DNA of 64,000 bases from Leucoraja ocellata (Eukaryota), in NCBI GenBank assembly GCA_036785375.1, contig JAWMAR010000105.1, positions 2,418,001 to 2,482,000 on the forward strand. The letters are read 5' to 3'. Positions 1 through 64,000 of the stretch are shown here, one piece after another. A program made the position numbers and the translations under genes. The notes beneath the pieces were generated by a model. The model saw nothing but the letters and a program-made list of their open reading frames with translations. It was not told the DNA's origin and did not search any database. The stretch's first letter is position 1; every line of letters starts with the position of its first letter.

Positions 1-743
1 ACCCTGAATGCAAACCAGTTTTCCTTGAATGCAAGTTTTGGCAAGTTTTTAATTTGCAACTAATTTGCATCAGTTTTAATAGGCCAATCTCTTTTTAGAA
101 CTGAACTATCTGAGTTCATTTCTACAAATGTAGGTTTGATTAACTTCAGGCTTGTAAATCAAATTGGAGGCGTTGGCATTGGCATCAAAAACTTCTTGGT
201 GAGATGAGAGAACTTGTTGGTGGCAGTGTGGAGAATAATGGAAACTTTGAATGTTAGTAAAGTGTGGTTAGTTCATTAATCAGTTCATTTCTGTATGCTC
301 TCAGCTGGTAACAGCAAAACGCCATCTAACGATGAGAATTACCTAACAACATTGGGTTTTTTGAAGTAAAAACTTCACTCACAACCAAATACTTGTATGT
401 TTTTGCTTGGTACAACTTTCAGGGAGGTAGAAATAATAATTACTGGAACAGGAACCCAATGAGCAGTTCTTATTCCAAAAGAAAATTGGGAAGGAAATCT
501 TGTTTCCAGATTTAGTTTTGGGACAATAAGACCATGTCCACAAATTAGCAAGTTTTCAGAAGTCACACTGACCATTCATTGTGTAGGCCACATCTATACA
601 ATAACAAAAAAAGGGCATGTTACCACTTGAAATATCGAGGATGAAGTAATTTGGCATAGCTTTTTAAAAACAATCCAAAGCTATTTTGGCCTTGGATACT
701 ATGTACTATTCACCATGTGGGGACAGAAGACCTGGCATTATTA

Positions 744-1084
744 AAGCCCTGTCCCACGGTACGAGTTCATTCAAAGAGCTCTCCGAGTTTGCCCTGATTC
801 GAACTCGGAGATTTACGGTAATGGCCACTTGTCAGTACTCTGGCCTCTCGTGGACGTTTTTCAACATGTTTAAAACTCTTCACGAGTCTTCCTGTGCTTA
901 TCTGCCGTCAGCAAGTCTTCCCGAGTACCTGCCGTTAGCGTAACGAACCGCTAAGAGACGTCCCCGAGCTCTGACGTACCCGCTACGTTCATTCTCCGTG
1001 CATACCACAAGTTTGGGGTTTTTTGGGGGGTTTTTTAAACTCGGGAGAGCTCTTGGAATGAACTCGTACCATGGGACAGGGCTT
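744..1084. mobile_element. PIF/Harbinger-like MITE
   Basis: ~47 bp terminal inverted repeats (aagccctgtcccacggtacgagttcattc... / ...gaatgaactcgtaccatgggacagggctt), TTA duplication at 741-743 and 1085-1087, CpG-rich interior. Confidence 0.8.
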
Positions 1085-2170
1085 TTAGTTTATCTTTTTG
1101 GTTACCTTGCATATTTGGTCAATTAGATTGACTTGCATGACAATTTTCACCCACGCGCACCAAAAAAAGGTGGCTGTCTTGATTTTGGGGGAGAGGAGGG
1201 AATTAATTGTAAAGTCATGGCTGATTTTGGTCCACAAAGCAAGCAAATCATTCGCTAAAGTTTAGAAGTACAAGTCGCAAGGTTGTCCTTGGTATCCATA
1301 AGTTTCTTTTACATGTTTACATTATTTTTTCTTCTGAGACCTTGATGGAGAGAGAAGGGAATGGAATGGAAAAGAAACAAGTCTATAACAATGCTAAGCA
1401 GAACATACTGCACTTGCATAGTAAGTTGATTAGTACATGTGGAGGGACAATATTTTGCAACAGAAGCTGTTTTTAATTTATTTGGGGGCAACACCAGGTG
1501 ATCAGGTTTATAATGTGCAACCTTGTATTAAATACAGCAAAAGGCAGTTTGTATCACACACAAGCTGTTAACAACAATGCAATCTTTGTGGTTGCAGAGC
1601 CAGCACCAGGTTTCAATACAAAGTTGACCATTGGAAACAACTAGTTAAAGTACTTAGAATTTTTTTTTCCCACTTGTCCTATCCAATATAATTAACATAA
1701 ACAGGTTAATGTTCCTTTCTATTTTAGGTATCTGAATATGCCTTCCATCAATATTTGTTTTCCTTGAGTAAGTGGATTCCCAGTCTGTATGTTTTAATAT
1801 TTATTATGGTTGCTGTGTAACTCCTACAGTTGGGAGTTACCTTGCTGCTTTTCTAATGGACATAATGTCCCATTTTTTGTGTGGAAGAATTCTTGCTCTG
1901 TTGCCAGTGGTCAAACCACATTCCAACAATCAACTTTTTGACTTGGTTGATAACACACTTTGATGGCGTTCATCTACTCTCCTGGAGATAATGCGAGGCT
2001 AAAATATTAGTGCAGTGATGTAGTGTTGCAATGTAGTAGGCACTAACCTTTGGGTGAGATGTTAAAGTGCAATATGTAGATATAAGATCCCTCGGCACTG
2101 CTCTGTAGAGAAGGTCTCCCCCGTCTTCTCCCCAAATCTTGATTAACATGGGTGACCGACTTATTATTCC

Positions 2171-2572
2171 AAGGTAGATAAAAATGCTGGACAAACTCAG
2201 CGGGTGAGGCAGCATCTATGGAGTGAAGGAAAAGGTGACGTTTTGGGTCGAGACCTTTCTTCAGACTGATGGGGGCAGGAAGAAGAAAGGAAGAGGCAGA
2301 GACAGTGGCCGCTGGGGGATCTGGGAAGGGGGGGAGAAAGCAAGGACAACCTGAAATTGCAGAAGTCAATGTTCATACCACTGAGGTGTAAACTACCCAA
2401 GCAAAATTTGAGGTGCTGCTCCTCCAATTTACGTTGGGACTCACTCTGGCCATGGAGGAGGCCCAGGACAGAAAGGTCCGATTCGGAATGGTGCTGAGTT
2501 GGTCCAAGTTGAAGTGCTGAGCCACTGGGAGATCAGGTTGGTTATTGCGAACTGAGCGAAGGTGTTGGGCGA
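2171..2572 (-). mobile_element. Penelope-like element 3' fragment (GIY-YIG endonuclease C-terminus + terminal repeat with hammerhead motif)
   Basis: Minus-strand peptides AQHLRSVRNNQPDLPVAQHFN and EEQHLKFCLGSLHLSGMNIDFCNFR, followed by tcagtctgaagaaaggtctcgacccaaaacgtcacc (2234-2269 reverse). Confidence 0.85.
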
Positions 2573-5266
2573 TTTGGGGAAAATCAAGATTTAACAAATT
2601 TTCAGACATGCCTTGTCTGTTTTAAGATTTTGTTTCCAGTCATGGAGTTTTCATGTATTGGTTTCTAGCTAACTCAGAGTTGCAGAATCTCCTCAAGCAT
2701 AAGGTTACAAGGAACTAATGGAAGTGATCTTTGAATATCCCTCCCAAAATAAATGCCTACAAGATTCTGAAAGACATTGAACAAATCCACTTCTGGATCC
2801 CAGTTTATCCCCACTAAGATCCAATGGCTATTTTGACTATCTGCTTGGTGATCATTTCCTGTTAAATATCACAATGGCAGTTTGTTTTTTGCTGTTTTAG
2901 AAATGTCGTAACTATTTAAATGTCACCAGTACATGATGTCCAGAGATCGTGAATGATAACTCTGACCCCAAGGTATGCACAGTTCCGTTTATCATGCACG
3001 TGCTTCACTTTAAAAAAAATCCTCGTTTAACAGGTCTAATTCTGAATTGGCTTGCACACTGTTTCATCACTACAGGCAGGCAAACTGTTAAGGTGTATAT
3101 TGATTAAGAAGATGCAAAACTTAATCTGCACTTGTTCTCTCCAATACACTTCCAGCAAAAGGCTCAGTAATTAGGTGATTTAATTCAAAACTCCTAAATT
3201 GAAAATGCAGATGTCACCTGTACAGAGCTGGGGTGAGCTACTGACCTTTTAGTGGACAGCAATTTAAATGTTTTATTAACTGTCATGCTTAATTTTTCAC
3301 TTGGTATGATAGCTTTAAATTGGATCTCCTTAGTACTTATTCTGGCCCCCTTAATAATTCTGAAATTTAATAATTCTGCCATTGGTTGTTGCATCTTTAA
3401 CTGCCAGGGCTCTAAGCTCTGAAATTCTCTCTATCATGATCCACTCCTCTTATAATATTCAATCTTTAGGTCACCTGCCACAACATTTCCTGTTGATTCA
3501 GTGTTCACACTGTTGAGAAAGGCCTTGACACTTTCTATATTAAGTGCACAGCATTGTACGTTGTTGGAATTGTAACCAAGCTACACCATATGGTCATTTA
3601 TTACACACATTTCGACTAAAGTTTCTGCATTAACTATTCCCTTTTCCTGCATGTGATTCGACTTGTCTTCAGGGACTGTCCAATTGACCAATTATTTCTC
3701 CCTGTTCTAGTCACACAGGACAAGTTTCTCATCCCTCTTTCTCCCAAGTCCTTCCAACAATGAATGCCATCCTAATTTGTACCTGTAAATGTGCCTTCAT
3801 TTCCAAAAAAAAACAATTATACATGTCATCCAGTTTGTAATTTAAAAAAGCACATGGCTACTGCTGGTTTGACCGATAAAGGCAGATTATAGATTACCGA
3901 ATGGAGAATTTGTGTGAGGTTTGATCTATATAGGCAATTTTAAATGTGGGCAATAGAGATGGGTGAGAGGGTCTTTTACCAAATGTAGAGGGCGTAAAAT
4001 AGGATTAGGGGACAGAGTACAGTGGATGCATTGAAATTAACGGCAGCACCACTATAATGCTGCCAAAACTAAATTGAGTTGGAGGATGAGAGGAAGGAAT
4101 GACTCTCAAATTTGTATTCTGTTTAGACTTTTGCTTAAGATTGTAATTTGATGCTAAGTTTGCTTTGTGCTAACATTGACCTCTTACTCAATTTTCATCT
4201 CTTTCTTAAAGATGTCAATGTAGGATTTTCTATTTTTAACCAGTGACTGCTCCCTGTCTTTGGAACAAAGAAAGCGTCACTTTTAATTTGCTTGTGACAT
4301 CAAGTGATTTGGAAGAATATTTTTAGGTGGGGTCTAAACCAGCGAGTCAAATCGTCATCGACTCCGACTGACTTTTGTATTGGATATGACTGTCTTTACT
4401 GACTCATTCCTCAGGCAGTAATCTGTGTATTCTACTGAGCATTCTACTACGTCACAGTTTTTACAGTGTACCTGTTTTGTTTGCAATGACGGAGTTACAC
4501 AAGGGTGTGGTGTGCTCTTAATTGTAGTTGGCAAAGCAATGTTTGTTTCTGACTCGACATTGCACAATGCATTGTTACAGAAATAGTTTATCTAAAAGTT
4601 ACTGCTGTGTACCTTGTGTTTGGTAACGGAAGTTCCAGAAATTCTTGTGTCAGGTGTGTGCGTAAGAAGGGAGGGTCATCACGTTGTGAGACTAAAAAGT
4701 ATTCGGGAAGAACATTAGCTGAATTGAGGCAAATGTGTCATCTAAATATCAGTGCATACATCTTTGTAATCTACGCAACGTTTCCTGTCACTTGTCTTGC
4801 CAGTGGGCTTCATCAAGGTCACCAGAGGCCAGCAATTCCCTGAGAATTATCTCCCTCTTGCAGGTCTAGTGTCCACACCTACGGGCTGTGGTGTGGTCAC
4901 GTGTTGAGCCGGACATCGCGGGCCTCTTGCCTTGCCCAATCCCATTTGTTGGCATGGGGTTGCTGACCTTGAGTACCAGGGTTTATTTCTCTTAATTACA
5001 GAAACATTCTAAGAAGGTTCAAAGGTGTCAAGGTTGCGGTCTCGGGTCACTGCTTGGGGGCATGCTCTGCTTTAATGAGATAATACTCTGGCATGGTATT
5101 AGCTCAATTGGCCCTTTAAGTGGACATTCAGATTGGGTAGCTGGCTCGATCTTGTGTGGTCCACTCCAGTGTAAAAGGCAAAGCTTTCATTGCCTGATTA
5201 AATGGAGAGGACACAAAGCCTATTTCTGCCTAGCCATATTATTGCATCTGACCAACCTTTAGTTGC

Positions 5267-5520
5267 AGTGCTGGAGTAACATGGTGGGTCGGGCAGCATC
5301 TCTGGAGATAAAGGACTGGTGAAGTTTCTGGTTCAGACCCTTCTTCAGACTTATTATTCACCAGGTGGCTCTTGACAACCTAACTGCTAAAATCATAAGT
5401 CTGAAGAAGAGTCCCGACCCAAAACGTCACCTATTCCTTTTCTTCAGAATGCTGTCTGACTCGCTGAGCTACTCCAGCTTTTTGTCGATCTTTGGTTTAA
5501 ACCAGCATCTGCAGTTCCTC
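5267..5520. mobile_element. Inverted pair of PLE terminal repeats with two hammerhead motifs
   Basis: Antisense arm 5267-5354, 40-nt spacer, sense arm 5395-5520 (ataagt-ctgaaga...aaaacgtc-acctat). Confidence 0.8.
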
Positions 5521-6325
5521 CCATCTCTTATGCTATGTACTACCCGACTCTGGAATTACTGAATGAAAATCTAGATATATGCTTTCTCCTTGGATTTGAG
5601 AGATGTGTGCTGCCATACAATTTATTTTTAATGTTGTAGTTTTCAAACTGCTGATTCATTCTGAAGATTTCTGGTTTACTCCCAAAGTAATCCACCTACA
5701 GCTAGATGCTAGAAATTTGCTGGGCAGCTAATAACTAACCACAGGCTGGGCATTTTCAATAGCATTTGGTGTTTGGATAATGCAAAGTAATTTGATCCAT
5801 CCATCAAAATATTTTTTTTTGCAGGGTGAATGATATTGGAAGCCATTATCACCATTTCCTACAGGTTTGGATGTTTTGAATGCTCTCAGGGGCTCAGTTA
5901 TTAGACTAAAGTGCAAGCATTAGACTAGACTAATTTAATAATCCAGACTCTGTGCAACGCATGACTTTAGCAGCTAGGTTGTCAAGAGTCACCAAATGAA
6001 TAATAAGAGCTCTGGGCCCAGACAAGAAAAGTTGTGTATTTCAGTCAGGCCATCAGTACTTGAAGTCTTGTGGGGTGGTATTCAGATTTGAATGTACATA
6101 ACCATAATGCAGCCCCTCATGGGTTTGGTACTGATGTAATCCTAGCACTTTGCTGTAGACAAATGTTTAAAGCTTGACTGGAGTTGGCGAGGAATTAAAA
6201 ACCAAATACATAAATCAAAGATGACGTTGGCAAGGCGGACGGATGGTGGTCAGAATGGGTTTCGAAGAGGATTTGGGGCTTGGGGAGAACTTCAAGGTTT
6301 TGAAGGTGAAGCTGGCTGTTGTGGG

Positions 6326-7106
6326 GAAAAAAGGTAGCCACCATTTATTATCTAAATGGTGGCCGATTAGGAAAGGGGGGGATGCAGCGAGACCTGGGTG
6401 TCATGGTACACCAGTCATTGAAGGTAGGCATGCAGGTGCAGCAGGCAGTAAAGAAAGCGAATGGTATGTTAGCTTTCATTGCAAAAGGATTTGAGTATAC
6501 AAGCAGGGAGGTTCTACTGCAGTTGTACAGGGTCTTGGTGAGACCACACCTGGAGTATTGCGTACAGTTTTGGTCTCCAAATCTGAGGAAGGACATTATT
6601 GCCATAGAGGGAGTGCAGAGACGGTTCACCAGACTGATTCCTGGGATGTCAGGACTGTCTTATGAAGAAAGACTGGATAGACTTGGTTTATACTCTCTAG
6701 AATTTAGAAGATTGAGAGGGGATCTTATAGAAACTTACAAAATTCTTAAGGGGTTGGACAGGCTAGATGCAGAAAGATTGTTCCCGATGTTAGGGAAGTC
6801 CAGGACAAGGGGTCACAGCTTAAGGATAAAGGGGAAATCCTTTAAAACCGAGATGAGGAGAACTTTTTTCACACAGAGAGTGGTGAATCTCTGGAACTCT
6901 CTGCCACAGAGGGTAGTTGAGGCCAGTTCATTGGCTATATTTAAGAGGGAGTTAGATGTGGCCCTTGTGGCTAAGGGGATCAGGGGGTATGGAGAGAAGG
7001 CAGGTACGGGATACTGAGTTGGATGATCAGCCATGATCATATTGAATGGCGGTGCAGGCTCGAAGGGCCGAATGGCCTATTCCTGCACCTAATTTCTATG
7101 TTTCTA
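6326..7106 (+). mobile_element. Young 5'-truncated CR1/HER1-like LINE (ORF2 C-terminus + 3'UTR)
   Basis: Open frame with RDLGV, LYRVLVRPHLEYCVQFWSP, LEFRRLRGDLIETYKI, TRGHSL, FFTQRVVNLWNSLP; 3' hairpin ggtgcagg...cctgcacc and ttctatgtttcta tail; candidate TSD gttgtggg (6318-6325)/gtcgtggg (7107-7114). Confidence 0.95.
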
Positions 7107-7239
7107 GTCGTGGGTAGAGTGGTTAAGTTACTGTGCTGGCAGCTGGAATCTGGACCTCCCCCCAGAGACACTGGTTTGATTTTCAAGATGGATGGTGCAG
7201 AATGTTTAAGTAATTCAAAAATCTTTAACTAACTATGAA

Positions 7240-7352
7240 TACAAACAATACAATAATACTTTATTAGCCAAGTATGTTTTGCAACATACAAGGAATTTCA
7301 TTTGCTAAGTCAGTCATACAAATAAAAAGCAACGGAACACACAAAATACATT
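7240..7352 (-). mobile_element. LINE 3' tail fragment (family uncertain)
   Basis: (caata)n-like tail followed by tttatt...catacaaggaattt, resembling the other reverse-oriented LINE tails in the window. Confidence 0.4.
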
Positions 7353-8099
7353 CTACAAACACCACTGGCTCTGTAATGTACATCAGGAAAGAAACTATCG
7401 ATCTTTACCCAGTTTGGCCTGTGTGACGATAATTCTAACTAGGATCTATACAAGGGTACTGCTTGCAACAGACAACTTGTGTGGAGAGAGCAATTGAACT
7501 GACCCTGGTCATTGTACTATAGTGTCTGACAAAATGTATGTAGGCAGTCCAAATTAAATGTGGGTTGTTAGAACTTTGAGACAGCAGCCTTAAAATATTT
7601 ATAATAAATCATTTTTGATCTTGTTACTATGAAATGATCATGGCATAAATATTGTATTGCTGTATTTAGAATTCAAATGGGTACTTTGTTTGATATTGGT
7701 GCAAGTGACATAAAATATGTTAAATACTAGAACTTTATCAAATGTCATAGACATGGAGTGCTTGTTAAGCTTTTACTTGGTTAATGCAATTAAAATGTTG
7801 CTACTTAACATAGTAAAAGAGGATAATGTGCAGGTGTAATATTTTCAACATTTGGTTAGTTTAATATCAGGACATGATATAATTGACATTTTATAAAAGG
7901 CTTCATTTTTATACTGCCTACAAACTGCTCAGCATATACGTGATGTATCTATTACAATTGTAAATGATCTTTCAACTTGATGACAATTCAATTAGATTGT
8001 CTATTTTTTCCAGCCAGTATAGTATTGTGATACTTTTTCCTGAGTACTGACTTGGGTTATAAAGGCACCCTGACTCAACTTGCAGTATCCAGCTTCAAC

Positions 8100-8235
8100 T
8101 GGTCTTTCGTATGGCGTGCACAGCCTAAAGTTGTAGGACAACTTGTTCTATTTGGTCTTATTTGATTGTGCACATCAGGTTGATTGCATTCGTTGAAACA
8201 GGGCAGACCATGTGAAGGTTGCAATCTCCCACCCC
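8100..8235 (-). repeat. Probable interspersed repeat fragment, unclassified
   Basis: Compositionally distinct block (cgtatggcgtgcacagcctaaagttgtaggacaac...gcaatctcccacccc); recognised by pattern only. Confidence 0.3.
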
Positions 8236-9049
8236 AAGCTTCATCTGGTGGACAGCTGTTTCCCAGCTCTGAAGTATCTGCCTGGTGTCCTTTTGATGTT
8301 GGCTCCAACTACTGAATGGTCTGGTTAATGGGTAAAGACAAGGAGTGCAGCCCAGTGCCATATTTCTGGCAGACAAGCTGCATTGCACTATGTGATCTGG
8401 AAAAAATGCTCTTGAACCCTTGTTGACACCTTACTTTATTGTGAAGATTAATTTCCTTGCAGATATTTGAAATTCTCTCTCGGTGCCCGTGACATTTGGG
8501 TCGGTTTAAATCCCGTGCTGCAATGTACTATTCTCAAATAAATTGCTTCAATTTAAAATGTTTATTGCAGACAGACCAAAATAACAAAATGTGGAAGATG
8601 CTTTATTGGTTTATAGTACTGGTAGAATATAATCTACAATACATAAGCATCCCTTCTATTACATTAGTATTGTTTCCATATTCAGCAACTGAGACCATAC
8701 AAGTTGTTGAAAAGATAACGATCAAAGTTTAGGAGCCGATCTGGCTGGATTGAAGTTGTGAAGCTGTGTGCTTGAATCTAGTTCCAGCAAAGACAATTGT
8801 GAAAAACTTGGTGACAGCAGATGAGTTAAGACACATGCAGATTGAGTTGCCTTTCTTGAACGTGAATACCTCGCATTCCTTTGGTGCTCTGCTTCTGGAC
8901 AGTTGCCATAACAAGTTTTACAATTTGTTATTTGTGGAATCAATCTGGGCGACTTTATCTCAGTTGAACCCCACCTACACTCGACTGAAGCCCTTTTTGT
9001 CTCTTTCCCTAACCTTTTGTTACATCCACACCTTAAGATCCAACTTTGC

Positions 9050-9621
9050 ACAAAGGTTCAAAGGGCTTTTATTGTCACATGTACCAATTAAGGTGCAGTG
9101 ATATTCGATTTGCCATACTAAAAAAAAAGCAACAAGACGCACAACTACATAACAGTTAACATAAACATCAGAGTGATCTAAGCTCCTGAAGTCAGGACGA
9201 TCGAATCCCCCGTGTCGCGGCGATTGAAGCTCCCGCTTCAGGTCGGTCGAAGCTCTTGCGGCTTGGAGCTTCTGAAGTCGGTCTCTAACCAGAGAGCGCG
9301 AGCTCCACGATTTTAAAGTCCGCAGCCTCCAAGGTCGATCCATGACGGGGACAGCCAGCTCCATGATAAGTCAGCAGGCTCTCACGGTTGGAGCTCCCGA
9401 AGTCGGTCTCCAGCAGAGGCCGTCAGCTGCTCGATGTTAGGCTGTAGAGCGGACGGAGATACGATATGGAGGTAAGAGATTTAAAAACAAGTTTCCCCCC
9501 CCCCCCCCCCCCCCACATATAAAACAAACACTAAAGCATAAATTTAACACATACTATAAAACAACAAAGAAGGGATGGATGAGTCGGACTGTTGGTGATG
9601 CAGCCATTGCTGGTGCCACCC
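9050..9621 (-). mobile_element. Non-autonomous retroelement with LINE-type 3' tail and CpG-rich core
   Basis: Tail tttattgtcacatgtacc...cagtga resembles 27150-27200 and 41690-41720; GC/CpG-rich interior 9180-9470; poly-C at 9495-9514; no coding signature. Confidence 0.55.
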
Positions 9622-10834
9622 AATGAGTATTCAAGTAAAGGGTATTTTTGTACCCGCCACCATTCAGGTAAAGAGTATTTTTGTAACTTCCGGCTAACTT
9701 GCTTCTACCGTACTTGTCTCTTGCCTCCCAATCAAATGCCAACCCATATCACAAGCTAATTATTTTTGGGAGGCCTCTAAGTTTTAATCATCTGGTGTGA
9801 ATCCTCTACGTAATTTCCATAACCCTCAATAAAAACATCCTAAGATGCTATCTTAACATTCATCACTGACGTTCTGATGTGGATTAGTTGGGTATGCCTT
9901 TAAACATCTTAATTTTTCTCAGCTTACTTATTCAGGTTCTCAATCAGAATTCCAGCAACTTTTCTACAATTAGGCAGACAAGCCTAGTTTCATTCTTCCC
10001 TCTTAGTGCAATCATCTTGCACTCCTGAAAAATGGATACAAACTACAAATTGAATAGATCTGCTGCTTTTCTTTCGAGCTGGTTCAGCTTGCACGTGCGG
10101 TCTAATAATATCTTGGATTTTTTTATAATTTATCCATTGGTTTTCCCCTTGTTTTACTGTGAGCTGCCTTCATATGATACAATTCCTGTCTCATTTTCTT
10201 CATGGGTATTGCCTACCGCACACCATAGATTATTTAAAATGATTTATGCACTTAATTATTTGGGTTACTTTCTCTATTCAGCCAGGTTTGCTGTGGATAA
10301 TTAATTTCTCATTCTTTTAAGTCTGTCTTACTTAGCATTGGCACTGTTTCTGTGCTACTCCCTCGCATACTTGGTGTTGGGTTCATAATCACTAAAAGGG
10401 CAAAGGTAAAGCCATGGTATGTAGTAGACTTTGTGACGGGTTTAAAGTTATGATCACAGTTAAGGAAGTCTAATTTCAGTTGATTACTAAATCCAATTAC
10501 ATCTTGGGCCATTATTGATAATGCAAACAAACATGCAATATTCTACATATTTATTGGCATTGCAGCTCCAAACTATTCTGTTCCTCTCAGTAAAAATATC
10601 CCTGAACTCTCCATTACACCCTGCTTATTTCTTTGTTTGCCCTAACCCTGTTATCAAGACTGTTAACAATTCCTTTGCCCTGCACACTTTCTCCCCGTTT
10701 CCAGTGCCTCTCCACTCGTGTTTATCGCCTGCAATTACATCTTTTTGTCATGTTACAGGAGAAAGATATATTCCTCCCCCTCCTCACTTCGTATCATCTA
10801 ATTAAAAACACTGCAGCCTGCGAGTGCATCTGCC

Positions 10835-11075
10835 TCAGAGCGGCAGAGACATGAGGTCAATCATAACCACTGGTGCTGTCATTGTTGTGTTTTCTGGTTC
10901 TCCCTGTGACTGAGAGCGTCCTCTCACATCTCAATGACATGTGATTTTGCAGGTTAATTGACCTTTACCAATTTCCCCTGGTGTGCAGGGAGTCGATAAG
11001 CAAGTTGTGTAATATAGAACTAGAACAAATGGGTGATAAATTCTTGGCATGGATTCAGTGGGCCAAATGTCCTTT
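10835..11075 (+). mobile_element. Degenerate tRNA-derived V-SINE (HE1-like)
   Basis: ggtgctgtc...gttctccctgtgac...gcaggttaattg...ggcatggattcagtgggccaa matches the younger SINE copies in this window. Confidence 0.6.
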
Positions 11076-12645
11076 TTTTTTGCATTTCTCTATGCTTGGG
11101 TTGGATTTAATGGACTGTTTCACTTTTAATTGTAATGTTGTGTAATCATCAGATTATGGAATCCAATTTTGGAAGCACGTCATTGGAATCCAACTTTCCA
11201 AGCCTGTCATAGTTTGAAGAGACTTGTAACACTTACATTTGGAAGTTGACCTAGAGTGGAGACCACTTTTTGCATATCTTGTTAGTAAAAAAATATTTTG
11301 TGATCCTTCTGCCTAGGCACATGTACCTTGCCGTTGTGGCCAGGACACTGTAGGGCAGCAGCAAGGGCTATAGGGGACTCCGAAGGAATGATTTGAGTAC
11401 TTGTAAGCTCTAGATGAAGAGGCTCATGTTTTTTTTGTTTTTGTTTAAATGGATTGTAACCTTATCAGGTAATTGTCACCTGACTGGATTGACCTTGCTG
11501 AGAGAAGGATCATGTCACATGAAAGTGATCCTCTTTATTGTACTGAGAATGATGCCTCCGTTGCACCATCAGGCACTTCTTTTTGCTTTTGGCTTCCCCT
11601 CCATTCTGTCCCAGCCAAATGAGAATGCTCATGGTTGAGCCAATGCCTTTTGGTTGAAATACTAACTTGCCTTTTGGCTTATTCTCTGACCGCACATTTT
11701 GTCTATGATCAATAATTTAGTGTAAATGGATGCATTGAAACTAATGGATGAAATATGCTTTCATTTAGAATTACAACCCTAAAAAGGCTATATACATACC
11801 TTGCATGTATGTGCTTACTGAGTCATTTAGACTTGCAATCTTAAATAGAGTCTTAAACAGCCTTGTATGCTTACCAAGTCTAAAAGCAGAATTCTAATTT
11901 CAACCTTAAATAACATCCTTCCTCTAGTGCTTCATGATACTAAACGATCCATGCAATATGGTTATTTAGTATTATGATACACGATTTAAGGTTTTAATTT
12001 GAATTCAGTTTTTGGACTTGGTAAGGATGTGCATTTCAGATTAAGAAAGAAATAAATGTGAAAGATTTTGGCTTGCTCCAAATTAATTGCTTTATTTATA
12101 CTATACTATACCACAGGACATGCTGGTAGTCACAAATTAATTTCAATGCATAAATTATGCATCTAATAGATTCTTAAAAATTAGATTTTTTCAAAAAATG
12201 CAATATCATTAATTCTAATCAATTAAAATGCAAATGATACTGCTGTTGCAATCTAATTTGGTAGTGTGCCAGTGCAATGCTGTGGCATTTTTAATTATCA
12301 TTAATATGTGCTATGAGGTGGACATCAATGATCTGTAGTACAGGGAGACTCATGACAAATGTTGAAGACTATCCATTTAAACAGCAAGACTTGAACAAAC
12401 TTCATAATTTCCTGTTGTGATCTCCATGTCGTGAACAGGTATGAGTTCATGTTTTGAAACCTTTTTCCATTGGGAGAACACGAGCAGCTTTTTTAGCACT
12501 ACATGGAAATCTGTTAATATAACATTTCTCCCCTCCAAGCCTCAAAACATCAAATTAGATAAATTTTATCGAGGTGCATTCAGTGAATGGCATTAGATGG
12601 TGGTTTGCACTACAGCAAAATCTAACAATTTAATGTCTAGAAAAA

Positions 12646-12793
12646 GTCACAAAATGCTCAAGTAGCTCAGCAAGTCAGTCGGCGTCTCTGGAGAACATGG
12701 AAAGCAACGTTTTGGCTCGGGATCTTTCTTTTGATTCAAGGGTCTGACCCTCGAAACAGAATCCAGATGGGTCCCAATCCAAAACATTGCCTT
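12646..12793. mobile_element. Degenerate inverted PLE terminal-repeat pair
   Basis: cacaaaatgctcaagtagctcag...caacgttttgg followed by gggtcccaatccaaaacattgcc. Confidence 0.55.
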
Positions 12794-13699
12794 GTGTCGA
12801 CAATTAATTGATCAGATTTTGTCTCATTTGAAATGGACAGATTATCCTTGTTTATCTAATGGCGTTGTCTATGGCTTCTTGATAAATTGGGAAAGTTTTT
12901 ATGCCTAATCAAATGGACTGTTTTATTAGCTATGTGGATATTGTACTTCTATATCGAGATATGTAAAAGTCATAATTAGCACGAGGAGGATAAAATTAAT
13001 TCTCTCTACTCCCTGTAATAGCAATTTATGCAGTCCTACCAAGCTGTCTGCAGATTTCCATGCAAGTATTAATCTGGATCCTTTTTTGAAATTGACAATT
13101 GAATCTCTCCTGTCATCCTTTCAAACATTTTAATTAAATAAATATACAGGAAATTCAGTATGCCTTTACAAGGCAACACTTTCATTGTCATAAAAAAAAA
13201 TAAGTTTGTCCAGTTTTTAAATTATTGCAATCACAAAATGGCCAGATGTGGGTGGTGTGAATTTGAGCGGTCTCTTCAGTTGCTGCTCCAGTTGATTTCA
13301 AGCACAATTTCAACAGTGCAGGTCTGCCAATCCGATTATCCTGTTATTTGTCATATTAAACCTAATACTGGTATGGTATATCTGGAGAATAGAGACAATC
13401 GGGATTCAGTTTTGAGTTGGTTGTATCTTGTTGCGTTTGTGCGGTGGGAAAGGTGTTAGATTTACAGCAGGCCACATTCCAGAAGTAAACCAACTGGTCT
13501 GAATAGTTTTAAACTGGGTACACATTCAACAATGCCAAAAATGCAGGCTGCTTTTACTGTATATTGTTGACTGGCTGTTTACATTTTTTTAAGCTTGTCG
13601 TTTCACATTTCTCTCTCATTACTAGTGATAGTACAGAGCTGGTGAACACCTTATTATGATACTTTATCCTTGTAAGATGGGTGGCATTTAGAAATGAGA

Positions 13700-14010
13700 G
13701 GGAAGAGCAAGTCAGAGGCTAGTACTTGATCGATGGAACCAGATAAGGCAGAGACTATGATAGATGAAACCAGGTGGGGGAGGGTGATATCTAAGTAACG
13801 ATGGGAGGAAAAGATGAATAAAGGGAGAGAGATCCTGGGTGGATTTGCATCAATGGGAAAGGGACGGGGGTTGCACTGAGTTACCTGAAATTGGAAATTC
13901 AATGTTCATGTTGTCAGACTGTGTAGGTAACTTGAGTGAATTGAGGTACTGTTCTACTGGTTTGTATTTGGCCTCATTGTGGCAGTGAGCAAGACTGAGG
14001 ATGGACAGAT
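13700..14010 (-). mobile_element. Degenerate PLE 3' region
   Basis: gttacctgaaattggaaattcaatgttcat (reverse of the MNIEFxNFR end) with a purine-rich 3'UTR-like flank, as at 2340-2400. Confidence 0.6.
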
Positions 14011-14024
14011 AAGAGAAGAGCTAA

Positions 14025-14155
14025 AGGGATCAGGGGGTATGGAGAGAAGGCAGGTACAGGATACTGAGTTGGATGATCAGCCATGATCATATTGAATGGC
14101 GGTGCAGGCTCGAAGGGCCGAATGGCCTACTCCTGCACCTATTTTCTATGTTTCT
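14025..14155 (+). mobile_element. Short young CR1 3' end with TSD
   Basis: Near-identical to 6975-7106; TSD aagagctaa at 14016-14024 and 14156-14164. Confidence 0.9.
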
Positions 14156-15879
14156 AAGAGCTAATGCTGACATTGTTAATGTAGGTGATGGAACATAGAG
14201 ACCATTCTTAAGTATGAAGTAAGCAATCTATCATCACTTTGAAATTTGATTTTATTCATTAAAATAAAGGCAGTCACTGTCAGACTGAGGGTAATTTGAT
14301 TTTTTTATGATAAAATTGGTGCAGCTTTTTTAGATAATGGGGAATTGGAAGGTTAGGGTTTTAAACCGCAATCTGGGTCTTCAAATGGGTCATGAGCAAG
14401 ATAAAGCTGGCAATGTTATGGACTAGATCCCATACAATGCTCTCTACAGTGCCCCGAATCATCCTTCCTCCAATGTTCCCTGCCACTTGCCTGGACCAGA
14501 TGCCAAGTCTGATCTAGCTGATTATCTGAAGTAATTAAACTTTAAAACAGTGCTAATAAATGATGGCGCAAGTAAATAATTGAGAGGACTTGGCTTCATC
14601 GTTACGTGCTAATCGGAGGACCTAGAATCTCCACTTGATATCAATGGATCTTGATTGTGCATTGTGTACCAACTGTGACCTGACGTGGGTCGGAGAGGCT
14701 TTTTTTTCCCTCTGGGAAATTCAAGCACGATAGTCTAGATTCCAGATGTCTGAGCAAAGTGGAAAAATCTCTCTCCTTCCATTTATTAGCAAGTCCTGCA
14801 CCTGTAACCCATGTAGTTATCCAGAACTTAGTTCCATTCAAATGGCCGAACCTTGACCACAGCCATCATAATCTAGCCCAGCGGTAAACACTGGAATATG
14901 ATGACCATTCTAACGCGCAGAAAATAATATTCCAATGAAAATTACGTGTGCAAAAAATTCTCGTGGCATACAGCTCAGTACTGGGACGTTTGTATTGCTA
15001 AGTTGTTTATGAAATATTGTATCCATGATTTCCTTGCTTTCATTTATTGATCAGCAATTTCTGCATTTGCAATACATCTAGCTATCCAGGTCTTGAACCA
15101 AGGCTATTACTGATCAATCGATATAGGCAGCATTCACTGTTTCTGCAATCCTGTGTAGTGCAATATGGTGTAGGTTTTAATATTGTTCCTGAATCTTCGC
15201 TGTAACTGGCTGCAAATGGACAGTGAAGATTGCCCCAGGGTGTCTTGAATCCTGACTGTATTAAGTAATGGAATTTGCATAAAACCGTATCGCACCAGTA
15301 ACCAAACATTTGGCACATTTCTTGGCAGCAAAGCATGAAGATGAATGGCCTATTCTGTTTGTCAGATAAATGGTCCCAAGGGCACTGTATTCTACAGGGC
15401 ATTTGCATCCATATGGAATCCAAAAGGAGTTGAGTGCAGAGTCTTGTTACAGCACATGTTATCATATGCATGCCAGTGACCAATTGCATGTTTTTTTTTT
15501 AAAACAAATCCTTTGCATTCACTTGTCATCTTTGCATTCACAGTACAATAATCACCACAATTGCAGTAACTGCACAGTACATTATTCTTGATTCTGTGAT
15601 AAATCGTAAGATTGTTCTTAAATGAAATTGCCTGGGTTGAAATCTTGGTCTTGAAGGTGATCGGCTGCAGAGGCAGTGGGGGTTCAGGTGAGGGGGTGTG
15701 ATTGGCAGATGAGTAGAGTAAATTACAGTCTATGGGTGAAAATGAGAGAAGGGTGTCAGAGAAGCAAGAGGGAGCAATGGTGACATATAAAGCTGGAGGA
15801 AGGGATATGGATGGAAGGGAATCTGAAATCGGGGTGGGTTTTGGATGTAAGATGATGATATATGGGACTCGTTGGTTCT

Positions 15880-15995
15880 CCTCCCTCTTTTCCACCTCTG
15901 CCCCAACTCCATCAGTCTGAAGGGTCCCAACCTGGAACATTTTTTTATTAATTCGCTCCACAGATGCTCTCTGACCAGCCCCCGCCTTCTCGCAC
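15880..15995 (+). mobile_element. Degenerate PLE terminal repeat
   Basis: atcagtctgaagggtcccaacctggaacat...ctccacagatgctctctgacc. Confidence 0.55.
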
Positions 15996-16010
15996 TTTGT
16001 TTTTTGGGTT

Positions 16011-16115
16011 ACATAGAAACGTAGAAAATAGGTGCAGGCGTAGGCCATTCGGCCCTTCGAGTCTGCACCGCCATTCAATATGATCATGGCTGATCATCGA
16101 ACTCAGTATCCTGTA
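16011..16115 (-). mobile_element. CR1 3' end
   Basis: Reverse complement of the CR1 tail at 7010-7106. Confidence 0.9.
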
Positions 16116-16148
16116 ACTGAAACTGTTGAAACTGAACAAGGTGTTAGA

Positions 16149-16235
16149 AGGGTTTCGGCCCGAAACGTTGCCTATTTCCTTCGCTCCATAGATGCTGCTG
16201 CACCCGCTGAGTTTCTCCAGCTTTTTTGTGTACCT
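16149..16235 (+). mobile_element. Young short PLE terminal-repeat insertion, truncated inside the hammerhead
   Basis: agggtttcggcccgaaacgttgcctatttccttcgctccatagatgctgc...tgtgtac; 11-bp TSD aaggtgttaga (16138-16148 / 16236-16246). Confidence 0.88.
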
Positions 16236-17124
16236 AAGGTGTTAGACTTGATGCTTTGTTAACTTCGGCTGGGTGGTTATTATTCATTTTTTTCCCCACA
16301 TTGTTAGTTATGCGAGCTGTGTGACATTTAGATTTTGGATGTTTTAAGCAGCGGTTTATTGTGGTGACTTAATTTGTTGGGAGGGGTTGGCAGGATGATC
16401 ATTTTTCAACACTACAATATACAAATCACCAAGTTTTGAGAACTTGGATAAGAAGTGGGTTGCACATGTGTGAACAATGCAAATCCTACAACCTACTTCT
16501 TATCCAGTTCCCTAAAACCTGATTAAAATCTTCAATTCAGGACCTTATTTATTTGCATTTAAATTGCTTCTCTGCTTCTAGAATAAGCGGAAGTTATTTG
16601 TATATTATTCCAAATGAGAACTGACAAAGACTAGCTCTATAAGCTTTCAATTAAAGTAGTGAACACAACCTGTGCCTTGCAGCCTGTGGTTGTATTAATC
16701 AGATTGGCTTGGGGCCTGTTTTCAATCTTGATGTAGATCTATCATTGCTGTCTGCTGTGGAACAATTCATCCATACTGCCAGTTGTGTAATTTATACATG
16801 TCAAGTTTTTTTTTGTTCCTGGATATCGAATTTGGGGAAGGAGAAGCAGTTTGAGGATGAGGTGACTTTTTTAATCCTGTATTGGAGCTTCTTATCCAAT
16901 TGCTAATTGGATCATGATCCTGTATTTTTGACCGTAAGCCCAGGAATTTAGAAGTCAATATTACTGCTGCCATTGCTGATGTCTACTTGGTTGGGGCTCT
17001 GGGTTGAATTTTTAGTTGCACCATGCATTTTTTCAACTGCTCTGTGGCATAGTATTTGCAGTGCAAAACTGGGACACCTAATCCAGTAGTAAGTGTTTCA
17101 CCTTAACACTTGATGTTGAAGTCA

Positions 17125-17525
17125 TGGAATAATAATAGTATGGAAGTAAGCACTTTGGCCCAACCCGTACATGCTGACTAAGATGTCTATTTGAATGAGT
17201 CCCATCTGCCTGATTTGGCCCATGTCCCTCCATCTTTCCTATCCTTATGACTAAATATCGATGAAACACTATTTTTACCCACCTCTGGCAGCTTCCTCTG
17301 GCAGTTCGTTCCATGTACCCACCAGCCTCTGTATGTAAATGTTGCCTCTAGAGTCCCTTTTAAATGTCTCTCCTCTAACCTTAAACTTATACCCTCCAGT
17401 TTAGACTCCCCTATCCCAGAAAAAGGATTGTAGCCATCAATCGCCTCTGCCCTTCATGATTTAATGTACCTCTATAAGGTCAGTCCTCAACCTCGTGCGT
17501 TCTTGGGAAACAAAGTCCCAGCTTC
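17125..17525 (-). mobile_element. Old CR1 3' fragment
   Basis: Degenerate reverse CR1 motifs (ggcccaacccgtacatgctgac, ctctggcagttcgttcca, ccttaaacttataccctccagttttagac). Confidence 0.65.
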
Positions 17526-17885
17526 TCCTGCAGAGATTAATTCCTGCTACAAATTAACAATGCAGGTAAACACTGGTTCTGTTTTATTGCTTTTTTTTCG
17601 CCCCATTAAAGTAATTGGATTTTGAAGAAAAAAGAAAGCATTAAATGCTTATTGGTCTGTCCAGATTTTGTAATTTATAGCAGAAATGGGACTTGCATTC
17701 ATGATTATTGCTGCACACAACTGCACAGTCTAGCAGCACTGCTCGACAGGGCATTTTGGCTCTCGGTACAGCAAGTAACATTCAGTCATTCAGACTGAAT
17801 TCTCATTGAAACAGCATGAAAATAATATTTACTTTAAAACATAGTGTTACAGAAGGGGGAAAGAAGATAGGATTAAGTATTTAAA

Positions 17886-17943
17886 ATCTGCATTATTTGA
17901 AGAACAAATATTGATCTGCATTATTTGAAGAACAAATATTGAT
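17886..17943 (+). repeat. Perfect 28-bp tandem duplication
   Basis: atctgcattatttgaagaacaaatattg x2. Confidence 0.95.
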
Positions 17944-18714
17944 TTTTTTTTCCTCTCTTCCTGAAAATGGACCTTTGCTAGAATCCAATGGCATAAATAC
18001 CAGCAGCATTCCTTTACGTATCGTGTTGGCATGCTCTGATTCCTGCTTGAAAGAACTCTGTTTTGCCCTCTGCTACTGACAATTTCTTTACTTTAAGATC
18101 ACAATCAACTACCAGGAGTGTAGAGCAGAATTCTTACTCGAGACATTAAGCACAATGTCCTTGTATCGGAGACGGGATGCATGTGTGGTCACCTCGCGTG
18201 AATGGATCATGGCCCGTTGTTTTTTTTTCACTGTTATAGCTAAAAGTGACCACTTCAGTGTGCAGAATTTATTTAACCATTGCTTCCGGTATATTTCTAT
18301 TTTTTTTGACTATTTATTTTATTAGAAGCAATTGTACAAGGAGAAAGTAATCAACATAATTATACAATTTTCATACAGCTTCAATTTTAACATTTTATAA
18401 ACTAATAACTAAATCGGAAAGAAGGGAATGGAAGAAGAAAAGGAAAAGAAAGAATTTTGAAAAAGAAACAAAAGAGAAAAAAGAAACTCCTGAACTAACG
18501 AAGAAGTGAAAAAAGCGGAGATGTATCCCGCTACCCTTCCCTATGCCCGCTCACCTGACCCTATCCCATCCCATCTTAACATTTTGCTGTTTGTTTTGAA
18601 TGGGATCCTATTTCCATTGTGGACAAATCAACAGCTGATTGCTACAGGTATCAGGACCTGAAGTGTTTTGTGCCAGTTATCTGGTCCACATTTTCCATGA
18701 GCCCTTCCATTAAG

Positions 18715-19010
18715 TCGCACAGCACGGAGGTAGGCCTTTCAGACCACCTTGCCCAATAGTGACAAAGTTGGCATTCTAGGTGGTCATTTTTGCCCCTGTG
18801 GTCCTTAAACCTCTCCTTCTCAACTTAAACCAATGTTCCCTAGTTTTAGAATCCTCTATCCTGGGAGTAAGACTGGGTGTTTATCCATGCTTCTCATGAT
18901 CTAGTACACCCCAATAAGGTCACACTTCAGCCTCCTGCACTCTTCTTTAAAGGAAGTCCCAGGCTATCTAATCTCGCCCTATAACTCAAGCCAGCAAGTC
19001 CAGGTAATGT
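18715..19010 (-). mobile_element. Old CR1 3' fragment
   Basis: cacagcacggaggtaggcctttcagacc... and ctataactcaagcc...caggtaatg, reverse CR1-like. Confidence 0.6.
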
Positions 19011-20194
19011 TCCAAAATGTATTTATTCCCCCCCCCGCCCCTTCAAACACAAATCTGATTTATTTGTGATTTTGAATATTTCAATTATGCACAGCAAATT
19101 GTCTTTCAATATAGCTCTTCCTACAAAACCAATACATGGTTTTACCGAGGTGTCTGTTTTCTATTCTGGAATAACTTGAGAATCCGCTTTTTTTTTTTTT
19201 TTGATAATTGCTACTTTTAATCTCCTGTTTTCTACTGTATCAGATAACCTCTGTGTAGCATTGGTTTGGTTTTTGGTGCAATAAGAAAAATAATGATAAT
19301 TTAAGGATCCTAATATGATCTGGAATCGTGATCATCATGAGGCAGTAGTCACAAAAAAGGTCTTAGCAATGCAAGTTTATCAGGGATTGAAATTTTCCAG
19401 CATCTTGGCTGATTTGTTCACTACAGGTCACATTTGTAATGAAGCTCGGAGCAACTTTTAGAATGAGAATTGGGTTAAATGGATTGTGGACAATCTGAGG
19501 AAAGGCGGGCAGATAATGACTTTATCCATCATGTGTTACATTCAGTTACTTGTGGCTATTCAGGAGTTTTTAATTTGCAATACACATTCATGTATGTAGT
19601 TTCCTATTACATTTCTCAATTCTGGCCTGTATTACTATAACATAAATGTAAAGATAATGAAGTAAATGGGTTTGTCCATTTTGCTGTATCTAAGCCATCA
19701 TTTTATATACTACAAGCCTACTCATTCCAAGGAAGATTACTCCAACTTATTCAATGTTTTTTCATAATTATAATTTCCCACTCCAGTCAATATATATTCT
19801 CTCTGTCACCCTCATTGCAGTCATATCATTCCTCTAGTTGGGTGACTAAATATTATTCTGGCCCAACCCCCTCCCCTCTTTTTTTTTTAGTCGAGTGCAG
19901 AGTATAAGAACATCTCTTTATACCTCAACCAATGTTCTTGTTGACCTGTACTACCTGAAGCATTTGTGGTCCTGGATCTCTGTCTTCACACCATTCAGTG
20001 TCTTACATATTCCTTTCCTTTGTGCACAGTCTCATTTTGTCATGTCCAACTGACCGGACCCCTTTTACATGTTATGCAATCTAAAACGTTGCTTCACCTA
20101 CCATGTAGTCGATTTTTTTATATCCTCTACAAACTCAAACTCGGGTGGAGCCTCCAGTTTATATGATGCCCATCACCCATCAGATTCAGATTCA

Positions 20195-20243
20195 ATTTTA
20201 ATTGTCATTGTCAGTGTACAGTACAGAGACAACGAAATGCATT
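20195..20243 (-). mobile_element. Very short LINE 3' tail insertion
   Basis: (tcagat)n tail followed by tttaattgtcattgtcagtgtacagtacagagacaacgaaatgc. Confidence 0.45.
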
Positions 20244-20334
20244 CACCGAAATGCATGATTCTGTGCTTCCTTCCAGTGTGCTAACTTTTAATCTACTTTG
20301 CTGCCCTGCCTTTGATCATGTGAATTTTTTGTAA

Positions 20335-20510
20335 AAGTGCCATGTGGCATTGTGTCAAAGCCTTGCTGAAATTCAATGTTGTCTACATCAAATATACTGG
20401 CCTTGTACACCCACTTTGCTTTCACCTTTTAAAAGAAAATCGATCAAGTTTGACATGACCATCTTTTAACCCATCCATGCTTGGAGTTGCCAATTAATCT
20501 GTACCTTTCC
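20335..20510 (-). mobile_element. Degenerate CR1 reverse-transcriptase fragment
   Basis: Reverse strand of 20341-20389 reads gatgtagacaacattgaatttcagcaaggctttgacacaatgccacatg, a decayed D-V-x-x-x-D-F-S-K-A-F-D-x-V-P-H motif. Confidence 0.6.
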
Positions 20511-21844
20511 AAATGAAAACCCATCAAGTGTCCCTTGGAATTTTAGTAATGGTTCAAAGATTATCAGCCACTTGGTCAGAACTGATCAGACATTTTACAG
20601 GCATTAGGATTAGTTGTCGATTAAATTCATTTCACAACCAATGCAGTAGTTTTATTAACAATTCTTGTCTAATATCCAATCTTTCAAAGCATGAGCCGCA
20701 CCAGGAAAAATAAGGACCGTGAATATATTGAATGGTTTAAAAACCCAAATGACCCCCATTAATCCGCTTCAGAAAAATCTCTTGAATACCATATATTGCC
20801 TCCGCGGGCCTCAATTCCATGCTGTTATTGCCGCTTGATGTCCTCTTAGATGTTTGAGGATAAACCTGGTAACACATTCCGAGACTTTTCTTTCTTCTGG
20901 TTTTTAATAAAAGATTGTTCTGTCTTCGACTTTCCCTCCTTGGGTTTCATTTTTTGTGTTTGAGTTTTAATCTCCCCACCCACCCTACTAGTTTTCCTCA
21001 GGATATTAACAGCGTGTATTTCTTTTTGCTGTAGATCTATTCTCTCCTTCCCATATCATCAATTCCCAGCTTTTAATGAATATCTTTATTAACTTTCTGC
21101 CCCTCGGTCTTGTACATTTGAGAATGAGTAAACCTGCTTTGGTAACTAGTGCAAATAAATTCCATGCCTATCTTTTTCATATAGGAATGTGCTTTATGGA
21201 AATTGTTCATTCTAGGACATTAAGTCAAGCTTTGTTGTTCTCTCTTAAAGAAATACTCACCTTAAGTGTCAGAACAGGGTAAATATTTCATTTTTGGAGA
21301 AAGATAAGCAGCTGTTTAATTTGGTAGACTTGTCGAATCAGTCTAGGACTCAAAATAACATGAGGAAATGTTTGTAGAGCAATAATGTACGTGCAATTTC
21401 ACGTATCCAGAGCTTTCACGTGTAAATATATCTTGATGAGTCATTGTTTGGATTAGAACGTAATAAAATGGATTAATTTTTAAACTCTGTTCTTATTTTA
21501 GAACATCTATTGAACAAAGCAGAAATAACAAATCTGCTTTGGAGGCTTGACTTGCCTCAGAACCAAGAACAATGTTTAAGGTTGGGTAACCAGTCACTGT
21601 ACAGTCATTGTCACATACTGCTGATTTAAGAAATGTGTTTAATCATGCCTTGGAGGTATAGGGTTTGGGTTCCATTCCACGGATGTTGCTATATTATCCA
21701 CGCCAGGGTTTTGAATTGCATTTATTCAGTGGGCCTATTTGTGCTTATGGCTTGTCGTGTGAGTGTTTGGCAAGTGTTATCTGAATATACTGCTAGAAAC
21801 AGCATGTATTTTTGTTTCTTTTGGCCAAGCGTGCAGAGTGCAAG

Positions 21845-22150
21845 GTGATGCTGCTGGTGCAGCTGTGCTACACCCCCCAGTAAACTGGATTTGATCCGGA
21901 CAACTGGTGTCTACACATCTCCTTGTGATCATGCGCATGTCTCCTGGGTACTTGGTTCCCTCCTGTTTTCCAGAGAGTTGTTGGTGGGTTATTTGAGTAC
22001 TGCAGATTCCCCCTCGTTGTAGATGGTTCTTGAGAGGATTTGTATAACCGGTACTTCTGAAAGAGCAGGTGTCGGGTGATAAGTGGAATGTGAATGATTA
22101 GGAGAACCAGCATAGTCTTGATGGGCTGAATGGCCGCCTCCGCTGTCATA
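21845..22150 (+). mobile_element. Old V-SINE-like SINE
   Basis: Decayed tRNA-like head, ttctcc...gtgatc core and gatgggctgaatggcc CR1-type tail. Confidence 0.5.
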
Positions 22151-23435
22151 AAATGTGAGATGTAGAAGCGTGAGTAGAATAGACCAAGCTTCTTTATCCA
22201 ACCCCTTTGTTGTTCTTGGGCACACCTGCAATTAGTTTTGTTTAGTTTAAATCTGCAATAAATGTTTCTGTACCCATTCTAAGAGCATCTGCCCAGTGTG
22301 GGGAATAATCCAATTCTATAAAAGCCTCTAAGATTCTCCACACTTCTCACTTGCTTCTCACTTGCCACAACTGTCACATTTACAATTGATCCCCTGCAGA
22401 TATGGTGCTGTGAAACACTTTGAGGAGTCCACAAATATGACAGATGGAGTAAATCTGCGTGGATTGTAACCTAAGGTGCCTCCTGCAGCATGAGATAGTT
22501 CTGACTGGAAGACAACCTGATCGGTTGTTTGCAGCTTGCTTTAAAATTTACTTTCTGGGTGAGTTGCAACGTCGTAATTGTAGAAACAAGGAACTGAAAA
22601 TGCAGGAAAATGGCACAAAGTGCCTGACTAACCATTGATTGTGGTCGTTATCTATGCAAGTGTTTATCTGAATGCTGTGCAGGAACTTTATCATAGCTGT
22701 GGAAGCATTCAGTCGAGCTAAATGCCTGCTCTTGCTGGAATAGTGAAGGGTTGACTTTTTTTTTTTTTTTTACTGAAGTTTGGGCCAACAGCACATACCT
22801 GGGAAAATTCTGATTCTATACGAAATATCTGAAGAATGTTGTAAGCAGTTAAAACATAAAACAGCATTGGCCCAAATGATTTTTTTTCTTTAGAATTTTG
22901 GTATTTATGAAACAATGTTTTTGTTAGCCTTTCGGAGGGTGGTTACAGATTAGTCCCCGAAACCACAAAACGTTAATCAATTTTTAATCTCGTTTGGATT
23001 AAACTTTTATTAGTGTGGTCAGTTTCCTTGGTAATCTAAGTTTCTGGTTACCTTATCTGTTTTCTTGTCCTGTTTGTTTTCTTATCAAATGTATTTTCAG
23101 GTGGTGGCCTTTTGCATTTCTTGTCCTCCATCCCGTGGGAAATATTTTACTTTGTTTGTATTTGGGCCTAGCCAAGATCACAGCAGCACACGTACAAGTG
23201 ATCACTTATTGGAACTGTCTCTAGTTTGTTTGCACACAATAATTTCCATTACTATTGGAGACAAATTACTGAAATATTCATGCTGTTGAAATATTTGCAC
23301 GTCTATCATGTCATGCAATTATACATGCTTGCTTCCTTGTCAGCACTTAAAAATTCTAAGAATTTAATTTAAATGAATTTGCTTTCAGTTTAGTAGATAG
23401 ATAATTCTGGGGAAATGAAAAGGGAGTTGTATCTT

Positions 23436-23711
23436 TCAGTTTAGGTTATAGATACAGGGCGGAAACAGGCCCTAGGGCCCACCGGGTCCGCACCGACCAG
23501 CGATCCCTGCATATTAACACTATCCTACACCCACACATTTACCAAGCCAATTAACCTACATACCTGTACGTCTTTGGAATGTGGAAGGAAACCGAAGATC
23601 TCGGAGAAAACCCACACGGGTCATGTGGAGAACGTACAAACTTTGTGCAGACAGCACTCGTAGTCGGGATCGAACCCGGGTTGGGCAGCAACTCTACCGC
23701 TGCGCCACCGT
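23436..23711 (-). mobile_element. tRNA-derived V-SINE (HE1-like)
   Basis: Reverse strand: A box (cggtggcgcagcggtagag), B box (gggttcgatccc), core gtacgttctcc...ggttttctccgagatcttcggtttcc...gtaggttaattggc, CR1-type tail gggcctgtttccgccctgtatct. Confidence 0.88.
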
Positions 23712-23729
23712 TACAAAGCATTGCCATAG

Positions 23730-23953
23730 TCAACTTTTTCAGAGGGTGGAGGATATATGGGACGAGCTGCCAGAGGAGGTAGTTGAGGCAGGTCCTATCA
23801 CACATTTAGATGGCTCGATTGAAAGGCAAGGTTTAGAGGGATATGGGATAAATGTGGGCAGGTGGGACTGGTAGATGGGGCACCTTGGGTGGCATGAGTA
23901 GGTTGGGCCGAAGGGCCTGTTTGTGCTTTATGATTCACTATATGACTCTATGA
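23730..23953 (+). mobile_element. CR1 3' fragment (older subfamily)
   Basis: FQRVEDIWDELPEEVVEAG...GLEGYG and gggccgaagggcctgttt...tatgactctatga tail. Confidence 0.75.
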
Positions 23954-25877
23954 GGTCGTCAATGTGTGGAAAAAGTTTTAAACTTAAATTTATTAAACAG
24001 GGTAAAAGCCTTTTGCCACTCGTCAAAGAATGAAAGGGCTTTGGATTTCTTCAACTGACCTTTTGCCACTTCCTAATACTTAATTCCATTTATTCCATTG
24101 AAATTGTTGCCTCGTACAAAGCTGTGGTCAAAGATCATGAAGGAGTTGAGAATGTCATGTTAATTTGTTAAAGACCATAGAGCAAAATGTACTGGCAACA
24201 GGGCCATATGGAAGACTGCTATCAAATTTGCATGAATTGGGTGATGTAAGGAGACCTTGGTCTTGGTGACAGCAAAGTAAATGTACAGTTTAACAAATGT
24301 GTCTTGGCTTGTTTTGACTTAAATAGCGTTCACCTTTAACACTGACAGTGGATGGGGCAACCAAGCTGCAAGGATGAGGGAGCTAAGTTTAAAGAATCAA
24401 TCTATGGCCCAGATCATGCTTGTATACCATTCTTCTGATAGCTGACAATATTGGGCAGGTCATTGTAACCCCAGCTTCCTTGCTGTGTGCTGTCAGAGTT
24501 GCTCCTGCTCCACTTGGCACTTGCTCGATTGTCCCTGGCCCCTCTGCTTTACACCAGCCCAGCAAAATCCCATTCCTTTCATTTGGATCACTGACATGCG
24601 TGGGGAAAAATAATTGGTTTGGTGTTTCATTTAGTAGCACTTAAAATTGACTTGTGTAAACAAAATATTTAACATTTAAATCTTTCCAATGTCCAGTGGC
24701 ACATATTGGAAGTGATTGAAAAGGCCACCTGACAACACAACTTATGGCCATTTGGGTAGGACCTCGTCTGCTGCCTGTGAACTGCTCTGCCTCCTGGGGT
24801 GGCTATGGCAGCAATGTATCCAACTTCATTCCACCTGCAGCCCTGTGGACTACTTAAAATACAGATTTGCGCCGAGCATAATTTGTCTCCAATTATCGGG
24901 AGAGGAAAGATGAATGCCTCAACCTGGTGTGAATCTGTTTGCTGTTAAGAAGAGTGTGTTGGAATGGACAAAATGTGGGAGTGGCATTTCTTGGTACTGA
25001 GGGGTTGTTTTTGCCCAAAATCGCTGAACGGATAAAACCTGGACTGGAGCCGAGGGAAGATATTAATCTCACTGAATAAATACATCAAGTAGCACACTGA
25101 TTTATTTGTACTCTGGGATGGGAAGTACATGCATTCCAAGTATTTGGTTTGTGAAAAGCAAGGTATTGCAGGAATGAATAATTCCAACCAGTCATTCCTC
25201 ATTCTTTACCTGAATGTCTTTGCTTAATGTATCCCTTTCATGTACTACTGGGCAGTGTGCATAATCGGATTGCTCACAACAACTGATTTACTGATAATTG
25301 AATCGGGTGATTCATCGTTGTATTGAATGGAATGTGTAGTCAGATACCACAAGTTGCACATCATTCTGTACGCAGGCACGTTTCACTATGTTACAGCAGT
25401 TGCATTGTTTGCTAGTAGATAGTTAATGTTTACAACAAAGCCATACCCCATTCCCATCTGTAGCAATCACCTCTGACAATGCTGGGAATTATGTCTTAGC
25501 ATAAATTAGAAAGGGTTTCAAAATATTATAGTGCTGAATGGTTCAAGAATCACTCGGAACAGGTACCAGCTTAAAATTGTGTAATAGTTGAGATGAATTT
25601 AATATTTCTGTCTGCCCACACGGTCAAATGTCTAACATATCACTACATGCAGGATTCTGAAAAATCAATCCTCAGTTCCTTCTGATAGGCCTGCTGTGGT
25701 GAATGCTCCTGAGGGTTTTAAAAACTGCAGTACATTTTCAGGATAATTTGATTTTTAGTTTTGGCTTGGAGGAGCCCTTGCCCTTCAATGTTGGCGTAAT
25801 ATTAGTTTGGGATCTACTGGCATGCAGGCATTTAGTTGCTGCAGCACATCAAGTGAATTGTACTCTTGGAACCCAAA

Positions 25878-25973
25878 TCCTCACCTATCCACTTTCTCCA
25901 CAGATACTACCTGTCCCACTGAATTACACCAGTATTTTGTCTATCTGGTATAAACCATCATCTGCAGTTCCTT
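25878..25973 (+). mobile_element. Degenerate PLE terminal repeat
   Basis: tcacctatcc...ctccacagatactacctgtcccactgaattacaccag...aaaccatcatctgcagttcc. Confidence 0.6.
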
Positions 25974-27149
25974 TTTATTACATACGTGAGCAGTACACTA
26001 GGGGAAATGAATGTATCAATATTAGGGTACTAATAGTACTCTAATAGTGGTTAAAAATTGGCCGTTCTGGATGTAGTTGTATGTGGGCCAGTGGGCAAAA
26101 ATCAGTGAACTCCCTTTTCGTGCGAGTGAACATGATGAGCTCTACAAATCTGCTAAATTGCCATCATCTCCATTATTGTCAGCAGATTTTAATTATCTGT
26201 TGCTGCTTTATCCACATTTTTAATTCTCCACTATCTATTTTGATTTTAACTTTGTGTCGGTCTAGATCTATGGGTATAGCTATTCATACGTAACTAATAT
26301 CTGGATGGGACTGCTTAAGCATGTAGGTTATGGGTTAAATACCTGGTAGTTAACCCTTGATCTACATGCGTAAGTGGAACAACCGGCTAAAGGGCCTGAG
26401 GCAGTTAGGGTTGGGATACAATCTTGTTTAGATTCTGTACATGCTGTCTCCACTAGTCAATCGGTATTCTTTACATCACCTTTTACACCAGACTATGTGA
26501 TGGTTGCCTACGCCTAATGTCCTGTGATGTGTCTGCAAGCTGTTGAAGTGCATTGAAATAAGCATCCTGATAACCGGACATGCTATTTAATACATTTGAT
26601 GGAAGTTTAATACACTTTTCATTCTAAACCTGAAACGATTGGTTGGTGTTATCTGAATATTCCTGGAGGAGAGAACAATTGGACGGTTTCTCTAATTGGG
26701 GAAAACTCCCTAAACCTTGCATACACATAAATGAGATTCTTACAGTTATGTATTTTAATTGCTGCAATTTTGCTCAGATCTCTGGTGTGATGAGACTATT
26801 AGCAAAAGCGGGTCTAATATGATCTTAATGGTTTTCTGGCACTTTGGCTACTTGTTTGTTCAGATCTGTCCCAAGAAGAGACCTGACTGAGTTGCTCCAG
26901 CACTTTTTTTTTTACAGTAGAAATAGGATGTCTATTTGAGGTCAAGGTTGCGCATGTGAATGATGTGGTCAGTCCATGTGGTCAACTGAATGACTAAAGC
27001 CACAATATTGTAGATGTTGGCCTGGGAGACGATGCTGCTTGTTGGTCTGCTTATTCTTGGAGAATTCATTGGAGGATGTGAAGGATTTTGCAGCAGCCCA
27101 TTTTGTGATGTTCCGTTACCTTGAGATGCCGGCTGTCAGACGTCCACGT

Positions 27150-27842
27150 CTCAGTTCAGTTTAGTTTATTGTCACGTGTACCGATGTACTGTGAAAAGCT
27201 TTTGTTGCGTGCTATCCAGTCAGGTGAAAGACAATGCATGATTACACTCGAGCCATTTATAGTATATAGATGCATGATAAAGGGAATAACGTTTGGTGTC
27301 GGGTAAAGCCAGCAAAGTTCGATCAAGGTTAGTCCGAGTGTCACCAAAGAGTTGGATAGTAGTTCAGCACTGATCTCTGGTTGTGGTAGGATGGTTCAAT
27401 AGACAATAGGTGCAGGGATAGGCCATTCGGTCCTTCAAGCCAGCACCGCCATTCAATGTGATCATGGTTGATCATCCCCAATCAGTACCCCGTTCCTGCC
27501 TTCTCCTCATATCCCCTGACCCCGCTATGTTTAAGAGCCCTATCTAGCTCTCTCTTGAAAGTATCCAGAGAACCTGCCTCCACTGCCCTCTGAGGCAGAG
27601 AATTCCACAGACTCACAACTCTGTTTCCTCGTCAACCGTGTCCAAGCGCCTTTAGCGTGTCCAAACCCTTAATAATCTTATATGTTTCAATAAGATCCCC
27701 TCTCATTCTTCTATACTCCAGAGTGTACAAGCCCAGCCGCTCCATTCTCTCAGCATATGACAGTCCCGCCATCCCGGGAATTAACCTTGTAAACCTACGC
27801 TGCACTCCCTCAATAGCAAGAATGACCAGGTTCAGTTGCCTG
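27150..27842 (-). mobile_element. Rex1/Babar-like LINE 3' end interrupted by a CR1 insertion
   Basis: Tail ttcagtttagtttattgtcacgtgtaccg...aaaagcttttgttgcgtgctatccag (reverse of 41660-41733); continues past the CR1 with ggttca duplicated at 27393-27398 and 27829-27834. Confidence 0.6.
27397..27824 (-). mobile_element. CR1 3' fragment with internal deletion
   Basis: ILAIEGVQRRFTRLIPGMAGLSYAERMERLGLYTLEYRRMRGDLIETYKIIKGLD plus a (tctattg)n tail. Confidence 0.9.
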
Positions 27843-28720
27843 GTCATTGGTGCCTGATAGAACATGGGCTTTATGCCAGGTCAAGTGCATTGGTGAATTT
27901 TATTGATGTCTGCCTTCACCGGAGAGGTGCGTCTGCAATAGGGCAAATGGTTCCATTGTCTATTTTTTATTGACTTTGTGACGCAGCTGGAGCAAGGTGT
28001 GTTTTCAGAAGTAATAGCAGTACATCACCTTCATTATTTTAACATATTAAGTGAATTTATTAGTTACTGTGGAGTCTTCCACTGATTCTATTCTAACAGT
28101 ACATATACTCCAACTAAACTAATCCTTTGAAGAAAATAATACCATAACTCGTGTCGGTCAATGATGACTAGTATACGGTGTAGCTGAAACGTAAATGGTT
28201 TTGAATCCAGGGAACTAAATTGTAAAGAAAAAGCTATTTTAATGTTTGTTTCCTGTCTGTGCTGCTGGCTATTGTGTAACCAACAACAATCCTGAAGAGA
28301 GTTTCTCAAGCAGCTAAACGAGAGTTGCTCTTTTAGCAAGAAAGGTAAACGTGAGCCAATGCTGTGATTTTTGGTCCAGAGAAGCATGATACTTCTGGAG
28401 GTAAAATAGACTTAAAATTAAGACTGCCAAATGAGATTTAAACGACCTAAAACTTGCTTGCACAGATGAATTCTTGAGGGAAGGGTGGTGAAGTAGAAGA
28501 TTGCTTGGGGAATTCCACAACAAACACCAGGCTGTGGCGAGATAGCAACAATGGAAGAAAGGGAGTAAAGGAATGCACAAAAGTTGAATCATACAGTGTT
28601 TGGGCAGGAAGTTGAAAATAATTTTGTGCGATGGTGTGGGTATATCCGCTCTATGATCTTTGGGTTGGACTAGAGTATTAATGTAGGAGTGATGACAAAA
28701 TAACTGACCTTTAGGCTAAG

Positions 28721-28912
28721 GGCACAAAGTGCTGGAGTAACTCAGCGGGACAGGCAGCATTCTGGAGAACATGGATAGGTGGCACGGGGTCCTTCTTCAA
28801 ACCCAAAATGTCACCTATCCATGTTCTCCAGAGATGCTGCCTGACCTGTTAAGTTACTCTGGCACTTTGTGTCCATTGTCTATTAACCAGCATCTGTCGT
28901 TCTTTGTTTCTA
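28721..28912. mobile_element. Fold-back PLE terminal-repeat pair
   Basis: ggcacaaagtgctggagtaac...ggataggtggc / gtcacctatcc...gttactctggcactttgtgtcc. Confidence 0.8.
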
Positions 28913-31119
28913 ACCATTTGGGGAAAATTAGCTGGAGATAGGAGTACTTTTGAGAATGAGATGTCAGATTTTCAGCAAAGGGTTGAGGGGATTAAAGTAG
29001 ACCGAACTGTTTGACTGGTCTTGAGACATTGGGTGGGAAGAGGAAAGGATATGCAGGTGCTTTGGCTTCAGCCTTCGAAACTGAAGGCTTTGTGACTCTG
29101 CCTGTCCACAGGATAAGCAGGGTGACCACATGCCGGTAGTGTAGGTGAATGCTGCCCGAATGTGGAAGCAGAGCACCATCTGTTGCCAAAAGAATGCCAT
29201 GGAAGAGCAGTCGTCATTGAAGATGCTTAATAGTCAAACCAATTCTAATTGATTGGAGGAAGAAGTCATTGTCAAATCTGCATGAGATTGATAATTTTTT
29301 GCACTTCCAATATGCCATTTGAAATGTTTGTGTCCATTTAAGTAATGAAGGGATTTGAAGTAACATTATGGGTGTAGAGTTGGCAAGGAAGATCGTCTAA
29401 CACTGGTGATTTCTTTGTCATTGCAAGTATTTGGAAATTAAAATTAGTCGGCCTAAAGTTTTAAAAATGTGTGTAAATGCATTGAACTAGTGTGAATTGA
29501 CTTTCAATCCTCGGATTCATTCATGTTGTATTCACTGAAATGGAATTTGACTAATCTGGGGCTGCTGGACTACTGACGTTTCCCATGCACCTTTTAACCT
29601 CCGGTATTCTCAGCATGAAGATGCTCTGCTGTGGCTTTTAAAATCTGGTTTCTTGAGGTTTCACCACAAGTGCCTCGTCATGACCAGAGCATGAGATTCT
29701 TGAAGCAAGTTATAAAATTGTGAAATAGCTGTACTGAGAATCGAGTTTATATGGGGAGTGTAAGTTTTGAAATGCCTTCGCCAGTAGTGCAGCAGCTTGT
29801 GACCTGGTATCTAAGCAACTGTATCTAAATTTCACTATAACCTTGTGTTGTAACCTATCTACAGAATTGAGTTTGCTGGTGCAAAACAAAAAGGCAAGAA
29901 TCTTTTGGGGGTGTGGGTAAATTGTTGGCTCTTTACAAAGCAACGCCTTTACAACTTATGTAACTGTACGAGGACTTGAGTTTATCATTGCCGTTCTTAA
30001 AAACAAAAATTGAGCACCACCCTTTGATGCAAGGTTTCTTGATTGTGAACAACTACCATTTTAGAACGATATCGGGGCATTTTTATGTTTAACTTTAATT
30101 GACTACTTGAGAAGCTCAAGATGCTGGAGCCCCCTTCAGTAACCATGACAATGTACAAGTTTAAATCGCATGAAAAATTCTTCCATGAGTCCTTTTATAG
30201 CTAACTAGAATCTTAATGCATGGAATACAGCCTTGGCTACCAGATTAAATTTTAACCCAGAGCATTCTTTTAAGAATCTAAAATAACATTAAGTTTGAAT
30301 TTGCTGTCAGCTCATGGATTTGAGCTCCATTTGAAGACTGTTTGAATTTAAGGTGACTGCAGTTTCATGCTTATGAAATATTACTTTTGGGCCTCCTTTG
30401 GGAGATCTAAATCCCAATCTTATCAATGTCCTGAATAATACTTCTCTCATTTACAATATACAAATGGATTACAATATTTCCCAGCCTGGTAACTAACAAA
30501 AGTAATTTATTGTCTGTGACATAATGTTTGAGAACAAGCTAAGTAGACATTTGAGAAGGAAGCCACAATTAGATATTCGGGGATGTTACAAATTGTGCAC
30601 TTTGCTTTGTGACTTGGATTTAAAGTGGCAAGTTTAAACTTGAGTGGAATTAGCACTTTACATTAATCAGTGTATTGACATAAAAATCTGAAATCTAAGA
30701 GATCCCAAATTCTCAAAGCTCAAGGTTACAATTTAATATTTAAGTATGACCTGATGTTAAAATAGACTCTTAATAGTTAAACCATATCTCCAAAGCTAAT
30801 TCATTGTACTGGTCTGTATGCCAATGCTAGTCGGTATTGATTTCCATTCTTGTCCCTTGACATAAACAATTTGCACTTGAACTTGCAGGACTTAAAGAGA
30901 GAAAATGTCCCTGTCAAGTGGGTTTTTCCAAACAATGTAATGCAGAGCCAAAGATATTGAGGGGTATGCTCAGTCTTGTTGTAGATTATATTTTGACGGT
31001 GGTTTGGAAAGAAACCTAGAACTTTATCATATGCACCAAACACTGAGGATTGTGTGTGCAAAATGAGGATTAGAGGACTAATGCCCATTGTTGTTTGTGG
31101 CTTATATTAGTGGTTTAAG

Positions 31120-32215
31120 CATGATTAGTAAATGTGCAGTTGACACTGATGTGGGTGGTATTGTAGGTGATGAAAAAATGACAGAAATGACAGGAGTATC
31201 TTGATCAGCTGGGCAAGTGGGCTGAAGAACGGCCCGTGCAGTTAATGGAGATAAGTGAAAGGTGTTGCAATTTTGGGCAGGACTTTCACAGTGAATGGTA
31301 GACCATTGACAGTTCGGAGCTCGGAGTACAGGTGTTCAGGTCCCTGAAAAGAGAGAAGAATAATGCTGTTGCATTAATTGTTTGTTTTGATTACATCTGA
31401 ACAAGAAAAGTAGAAGAACACATTTCAACCACTCTACACACAATGAAAAGGATACTGATTTCACTTTGGCATGTCACACCAGGGCAGGATTTGTGCAGTA
31501 AATGGTAGAGTTCTGGCGAGGGCAGCACGACTGAGAGCTAGGGGTATGGGTGTGTGGTTCCATAAAAGTGGCGAGTCAAGTGGACAGTGCAGTGATGGCA
31601 CACTTGCCTTCATTGGGAAGGATATAGAGTACAAATGTTGGGACATCAGGATGCAGCTGTACACGTCATTGGTGAGACCACACTTGTTAGTGAATAGCAA
31701 ACACAGTAATGGTTGCTCAACCCATCAGAAGTATATCATTAATTCGGAATGGATTCCGTAGAGATTTACTGGGATGTTACCTGGGCTTGCAAGGTTCATT
31801 TGTAGGGAGAGGTGGGATAAGCTGGGACTTTATTCTCTGGAGCCTAGGGGTGACCTTGTTAAGGTATACAAACTCAAGAGGGACATGAATAAAGTGAACA
31901 CTGTCTTTTTTTCCCCAAGGTAGAGGTTTGTAAAGCCAGGCCAGAGGGCATAGGCTTGAGGGGTGAGATTCAAGAGGGACCTCGGGGAAACTTTTCACTT
32001 GGAGGGCATCTGTATCTGAATGAGCTGCTAGAGGAAGGTATAGAAGTGGATGCAATTATAGTTTATTAAAAGCATTTGGGCAGATATATGGATAGGAAGA
32101 GTTTGGCGGGCTACGGACCAAATTCCAGCAAATGGAACTAGCCCTGTATGCCAATTTGATTAGCATAGGCAAGGACTGACAGACCTGTTTCCTTGCTGCA
32201 TAACTGTATGACTAT
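31120..32215 (+). mobile_element. Old degenerate CR1 LINE (RT to 3' end)
   Basis: Decayed ISKFADDT-like start (attagtaaatgtgcagttgacac), LYTSLVRPHL, and tail cctgtttccttgctgcataactgtatgactatg. Confidence 0.75.
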
Positions 32216-32732
32216 GTTTACTGAGAAGGGGAAAATTCCTTCCTCGTGATTACTAATACACATGCAGGGACTGTGATTTGAGAATGCTGTCTCTCTTTGA
32301 TGTTTTAAAGGCAATTAAGGGTCACATTTGTGATCCATTATTTTATTAAAAAATAAAGCGGCTAGCAGATGGAGTTGGTTATTACTTGGCTCATTGATGC
32401 CGCTGTTGCTTGTTCTTCAGCAAAGGCCGACTTAAGCTAAATGTGAATTCTAGTAGTAAATTACTAGATTGTACGAAAGATCTATAGATGCTGCTGTTTG
32501 AAAGGGAATATTGAGCTTGCATGCTAATAATGTTAGCTGCTATAATTTGATATGATATGAATCTTGAGGATTTTGGTCACCATTACATTGCTTGGATGAG
32601 GTTACTGTCTTGTATGAGTGCCCAAGATCTACTGTTCAGTTATCTTGCTGCCGTTTGCTACATTTGAGACTGTAATCACTGCTACTGCAAGTCTGTTGGA
32701 AAAGGCTGTTTGCCACTCGTATAATATTTGTA

Positions 32733-32860
32733 GTCAAGAGTTTTATTGTCATTTGTCCCAGATAGAACAATGACATTCTCACTTGCAACAAAACACAACA
32801 GAACATGTAAACATAATACACTGTAAACAATATAATGGACGAGGGGGGAAAAGTGTTAAG
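32733..32860 (-). mobile_element. LINE 3' tail fragment (family uncertain)
   Basis: gtcaagagttttattgtcatttgtccc...aatgacattctcacttgc, same style as the other reverse LINE tails. Confidence 0.4.
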
Positions 32861-33539
32861 AGAGCAGCCACGAAGCACTCTTTTCTACGATAAAACAAAT
32901 GTCTTTTGGGTACAACTCCAAGTCATTAAAAGCCTATTGAAAATAGCCTGCTTTCATATGGAAGTCTAGACTGTGGGAATATGGTTGAACTTTGACTAGG
33001 GGTGGCAGTTGAATATAGCCCAAATGCTGCATTTTCTGTTAAAGAACTTCTGTCCCAAGAGTCCTGACTCGATATGTTGTCTGTCCATTCCTGCACAGAT
33101 GAGTTCCTCTGACACTTTGCGTCTTGTTCATGTTTCCAACATCTGTAGTTCCTATTACTGCTGGAATTGCTCAGTTTATGACCGATCTAGGGTGATGCCC
33201 ACAGCCAATATTTTTATAGATTAAAAAAAAAAAAAAAAAAAAAATACCAGGTGTACCAAGCAGTATAAACCTGTGAGCAGCCCCACGCTGGACCTGAGCT
33301 TGATCAATGAGGGATTAAGACAAGTACCAATTCACTTTTATTGCATGTGGACATCGACATCCCGCTAACTGTCCTGGTTGGTATCAATTATTTTGGGTCA
33401 TTAGTCCAGAACACTAACATTTGCCGTATACATCTCTCTGGAATCTGCGTTGGGATTTGGCGGAGGTTTTGTTGGGATGTGGGGGAGGGGGAAACAGCAG
33501 CTCTGCCCAAGTCCCCAAGAAATTGCAGAGAATTGTATA

Positions 33540-34200
33540 TGTAGCCGGGTCCATCACACCAACCAGACTCCCCACCACTGACTTTGTGCTACCTTGAAGA
33601 AGCAGCCAACATAATCAAAGACTTATCCCCACCACAGTCATTCCTTCTTCCTGCTCCTCTCTGGCAGAAGATGAAGAAACTTGAAGGCTCTGGAACAGCT
33701 CCTTCCCCTCTGTCAGGCTTCTGAACAATCCACCCATAAGTTGGATGCTGTCCGATGCTCCTCTTGCCTATTGAGCATTGGGCTTTATGTGAAACTGATG
33801 CGCTACTATGCTGAGAACTATATTCTGCACTTTGTCTCTTTCCCTTTACTCTTTAACCATATAACCATATAACAATTACAGCACGGAAACAGGCCATCTC
33901 GGCCCTACAAGTCCATGCCGAACAAATTTTTTTCCCCTTAGTCCCACCTGCCTGCACTCGTACCATAACCCTCCATTCCCTTCTCATCCATATGCCTATC
34001 CAATTTATTTTTAAATGATACCAATGAACCTGCCTCCACCACTTCCACTGGGAGCTCATTCCACACCGCCACCACTCTCTGCGTAAAGTTCCCCCTCGTA
34101 TTACCCCTAAACTTCTGTCCCTTCTATTGTACTTCAGTTTGTCTGTATTTATGGGTAGTATATGATTAGATAACATTCAAAACAAAGCTTTTTTGCAGTA
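33540..34200 (+). mobile_element. Degenerate Rex1/Babar-like LINE 3' end hosting a CR1 insertion
   Basis: agcagccaacataatcaaagac...cattccttcttcctgctcctctctggcagaagatga is a decayed AANIIKD..HP.H..F.LLPSGRR motif; tail resumes after 34125. Confidence 0.6.
33855..34122 (-). mobile_element. CR1 3' end, (ttatatgg)n-tailed subfamily
   Basis: Reverse frame RVVAVWNELPVEVVEAG..VSFKNKLDRHMDEKGMEGYG; tail taaccatataaccatataac. Confidence 0.85.
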
Positions 34201-35087
34201 GTATACCTAGTCTAGTGAGCTTGAGCTTTATCCACCCAAATCAATTGCATCTCTCAATTTCAATACGGACAAGTAACCATCTGTAAGTAAAAACAATATT
34301 GAATACAGTCTTTGGCTAACCTTTGTTCAGTAATGCATGCTTTCAAGAGACCTTGTTCAACTACCCATTTGAAACCGTTGAGAGGCAATGGAATGATGCC
34401 CAAATGTTGGGTTGTCTTGTTCGTGATGCCAGGCGACTGTTGCCAAAAGGAGAAGTGCCCAGCCAAGTAAAGCTCGAGGGAGAAGGCGAGCTATTGCTGG
34501 AGCTACAGTGGATACCTTCAGCAAAATAGACTTGGAACATTACCAAGTGTAATATACCAGTCACAAGATGTTGTTTGTAGCATTTGGCTGGGGATGTTTC
34601 AGTGTTGTGGCGAAAATGGAAGCTCTGGAAGGATTTAATGGAATATTTTGGGACAGATGGACACAGTTGGGAGATGAACATCTGAAGTTCCTGCTGTTTA
34701 AAGATGGGTTAGGAAATGAAAAGGATAATTGAGGTTTTTTTATTAAGGGACTCTTTTTACAGAATGTATCATTCCTGTTTCAGCCTGATTGAATGTGAAC
34801 AAACAACTATGTACTGTACAAAGCCATAACCAAGTATATCAGATGCTGAATCTGAATTTAGCCAGTTGGGTAGATACTGATGAGAAAAACCCAAGTTGAT
34901 TTAAAGGGCTTGTTTCCCACAGGTTTCAGATGGAACAAGAAAGCAATTGTTTCAAGCCAAATATCAGAGAGCTACTGTACATGGCTTTCCCTGAACTTTC
35001 AGATGCTTTACCATTAGCGTTACAGTATTCTTGATTTGTTTTTGGCTTCTGGCTTTGGTGCTTGGTTAAAACATTAGAAACCACCAG

Positions 35088-35120
35088 GTAAACAAACCAG
35101 CATCTGCAGTTCTTTCCTAC
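35088..35120 (+). mobile_element. 33-bp PLE terminal fragment with 17-bp TSD
   Basis: aaaccagcatctgcagttctttcctac flanked by acattagaaaccaccag / acattagaaactaccag (35071-35087, 35121-35137). Confidence 0.8.
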
Positions 35121-35294
35121 ACATTAGAAACTACCAGTTGGACAGAGCAAAGTGCAAACTTCCATCTTTCTGGATTCTAAATGAAACAATTTTGACGAAA
35201 TCCTTCAGGAAAATACTTCCTGGCTGCCCTCAGTTTTTCATCTACCTTAGAACTCCGCAGTTGTGGAAACCAAGATATGTCAAGTCAAAAAGCC

Positions 35295-35512
35295 CTATCT
35301 TTCTCTCTCTATCCCCTTCCCTTCTAAGTTCTCCCACCAGTCTTACTGTCTCCGACTACATTCTATCTTGGTCCTGCCCACTACCCTGACTATCCCGCCC
35401 ACTCCCCTGACATCAGTCTGACGAAGGGTCTCAACTTGAAACGTCACCCATTCCTTCTCTCCAGAGATGCTGCCTGTCCCGCTGAGTGAGTCAAACATTT
35501 TGTATCTATCTT
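35295..35512 (+). mobile_element. PLE 3'UTR plus terminal repeat
   Basis: Pyrimidine-rich UTR, then catcagtctgacgaagggtctcaacttgaaacgtcacccattccttctctccagagatgctgcc. Confidence 0.8.
35414..35449 (+). ncRNA. Minimal type-I hammerhead ribozyme motif, core intact, sense to pard6a
   Basis: CUGACGA (35418-35424), extra A, weakened helix II, GAAAC (35438-35442), GUC cleavage triplet (35443-35445). Confidence 0.6.
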
Positions 35513-35550
35513 CTGCCTAATAGACTAGTCTGTGTACCAAAATGAATGAG

Positions 35551-35985
35551 ATGGGCCATTCTTTGGAAAGTGAACCAAAATGTCTCACACGTGACCAGAT
35601 GGCATCACATAAAGTAATAGATTATAAAATTCTTGTAAGAGATTAATCTTATTCATTGCTATTTTCCTACCTAAAGAACTATAATGCATGTCTGCTAAAG
35701 GCATGAACATTTTAGCTTTTTTAAATGCAGTTTGTGAGATAAAACTGAGTTATGGAAAAAAAAAAGCTTCCATGTGCGGTCACACACGTGACCAGTCATA
35801 TTTGACCTCTGATCTTAAACAAACATTGTCAGCATAACCTAAACATTTCACATGATAAACTTCAGAAAAATATGAATCGTATATACAGTACAAAACAATA
35901 CCTGTAATACTTTCAGAATTAGAAGAGATGCATTCCACAATTTTTCATATCTTTAGTCACACACGTGACTAAGAATGGGGCCCAT
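35551..35985. mobile_element. Probable MITE/DNA-transposon relic with repeated CACACGTGAC motifs
   Basis: Ends atgggccattctt / aagaatggggcccat; tcacacgtgac-type motif at 35585, 35778 and 35954. Confidence 0.5.
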
Positions 35986-37162
35986 CATAGAAATCGTCAG
36001 GTCTGCGTATTTGTTTGTAAACTATTTGCCAAATTATATGTCCAGCAGTTTAAATGGTTGCCACTCTGTTCAGTTTGCATTTAAGGATGCCTAAAAGAAT
36101 GTGCCACAGACTTTTAAATGTGATTGCCATTTTACACAATATAGGGAGTAATCTTTTTACAGCGCATTGGACAAGTCTAGATTTGATTGTCAGTTAATGT
36201 CATCCATTATACAACAGTGACTATTGCTGTAAGCGAAATGCAAACATTCTGTTCCAATATGGGATGAGAGCTAGAAATGGAGCACCTTGAATCTCCAACA
36301 CAGGGCAAGCACAAGTATTGTGAGCACACTACATCCTAGTGACTGATCCACTGATACATACGTTGCCCCATTTGTGGCAGTCTGTGGATCCTGCATGGAA
36401 TCCTGCAGTGCCCACACAACTGGAGCGGAAGGAAGTTCACCTCCACGCTATGTTGTCACGTTGTTTGCAATATACCATCAAAAGTAAAATATTTACATTT
36501 GTGACTAAAATTAAACTGTTTGTTTGTTTGCTTTGATAACGTGGGTTTTGAAGAGATCCGTTTGGCTTGTCTTGCAAATCTTTTTAAAATTTGGGCAAAG
36601 TGTTAATTTCCTTTTTGAACAATTGAATGAGCATCTTTATGGGACTGTGGATACAGGTGATGGCAAACTTCTTGGTCCTTGTCTGAAGTTACCAGCTTGT
36701 CTTAAACTCTAAATAAGAATGAAGATATAACCTTGTCTAAATTGCACATAAAACCTACCTGCTGAATTTATAACAATGATCACATTTGTATTCTGGGCAG
36801 GTCTGTGGTTTATATAGAACTTGTCAAGACGGGTTCCCATCTAGGTACCATGCCAAAATCATTCACGGGTGAATGGGGAAACAATGGATTTTAAAGTATT
36901 GAATTGTCTCCTAAATGAACAGCTGATAACTGAATTTGTCCAAACTATGTAATTGATTCTTTACCCATTTCAACACTTGGACAGAATCACTGTTGATCAA
37001 ATGTAGCTCAAGCAGCACATGTTCCAGTCTGGGCAAAACCTTGTTATTTTGTCCCAGTGATTAATTTTCAGTCACTTGCTGCTATCTTGTCTGATCCTTG
37101 AGTAGATTTGTTTCTTTCATGTCCCTGAAGTCTGCATTCATTTTGCTGTGTTCATTTCGTAT

Positions 37163-37463
37163 TTTAGTTTAGTTTAGAGATGCAACGTGGAAACAGGCCC
37201 TTCAGCCCACCGGGTCTGCGCCGACCAGTGATCCCTGCGTATTAACACACACTAGGGAACGTTTTTACATTTACCAAGCCAATTTAAGTGCATGTATGTC
37301 TTTGGAGTGGGAGGAAACCGAAGATCTCGGAGAAAAACCACTCGGGTCACGGGGGAACGTAAAACTCCGTACAGACAACACCCGTAGTTGGGATCGAACC
37401 CAGGTGTTTGGCGCTGCATGCACTGTAAGGCAGCAACTCTACCGCTGCGCCACTGTGCCGCCC
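37163..37463 (-). mobile_element. tRNA-derived V-SINE (HE1-like), near full length
   Basis: Same head, core and tail as 23436-23711; (tttag)n tail. Confidence 0.88.
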
Positions 37464-39333
37464 GAGGATTTTGAGAAAAACCTGTATTGCTATATTATTT
37501 CAAGTTTTTGCTGCCAACTTTATTATCCAAACTGCTCTGCCTGTTTGCAATGCCCTTTTTGTTCATGGAAAATGTATTTAACCAACTAGGCTAACATTTT
37601 GTCTTTGATAGCCCTTGACTCACTACAATCAGTAATACAATGCACGCTATTATATTATTTAGCGTGGAATGTGTTAGTGGCTCCAGGTATCTCCTGCCCT
37701 TGTCCTTTGTGAGGTTGAATTTGGGAAGAACTACCAGCAAGCTTGGTGAGGTGGAAGTGTAATGTGTAATAGGGAGAGAATGTCTAGAGTGGTAGAGGGG
37801 ATGCCAATTACTGTAATTTATTCTGGATGACGTGGAGCTGCCCTCTATCCAATTAGGATGTATAACTCGTGACCTTTTACAGCAAAGGATTAGAAGAACA
37901 AATTAGCAGAACACTCAGACTCTGACCTGTTTTTGGTGCTGTAGTTTGGGGGCTAATCTCAATGAAGCAACCTACGACTTTTCTTTTAAATCCTCCGTGT
38001 TATTTTGTTTTCACACCAGACCTGGCTTCAGTCTTGATAAATGCTGCCCACAAGTTTTTGCAAACTTATAAATTCATTGGGGAAAGTCTTGCAGAAATCT
38101 TTCTGGTCAATCTTGTGCTAATTACCAAGACTTAAAACTACATTTGAACGTTGCCTTTTTAGCCCCATGAAAACATTTCTAGCAATTCAGTGCTAATTTT
38201 CAGTGTGCTGGTTCCCCGGTGAGTGTTTCCAATACCTGCTAATTCAGTGGGCAGTGGTGTAAACCTCACAGGGACGAGGGCAGATTTTGAAAACCTTCAA
38301 AATGAAATTACCAAATTAAGTTGGTATTGGTTATAATTGTTCTTGACATGTTCCTTTTATAAACAAAAGTTAACATACAGTTGATGTGAATCTTCCCTAA
38401 TGGCCAATCCACAAGTGCTGTTCACAGATCACTATATACACTTGTCTTAATACTAATTTAAAAAAAAATCATGATAAAAGTACATCTTAAATCCTTGTGT
38501 TTATGAATGCTGCATCTATCTGAACAGTGTCCAGCTAGATTCCTATTTCAGATCGTTAACTACAGAGAAGGGGATCTGATTAAGTGGATTGATTTTGAAT
38601 GTTCTGTAGATCTGCTAAGAGTTGTATCAATCCAATAGTTCCATAGGAGTGTCACATTCAGCATGAACTTTTATTGGGTTATTTGTTACTCTTTATAATC
38701 TCTTGTGTTGTCTCATTTGAGATGCCCTGTCTTTAGCAGTGCTCAGCTGTTACTTCAATCTTCTGAACTGTATCCTTCCCTAGTTGGAGAAATGTTATAG
38801 TGGTACTGACATAATTAACATTTGAGACTTTTTAATTTGTACATTGTAAGATGCGTGATTATGTGATTGTTTGGCACGTTTGATAAAACTGTTCTACAGA
38901 GATTAAAATTGGACAGGCTTATGTTCAACTCTTGACAGGGACTCTTTTGGGGAAAGAAATAAGATACATTATGAAGTTCTCCTTCTTAGTCCCTAAATTA
39001 CAAGTTCTTCTTCTGATGGTTTCTGACCTGTTGCAAATACAGTCCTCTTGACATTGAATTGTGAGGACTATGCAATAACAGTAGCTTGCAGGAAGTATAA
39101 CTGTTAAACTTGAGATTGGCATGCGATGGTGCATTTATTTTGCAAGAGCAACTGAGATTACATACTAGGAAAATATAGAGGAAGCAAAGCAATTGGTCAT
39201 GTAATAGTCACAGATAAACACCAGCACAACCTCCACGGAAATGAGGGTTTTTTTTCCACAACAGTTAATTTTTCCATTTATCATTTAAAAAGCATGCCCT
39301 CAAAGTCTCATTAGAACATACTTGATAGTTAAA

Positions 39334-39533
39334 AAAACTATCAATGGAATAACTCAATGGGTCTGGCAGTATCTCTGGAGAACGTGGATAGGTCACTTTT
39401 TGGGTTTGACTGAAGGGTCCCAACCTGAAACATCACCTATCCATGTCCACTAGAAATGCTGTGTGACCCAATAAATTACTCCAGCACTTTTTTAATCTCT
39501 TTTTGGAAACCATCATCTGCTATTCCTGTCTCG
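39334..39533. mobile_element. Fold-back PLE terminal-repeat pair with TSD
   Basis: Inverted arms around ctgaagggtcccaacctgaaacatcacc; TSD tgatagttaaa (39323-39333 / 39534-39544). Confidence 0.75.
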
Positions 39534-40506
39534 TGATAGTTAAACCTGGCAGCAGGAAGCAATTTAAAGTAACCTGAAGTCTTGGCTAGATACCAAATGC
39601 CGATCTACATTGCAATCTGCCAAGAAATTCTAGTTTGAATATAACCTGAATGGGAGCATATTTTCTGCATCATTGCTATTAGCAAATTGCAATTAACACG
39701 ATTAGTAATAACTTTGTCCTGTGAACAATTCCTGGTTCCTTGTACGTAAGCAATTACTTGCATTTGTACATTGTCTTTCTCAACCATCATTGGGTCATAC
39801 CAAGACCTCTTGAGCCAGTGAAGCACTTTTGATGGCTGATCATTTGGATAATGGCTAATACTGGAAATATGGCAGCAAAATCAAGCGGTGAGATTGCAAG
39901 CAATGACAGGAGAAATGGCTATGAGATGAGATCAGGGCCAATTTTTTATTTTTTTTTAAATAATGCCTGCTAAGAAGACACCTGTGCTCACCACCTTGCT
40001 TTTATTAATGTCTTAGCTTTTTATAATCCATCTGAGACTCTGTTTAGTCTCTGTTTAATGATTCTTCCAGAAGATGGCACCAATCACACTAAAGATTTTA
40101 AAAGTAGGAACAGGTTGATCTTAATAATCACTTACCCGCACTAATCCCATAATCTCTTGATTCTCCTCAAGATGATTTTTAATTGTGAAAATGACGCAGT
40201 TCTCTTGCATAATGAATACCAAAGATTCACTACCTCTTAAAGAAGAAATGTATTCTCCTGAATGGCTGGTATTTTATTTTGAGACTGGGACCCCTGGCTG
40301 TGCAACCTACTTCCTCCATCTCAAGCTTAGATTTGTTTTTTTGCGATTAACTGTCTGGAGTAGGGCTTTAGAAACTCCAGCAGTGAAAGGTGAAACTGTT
40401 GATCCTGATAATTTGCAAAAAAATCAAAGGTCTTGGAATTTTCTAACAACAAAATGTATGTACAGGTACTTGAATCCAAATGCCTGTAATATATGAACAG
40501 AACTAG

Positions 40507-40717
40507 GTCAGCAATTGGAGTGGCAGTGAATGTCTCATTTACCCTGATCTAACGCATGCATTAACACATGGCCTAGGACAGCATTCAGCATATTGGATGC
40601 CTTTTGAACTGCTTTTAAGAAATCAATGAAACCTGATTTCAGTAGCTTGGTAGGATACCAAAATGCATGGGTTAGATCAGGGTAAATTAGACATTCACTG
40701 TCACTCCAATTGCTGAC
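40507..40717. mobile_element. Palindromic element (MITE-like): 56-bp inverted arms, 99-bp spacer
   Basis: 40507-40562 vs reverse complement of 40662-40717: 3 mismatches in 56 bp. Confidence 0.75.
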
Positions 40718-41619
40718 TTTGAATTAAGCACATTACTGAGAACCAGGTGTCACTTAAGTGGTGCAATGTCAGGTCTAGGTTAAATGTAAGAGCTTCTTTC
40801 TTACAGTATTAGGACCAGGCTGTCAAGGTGTGTGGTACAATTCCTTATTCCAAGCACTGGAGCAAATAAGAAGGTAATTGAGAAATTTGGGACTTTGTTG
40901 ATCTGAGACGGATTCTTTTTTTTCCCCCCTTTCTGATTGGCTGAATGGATCAGGAATTCCCCAAACCGGTCTGGCCTTTTCCCCCTTCTGGGGAATTGCA
41001 ATGTTTTTGGTGGGGATGGTGGCAAGCATATGTAAATGGGGATGATATGGGGTAGGTTGGAAGTACCAGTTTTAATTCTGTCACATTACATTTGAACAAC
41101 CTATAACATTCCAGGCCCAGCAACAGCAAATGAGGCCAGTGCACTTTGGGAGCCTTCCTCATTGAGCATCCGTAGGTATGAACTTTGCACATAACATCAC
41201 AGGGTTGTGCATCTTTTGCACTTCATATTATATATCATCTTTTCTACATTTGTCCAATTGGGCTCGGGGCTATATGTTGCTTGCAACGTGGCCTTTTTGT
41301 TCTTGACAAGTTCCCCCAAGCAGCAGAGTACAAATTATCAAGTTTAAATGGTGCTGCTGGAGGGATAAGTATCAAGAATGCAAGGATAATTCTATTCATG
41401 GGATCTCGGTTAAACATCTGATGGTCAGTGCTGCACTCATAATCATCAAGGTGTCTGCTAGATAGATGCAGGATGGCACCCACTCAAGGCAACTCTCTGT
41501 ATGCTGGTCCCAGAAGTGGATCTGCAATCATTCATTACAATAGCTCCACTCTTTGAAAGCTCTACTCCAAGAACAGAATGTCTTACTCTAACTATGCTCC
41601 AAATGATATTCCCATTGTC

Positions 41620-41733
41620 CTGCACACAGGATTGTAATCATGTGTATAGTCTTTCTACTGAATGGATAGCACGCAACAAAAAGCTCTTCACTGTACCTCG
41701 GTACATGTGCAAATAAACTAAATTAAAACTGAA
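41620..41733 (+). mobile_element. Rex1-like LINE 3' tail
   Basis: ggatagcacgcaacaaaaagctcttcactgtacctcggtacatgtgcaaataaactaaa, homologous to 27150-27220 reversed. Confidence 0.6.
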
Positions 41734-42053
41734 GTGCTGACGGGCACAGTGAAGACTACTTGTTATTTCTGTGGTATTAATTTTTTTAATTCTGTACAGC
41801 CATGAACTGAAACCACAATCATTCTGCATGATCTCCCACCTTCATTCAATGAAACTCCTGTGTTACTCATTGACATGCTTACGTAACCTGATCTGACTGT
41901 TTTTGCACTATAAAAAGAGCATTGTACTCGCTGCCAGATATGTTGAAATGTTTGCACCTAACTATTTCTAAGTTGTTTTGAGTGTATCACTCTTAGTAAT
42001 CCAATGGAGTATTAGCCTATAAAATAACACCTATTGGTCTATGGATGATAGTT

Positions 42054-42946
42054 GTGCAGGAAGGAACTGCAGATGCTGGTTTATACCGACGATAGATGCA
42101 AAATGCTGGAGTAACTCAGCTGATCAGGCAGCATCACTGGAGAGAAGGAATGTGTGATGTTTCTGGTCGAGACCCTTCTTCGGAATCTGAAGTCTGCATG
42201 TCTTTCAGAGTCTAGAACAGGGGTGGGGAACCTTTTCATGTTGGAATGCCGCATTAAGCTAGCTGTAATCTAATAAGCCCGCAGCCAAGAAACTTAAATT
42301 AGATATACTTCAAAATGTACATTATTTGGTAAACAAGTCTAACTACTATGTACTAACTTCAAGAAAATGAAAAAAAATTGTTAATTCTAACGTTAATTAA
42401 CCTTTTAATGACTTTGTTGTGACTGCTCTTTGTGGGAAAACATTTGAATATTTGGTTGCAACATGGAGGTACGCAGTTTCAGCTGATCTTCTAGATGAGT
42501 GTCTGTCATTTGTGACCTTAAGGGCGTCCTGATTTGGGTTGGGTAGGAGAATGTAGATTTGCAGCAATAAGCGGTTGAAAAGCAAGAAAGCATTTTCCGT
42601 GCATGTCAAAGTTAACGTACATTCTAGAGTGAGCATAACAGGTGTTAAAATAGCCCTCATGACTTACTAATGTTTGAATTAGTTGAATCTTCTTTTACGA
42701 TTAAAATAAAAATAATAAAAGATGAACAAAAACATATTAATAAAAATAAAAGGATTTGTTCCACAAAATTTGGATTCCTTCAAAAGGCCGCACTTAATGG
42801 CCTAGAAGGCCGCATGTGGCCTTAAGGCCGCAGGCTCCCCACCCCTGGTCTAGAGTCTGATGAAGGGTCTCAACCCAAAATGTCACCCATTCCTTCTATC
42901 CAGGGATGCTGCCTGTCCTACCTACTGAGTTACTCCAGCATTTTGT
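42054..42946. mobile_element. Inverted PLE terminal-repeat pair split by a hAT insertion
   Basis: Antisense arm 42054-42185, sense arm 42855-42946; TSD gtctatggat(g/a)atagtt at 42037-42053 / 42947-42963. Confidence 0.8.
42218..42847. mobile_element. Non-autonomous hAT-Charlie DNA transposon
   Basis: 16-bp TIRs caggggtggggaacct / aggctccccacccctg (1 mismatch); 8-bp TSD gtctagaa / gtctagag fitting the Charlie NTCTAGAN target; subterminal ggccgca repeats. Confidence 0.9.
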
Positions 42947-44386
42947 GTCTATGGATAATAGTTTCTGTGTGGATACTTTCACCCCTTTTATTTAAGGGAC
43001 TAACTGCTGCTGGAGTACTGCAATAATTTGTGATATTCAACATGGAACAATATCAAATTTGGGTAATGAGTCAGTACCAACTATAAACCATCCATCCATT
43101 CCAAACCCTTGCCTGTTCAGCCCCATTTCTATCCACTTCTCCTGCCCTCATGCTTGATGTGGTGGAATATAGTGGTAACTCCAAGCACCAACTCCCAAGG
43201 TCGTGGTGGACGGTGTGTTGGATCTGAGGATCTTTTACCATCCTAAATACCAGAGGATGGGGCTTGTTTGACTGCAGTCGCTATGGGGTGACTGGAAGAT
43301 GCACCACAGCTTGATAACGGGGCCCAATCAGTTAGGATCAATTTGGGATGGGCAATTGGAGTACCATGCAAGATTTGTGCCAATGTCAAATAGAGATTCC
43401 AGTTATATAGATGTTTTCATCATGGTACAAATAAGGGAGGAGCTGAAAGAGGGATAAAGCCTGATGGCTATTTTTGTGCTTGAATGGGATTTGAATTTTC
43501 TAACCTGAACAAATTGAGTCTCAACTGACCAAGAAATGAAAAATTATTGAAATGATACATTTTTATGCAGCATTAAATTTTCAATGCTGAATAGAAAGTG
43601 TTTAATTTTGCACATGTATATTCCAGATTAATGACAACACACTTCCACTCAAGGGTCTCAATTTTCAACCACTCTGTTGGTAATTTTGTAATCCAAGAAA
43701 ATTGTTTTCTCTTCCAAGAAAAATGAGCGTATTGTGGTTGCCTTTAACTAGATGTTTTAATATGAAATGCATGGAACCTGGTGTTTTTCCTGTCCTGCAG
43801 TGTAGTCAGTCAGAAGGGCCATGATGTGATGACTGAATAAAAGCTGCTCTAAAGAGATTCATTGCGATTTAAATCGTCTCTTGCAGTGCTGTCAATAAAT
43901 AATATCCTATTATGTCATCAATGAACTGCAGCATGGGAAGAGGTCACTTTGTGCATTTCAAGTACTAAATCTGATGTAACATGAATTTTAATTTTTTACT
44001 ATGATGTTGAAAAGCTACTTTATGAAATGTTACTAATCGCATCTGAGAGTAATGTTAGATCTAAATGCATGCTTCAGTCAGCTGAGCAGTTCAAATTCTG
44101 GAATTTACAGCAGCAGTAGACAGTTTAATGATATGAACAGAAATCAAATGACATTTATCTTCCCCTCAAATTGTCAGCTATTGCTTTAGCAAATCAGACC
44201 ATAAAATAATTCAGCCATGTTCTTTAGTGGTCTGGCAGAGTATTAGTTGCAACAATTATCTGACACTCAAATTAACAACAAGTTATCAACAACTTCAACC
44301 ATTTCAAGAATTTTTAGCCGAAGGATCTGAAACATAATGGGTGGTTTTGCACCGGGATAGACTGGCTGTCGGGCACCAGTTGAAGT

Positions 44387-44568
44387 GTACACAAAAAAGC
44401 TGGAGAAACTCAGCGGGTGCAGCAGCATCTATGGAGCGAAGGAAATAGGCAACGTTTCGGCCCGAAACGTTGCCTATTTCCTTCGCTCCATAGATGCTGC
44501 TGCACCTGCTGAGTTTCTCCAGCTTTTTTGTGTACCTTCGATTTTCCAGCATCTGCAGTTCCTTCTTA
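44387..44568. mobile_element. Young palindromic PLE terminal-repeat insertion
   Basis: 74-bp arms (44387-44460 / 44462-44535), 1-nt centre, 1 mismatch; 15-bp TSD accagttgaagtgta (44375-44389 / 44569-44583). Confidence 0.92.
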
Positions 44569-45365
44569 ACCAGTTGAAGTGTAATTGATTGTGAGATGAG
44601 GTACTGAAGAGGGAAGGAGCAGCGACTAGTGATCCCAAACGCAGTATATTTCTTAAATACCTCAATCTGCTTTTAGTGTGCAATCTAAATTTTGCTTGCT
44701 TGCATTAGGGAGCTCTTCCTCTAATTAAAGTAGTACTATGGCTGTGTGTATTTGGGGGTAGTTGGAAGAGGGGTGATAAGAGAATGTAACTGGACCTGAA
44801 ACTTGGACATTTATGTGTCCTTTATACAAATGTTTTCCATGAAGATGTGACCATCCCTAGGTATTTTCCAGTGTATTTTGGATGGTAGTGTATCCTGCAA
44901 TATTGTATTCATTTTACTGAGAACAAATATTTCTGACTCTCCTGGAATCTAAATTGAACATAAAAGAAAGATTTGGAAGATGAATCTGTCTTTTGCTCCC
45001 TCGGTATTACAATTCTCTATGGGTTTTACCAAGATAAGTGATTCTCCCCTTTTGATCATTCAATATATCTATATCGATAAAATGAACTTAATGCAATGCC
45101 AAATTTAAACTTCACGCTAAGCTAATACTTTAAGTTCTTAATATAAACCCAACAAACAACCCTACTACAACCAAATCTCTGCCACATTCTGGCTAGGTTT
45201 TAAGGAGAGTTCTAACACCAGCTAAATCTGGTGGAAATATTTATTCTCTCCGATTAGGACGTGAGATAAGTGCTGAATGCTTTTGTTTTGATTTGATTTC
45301 CTTTTTAAATGAAAAGCTCAAATGTTACTTCAGAAATCTAACCAAACATTTGCATCTTTCTGCAG

Positions 45366-46213
45366 CTGAAGGTGACTGTGGGGCGTTTGGAACCAATTCT
45401 CTCCTACGCAAGAAGAAAGGTCTCCATGTGCTGCGACCTGTCTATCACAAGTCAAAGCCTCACATCTTGATTGGAATGCCGCAGGATTTCCGACAGATCT
45501 CTTCCATTATTGACGTGGACATCCTTCCAGAAACTCACCGCAGAGTCCGTCTTCACAAACACGGCTCTGACAAACCACTTGGATTCTACATTCGCGACGG
45601 GGTGAGTGTACGGGTGGCCCCTCAAGGAGTGGAAAAGGTCCCAGGTATCTTCATCTCCAGGCTTGTCCGAGGTGGCTTGGCGGAGAGCACTGGCCTGCTT
45701 GCGGTGAACGATGAAATACTCGAGGTCAATGGGATTGACGTCGCCGAGAAGTCACTGGACCAAGTGACCGACATGATGGTAGCGAACAGTCATAATCTGA
45801 TCATTACCGTGAAGCCAGCAAATCAACGCAATAATGTCATTCGCAGCAGCAGGGCCTCTGGCAGTTCTGGTGTTTCCACGGACAGCAGTCCAAGCCAGCA
45901 CAATGTCATAGCTACTTCACACTATGCCAACCACTACAGTGCAGCTGAAGGAGAGAGTGAAGACGAAGGCGATCTAATAATTGAAAACGACATGCCATCA
46001 TACATTCCAAAAACAATGTTCCCAAACTATGTGAATGGAGATCTTACAAAAAAGCTGCAGCATAACCTCTCCCTAAACAGCCCACTGTTAGACAGCAAAG
46101 AAAACAAATATAAAGGGTCCTTAAACTCTTTGAACATACATAGTGACAGTCCCAGCAAAATAAGTTCAGGCCATGGAAACATGCGAGAAGATGGAACAAT
46201 GATAACACTATAG
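45366..46213 (+). CDS. pard6a: Last coding exon of Par-6 family cell polarity regulator alpha (pseudo-CRIB, PDZ, C-terminal tail)
   Basis: ORF 45293-46213 contains [44 protein letters not shown]...[30 protein letters not shown]...[47 protein letters not shown] and MMVANS match the alpha paralogue. Acceptor 'tttgcatctttctgcag|ctgaa' at 45365/45366 (phase 1). The first ~24 aa of the ORF track are intronic. Confidence 0.93.
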
Positions 46214-47450
46214 ACAATTTTCCTTTATAATCACTTTTATATAACATTTCCAAGTCCTTTGTGGTTAAACCTGACTTAAGCCTTGTTAAGGAGGTTGGAA
46301 TCCAATCAATTTTTACAAGAATATTTGACGCCGATGGTGAATCTGGAGGTTAGAAGTATTTATGAAAGAAAAATCGTAATCGCTTTTATGAAGGATCTTT
46401 GACGAAGAATTGTGCGTATTCGCATCATGTTTCATTTTCGATGGCAATTAAATGTCCAAGATTCTGTTTAGAAGCCAACCTCTCGAACTGCTTCCTGTTT
46501 AATAAAACTGGAATGCATCATATTATGGAGCAGCATTTGAGCAGATGTTACCTGCAATTGGAGACAAATGTATCTTGTGAAATTGCAATACAAGCGTTTT
46601 TAAAAATGCGGGTTCACTATCTTCATATCATGGAACCTGTGCATTTGCATCAGTGACCTCATTGTTACAAATGTAAACTTACAAACTACTTATTCAGCAT
46701 TATTTACATTTATCCAATTTGAGAGCAGGTGTCCCCTTTTTCCTATGGAAAACAATTATGAAACTGATTAAACGTGGACAGGATCTTCAGTGGAGCATAA
46801 ACCTTTCGTGAAGTAGCTGCTCTGCTCCCTAAAAGGATATTTGAGAGCTTTGCAATTTTAAACTTGTGGATTTCCTGCTGTAAGGCAGATTCTTCCTTGG
46901 TGGTATGAGGGTTTCCTGTATTGTATTTTTTTAACCTACCTGTATCTTAAATTTTAAGAAACCCTGCTGGCTTCAGTACCTTTTAAAACCATGCTGCTTG
47001 ACATATTATTTCTGTATTGCACACATTTTGTACTTTCCTCTCCTTAAACAGAGCACTGTTCGACACTGAGATAAGTAACCATCAATAATACTCCAACTAC
47101 TGTGTACATTAAATGACAAAGAGCACTTTTTAAATTGGAATACTTTCAGAAAAAGATCAGTGTAGTTACGTCCAAGGATAATTTTTCTCTACAGCGTACC
47201 ATAAATTAATTAATAATAAAGCTTCTGATTTTTAATCTTTCATTAAATGGATATTCTCACTGACAAACCTAGGGCACACAAGGCAGCATTGTCATCTAAA
47301 GAGCTTCACAATGTCTGTATTTGGGGTTTAAATTCTATGGAAACACTTGGGAATGAATTTGAAGACATTTCACTTTTTATCCACATAAATATCGTGACAA
47401 TTTTGTTGTTGAGGTTTTGGGGTAGTCTAAACTTGACAAACATGTTGGTA

Positions 47451-47665
47451 ATTAGAAGATAGGCACAAAGTGCTGGAGTAACTCAACGGGTCAGGCAGCA
47501 TCTCTGGAGGAAAAAGGATGCATAATGTTTTGGAAATCTGCAGAAGGGTCCCAACCAGAAACGTCACCCGTCCTTTTTCTCCAGAGATGCTGCCTGATCC
47601 GTTGAGTTATTCCAGCACTTTGTGTCTATCTTTGGTATGAACCAGCATTTGCAGTTCTTTTCTAC
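47451..47665. mobile_element. Fold-back PLE terminal-repeat pair in the putative 3'UTR
   Basis: Arms 47456-47520 / 47569-47632; TSD acatgttggta / acaggttggta (47440-47450 / 47666-47676). Confidence 0.85.
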
Positions 47666-48631
47666 ACAGGTTGGTAGTTTAGTATCGGCACGTTCATTTC
47701 CAGCAGAACTGGATGCACTTTGTTAGAGTATAATTGTGCAACTTTACTAATCATTTAAAAATAGTAGAAAATTAAGTATGAGCTCCTTGTATGGACCCTG
47801 TAGGTGATCTTGGTAACCTGGAGCCTTTAACAATTAAAATGGAGAGCACATTGTCAAGACACAGCAATTAATTTTAGTCTTGTCCACCCTGTCAGTTTCG
47901 AGGCCTAATCCATTACTTTAAACCTAGAGTCTGATCATTGTTGACTGCTGGATTCCCAACAATAATCAAAATGTACCTCTCTGCACACTTAAAGTATTAA
48001 GCACAATGACTGCAGTTTTCATAAGCTTCCTGTAGAATGAGCAGCTTTTATTTTCCATCAAAATAAAACTGGGATTGCCAAAATCTTTGATATAACATTT
48101 CCTCTACTTAGTAGTTCTTAAGTGAGGATGAAAACCACTATGGAAATGCTTCCGGTAATTGTAAATTGTCATCTAAATGTTATAGGGCTATAGCAGTCAA
48201 CCATAGTTGTAGGCAAAATGTGATTGATTTTTATTTTTTGGATCATTTTTTGTAATTATTTCTGCTGCACATCACTACATTTAAAGGTTTTTTTGTGGTA
48301 GTTCTGAGCCAGCAGGGTTCCATGGTGGGGTGTGACTTTGCTGAATTTCTTTTAGAACATGTACGTATTTTTTGATTTGTTATGCATCAAATCTGTTTAG
48401 TAAAGAGATGAGAGCAATTTTATCTAACTGGGGATATTTTGTAATTTTTTAATGAAATGAGGGCAGTATTTTTCTTACTTTTTTGTATTTGACCCCACTC
48501 AATCCTTGGTCTCTATTTGACTTCCCATAACCTATACTACCTTGTATTTATCTTATTTAACAGATGAGCAGTCGTGAAGATTGAGATTGCAGAACATTGT
48601 GAATGTTCCATAGATGTACGTTGATTATTCA

Positions 48632-48637
48632 AATAAA
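48632..48637 (+). terminator. Candidate distal polyadenylation signal AATAAA
   Basis: AATAAA with CA about 15 nt downstream and a GU/U-rich element at 48658-48670. Confidence 0.45.
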
Positions 48638-48850
48638 AGTTCTAACATGCACCAAAATGTGTTTTCTTTAACATCTTTATAACTCTGTGTATACTGTAGT
48701 ATCTGTGATGGACTAAAAAATCCAGTGTACTTCACAGAATGACATATGGAGTGTTACTGAGCTCAGAACATGGCTGGAAGATTAGGTTTGAAGACTGGCG
48801 ACCAATGGAGAATTAAAGGATCTTCGGGTTGAAGTTCCAAAGAGTATCTA

Positions 48851-48942
48851 AGATGCATGGACCATTACAGTTCCCAGATGCATGGACCATTACAGTTCCC
48901 AGATGCTTGGACCACTACAGTTCCCAGATGCTTGGACCATTA
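48851..48942 (+). repeat. 25-bp minisatellite, ~3.7 copies
   Basis: agatgc(a/t)tggacca(t/c)tacagttccc repeated head-to-tail. Confidence 0.95.
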
Positions 48943-49092
48943 TCTTATTAATAAAATGAAGGGTATGCATTTGATTTAAGAGACTGGAATGTTTGCAGTA
49001 CTAAAAGTTGAACCCATTGATTTAAAGATGGGATGAAAGCTTTAAATTGGAGGCATTCAGTGCTGGGGAACTACTACCCAGCAAGGACCAAT

Positions 49093-49270
49093 GGGGCTCC
49101 TCGTGGTGCAGCAGTCCAACTGTTCTAACAACATTGATTTTGAACTCTGCTCTCTGTATGGAGTTTGCATGATCTCCCCTGATTGCAAAAGTTTCCCTCA
49201 ATTGTTTAGTGGTTTCTCTGACACCCCGAAGACATGCAAGTTGGCAGATTCATTAGCTGCTGTAAATTAC
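49093..49270 (+). mobile_element. Degenerate V-SINE fragment
   Basis: ggtgcagcag...ctgtatggagtttgcatgatctcccc...ccccgaagacatgc. Confidence 0.5.
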
Positions 49271-49540
49271 AATTATAACTTTTCCTCATGGTTCGTGATG
49301 AATGGGTGGTGGAAGAAACTTGTTAGTTGGTGGTGGCCAATTGTGAGAGAATATTTTACAAGGGATTGCCCTGAGAACCAACTTAGACTCTGAGTCAATT
49401 GGTTTAATGTCATGAGGAAGAATGGATAACAAAGACCAATGGAAAATGTGGTACAAGATTTTAGCAGCAAACAAGTATTTGGAGAATGGGTTCTGTCAAG
49501 CATTCAAGTGACAAATCTGAACACAACCATTCAAATCAGT

Positions 49541-49632
49541 GATGGACACAAAGCAGGTGTAAATCAGTGGGTCGGGCAACATCTCTGGAGAAAAGGAATA
49601 GGTGATGTTGCGGGTCGAGACCCTTCAGACTG
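49541..49632 (-). mobile_element. PLE terminal repeat
   Basis: gatggacacaaagc...ctctggagaaaaggaataggtgatgttgcgggtcgagacccttcagactga. Confidence 0.7.
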
Positions 49633-50704
49633 AGAGGCTGAGGACTCGACAGGCTGGTGAGGTAAAAGCACAATGTTGATGTGAGATATGAATACCAACT
49701 TTAGCTTGGTCAAATGCTAAACAATCCGCTTTGGTTAGATTGGCACAGCAGCAGAGTAAGCCACTTGGTACATTTCAATTACCTATCCACTGGAATTGGG
49801 AAGAAAGTTGCTACCAATCTAAACGGTTTACCTGACTTCAAAGATCACAGCCAGCACCAATTAACCAGATTTGATACTGGACATAATCTTGTCAATTGAG
49901 CCCAGTTGCCAAGTTATTTGTACGGTTTTTATTCTACAGTGTAATTACTGACCAACCTTTATTTTCATTTGGGGAAGTAAAAGCAGAATGGGCTAAAATG
50001 TGGGGATGGTTGACCAAAACCTGTGTGATTTATTAATTGTTGTGATTCTTTTGCATGGGCAAATGTGGCTTTGTACAGACGGGAAAAAACAATGATCTCA
50101 TTGGGGAACTGGACTGGAGCTTAATACATATAACATTTGTTGATCTAGCTCTGCTAAACTGGATAATCCCCCTGACCCAGTTTGCCCAGTGAATAAATGC
50201 TCAGACAAGTTACAGTTTGATTTAAAAGATTAAAATATTGGCTGTCGTTTCATGTTCATTGTGTCTATATACCTTTATCACTGGCTTCCTTTGCCATCTT
50301 TACACCATTCTCTCTGGTGCTGTCATCAATATGTTGCTGCCTGGCAATATTTCTTCTGTTCACTCTGCATTAAGTTTGCAATCCCATGATGTTGTAGCTT
50401 CACACAACTTGTCTCGCCCTGCTTGGTGTAATACCAATACCACAGCATGTCTTCTATGCATTGATAGTGTCCTTCACTGTTGGTTCACTGTATCCTGTTG
50501 TCTTCACTCTGTGCTATTTGGCATATATTGGACACTTGAAATTAAAAGCTGATGCTGGAGAGACTGTGCATGTCAGCAGTCATCTACGGAGGGAAGCTGT
50601 TTCAAAGATGCTGTCAATCCTGCTGAGTACTTCCAGCAGCTCTGTTTTTTTTTTTGCTGATTGATTGTTGGAAGTTTAGACTCTGAGGTATGTCTTTTTC
50701 TATG

Positions 50705-52410
50705 CCAACATCAGCAGTTCCTTGTTTCTACCTAGTCCCGGAGTAACTCGGCTGGGTCATGGATAGGTGACGTTTCGGGTCTGGGGTAGAGGCAGGCAGA
50801 AGTACTGGATGAGGAGGGGGCAGCACAAAGCCTGGCAAGGTGGATATAGGTGAGAGGGTTGTTATTGATGGGCAGATGGTTGAACAAAGACCAGAGATGA
50901 ATAGACAAAGGATGTGAGATAAGGATAGAAGAGTTGAGAATTGTGAAGCCAGTGGTAAGAATTAAGATGGGAGGGGAGAAATGGGTGTGAGTAGAGGTGG
51001 GAAACGGGGAAGGGGGGGGGGGGGGGGAGGTTTGATTAGTTTCCTGAAATTGAATAATTCAATGTTTTTTTTGGGGGGCTGTAAACTTCCCAGGTTACAA
51101 CAAAGTTCTGGTCCTTCAGTCTGCATGTGGTCTCACTCTGGCAACGTAAGAGGTCAGGGACAGAGGGGTCAATATGGAAATGAGGGGACAATTAAAATGG
51201 TTAGCCTGCGGGAGATCCAGAAGGTGGACCGAGCGCAAGTGTTTGGTGAAACAGTTGCTGAGTCTACTCTTTGTCTCGTCGATGTAAAGGAGGTCACATC
51301 GAGATCAGTCAGACACCTCCTTATACTTACCCCTTGAGCCCACAGAGGGGTATGTGACATCCAGCACATTCTGGCATTTCTGCCATCCCCATGTGATCCC
51401 ACCACCAGTCATATCTTCCCATATCCACCACTTTCTGCCTTCCAGAGACTGCTTCTACAACTCCTATGTCGACTAATCCCAACCAATCCTTCCCGAGGTT
51501 TTTTCCCAGGAGATATAAGACCTGTACCTATACCTCCATCCTTGCAGCTATCCAGGGACCTCAACAGTCCTTCCAGGTGAGACAAAGGTTCATGTGCACC
51601 TCTCAGCTCATCTACTATGTACAGTGTTGCTGGTGTCTCCTTTACATCAGTGAGACTTGGACATCTTTTAGCCAAGCACTCTTACTCGGTCTGCTGGACA
51701 TCCCAGTTGCTAGCCATTTTAATTCCTTTCCCATTCTCATAATGGCCTTTCTATCTTGGGCCACATGCAAATTGGAGGAACAACACCTCATATTACACGA
51801 GGGCAGTGACAACCCAATGATATGAACATTGAATTCTCCAATTTTTGGTAACTTACCAAAACCCCTTCCACCTACATTCCTTCCTCTGGCTTCACAATTT
51901 GAAATTCTTCTATCCATATCTCACACCATTTTGTCTTTCATCTGGGAGCTTTATCCAAACATCTGCCTTTTAACCCCTCCCCAACCCCCCTCATCTGCAT
52001 CCATCTATCACTTCCCAGGATAGACAAAAAAAAAATGCTGGAGTAACTCAGTGGGACAGGCAGCATCTCTGGAGAGAAAGAATGGGTGACGGTTCGGGTT
52101 GAGACCCCTCTTCAGACTGATCAGAAGGGTCTCGACCCGATGTCACCCATTCTCTCCAGAAATTCTACCTGTCCTGAGTTACTCCAGCATTTTGTGTCTA
52201 TCTTCGATTTAAACCAGCATCTGCAGTTCCTTCCCACACATACTATCACTTACCAGGCATAGTCCTGCCCCTCCTCTCTTCTAGCTTTCTGCCCACCCAC
52301 CCAAATGCAATCCATCTGATTAAGGGACACAACACAAAATTCCACCTATCCGTGTTCTTCAGCAATGCTGCCAGATCCACTGAGTTACTCCAGCAATTTA
52401 TCTTTTCCTA
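50705..52410. mobile_element. Decayed Penelope-like element with head-to-head inversion and GIY-YIG remnant
   Basis: Sense part 51320-51850 encodes KTCTYTS..IQGPQQSFQVRQRFMCTSQLIYYVQCCWCLLYISET...PVASHFNS...KLEEQHLI (GIY-YIG: LIY...LYIxET); antisense copy of the same 3' end at 50740-51300; terminal repeats at both outer ends. Confidence 0.8.
52020..52242. mobile_element. Fold-back PLE terminal-repeat pair nested in the older PLE
   Basis: Arms meet at ...ttcagactgatcagaagggtctcgaccc; TSD ctatcactt(c/a)ccagg at 52005-52019 / 52243-52257. Confidence 0.8.
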
Positions 52411-53116
52411 TATGTGGCGAATGATCTTTGGACATGCATTGCCTGGGAACAAGTTTACTATGTGTAAAGTGCCAGGGAATATTCATAAAAAGCAGAAGCA
52501 CAATGAATGTTTAAGACTGCAAATTATCTCTTTATAGTAACTGTATAACCATCTGGCCACTATCTCATTTCTGATGTCCTTATTGTGTCAATGTCCTTTG
52601 TTATCTCTTCCCCCACTTGTCATCAGTTGTCATCTGCTTTTCTCTGTGGAGCTAATTTAATTTTTGTTTAATGCCCAAAGCATTAACATAATTAAAAGTC
52701 TTGCATCTAAATATAGGGAGAGTGTTGATCAGTGCGTGCAGTAGAAATGGTGCACGTGAAGCAGATTTGAAGTGTAATGTGCTGCTGCCCTCGGTTACAA
52801 AATACTCACCTGCTTACACGTGACAAAAATCAGGTATTTCAGTTGACATGAAAATTGGTACTTTCTGATGACGTCAGCTAAAATCAGTCTGGTTGAAAAC
52901 TTACCCCATTTTGTGTGAGTGCACATCAGAATATTTTTCTTTTCCTTTATTTTGGAGTTGTACATGGAGGTCTTTCACTCGTTTGATGTCTCCTTAAATG
53001 ATGGGAAGATGCAAACATACATTTGAGAGGCAATCCTGTCAAATAAACACGAGATATCACACATTTACCTTTGGTGGTTCCCATTATCTGCTCTTGGAGT
53101 CATAGATTTTTTTTTA

Positions 53117-53265
53117 AGGTTTAGTTTAGAGATGCAGCGCGGAGACAGGCCCTTCAGCCCACCGAGTCCGCACCAACCAGCCATCCCCACACACTAACGT
53201 TCTCCTGCACACACTGGGGACAATTTACAATTATACTAAGCCAATTAGCCTACAAACCCGTACAT
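53117..53265 (-). mobile_element. V-SINE 3' half
   Basis: tttagtttagagatgcagcgcggagacaggcccttcagcccaccgag...ccaattagcctaca. Confidence 0.75.
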
Positions 53266-54129
53266 CCTAGGAATGGTGCCAAACAATGTGGAAATATGCC
53301 TCTCAGCACTTATTGTCCACACTGACCAACATGTCCAATCTACACTAGTTCCACCTGCCTGCATTTGGTGCATGTCCTCCTAAACCTATCCATGTCCCTG
53401 ACCAAATATTTCTTAAAACATGAACTTGTTGAAATGCAGAAATTACCAACCATCCCATTTTCTCTAATTTGTCATTCCATGTTTAATTAAGCTAAATTGC
53501 CTAATTATACGTTTTGGTTTTTTTGCCAGTGTGCTTCGAATAAGTCATTGTTAAATAAGGTCTCATTTTATATTTTTAATTTTACCAAAAAAGTGTGAAT
53601 GCATAATTAACGATTAATGTTTGAATATTTATTAACGACAAAACCCGATGGTAATTTCTACTTGTGAAAGATAGACGCAGCCAGCCACTGGAGAGGAGCT
53701 AAACATGTGATTAGGATTCTTGTGAGAAAAGGGTAAATAATACTTTGTTAAATTATGTGGGGAAGGGGCTGGAGTAAATGTGTTTTGGTCGGTCAAATAT
53801 TAAAATATCGGAGGGCTTTTGCTGCAGGGTTTAAGGAATGAAAATGGTGTCAATTTACAAAGACTTTGTACTTCAAGCAAGGATATGGCAACAGGACAAA
53901 GAGGTTTTTGTGTTATTCGGTCTTTTTTTTAATAGTGTACCAAAGATATTATTGTTTTCTCGCAGAACCGAGTCAGTTAGTAATACTGGAAACACTGTAT
54001 CATTGTGATCGGATAGCAAACAGTTTGTATTGGGTAATGCATTAAAAAAAATCTATAAAAACGTTGTAATCTGCGACCTGCCTTTCCATGCTTGCCCCTG
54101 GTGTGTTTCACAAATATAATAATTTAGGT

Positions 54130-54340
54130 TCTTTCATAAGAGATAGTAGAATTAGGCCATTCAGCCCATCAAGTCTACTCTGCCATTCAATCATGGCTGA
54201 TCTATCTAACCCCATTCTCCTGCCTGATAACCTCTGACACCTGCAATAATCAAGAATCTATCTATGTCTGCCTTAAATATATCCACTGACCTTTGCTCCA
54301 CAGCCTTCTGTGGCAAAGAATTCCAAAGATTCACCACCCA
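54130..54340 (-). mobile_element. CR1 3' tail
   Basis: agaattaggccattcagcccatcaagtctactctgccattcaatcatggctgatc...gaattccaaagattcaccaccc. Confidence 0.75.
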
Positions 54341-57300
54341 TTCTTACCACTGAATGTAACTGATAATGAGAAAAACAATTCATCTTCTGATAGGCAAGCA
54401 AAATCATTTTAAATTATCAAGAGAATTTAAAATACACAATTTTAATGCATCATAATTTCATATACTTCTATTGGGTCTCCCCTCAATGGTTCTGACGGTC
54501 ATAGCTATTCCCTGTTTATCTTATTTATAGCATTGAAAGATGCTGAAATATAACATTAACCTGCAATTTATGAATTGGCAGAGTACGTTGAAGGGCTGAA
54601 GAGCCTAAAGCAAAAAAATAAACCGCTGGGAGAGAAAACAACATGCGTGGAGGCAAAGGGGTGGTCTGTTTCGAGTCAAAATCCTGCATTAGAGTGTATA
54701 GGGGGAAGGTGGGCAGTATAAAGAAGTGAGGGGGAGGGGTGAGATAGAGGCTGATAGGTGAGAGTTGAACAGAAGAAAAAAAAATCAGGTGGATCAGGGG
54801 AGGGAGAGCCTCTCTCTACCAGCCTCTAACTTCTCTGTTCATAGGTAGTCATTCCTGTAACAGTTTAAAAAGTTGTTTTCAAAAGTGGGAACTGGACGCT
54901 TTTCTGCCTGTTGTAAAGCAAAAATAGTTGACTACAAATGCCGTTATAAATAAACCATGTTATAACTCTGCTGTATTTCCACTTGACAGCATGAACTGAG
55001 GTTGCAACTAAATGCCTGTAAATGACTGCATTCGGCTCCACCAGGAACGTATTGCACATCTTAAAGAGAATGAGCAAATGCAGAATGGAAACCTTGTATT
55101 TGCTACTCGACTTTTGTCTGCGGATATGTATTTGTATCACAGTTGCCACATTTTCATTATCGGCCCCTCTCCCCCTTTTAGAACCCAGCTGTGTGAATTC
55201 CTGCCATGTCGCAGAGGGATGGTAATGAATTTTATTTGAAAGACAATGAAAATATATCGGAGGTTATAATTTGACCACAGGACAAACAGTGCATTTCATT
55301 TCTCTGTATTCACTCAAGTGAAGTTGCTCATTAAATAACGTGTTCAAGTGCACTGCACCGCATGTATTCTGACCTGGATCTTCACTACAGTTCAAAGTGG
55401 GTGCTGCGCTGTTAGAAGGGCCATCTTTTTGATAAAGACCGATGTATCTTCAGTGGGCGTAAAGAATTTCAGGAATCTATTTGAGACGGAGCAGGAGATT
55501 TCTGCCTTTTTAGTCAGGGGAATGAACCACGGACTACATGGCAACAAGGCACTGTCTTGTAGCAATTAAGGCTTCACCCGCGCAACAGAAAGGCCATGTT
55601 GAAGATAATCAACAGGAAACCAGGAACAATATGAATTATTTTGCATAGATTAATTATCTGTGGTAATGAAGGATGCTAGTGAAAATCCTAAAATCTCTCA
55701 TGCCCTCTTTATCCGTTCTTGCCGAATTACTATTTGTTCCCATTCCCCGGCCAGCCTTGTTTTAGTTATTAGTTATCCCTGCTGTAATAATTGAAACAAT
55801 TACAGAATTTCCTGTTCAATGCTGGGCTCCGACCAACTTTCTGATCTGCTTTATTGTTCTTTCTTATTACAAAGAGTTTTATGGGAAGTGGATTGGAAGG
55901 TAAGCTTAAATGAGATTTTACATTTGTCATCAGTTGCCAACCTTATAAAAACCTTAACAAAATAACTTAGCATTTGGGATATGCATTACTCGGAGAGATT
56001 TTAGGAGCACATGGAAATTTAGCAAGTGTCACACTACAGGTGATGTCTTAAATTATTCCATGTCGGGGCACGTTTGTGCCATGTGCATTGTTTCTATAAA
56101 ATGTGCAGATGTGCAAAATCTTAATTAAACAGGCCCAGCAGCAGCTGTGGAGAAGGAAACAGTGCTAATACTCTAGCTCCCCTCATCATGTATTGTCATT
56201 GGCCCAAATAAGCGAGTTCAGTATCTCGATAAACGCAAGGAATCATGGGATTTGTCAAAGGTCATTTGGTATTTTATTAAAAAACGATCGCAGCGCTGTA
56301 TAAACTGTGTATAAATTGATAACCATTCTACCAAGGAATTAATCTGGAATTCTGTCAACTCAATAGTTTTCGTTCCTGTTCTGCTGTTCACACACTACTT
56401 ACACAGTCCCAGTTCTAGTTCAGTTCATTAATCTGCAATTATGAGATATTCAAAAAGTTAAAGAATGTATTATATTCATTTAATCCTTAATGTGTTTGCT
56501 ACTGGAATCAGAAAATATTACTTGTGTTTGAAACATTTTCTTATCTTTATTCATAATTTATGTGTAAAAATATTTAATCTCAGGCAGACAGTGACTGTAT
56601 CAGTGTGATGTGGGCTGATGCTTTACCTACAGGCGGTGTGAATGTACCGTTAAGGCAAAGATTCATCTCCGAGGAAAACTGAGTACAGGGTTGGCCCTGT
56701 GAAGGAGCCGCCAATCTGATATAAGACATTTAACTGCGAAATGCCTGCCCTTTAGTATTGGATCGATTGAGTCTGAATGAGAAAATGCTCCCATTACAGG
56801 TATAAACACTCATATTACGGGCTGGCTCCATGTTTGCCCACTCGCTGGGGCTGGTGGTGCCTCCTTCAAAGGGAGCGATAAAAGGTCCCGTCAGCTGGGG
56901 AGCTACGACCCACTCCTGAGTGAAGCCTCTAGTTTGGCTGCGGTTCAAATGGTTGCAAATTCTCATAATTATCACCGCCCGGTCACCTGGACCCAGCTCC
57001 CAACTGTATGTCCTGACAGACTGGAACCAACCCCAGAGGTTAAAGGGACAGCATCTTTATTTAAGCTAACCCACCTCGAAAGTTTAACCAGCCTGTTCGA
57101 ATACAATCTGAACTTTCCAACCTACCCCCACACAGCTCATTCTCCTCGTTTTCGTCAATCCAGGAAGGTTGTTTAGATAGGAATGTAAGAACAGTCTCAA
57201 ATTGCCTGACCACACATCTTGTAATTCGTGTAAATCAATATCGAATTTGAATGGCTGTGACTCAGGCTAATGCCAGGGATTTGATAATTGACAGGTTCGT

Positions 57301-57659
57301 TCCAGGCATTCTTGCGTTTTCAAGGCTGGTGCTGTATTGAGTCAATAATTTAAATAGAGATTTGTGGATTTGTGCAGCATACAGTGCGCTGTGGCCTACT
57401 GCTGACATATTTGATGGATACATTTATTTATAAATCTCATTGAATGGAATACGCAGGTCCGTACACACACAGTAGCTCAGCTGATGAGAATGTTTATCCC
57501 GAATTACCCATGACCTGGGCATGTGTAGTAAGACCGAACTCGCTTATAGCCAAGGGTGTCCATCTACCCAAAAACTAGCTAAATCTGAAACATTAGATCT
57601 GTTTCACTCTTCACAGATGCTACCTGAGCATCTGAACATATCTGGCAGGTTCTGGTTTT

Positions 57660-58246
57660 CATAGAAACATAGAAACTAGGTGCAGGAGTAGGCCATTCGG
57701 CCCTTCGAGCCTGCACCGCCATTCAATATGATCATGGCTGATCATCCAACTCGGTATCCCGTACCTGCCTTCTCTCCATACCCCCTGATCCCCTTAGCCA
57801 CAAGGGCCACATCTAACTCCCTCTTAAATATAGCCAATGAACTGGCCTCAACTACCCTCTGTGGCAGAGAGTTCCAGAGATTCACCACTCTCTGTGTGAA
57901 AAAAGTTCTTCTCATCTCGGTTTTAAAGGATTTCCCCCTTATCCTTAAGCTGTGACCCCTTGTCCTGGACTTCCCTAACATCGGGAACAATCTTCCTGCA
58001 TCTAGCCTGTCCAACCCCTTAAGAATTTTGTAAGTTTCTATAAGATCCCCTCTCAATCTCCTAAATTCTAGAGTATAAACCAAGTCTATCCAGTCTTTCT
58101 TCATAAGACAGTCCTGACATCCCAGGAATCAGTCTGGTGAACCGTCTCTGCACTCCCTCTATGGCAATAATGTTCTTCCTCAGATTTGGAGACCAAAACT
58201 GTACGCAATACTCCAGGTGTGGTCTCACCAAGACCCTGTACAACTG
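57660..58246 (-). mobile_element. Young 5'-truncated CR1/HER1-like LINE
   Basis: Near-identical reverse complement of ~6519-7106; a 2-bp deletion (tactctctag to tactctag) splits the frame into ORFs 58061-58243 and 57742-58104. Confidence 0.95.
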
Positions 58247-58389
58247 TTTTGCAGCATCTGCAATCTTTTGATTTCAATATTTAATATGATATACAGTTTG
58301 AATTTTCAACGAGGACCTGTGCTGTCATTGCTAGATGTTTGAAGCAAGCTGTTGCTGCTCTTATTTACTTAGTGTATTACGATTCTATT

Positions 58390-58700
58390 AGAGTTATACA
58401 GCATGGAAACAGGCCCTTCAATCAAACTGGCCCATGTTGACCAAGATGCCCTATCTACACTAGTCCCACCTGCCTGCATTTGGTCCACATGCCTTTCAAC
58501 CTTTCCTATCCATATACCTGCTCAAATGTCTTTTAATTGTTGTAACAGTACTTGCCTCAACTACCTCCTGGTATATTCCATGTACCAACCACCCTTTGTG
58601 TGGAAAAAGTTGCTCCGCAGGTTCCTGTTAAATCTTTTTCCTCTCACCTTAAACCTATGGCCCCTAATCTGGGTAAAAGACTATGTGCATTTACACGATC
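58390..58700 (-). mobile_element. Older CR1 3' fragment
   Basis: acagcatggaaacaggcccttc...tagtcccacctgcctgcatttggtcc...ccttaaacctatggcccct. Confidence 0.7.
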
Positions 58701-59348
58701 TATTCCCCTTTTATATAGCACTGGCGGGTTTTCCTTTGATGCTTGCTGCCTTCAACTTTCCCTGTTTGGCCCAATGCTCCAAGCAATTTGCTCTCACCTT
58801 GCCTTGGGAACTCTGGAAAGCAGCTTACATTTCCTTTGCACATATCTGATTCTTTGACATCATATTCTTGTCTTTCCTAGTTCTAACAGTCTTGATTCCA
58901 CTAACAACATAACTGTATGAACACTAAATTCTCCAATTTTAGGTAACCCCACCAATTATTTATTTGTACTTTTCTTTACACTTCGCCCTTCTTTCTTGCG
59001 ACCAAATGCCTCCCAACCCCACCCCCCTCATCTTGGTGTGCAACCAACTCTCCACTATCCCACCCCTCCTCCTCTTCCACCCCCTCCCTTGGGCTTCACT
59101 TTTTACTCCTCTTACTCATCTTCTCTCCTTATCTGACACTCTTTTGTCTCTCTTTCATCTCTGGCCTTTGTCCAACCATCTGTTAATCAAAACCCTCCTC
59201 AGCTATATCCTCCTCTCACTTGCCAGACTGTGTCTCACCACCATCAAGAATACATCTAATGTATTCAAGAGAGTTAGATATAGCTCTTAGGGCTAACGGA
59301 ATCAAAGGATATGCGGAGATAGCAGAAACAAGGTACCAATTTTGGATG

Positions 59349-59440
59349 TTACACAAAAAAGCTGGAGAAACTCAGCGGGTGCAGCAGCATCTATGGAGCG
59401 AAGGAAATAGGCAACGTTTCGGGCCGAAACCCTTCTTCAG
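59349..59440 (-). mobile_element. Young 92-bp PLE terminal-repeat insertion
   Basis: 14-bp TSD accaattttggatg (59335-59348 / 59441-59454); same subfamily as 16149 and 44387. Confidence 0.9.
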
Positions 59441-59444
59441 ACCA
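59407..59444 (-). ncRNA. Minimal type-I hammerhead ribozyme motif, best-preserved copy
   Basis: Reverse strand: ggt-CUGAAGA-a-GGGU(UUCG)GCCC-GAAAC-GUU-gcc; intact core, UUCG-capped helix II, self-complementary AACGUU in place of helix III. Confidence 0.75.
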
Positions 59445-59973
59445 ATTTTGGATGATCATCCATGATCATATTGAATGGTGGTGCTGGCTCGAACGGCCGA
59501 ATAGCCTACTCCATCACCTATTTTCTATGTTTCTATCTTAGAAACATAGAAAATAGGTGCAGGAGTAGGCCATTCGACCCTTCGAGCCTGAACTGCCATT
59601 CATCTTGCTTCCAGCTCTCTCCCACCTACCACAATCGGTCTGAAGGGTCCCCACCCAAAACGTTGCCTATCCATGTCCTCCAGAGATGCTGCCTGACCTG
59701 CTGAGTTACTCCAGCACCTTGTGTTCTCCGCAATATTCCAGCATCTGCAGTTCCTTGTGTCTATGTAAGACATTAACTCTGTTTCTCTTTCCACAGATGC
59801 TGCCTGACCTGCTGAGTATTTCCAACATCTGATGTCCATACTGTTTTTCATTTCCAGCATCCATAGTATTGTTTTTGATTTTGACTTTAGCTGTTGCACG
59901 GCATCCAAGTCTTTGTTAATTCAATTCAAGTCAGTCATATTAAAGTACAATAGGGACCTGGTCCATTGGGGAA

Positions 59974-60250
59974 GTGTAGGAAGGAACTGCAGTATCTGGT
60001 TTAAATCGAAGATGGACACAAACGCTGGAGTAACTCAGCAGGTCAGACAGCATCTCTGGAGAAAAGGAATAGGTGACGTTTTGGGTCGAGACCCTTCTTC
60101 AGACAGAGTTAGGGGAAAGGGAAATAAGATATACAAGGTGATATAGAGAGATATTGAACAAATGAATGAAAGATATGCAAAAAAAGTAACGTTGATAAAG
60201 AAAACGGGCCATTGTTAGCTGTGGTCTAGGTGAGAACAAGTTATTCAGAT
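59974..60250 (-). mobile_element. PLE terminal repeat plus 3'UTR
   Basis: gtgtaggaaggaactgcag...aggtgacgttttgggtcgagacccttcttcagac. Confidence 0.8.
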
Positions 60251-61398
60251 AATGAAACTGGGGAATCCACTCGGGAAGTACCTGTTTCATTTATGGAGCT
60301 TCTCTAAGGATGCTGCCAGAATCAACAAACTCACGACTTTGGGATTATTGGATAAAGCACATATGCAGTATTACACCTATAATGTTGCAGCTTCTCCAAG
60401 CTGCATTACTGTTGTTTTTCCCCCTGGTGTTTTTTCTTAAAACTAATTATTTACTCTCTTCCCACCCCCTCTGCTGGTAACTGGACTCCTGCGGATTTTC
60501 TGTTTCACAGCCCGCAGTAACTTTTCAACGGCAATTCTCCACGTGCAGGCCTAATAAGCACAAGTTGTGAATTTTTACAATCCTTTCCTTGGTTTAATTA
60601 AATGATCAGATGGGATCTATCCCCTGGACAAATTGAATGCTAATTTACATTGCTAACAGATGCATTATTATGAGCAGCTGATGTTTCCTCTAATGTTTTT
60701 CCTCCCCCCCCACCACTATTATGACAGTGTCAGTGTGCTAAGCTAACCACTCAGTTTCACTGGCATTTTCTACATTTAAACTGGTCTTTAGAATCAAGCT
60801 TTTATATTTTCATTGTGAAAATTGTGCTCTTCTGATGCAGAATCAAGAGTTAATATACCACTTCTTGCAAATACTGTTATCCAGGAATATTTAATTATAT
60901 TTTGGTATACAGCCACATTAAATTGATCTAAAAATCTTGACTTCAAAGCAATTAAGAGATTGAAAACTGGTGGTGGATGGAGTTGAGCGATTCTGTTTTA
61001 ATTGAATTTTAACTTAAATGGAAGAGCTTGTGAAATGTACGTATCATGTTTCAAATTGACATGGCCGTACCGAAGAAAAAGTGAATTAAAACCTCCAACC
61101 AGCGTGGGCAGGATTACCAGGAGAAATTATTACAAAGGATAACTTCCTCTGATGAGCTTATCAAGTTCTTATTTCCAGTAAAAAATATTTTGGAGACACA
61201 CCAACGTTTGGTGGTTTTATAAATAAGTACATTAACTCTTAGAGTGAAAATCCAATGTGTTATTTAAAACCCCCCCAGTGATTCAAATGAAATGTGACAA
61301 ACAGCAACAGCACATTTAATAAAATAAATATCATTGACACGCTGATAATTATTGGGTAAATCAACAAAAGGAAAATATTGGCTCCTAATCATAAGCTA

Positions 61399-61554
61399 CT
61401 GTTCTTGTGCTGTAGTTTTCTATGGTCTATGTTTAGCATAGACATTGTGGACTGAAAGGCCTGTTTTTGTGCTGCAGTTATCTATGATTTATGTTTGGCA
61501 TAGACATAGTGGGCCGAAGGGCCTGTTCTTGTGCTGTACTTTCTATGTTCTATG
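61399..61554 (+). repeat. Tandem array (~2.5 x 62 bp) of CR1/SINE 3' tail units
   Basis: ttt(a/g)gcatagacat.gtgg..(c/t)gaa.ggcctgtt.ttgtgctg....tctatg...tatg repeated. Confidence 0.75.
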
Positions 61555-61791
61555 TATTTGTCAGCTGTTCATAATAGTACATCTTTAATCAAAACAAAGC
61601 TGTATTATTTAGTACTACACTTTGCAATATGAAATGTGACCTGCTGCTGCTGCTATGCTTGATCATCTTCGCAGGTGGACCCTCGTGATCAAAGATGACT
61701 TGCTTTCATTCCAATTTTGCGGGTTCTAAGGAGAGCGATGAGACCTGTATGGGAATCTTTTACATATGAGGCTGATCGTGTGGGTGGGACA

Positions 61792-62211
61792 TTAGTTTTA
61801 GTTTTTAGAGATAACAGTGTGGAAACAGGCCCTTAAGCCCACCGAGCCCGCGCCAACCAGCAATCACCCATAAACTAGTTACATCCTACACCATGGACAA
61901 TTTATAGAAACCAATTAATCGTTAAACCGGCACGCCTTTGATACGTGGAAGAGAAAACCAACAGTCACGGGGAGAACAATAGACAATAGGTGCAGGAGTA
62001 GGCCATTTGGCCATTCGAGCCAGCACCTCCATTTAATGTGATCATGGCTGATCATCCCAAATCAGTACCCCATTCCTGCCTTCTCTCCACATCCCCCGAG
62101 TCCGCGTACAAACGTACGACAAACTCCGTACAGACCACACCCATAGTCAAGATCGAACATGGATCTTTGGCTCTAAGGTTGTAACTCTACCACTGCGCCA
62201 GTGTGCTGCCC
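61792..62211 (-). mobile_element. V-SINE interrupted by a CR1 tail (~61977-62100)
   Basis: SINE tail at 61792-61975, head at 62105-62211; inserted caatagacaataggtgcaggagtaggcc... segment. Confidence 0.8.
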
Positions 62212-62219
62212 TGTGGTAC

Positions 62220-62370
62220 GATTCTTCTGCCCTTTATCGGGAGGTTTGGTATAATCCTGTTGCATGGTCTTGAGGTTCCCAATACCATTCTGAATACTCC
62301 TCCTCCACTTTGACCAGTCAGGGGCCAAGTATTCATTCCCAAGAGTCTGGGGCGATGAGTGCATCCATTA
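62220..62370 (-). mobile_element. Possible RTE-clade LINE C-terminal remnant
   Basis: EYLAPDWSKWRRSIQNG resembles the RTE WExLAxDRxxWRxxI motif. Confidence 0.45.
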
Positions 62371-62749
62371 ACTTTTCCCTCTATCTGAAAGCTAATCTTT
62401 TCCCGTAAAAGAGCTTGGAACAGGGTCTGTTTCAGGAGTCTGACGTCGGTCACATAAACAATGCGCCTGTTTAGTGTAGCTGACGGAGTGTAATGAGGAC
62501 CTCCTGTACAGCAATATTGATCTAAGATCAAGAGCTGCAGAAAATGTAACTGCTGTAACAAGACTAGCTGCTGTTTGCAAATACATGCACCAATCTTGTA
62601 ATTCACATAGCACGTAGCAGCTGGAAAGTCTGCAAAGATTTAAATATGACTGGTAAAATTTTAATCTCATCCTGTTAAGAATATTAGGATTGACACCTGC
62701 TGGAACGGATTTCAAATCCTGAATTACACCATCACTTTTTCAAAATTAT

Positions 62750-63065
62750 CATAAGACATGGGAGCAGAATTAGGCCATTCGGCCCATCGAGTCTGATCCG
62801 CCATTCATTCATGGCTGATCTATCTTTTTTATCTTAACCTCATTCTCCACGTGACCTTTGACGCCCTCACTAATCAAGAATCTATCAATCACTGCTTTAA
62901 AAAGACCCAATGACTTGGCAATAAATACCAAAGATTCACCACCCCCTGGCTACAGAAACTCATCTTCATCTCAATTCTAAAAGGTACGTACTTTCATTCT
63001 GAGGCTGTGCCCTCTGGTCCTAGACTCTCCCACTACTGGAAACATCCTGTCTCTGTGCATTCTAC
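62750..63065 (-). mobile_element. CR1 3' fragment
   Basis: gagcagaattaggccattcggcccatcgagtctg...ctgaggctgtgccctctggtcctagactctcccac. Confidence 0.75.
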
Positions 63066-63667
63066 CTCTGCCTTATAGCTAAAGCAACCTGAGAAACTTG
63101 TGCTTGACTATATTTTTCCTCCCAAATGGCTCATTTAGTAATTTTCCGAGCATACAACAAGGAGAATAAGGTCTGGACAATTGCTGAAGGGATTTTGACA
63201 ACCAATGCTTAACAAGCCTTTGCTTGTACAGGTACAACTCTATAATCATTGCAATAGAAGCCATATAGAAGCCTGATGTGATTCTAGATTAGCTAATAGA
63301 GAGTTTAAAATGTTGCTTTAAACCTACAACATTTTTTTCATCTAATTCTTCCACCTTTCACTGAGATTAAAACAGCCCATTGAAAATTAAATATTTACAC
63401 ATTTTCGATAGGGCTATGAAAACAGCACAAGCTGTTCCAATGGAAATTACGTTTTTATGTAATACTGTTAATTATGGACTCTGAAAATCATAATGATTTT
63501 AGTGTTGGAGCAGCTAATCATCCCATCGAGTAGTACAGCCCCATGCAAGAGCGATCCAGCGAGTCCCACTCGTCTGCCCTTTTTCCACGCTCTGCAACGT
63601 AATTATTCCCCTTTAAGCATTTATCCAGTTCCCTTCAAAACACAAAATTAAGTTTATTAAAAAAAAA

Positions 63668-63798
63668 TTGCAGATGCTGGAATTCTGAAACCAAAACAGA
63701 AATTGTTGGAAAATCTAAAAAGGGGTCCTGACCCAAAAAGTCCCCTATCTAGGTTCTCCAGGGATGCTGCCTGACTCCCTCAGTTACTCCAGTTTTGT
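63668..63798. mobile_element. Degenerate PLE terminal-repeat pair
   Basis: tgcagatgctgg... followed by ggggtcctgacccaaaaagtcccctatc...gatgctgcctgac...gttactccag. Confidence 0.6.
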
Positions 63799-64000
63799 AT
63801 ACCAGTCATGGCTTCTTCCTCCCTCTGGCTGTAATTGCCAGATTCCAACCATTCTCTATGTTGATAGTGTATCCTAGCGTCATCTTTGAAGTTTCTCTCA
63901 ATCTACTTCGCCTAAACCATTCCTGATGTTAACTGTCTCTATCAGATGTCCTTGCACCTTCTTCCTCTGTTCATATTTTAGAAGCAGAATTAGGCCATTT

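Follow-up and report, generated by a model that had tools for sequence, protein, structure and literature searches.

Short palindromic repeats in a skate genome are 5'-truncated insertions of an intact Penelope-like element and suggest priming from both ends of the target

The window, the whole 64,000-nucleotide stretch of Leucoraja ocellata DNA analysed here, contains a recurring unit of ~130 bp. A profile built from the window copies gives 35 matches, 27 of them scoring at least 25, at the places listed in the initial annotation or no more than tens of bases from them, and 0 matches in five shuffles and the reversed window. Solos, not pairs, form the majority of the copies, and the profile shows no tandem arrays of hammerhead units, by which non-LTR retrozymes are recognized, among them. 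Eight short head-to-head pairs are found, in line with the minimum of eight claimed earlier. The pairs at 5267–5526 and 28721–28910 have a tailed right arm and the pair at 12644–12792 is degraded (right arm E = 0.015); TSD scoring detects no TSD around these three. The other five are flanked by TSDs: 39334–39532 (11–13 bp), 42055–42952 (17 bp, left arm tailed), 44387–44568 (15 bp, 44375/44569), 47450–47666 (14–16 bp with mismatches) and 52013–52240 (15 bp). A 630-bp element bounded by terminal inverted repeats (42218–42847) interrupts the 42055 pair at its junction, and the 52013 pair is nested in the 3' UTR of an older long copy. The earlier observation that one arm has the full tail and the other stops short holds for seven of the eight pairs, the degraded one not being scorable. 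The 44387 pair is a young perfect palindrome with its junction in hammerhead stem II and a tailed right arm. Contigs of four DNA or unlabelled runs, from four studies, enter it from both sides, so the palindrome is common to these studies and not very recent; no empty site is readable in the contigs of these four runs, and no RNA run holding the element was found among the public runs listed.

Tailed solos were matched by the profile at 25870–25974 (+) and 59640–59761 (+), both old, and at 59975–60104 (−). Solos without a tail lie at 2165–2576 (−), 16146–16236 (+), 35285–35515 (+, with 3' UTR), 49530–49627 (−), 59348–59442 (−) and 63714–63800 (+). The 2165 copy is longer, comprising the end of the GIY-YIG ORF, a C-rich 3' UTR and the hammerhead core, and is 78% identical to the autonomous ORF described below (tblastn). 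The solos at 16146 and 59348 are young; the former has an 11-bp TSD (16138/16236) and 98% identity to the autonomous unit, and the latter has a 14-bp TSD and is missing, along with 10 bp more, from a duplicate of the surrounding region. The remaining copies are an old solo that includes some of the 3' UTR (15880–15979, +), a degraded fragment (59788–59861, +) and a tail-only insertion (35088–35124, +) with a 19-bp TSD containing two mismatches. Profile and coding matches indicate that 50712–52411 is probably a long insertion of the head-to-head type and of old age, which carries remnants of GIY-YIG on each of the two strands and is broken by the pair at 52013. The pairs had been described as free of coding sequence; the window does contain GIY-YIG remnants of the family at 2353–2576 (−), 51185–51304 (−) and 51395–51816 (+). 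Eight TSDs score at least 10, a score reached by 0.4% of 462 mismatched flank pairs; they surround five pairs, two solos and the tail-only fragment, and their lengths extend the range noted before from 11–17 to 11–19 bp.

The autonomous RT and GIY-YIG partner that the initial annotation proposed to look for is present in the same genome. It occurs as tandem units of 3,946 bp whose open frames span 1,233 codons, and its single ORF of 1,221 aa contains the RT and, at the C terminus, a GIY-YIG domain. The ATG lies ~165 nt past the hammerhead start, with the repeat unit upstream of the next ATG. This element is 95–99% identical to the young window copies, and the repeat unit is continuous with its RT/GIY-YIG ORF. 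The assumed PLE origin from RNA is supported. Both Pfam matches, RVT_1 (E = 1.6 × 10⁻⁶) and GIY-YIG (E = 0.013), fall under the curated cut-offs, and the motifs were read directly. The CCHH motif, as defined for endonuclease-positive PLEs in the portion of PMC8557442 considered, is present: two cysteines lie between GIY and YIG (IYCVRCSRC...IYIGET) and the histidines downstream. The RT–EN linker has CX4CXXC at residue 1088, matching the CX2-5CxxC of the Neptune clade, which the same source also describes, in reduced form, for Nematis. The protein has 263 longer relatives; among those listed, most have precomputed RT matches and some GIY-YIG, and no named reference sequences were among the relatives found. 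The element is an endonuclease-positive Penelope-like element, putatively of the Neptune type by its linker motif. The window unit, as read from the sequence, is its hammerhead-plus-tail module, and the window repeats are 5'-truncated insertions of this intact element. Tandem and partial-tandem arrays forming pLTRs, an inverted copy and a tail at one end are all present among the genome copies. One 35-mer has 68,289 exact matches in the assembly, which includes duplicated regions. The skate genome supplies a recently active PLE, whose intact tandem units are identical and whose short products number in the tens of thousands.

To count the arrangement of the arms, we took exact matches to the core in order of position along contig 1 up to the 100th, all within its first 6 Mb. 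Removal of 11 copies in duplicate regions leaves 89 arms in ~79 insertions, and the tally of pairs and tails leaves out five long arms with unresolved 5' ends. About 17 of the 79 insertions are head-to-head. A TSD of 13–19 bp surrounds 16 of the 17 (null 0.3%), and exactly one tail is present in 16 of the 17, whereas 46% one-tailed pairs would be expected if the arms were independent (p = 3 × 10⁻⁵). The same rule is followed by 30/30 pairs in a wider set and by 58/62 stem II palindromes, none of which is two-tailed (12 duplicates and one unparsed locus removed; two of those removed later proved to be independent insertions). In six of seven long pairs, one arm ends at +94 to +97 and the other at about +129 to +133, with matching flanks; the short end of the seventh is lost beyond the retrieved stretch. 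The site where the short arm of a pair ends is also the 3' end of 37 of the 57 solos, and 20 of the 57 have a tail. Overall, the TSD length varies from 9 to 20 bp with a mode of 14–16 bp. The TSDs have an A/C-rich start and a G/T-rich end (the set includes a few duplicates), a pattern that priming of both target ends on AC-rich sites would produce. Of ten duplicate loci located, six lack the insertion and show the TSD sequence once; four of these six concern pairs, and one further duplicate locus was not found. Since kilobase arms obey the same end rule and an intact partner exists, the short palindromes lie at the small end of the size range of what the autonomous element produces and are not a separate MITE-like family; the non-autonomous fold-back system proposed earlier is thus not upheld.

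The fixed ends, one long and one short, suggest that each cut strand starts its own copy of the element RNA. We consider it probable that a staggered cut provides two 3' ends, that both of these prime RT, at the two known RT start sites, and that the two cDNAs are then end-joined. The cut would leave ~14-nt 3' overhangs, one 3' end would prime at the tail site and the other ~35 nt upstream, and one RNP, probably dimeric, would use both start sites. The cDNA ends would be joined bluntly, via short fillers or via microhomology, often through the self-complementary stem II, and solos would be events in which only one cDNA was kept. In vitro, a PLE protein for which a dimer is predicted cuts both strands and extends them, and it starts RT at two sites bounding the tail; hammerhead cleavage is not needed (PMC11167929). 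Counting against double priming, ~78% of the sampled insertions are solos, and a TSD is found around only 28 of the 57.

The main competitor is fold-back, in which a tail-primed cDNA snaps back near the hammerhead and is copied, and the copy joins the other target end; self-priming has been read from junction palindromes of rotifer PLEs in the part of PMC3846280 considered. In stem II palindromes, rare variants are mirrored in both arms (13 versus 0.7 expected) and a subfamily site agrees between arms in 58/62, so both arms derive from the same template variant, which fits double priming as well as fold-back, although arm-to-arm correction after insertion could also mirror variants. Stem II can form a 6-bp hairpin, and its quasi-palindrome junction has 4,425 exact sites genome-wide, unevenly spread along the sampled contig. 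However, the short arm ends at the usual 3' end of solos, and among 30 junctions 14 have fillers, four are blunt and zero-loop cases exist. Fold-back also predicts a longer tailed arm, but in 30 pairs the tail-less arm is longer in 13, the tailed arm in nine and the two are equal in eight. We therefore regard fold-back, the main route in the initial annotation, as unlikely, although a junction sequence with a loop cannot itself separate fold-back from two annealed cDNAs. The loop differs between duplicate copies of one locus in 2/8 pairs, so loop variety may partly postdate insertion. A perfect palindrome undergoing transcription and re-insertion as a whole, acting as a self-propagating non-autonomous master, would give a recurrent junction, and one junction is indeed common to the best 30 matches (96–100%), with a query that selects for it. 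T at position 17 occurs in 28/50 junction sites (by eye) versus 0/100 listed complete-hammerhead arms, and T17 arms number 280 genome-wide versus 94 for a control change, with ~27,900 for all loop types. Nevertheless, relative to the tail the loop lies in either orientation (TCC 16, GGA 14), both subfamily backgrounds carry the T loop (25 and 13), variants specific to one arm do not recur except for one beside a T run, and the junction appears in only 2/17 unselected pairs, which makes such a master improbable. The high copy number and palindromic look would also fit a DNA-transposon MITE with terminal inverted repeats, but the variable TSDs, the asymmetric one-tailed ends, the mostly single arms and the continuation of the repeat into the RT/GIY-YIG ORF leave this reading with a negligible chance.

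Hammerhead cleavage offers another route, whereby the ribozyme generates the template's 5' end and the cut site is where arms and inversions stop. The core, CTGAAGA...GAAACGT(C/T), fits the minimal type in the portion of PMC4209133 considered and marks a putative ribozyme; Rfam did not detect a hammerhead at the gathering score, and the unit folds no better than shuffles. The 5' ends, which it had been proposed to plot against the hammerhead, are not uniform: 49 of 89 arms begin at −8 to +10, its upstream edge, and 29 further upstream, whereas the predicted cut falls after +28. Exactly +29 is the start of 4/89 arms, including both arms of one pair, and of 5/30 very short arms, whose starts spread over +24 to +36 without a dominant +29 peak. 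In the parts of PMC11167929 considered, cleavage is not required in vitro, and the anole element yielded no reads ending at the cut. Cleavage is thus largely refuted as the main route and is very improbable as the general explanation, although it may account for ~5% of arms; of the earlier proposal that the ribozyme region sets the template end, the weaker claim that the region marks this end is plausible. In the double-priming model, about half of the cDNAs would stop at the upstream edge like strong-stop DNA, the template RNA probably beginning there; this is its least certain step. If transcription started at the hot spot, full-length copies should begin there, and only 1/49 ORF-continuing loci does, which counts against run-off unless long templates are read-through or circular. 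A sequence-fixed RT stall at this edge is also disfavoured, given that 29/58 ordinary arms reaching −2 stop at −8 to −2 versus the same 1/49. A splice acceptor at the −2 hot spot, suggested by a pyrimidine tract and CAG, is possible but finds no support: 47 arms share no common upstream exon, the short fillers are in many cases local duplications, and the element's one donor-like site is not joined there in 100 listed arms. A D. virilis intron ending at helix I had also prompted this idea. Cap-derived G at the 5' ends shows no clear excess by eye.

We compared the skate element with known systems, as far as the portions of the cited sources extend. Endonuclease-positive PLEs (Arkhipova et al. 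2013, PMC3846280; Craig et al. 2021, PMC8557442; Schostak et al. 2008, PMC2377424) likewise have an inverted pLTR, an adjacent inverted 5'-truncated copy placed head-to-head, a 30–40 bp tail at one end only, a TSD around the whole unit, and tandem and partial-tandem arrays. In contrast, the skate insertions are mostly cut to 95–200 bp and number tens of thousands, which lets the one-tail rule and breakpoints be counted, and their TSD mode exceeds the 8–10 bp of rotifer examples. PAc, a Poseidon element of the green anole (Frangieh et al. 2024, PMC11167929), is similar in its two tail-bounding RT start sites, the hammerhead just upstream, and the in vitro cutting and extension of both strands independently of hammerhead cleavage. 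However, its ORF starts at hammerhead stem II, whereas the skate ATG lies past the tail; short target–RNA overlaps are seen at the tail end of the skate element, and the part of the PAc account considered does not derive inverted pairs from coupled priming. Minimal metazoan PLE hammerheads (Cervera and de la Pena 2014, PMC4209133) share the type I core, the palindromic 15.2–16.2 pair, the base bulged out ahead of stem II, solo motifs across the genome and dual opposite-strand motifs 100–700 bp apart; unlike the present analysis, the portion considered leaves ends, TSDs and junctions unmapped. Non-LTR retrozymes (PMC7229834; bioRxiv 10.64898/2026.07.22.740005) are also short hammerhead units from PLE pLTRs, and rare 241–560 bp tandem arrays of the skate element resemble them elsewhere in the genome, whereas the copies in the window take the form of solos and inverted pairs. 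The junctions of these mini-arrays are not splice sites.

The inverted pLTR, the tail and the two RT start sites are already published, whereas full-text searches of the open literature turned up no paper with the strict one-tail coupling, none on the present family and none on coupled priming from two sites in PLEs. In the portions considered, PMC8557442 calls the origin of the tandem and inverted structures undefined and PMC11167929 leaves it unvalidated. We tentatively suggest, at somewhat less than even confidence, that PLE integration is obligatory double-ended priming: one RNP would make two cDNAs from two fixed RNA sites at a staggered cut, the inverted pLTR, one-sided tail and long TSD would be a single event, the hammerhead region would serve as template boundary and annealing site and not as a nuclease, and the machinery would repeatedly spawn retrozyme-like mini-arrays from its own UTRs. 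The product set gives precise in vitro predictions for the start site on each strand, the stagger length and the place of cDNA joining. Such PLE palindromes are at risk of mis-annotation as MITEs. In L1 twin priming, the second target strand primes RT and causes an inversion, the two cDNAs copying different RNA segments; in the skate element, by contrast, both cDNAs would copy the same segment from two fixed sites.

The initial annotation described a recurrent unit, at least eight head-to-head pairs of it and eight copies with long target-site duplications (TSDs), and all three descriptions hold. A profile search of the window detects 35 matches to the unit, a hammerhead-plus-tail module of about 130 bp from a Penelope-like element (PLE), and none in five shuffles or in the reversed window. 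Eight short pairs were confirmed, with the 3′ tail limited to one arm in seven, as were eight TSDs of 11–19 bp (null rate 0.4%). The short palindromic repeats are a real feature. GIY-YIG remnants of the PLE family are also present in the window; with the endonuclease remnant as the query, most loci returned carry the unit downstream of the ORF and in the same orientation, and an RT-segment query returned many open frames of more than 1,000 codons. Judging from its motifs, the autonomous element has a Neptune-type layout, and it shares 95–99% identity with the young window copies. In its tandem array, the unit is flanked upstream by the C-rich 3′ UTR of the preceding copy and downstream by the ATG of the following copy, which lies at about +165 when the C of CTGAAGA is numbered +1. 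One 35-mer of the unit occurs 68,289 times (control, 0), a count that includes the duplicated regions of the assembly, so the number of loci is lower.

The mapping of ends covered 89 arms, or single unit copies, which remained when 11 duplicates were removed from the first 100 exact matches to the core on contig 1. Their 3′ ends lie at about +93 (tail-less) or +130 (tailed). About 17 of the 79 insertions in this sample are head-to-head; 16 of these pairs have a TSD of 13–19 bp and 16 carry exactly one tail, compared with 46% predicted from the tail rate of solo arms (20/57). The one-tail rule also applies in a wider set (30 of 30 pairs), among perfect palindromes (58 of 62) and in multi-kilobase pairs (six of seven). 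TSDs were detected in 57 of the 62 palindromes; they measure 9–20 bp (mode 14–16) and are A/C-rich at the start and G/T-rich at the end. Ten duplicate loci were located, and six of them lack the insertion and carry the TSD once; four of these six correspond to pairs.

The initial annotation attributed the palindromes to fold-back or template switching. Fold-back accounts for the template variants common to both arms (13 rare variants mirrored, 0.7 expected). However, fold-back explains the pairs only in part, since the fixed short end and the zero-loop and filled junctions are left unexplained, and the tail-less arm is often the longer one. Among 30 junctions, 14 have fillers, four are blunt, eight overlap by 1–2 nt and four by 7–15 nt. 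We infer instead that two cDNAs would be primed from both 3′ ends of one staggered cut, which would place the element 3′ ends outward and join the 5′ ends inside a single TSD. Given the strict one-tail rule, both RT start sites would be used together in one event, and solos would be events keeping one cDNA. The anole PLE similarly has both strands cut and extended and two start sites that flank the tail, and its protein is predicted to form a dimer (PMC11167929). The inverted pLTR with one-sided tail and TSD (PMC3846280, PMC8557442, PMC2377424), hammerhead pairs on opposite strands (PMC4209133) and the two RT start sites (PMC11167929) are already published. Full-text literature searches, which covered sources outside Repbase, Dfam and subscription papers, found no description of this PLE family or of coupled dual priming. 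With the skate repeats, a step of PLE integration that has been open can be put to the test.

A 15-nt quasi-palindrome at +11 to +25 is a junction hot spot: 4,425 sites match this junction exactly, compared with about 27,900 arms that retain the whole hammerhead, and two of 17 unselected pairs use it. The junction loop occurs in both directions relative to the tail. A single master palindrome could lie behind these junctions; however, T at +17, present at 28 of the 50 listed junction sites and in about 1% of complete arms, is found on both subfamily backgrounds, so the loop T arising anew at the junction fits better. The loop differs between duplicate copies of the same locus in two of eight cases; thus, some loop variation may have formed after insertion, and the choice between master and recurrent origin is not firm. 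Perfect stem II palindromes are unevenly distributed on contig 1, with none in the first 8.4 Mb and 48 of the 50 listed beyond 18 Mb.

The initial annotation proposed that the ribozyme region sets the template end. Ribozyme cleavage does not set most ends, since the 5′ ends lie mostly away from the cut predicted after +28 by analogy with the minimal hammerhead (PMC4209133). Among the 89 arms, 49 start within −8 to +10, 29 further upstream, six in stem II and five near the predicted cut; very short arms have 5′ ends scattered over +24 to +36. Hammerhead cleavage is likewise not required in the anole element (PMC11167929). For the −8 to +10 peak, we favour an RNA 5′ end, and the boundary of a protein-bound region is nearly as likely. 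The peak region contains TCAGTCT, which resembles the initiator consensus, and the internal promoter of Drosophila virilis Penelope maps to the corresponding region. A fixed stall was rejected, because only one of 49 loci with arms reaching the ORF starts there. The same count is also a difficulty for an RNA 5′ end: full-length copies seldom start at the peak, so that long templates would need to be read-through or circular RNA. At L079 (G000:C1:401860), the arm begins exactly at +29, at the predicted cut, and is preceded by ORF-start-like sequence, as if RT had jumped from a cleaved 5′ end onto another RNA.

The locus search reaching the ORF also returned rare tandem mini-arrays of 241–560 bp units elsewhere in the genome, which are absent from the window. 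In their units, which include the hammerhead and its surroundings, the ORF start is fused with the 3′ UTR at many different junctions, none of them at splice signals. Up to five units are present (L308, L312, L314, L321, L329, L336–L342 and others, e.g. G000:C1005:229200–232900); some arrays have a head-to-head partner, and the units repeatedly have their 3′ ends near +242 and +264 to +267. The mini-arrays fit non-LTR retrozymes as described in PMC7229834 and bioRxiv 10.64898/2026.07.22.740005, and this PLE seems to generate them recurrently.

The whole window has a duplicate about 611 kb upstream (G000:C105:1807001–1877000; about 98% identity), either a haplotype or a segmental duplicate. Several insertions differ between the two, including a 766-bp LINE piece (6338–7104) and a 268-bp piece (33854–34122). 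The copy at 59348 is missing from the duplicate together with 10 further bases and, therefore, does not leave a clean empty site. A LINE-like repeat has received several independent insertions at one and the same position of its 3′ region (L007, L014, L021, L010 and window positions 59335–59454), which suggests a target preference. One window pair is split at its junction by a later insertion, a 630-bp element (42218–42847), probably hAT-like, that has terminal inverted repeats and is flanked by an 8-bp TSD with one mismatch. Unit copies lie around an exon with a PDZ domain (45197–46213; Pfam E = 3e-12), presumably of a PARD6-like gene. Two unrelated inverted repeats, at 743–1085 and 40507–40717, span 42 and 56 bp with 95% complementarity.

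Follow-up and report, generated by a model that had tools for sequence, protein, structure and literature searches.

The 92-bp insert at positions 59349..59440 (minus strand) of the window, the 64,000-nucleotide stretch of DNA analysed here, is very probably the 5'-truncated terminal repeat of a young autonomous Penelope-like element (PLE), and the reverse transcriptase (RT) and endonuclease (EN) of that element itself are likely to have inserted it. With +1 defined as the C of CUGA (window 59440, minus strand) and -1 as the preceding base, the unit corresponds to +1..+92 of the parental terminal repeat (pLTR), matches the unit junction of a parental array (locus L075) at 91 of 92 positions and ends at the first of the parent's 3' end points. 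An earlier, sequence-only reading had taken it for a separate tiny non-coding retroposon, a view that finds no support here, the same 92 bp being the terminal repeat of a 3,985-bp ORF-bearing element; the recent mobility that it proposed is upheld.

The unit is enclosed by a perfect 14-bp target-site duplication (TSD; 59335..59348 and 59441..59454), as had been claimed, and interrupts the 3' end of an abundant LINE-like repeat (59255..59545, plus strand) that we take to be CR1/HER1. Since this host repeat is uninterrupted elsewhere in 46 of the 54 left/right flank pairs examined (projected gap -14 or -15), the 92-bp unit is an insertion. The suggested start exactly at CUGA comes near but carries a 2-nt ambiguity, as the first two minus-strand bases of the second TSD copy (GT) double as the parent's -2/-1. 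An ORF end resembling the host repeat is located at window 6310-7017, where no Pfam match was found for it, and a PDZ-domain exon (window 45197-46213, plus strand; Pfam E=3e-12), which we assume to resemble the last exon of a Par-6 gene, lies about 13 kb upstream of the insertion.

The parent was found, through the regular spacing of hits, as 3,985-bp units repeated head to tail at G000:C1:8664.5-8674.3 kb, an array bounded by its own 14-bp TSD. One unit contains an intact ORF of 1,234 aa (L075:4334-8038 = G000:C1:8668634-8672338, minus strand), usable for in vitro work, and the neighbouring unit is frameshifted; the ATG is positioned at +165, downstream of an optional tail. The encoded protein has a long Pro-rich region between its N-terminal helical part and the RT, matches RVT_1 (Pfam E=1.4e-6, just below the gathering cut-off) and C-terminal GIY-YIG (E=1.3e-3, below the gathering cut-off), and shows the RT motifs DKG, QxxGxxMG and YIDD, the endonuclease motifs LIYCVRCSRCQQIYIG, RFAEH and QHF together with LIY-CxxC-YIG and two His (CCHH), and a CX4CxxC linker between RT and EN (CGRSRCNTC at aa 1101). 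Its Atlas neighbours (0.98) bear RVT_1 and GIY-YIG, and a PDB search by sequence returned nothing at E<0.26. Judged from these motifs by the criteria set out in PMC8557442, the parent is an EN+ PLE, and the CX2-5CxxC linker criterion given there assigns it to a putative clade of Neptune or Nematis type. The traits of EN+ PLEs are present in the form of tandem and partial-tandem pLTRs, inverted copies, an optional 30-40-bp tail and TSDs, and many copies run upstream into a common C-rich sequence.

The minimal type-I hammerhead core occupies 59413..59440 on the minus strand, as assigned from sequence, numbering and a constrained fold, and fits the published min-HHR consensus. Both the minus-strand reading (CUGAAGA-A-GGGU-UUCG-GCCC-GAAA-C-G-U-U-gcc) and its identification as a Penelope-type minimal hammerhead were confirmed, the intact core comprising CUGANGA (CUGAAGA, 59434-59440), a bulged A, helix II formed by GGGU/GCCC with its UUCG loop (59421-59432), and then GAAA, the C-G-U half of the palindromic 15.2-16.2 and U17 (U16.1-H17), with the cut predicted between 59413 and 59412. 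Its details agree in part with what had been described. Helix I does pair ggu with gcc over 3 bp at this locus (3' strand GCC at 59410..59412, with GGU at 59441-59443), but the ggu lies inside the TSD and is target DNA, while the parent-type helix I has only 2 bp in 28/28 copies retaining the parent's upstream TCAGT. The palindrome of helix III is present as the 4-nt ACGU rather than as AACGUU, because the latter would pair A14 with U17, which stays free in the established hammerhead numbering; the need for a helix III partner was rightly recognized, the monomer being without one. Helix II is capped by UUCG, but the loop is closed by U-G rather than C-G, and older copies have CUCG. The GUU triplet turned out not to be distinctive, as C-G-U-U is found in 12 of 44 rows examined from the 2014 supplement alignment (PMC4209133).

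A descriptor scan gave 132 matches versus 0 in the reversed sequence, which, the loci having been picked for the element, serves as a specificity control only, and in an Rfam covariance search, which returned hairpin look-alikes, the hammerhead models matched neither the window (E<=1) nor the parent junction (E<=10). From one subfamily to another, helices I and II change on one side of a pair (U-A to U-G), no compensatory pair was seen, and the parent's helix I is limited to those 2 bp. In computed folds the hammerhead-compatible structure costs +2.5 to +4.3 kcal/mol at the focal unit and +6.1 in the parent, and the core region in the free fold pairs with downstream pyrimidines. Published assays describe min-HHR monomers without cleavage and dimers with weak cleavage (PMC4209133), a dependence of the anole PLE ribozyme on its protein (PMC11167929) and, for Xenopus dimers, 8/9 without cleavage (bioRxiv 10.64898/2026.07.22.740005). 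The predicted hammerhead of the focal solitary copy is probably inert, and the motif may act within the multimeric RNA of the parent as a ribozyme that depends on dimerization or on protein.

The 31-nt core is represented by 25,986 exact copies in the genome (3.44 Gb searched) against 0 for the reversed control and is therefore not a product of chance, and the 35-nt 3' part by 77,304 exact copies; as counts of exact patterns, the genome counts given here include some point changes, as in the set of 5' ends at +29, where 10 of 30 are point changes or internal deletions. Two sister copies in the window, previously placed at 16149 and 44387, are indeed near-identical and lie at 16146 and 44388, but both are without CUGA. 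The former (16146..16236, plus strand) is 5'-truncated within the core and has an 11-bp TSD at 16138 and 16236, and the latter (44388..44567) is a head-to-head inverted pair with arms from about +11, a plus arm extending with the optional tail to about +125, and a 15-bp TSD at 44375 and 44569.

The ends of copies were characterized on contig C1 from its first 100 exact matches to the 3' part, which, once 14 segmental duplicates were left out, gave 86 independent copies: 31 long, 36 short (37 before one was re-classed by hand) and 19 inverted. Their 3' ends fall at about +93 or, in the tailed copies (32/86), at about +130. A TSD of at least 9 bp, with a mode of 14, accompanies 17 of 37 short copies, and none of that length was found nearby in 24 of 53. 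The 5' ends of the short copies are concentrated at -7..+4 (25/37), with 1/37 at +29, and three of the alignments overran into C-rich flank. Genome-wide, 14,995 of the 25,986 cores (58%) keep the parent's upstream CAGT and the other 42% stop within 4 nt upstream of CUGA, leaving the parent at -4 (2,468), at -3 (4,425) or nearer to CUGA (4,098); contigs from a related organism likewise show loose ends at -2/-3, and in its RNA reads, from libraries poorly suited to the purpose, neither the starts nor the ends of molecules pile up. The predicted cut has no 5'-end peak, a purine preceding +29 in 1,004 cases, +28 in 487 and +31 in 998. Thirty loci with GGT comprised 24 short copies, 5 inverted ones and 1 long copy with a point change, and helix-I length in truncated copies was left aside since these loci had been picked for GGT. 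The parent's -5..+4 reads TCAG-T-CTGA, which forms a dyad with its centre at the hot spot of 5' ends and fits both initiator-like and splice-acceptor-like motifs.

Several simple accounts of the 5' ends were set aside. A cap-derived G at the 5' junctions is not supported, as G is not enriched before the 5' ends (1,693/4,425 at -3), which thus bear no cap signature; a distance ruler setting the 5' end is contradicted by tailed and untailed copies ending at the same place; and an intron like that of D. virilis, which would here reach from the stop codon of the ORF to CAG|U, was rejected as its donor is not conserved (GCTAGC in 6/17) and as no such joint occurs among the 15 listed of 57 RNA-read joints of the related organism.

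In the mechanism proposed for the truncated copies, the endonuclease would nick the target and the RT would start inside the RNA at about +93, as described in vitro for the anole PLE (PMC11167929). The RT would then copy back through the uncut hammerhead and run off the RNA 5' end upstream of CUGA, a step that stands jointly with the existence of such an RNA end, and repair would close the remaining end via microhomology. The RNA 5' end itself could arise from transcription starting at the Inr-like TCAGT or from an exonuclease stopping at the protein-bound fold.

Whether the pile-up acts on every passage was approached with a 29-nt pattern lying just past the tail in the 5' UTR of the youngest subfamily, which has 153 matches, 60 loci being examined from the first 100 listed. 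Among these, 27 (26 independent) pass +1 into the ORF, with 5' ends ranging from -16 to beyond -1,370, and four start before reaching the hammerhead (+81 to +120). None of the 26 independent 5'-complete loci stops at -6..+11, the chance of which at 42% per pass would be 0.58^26 = 7e-7, so that the 5' pile-up is not a stop on every passage; the notion of a second pass is inferred, as the 5'-complete loci were traced over no more than the first 1.5-1.7 kb or so of the ORF. The explanation that we lean towards, by a small measure, is that the pile-up marks where short templates physically end, the RNA 5' end lying directly before CUGA. The same first-pass restriction would also be expected if the protein gripped the hammerhead region of the repeat in which it starts and the RT dropped the template after copying that region, with no RNA end involved, an explanation that we regard as rather unlikely but as the main rival. 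Such a fall-off agrees with the lack of a cap-G excess and with the clustering of inversions and short template jumps at the same site, and the anole protein is described as binding the corresponding region and aiding the hammerhead (PMC11167929). The L225 array described below repeats the exact +1 junction three times, which suits a fixed RNA end or a circle better than a fall-off. Moreover, where an obstacle stalls the RT, this usually happens at the obstacle's 3' edge and not, as would be needed here, at its 5' edge.

Another 29 of the 60 loci connect x, a position early in the ORF, with y, a position close to the 3' end of the element. These deletion-unit loci are insertions in their own right by the measure of their flanks, a TSD of at least 9 bp being found in 22 of 27 testable loci versus 3/702 mismatched flank pairs (L256 and L265 were left out of this test as their ends lie outside the locus). 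All 29 junctions are distinct; x falls at +264..+268 in 12 of the 29, these junctions being mostly blunt, with 0-2 nt of microhomology, and y at -6..+4 in 4. Position +267 of the parent (L075 ~3951, minus strand) is ORF codon 35, and the next bases are AC, not GT. Several loci repeat one junction 2-4 times with periods of about 200-370 bp, yielding TSD-flanked perfect tandem arrays of 200-370-bp units (L200, L205, L210, L216, L225, L228, L237, L256, L259 and L266), most of whose units include the whole hammerhead; examples are located at G000:C68:1252.1-1253.0 kb, C13:10639.1-10639.9 kb and C205:4350.5-4352.0 kb. In six arrays (L200, L210, L225, L228, L256 and L259) there is no overlap between the partial unit that opens the array and the one that closes it, and these arrays are therefore not the outcome of a single jump plus unequal crossover; from this we infer that the RT crossed the same junction at least twice.

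The mini-arrays resemble products of rolling-circle reverse transcription whose junctions lie elsewhere than at the ribozyme site, and they fit a circular or fixed-end RNA without ribozyme-made ends. The combined scheme, in which the RT would start internally on short RNA pieces, run to the RNA 5' end at the hammerhead's edge and there either quit (leaving the ~11,000 stubs) or cross to the RNA 3' end, often at +267, with repeated rounds producing TSD-flanked 200-370-bp retrozyme arrays in one step from circles or fixed-end RNAs uncut by the ribozyme, is offered tentatively, at somewhat below an even chance.

These junctions also bear on the model of PMC4209133, in which the RT would copy either the product of hammerhead cleavage or a circle closed by ligation at the cut. 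The youngest ORF-bearing copies have an intact core and full-length tandems exist, as that model would have it, and a circle religated at +28/+29 would be scarless and hence compatible with the long copies. However, cleavage products as template are made less likely by the lack of a genomic peak at the cut site, the 5' end being at +29 in only one of the 37 short copies, and none of the 29 deletion-unit junctions has its 5' side at +27..+31; the uncut RNA is, in addition, the main substrate reported for the anole PLE (PMC11167929). A template made by cleavage or by ligation at the cleavage site is accordingly improbable.

An independent, SINE-like ribozyme retroposon, whose short copies would be transcribed, copied in trans and maintained as their own lineage, is more doubtful still. 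It could account for the ~11,000 cores that leave the parent within 4 nt of CUGA versus the 153 matches to the 5' UTR of the youngest subfamily, for the abundance of short copies in the related organism's RNA, mostly as parts of other transcripts (95% of the reads continue into unlike sequence), and for 2 of 53 short copies with a distant TSD candidate separated from the copy by ~0.8-1 kb of non-element DNA. Against it stand the identity of 91/92 to an intact ORF-bearing element, the position of both ends away from the ribozyme cut, the monomer's lack of a helix III partner, and the scarcity of any sign of a separate lineage: no short-only variant occurs among the five commonest 3' variants, each of which includes short and long copies (8/11, 8/7, 4/6, 6/1 and 4/2, respectively, among the 86 copies), and only one pair of the 53 short copies has a common 5' flank. 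One of these five variants (6/1, with 1 inverted copy besides) is skewed towards the short form. The favoured origin of the short copies is thus that the parent was truncated repeatedly, with some trans copying of short RNAs being possible. The two copies with distant repeats, at G000:C1:4824662 (L110) and C1:5541353 (L120), have a 20-21-bp repeat 0.8-1 kb upstream with non-element DNA between and are possible candidates for 5' transductions.

The arrangement of the focal unit is a known one, that of an ordinary truncated PLE end with a minimal hammerhead. Minimal hammerheads in PLE repeats, including the fish Neptune and Poseidon, and widespread solitary copies were described in 2014 (PMC4209133), PLE tails, inverted copies and solo pLTRs elsewhere (PMC3846280, PMC8557442), and, for the D. 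virilis PLE, an internal promoter as well as an intron that ends at helix I (PMC2377424, PMC4209133). As presented in PMC4209133, min-HHRs share with the focal unit the CUGANGA core, the extra base before helix II, G10.1-C11.1, the palindromic 15.2-16.2, the absence of helix III and the occurrence mostly as solitary copies from truncated PLEs; the present family differs in a helix II of 4 bp, a helix I of 2 bp, whose shortness recalls that of D. virilis, and ~26,000 exact cores. No shark or ray row is included among the chordate rows within the 44 examined from the supplement alignment of that paper. Poseidon_Ac of Anolis carolinensis, as reported in PMC11167929, likewise has two internal end points about 35 nt apart that give an optional tail, a hammerhead upstream of these points and no sign of cut RNA as template, but its ATG lies inside the hammerhead, whereas the ATG is downstream of the tail here, at +165. 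Penelope and Poseidon lack, by the account of PMC8557442, the CX4CxxC linker, and the parent is further set apart from Poseidon_Ac by its long Pro-rich N-terminal part. The Neptune and Nematis EN+ PLEs of the same account share with it the C-terminal GIY-YIG with CCHH, the CX2-5CxxC linker, DKG, partial tandems, inverted 5'-truncated copies and the 30-40-bp tail, and differ in that the sampled copies here show no microsatellite targeting, the clade being assigned from motifs.

Non-LTR retrozymes derived from PLE pLTRs have been defined (PMC7229834), and the rare 200-370-bp arrays fit that definition as given there, unlike the focal unit, which is a solitary monomer between TSDs rather than a series of tandem hammerhead units. 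A recent preprint (bioRxiv 10.64898/2026.07.22.740005) lists non-LTR retrozyme families in one chondrichthyan and invokes local amplification by unequal crossover, whereas each array described here is a single insertion flanked by a TSD and has a junction of its own (29/29 distinct). Literature searches returned no paper specifically on a shark or ray PLE hammerhead, none on rolling-circle PLE arrays and none on the present family, which Repbase, Dfam or the preprint supplements may list.

With a family that is young and huge and has intact ORFs, the role of PLE hammerheads becomes readable from the genome and testable in vitro. The data speak against cut RNA as template and indicate a 5' boundary that is fixed at the edge of the ribozyme, and the arrays supply single-insertion evidence for the more-than-unit reverse transcription proposed in 2014, a mechanism with relevance to how animal retrozymes arose. 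What merits further work is the 5' boundary seen on the first pass only, together with the TSD-flanked mini-arrays.

Ten older pLTR remnants from related PLE subfamilies, with 70-80% identity to the parent, are also present in the window (sites include 2182-2572, 5270-5518, 35394-35487, 42060-42184, 47537-47657, 52033-52233, 59642-59754 and 59980-60115) and have, where readable, GUC triplets and CUCG loops. On contig C1, 14 insertion sites of ~0.2-1.2 Mb are repeated at 1.9-3.1 Mb in mirrored order and on the opposite strand, which reflects either an inverted duplication of large size or a haplotype that the assembly contains twice.
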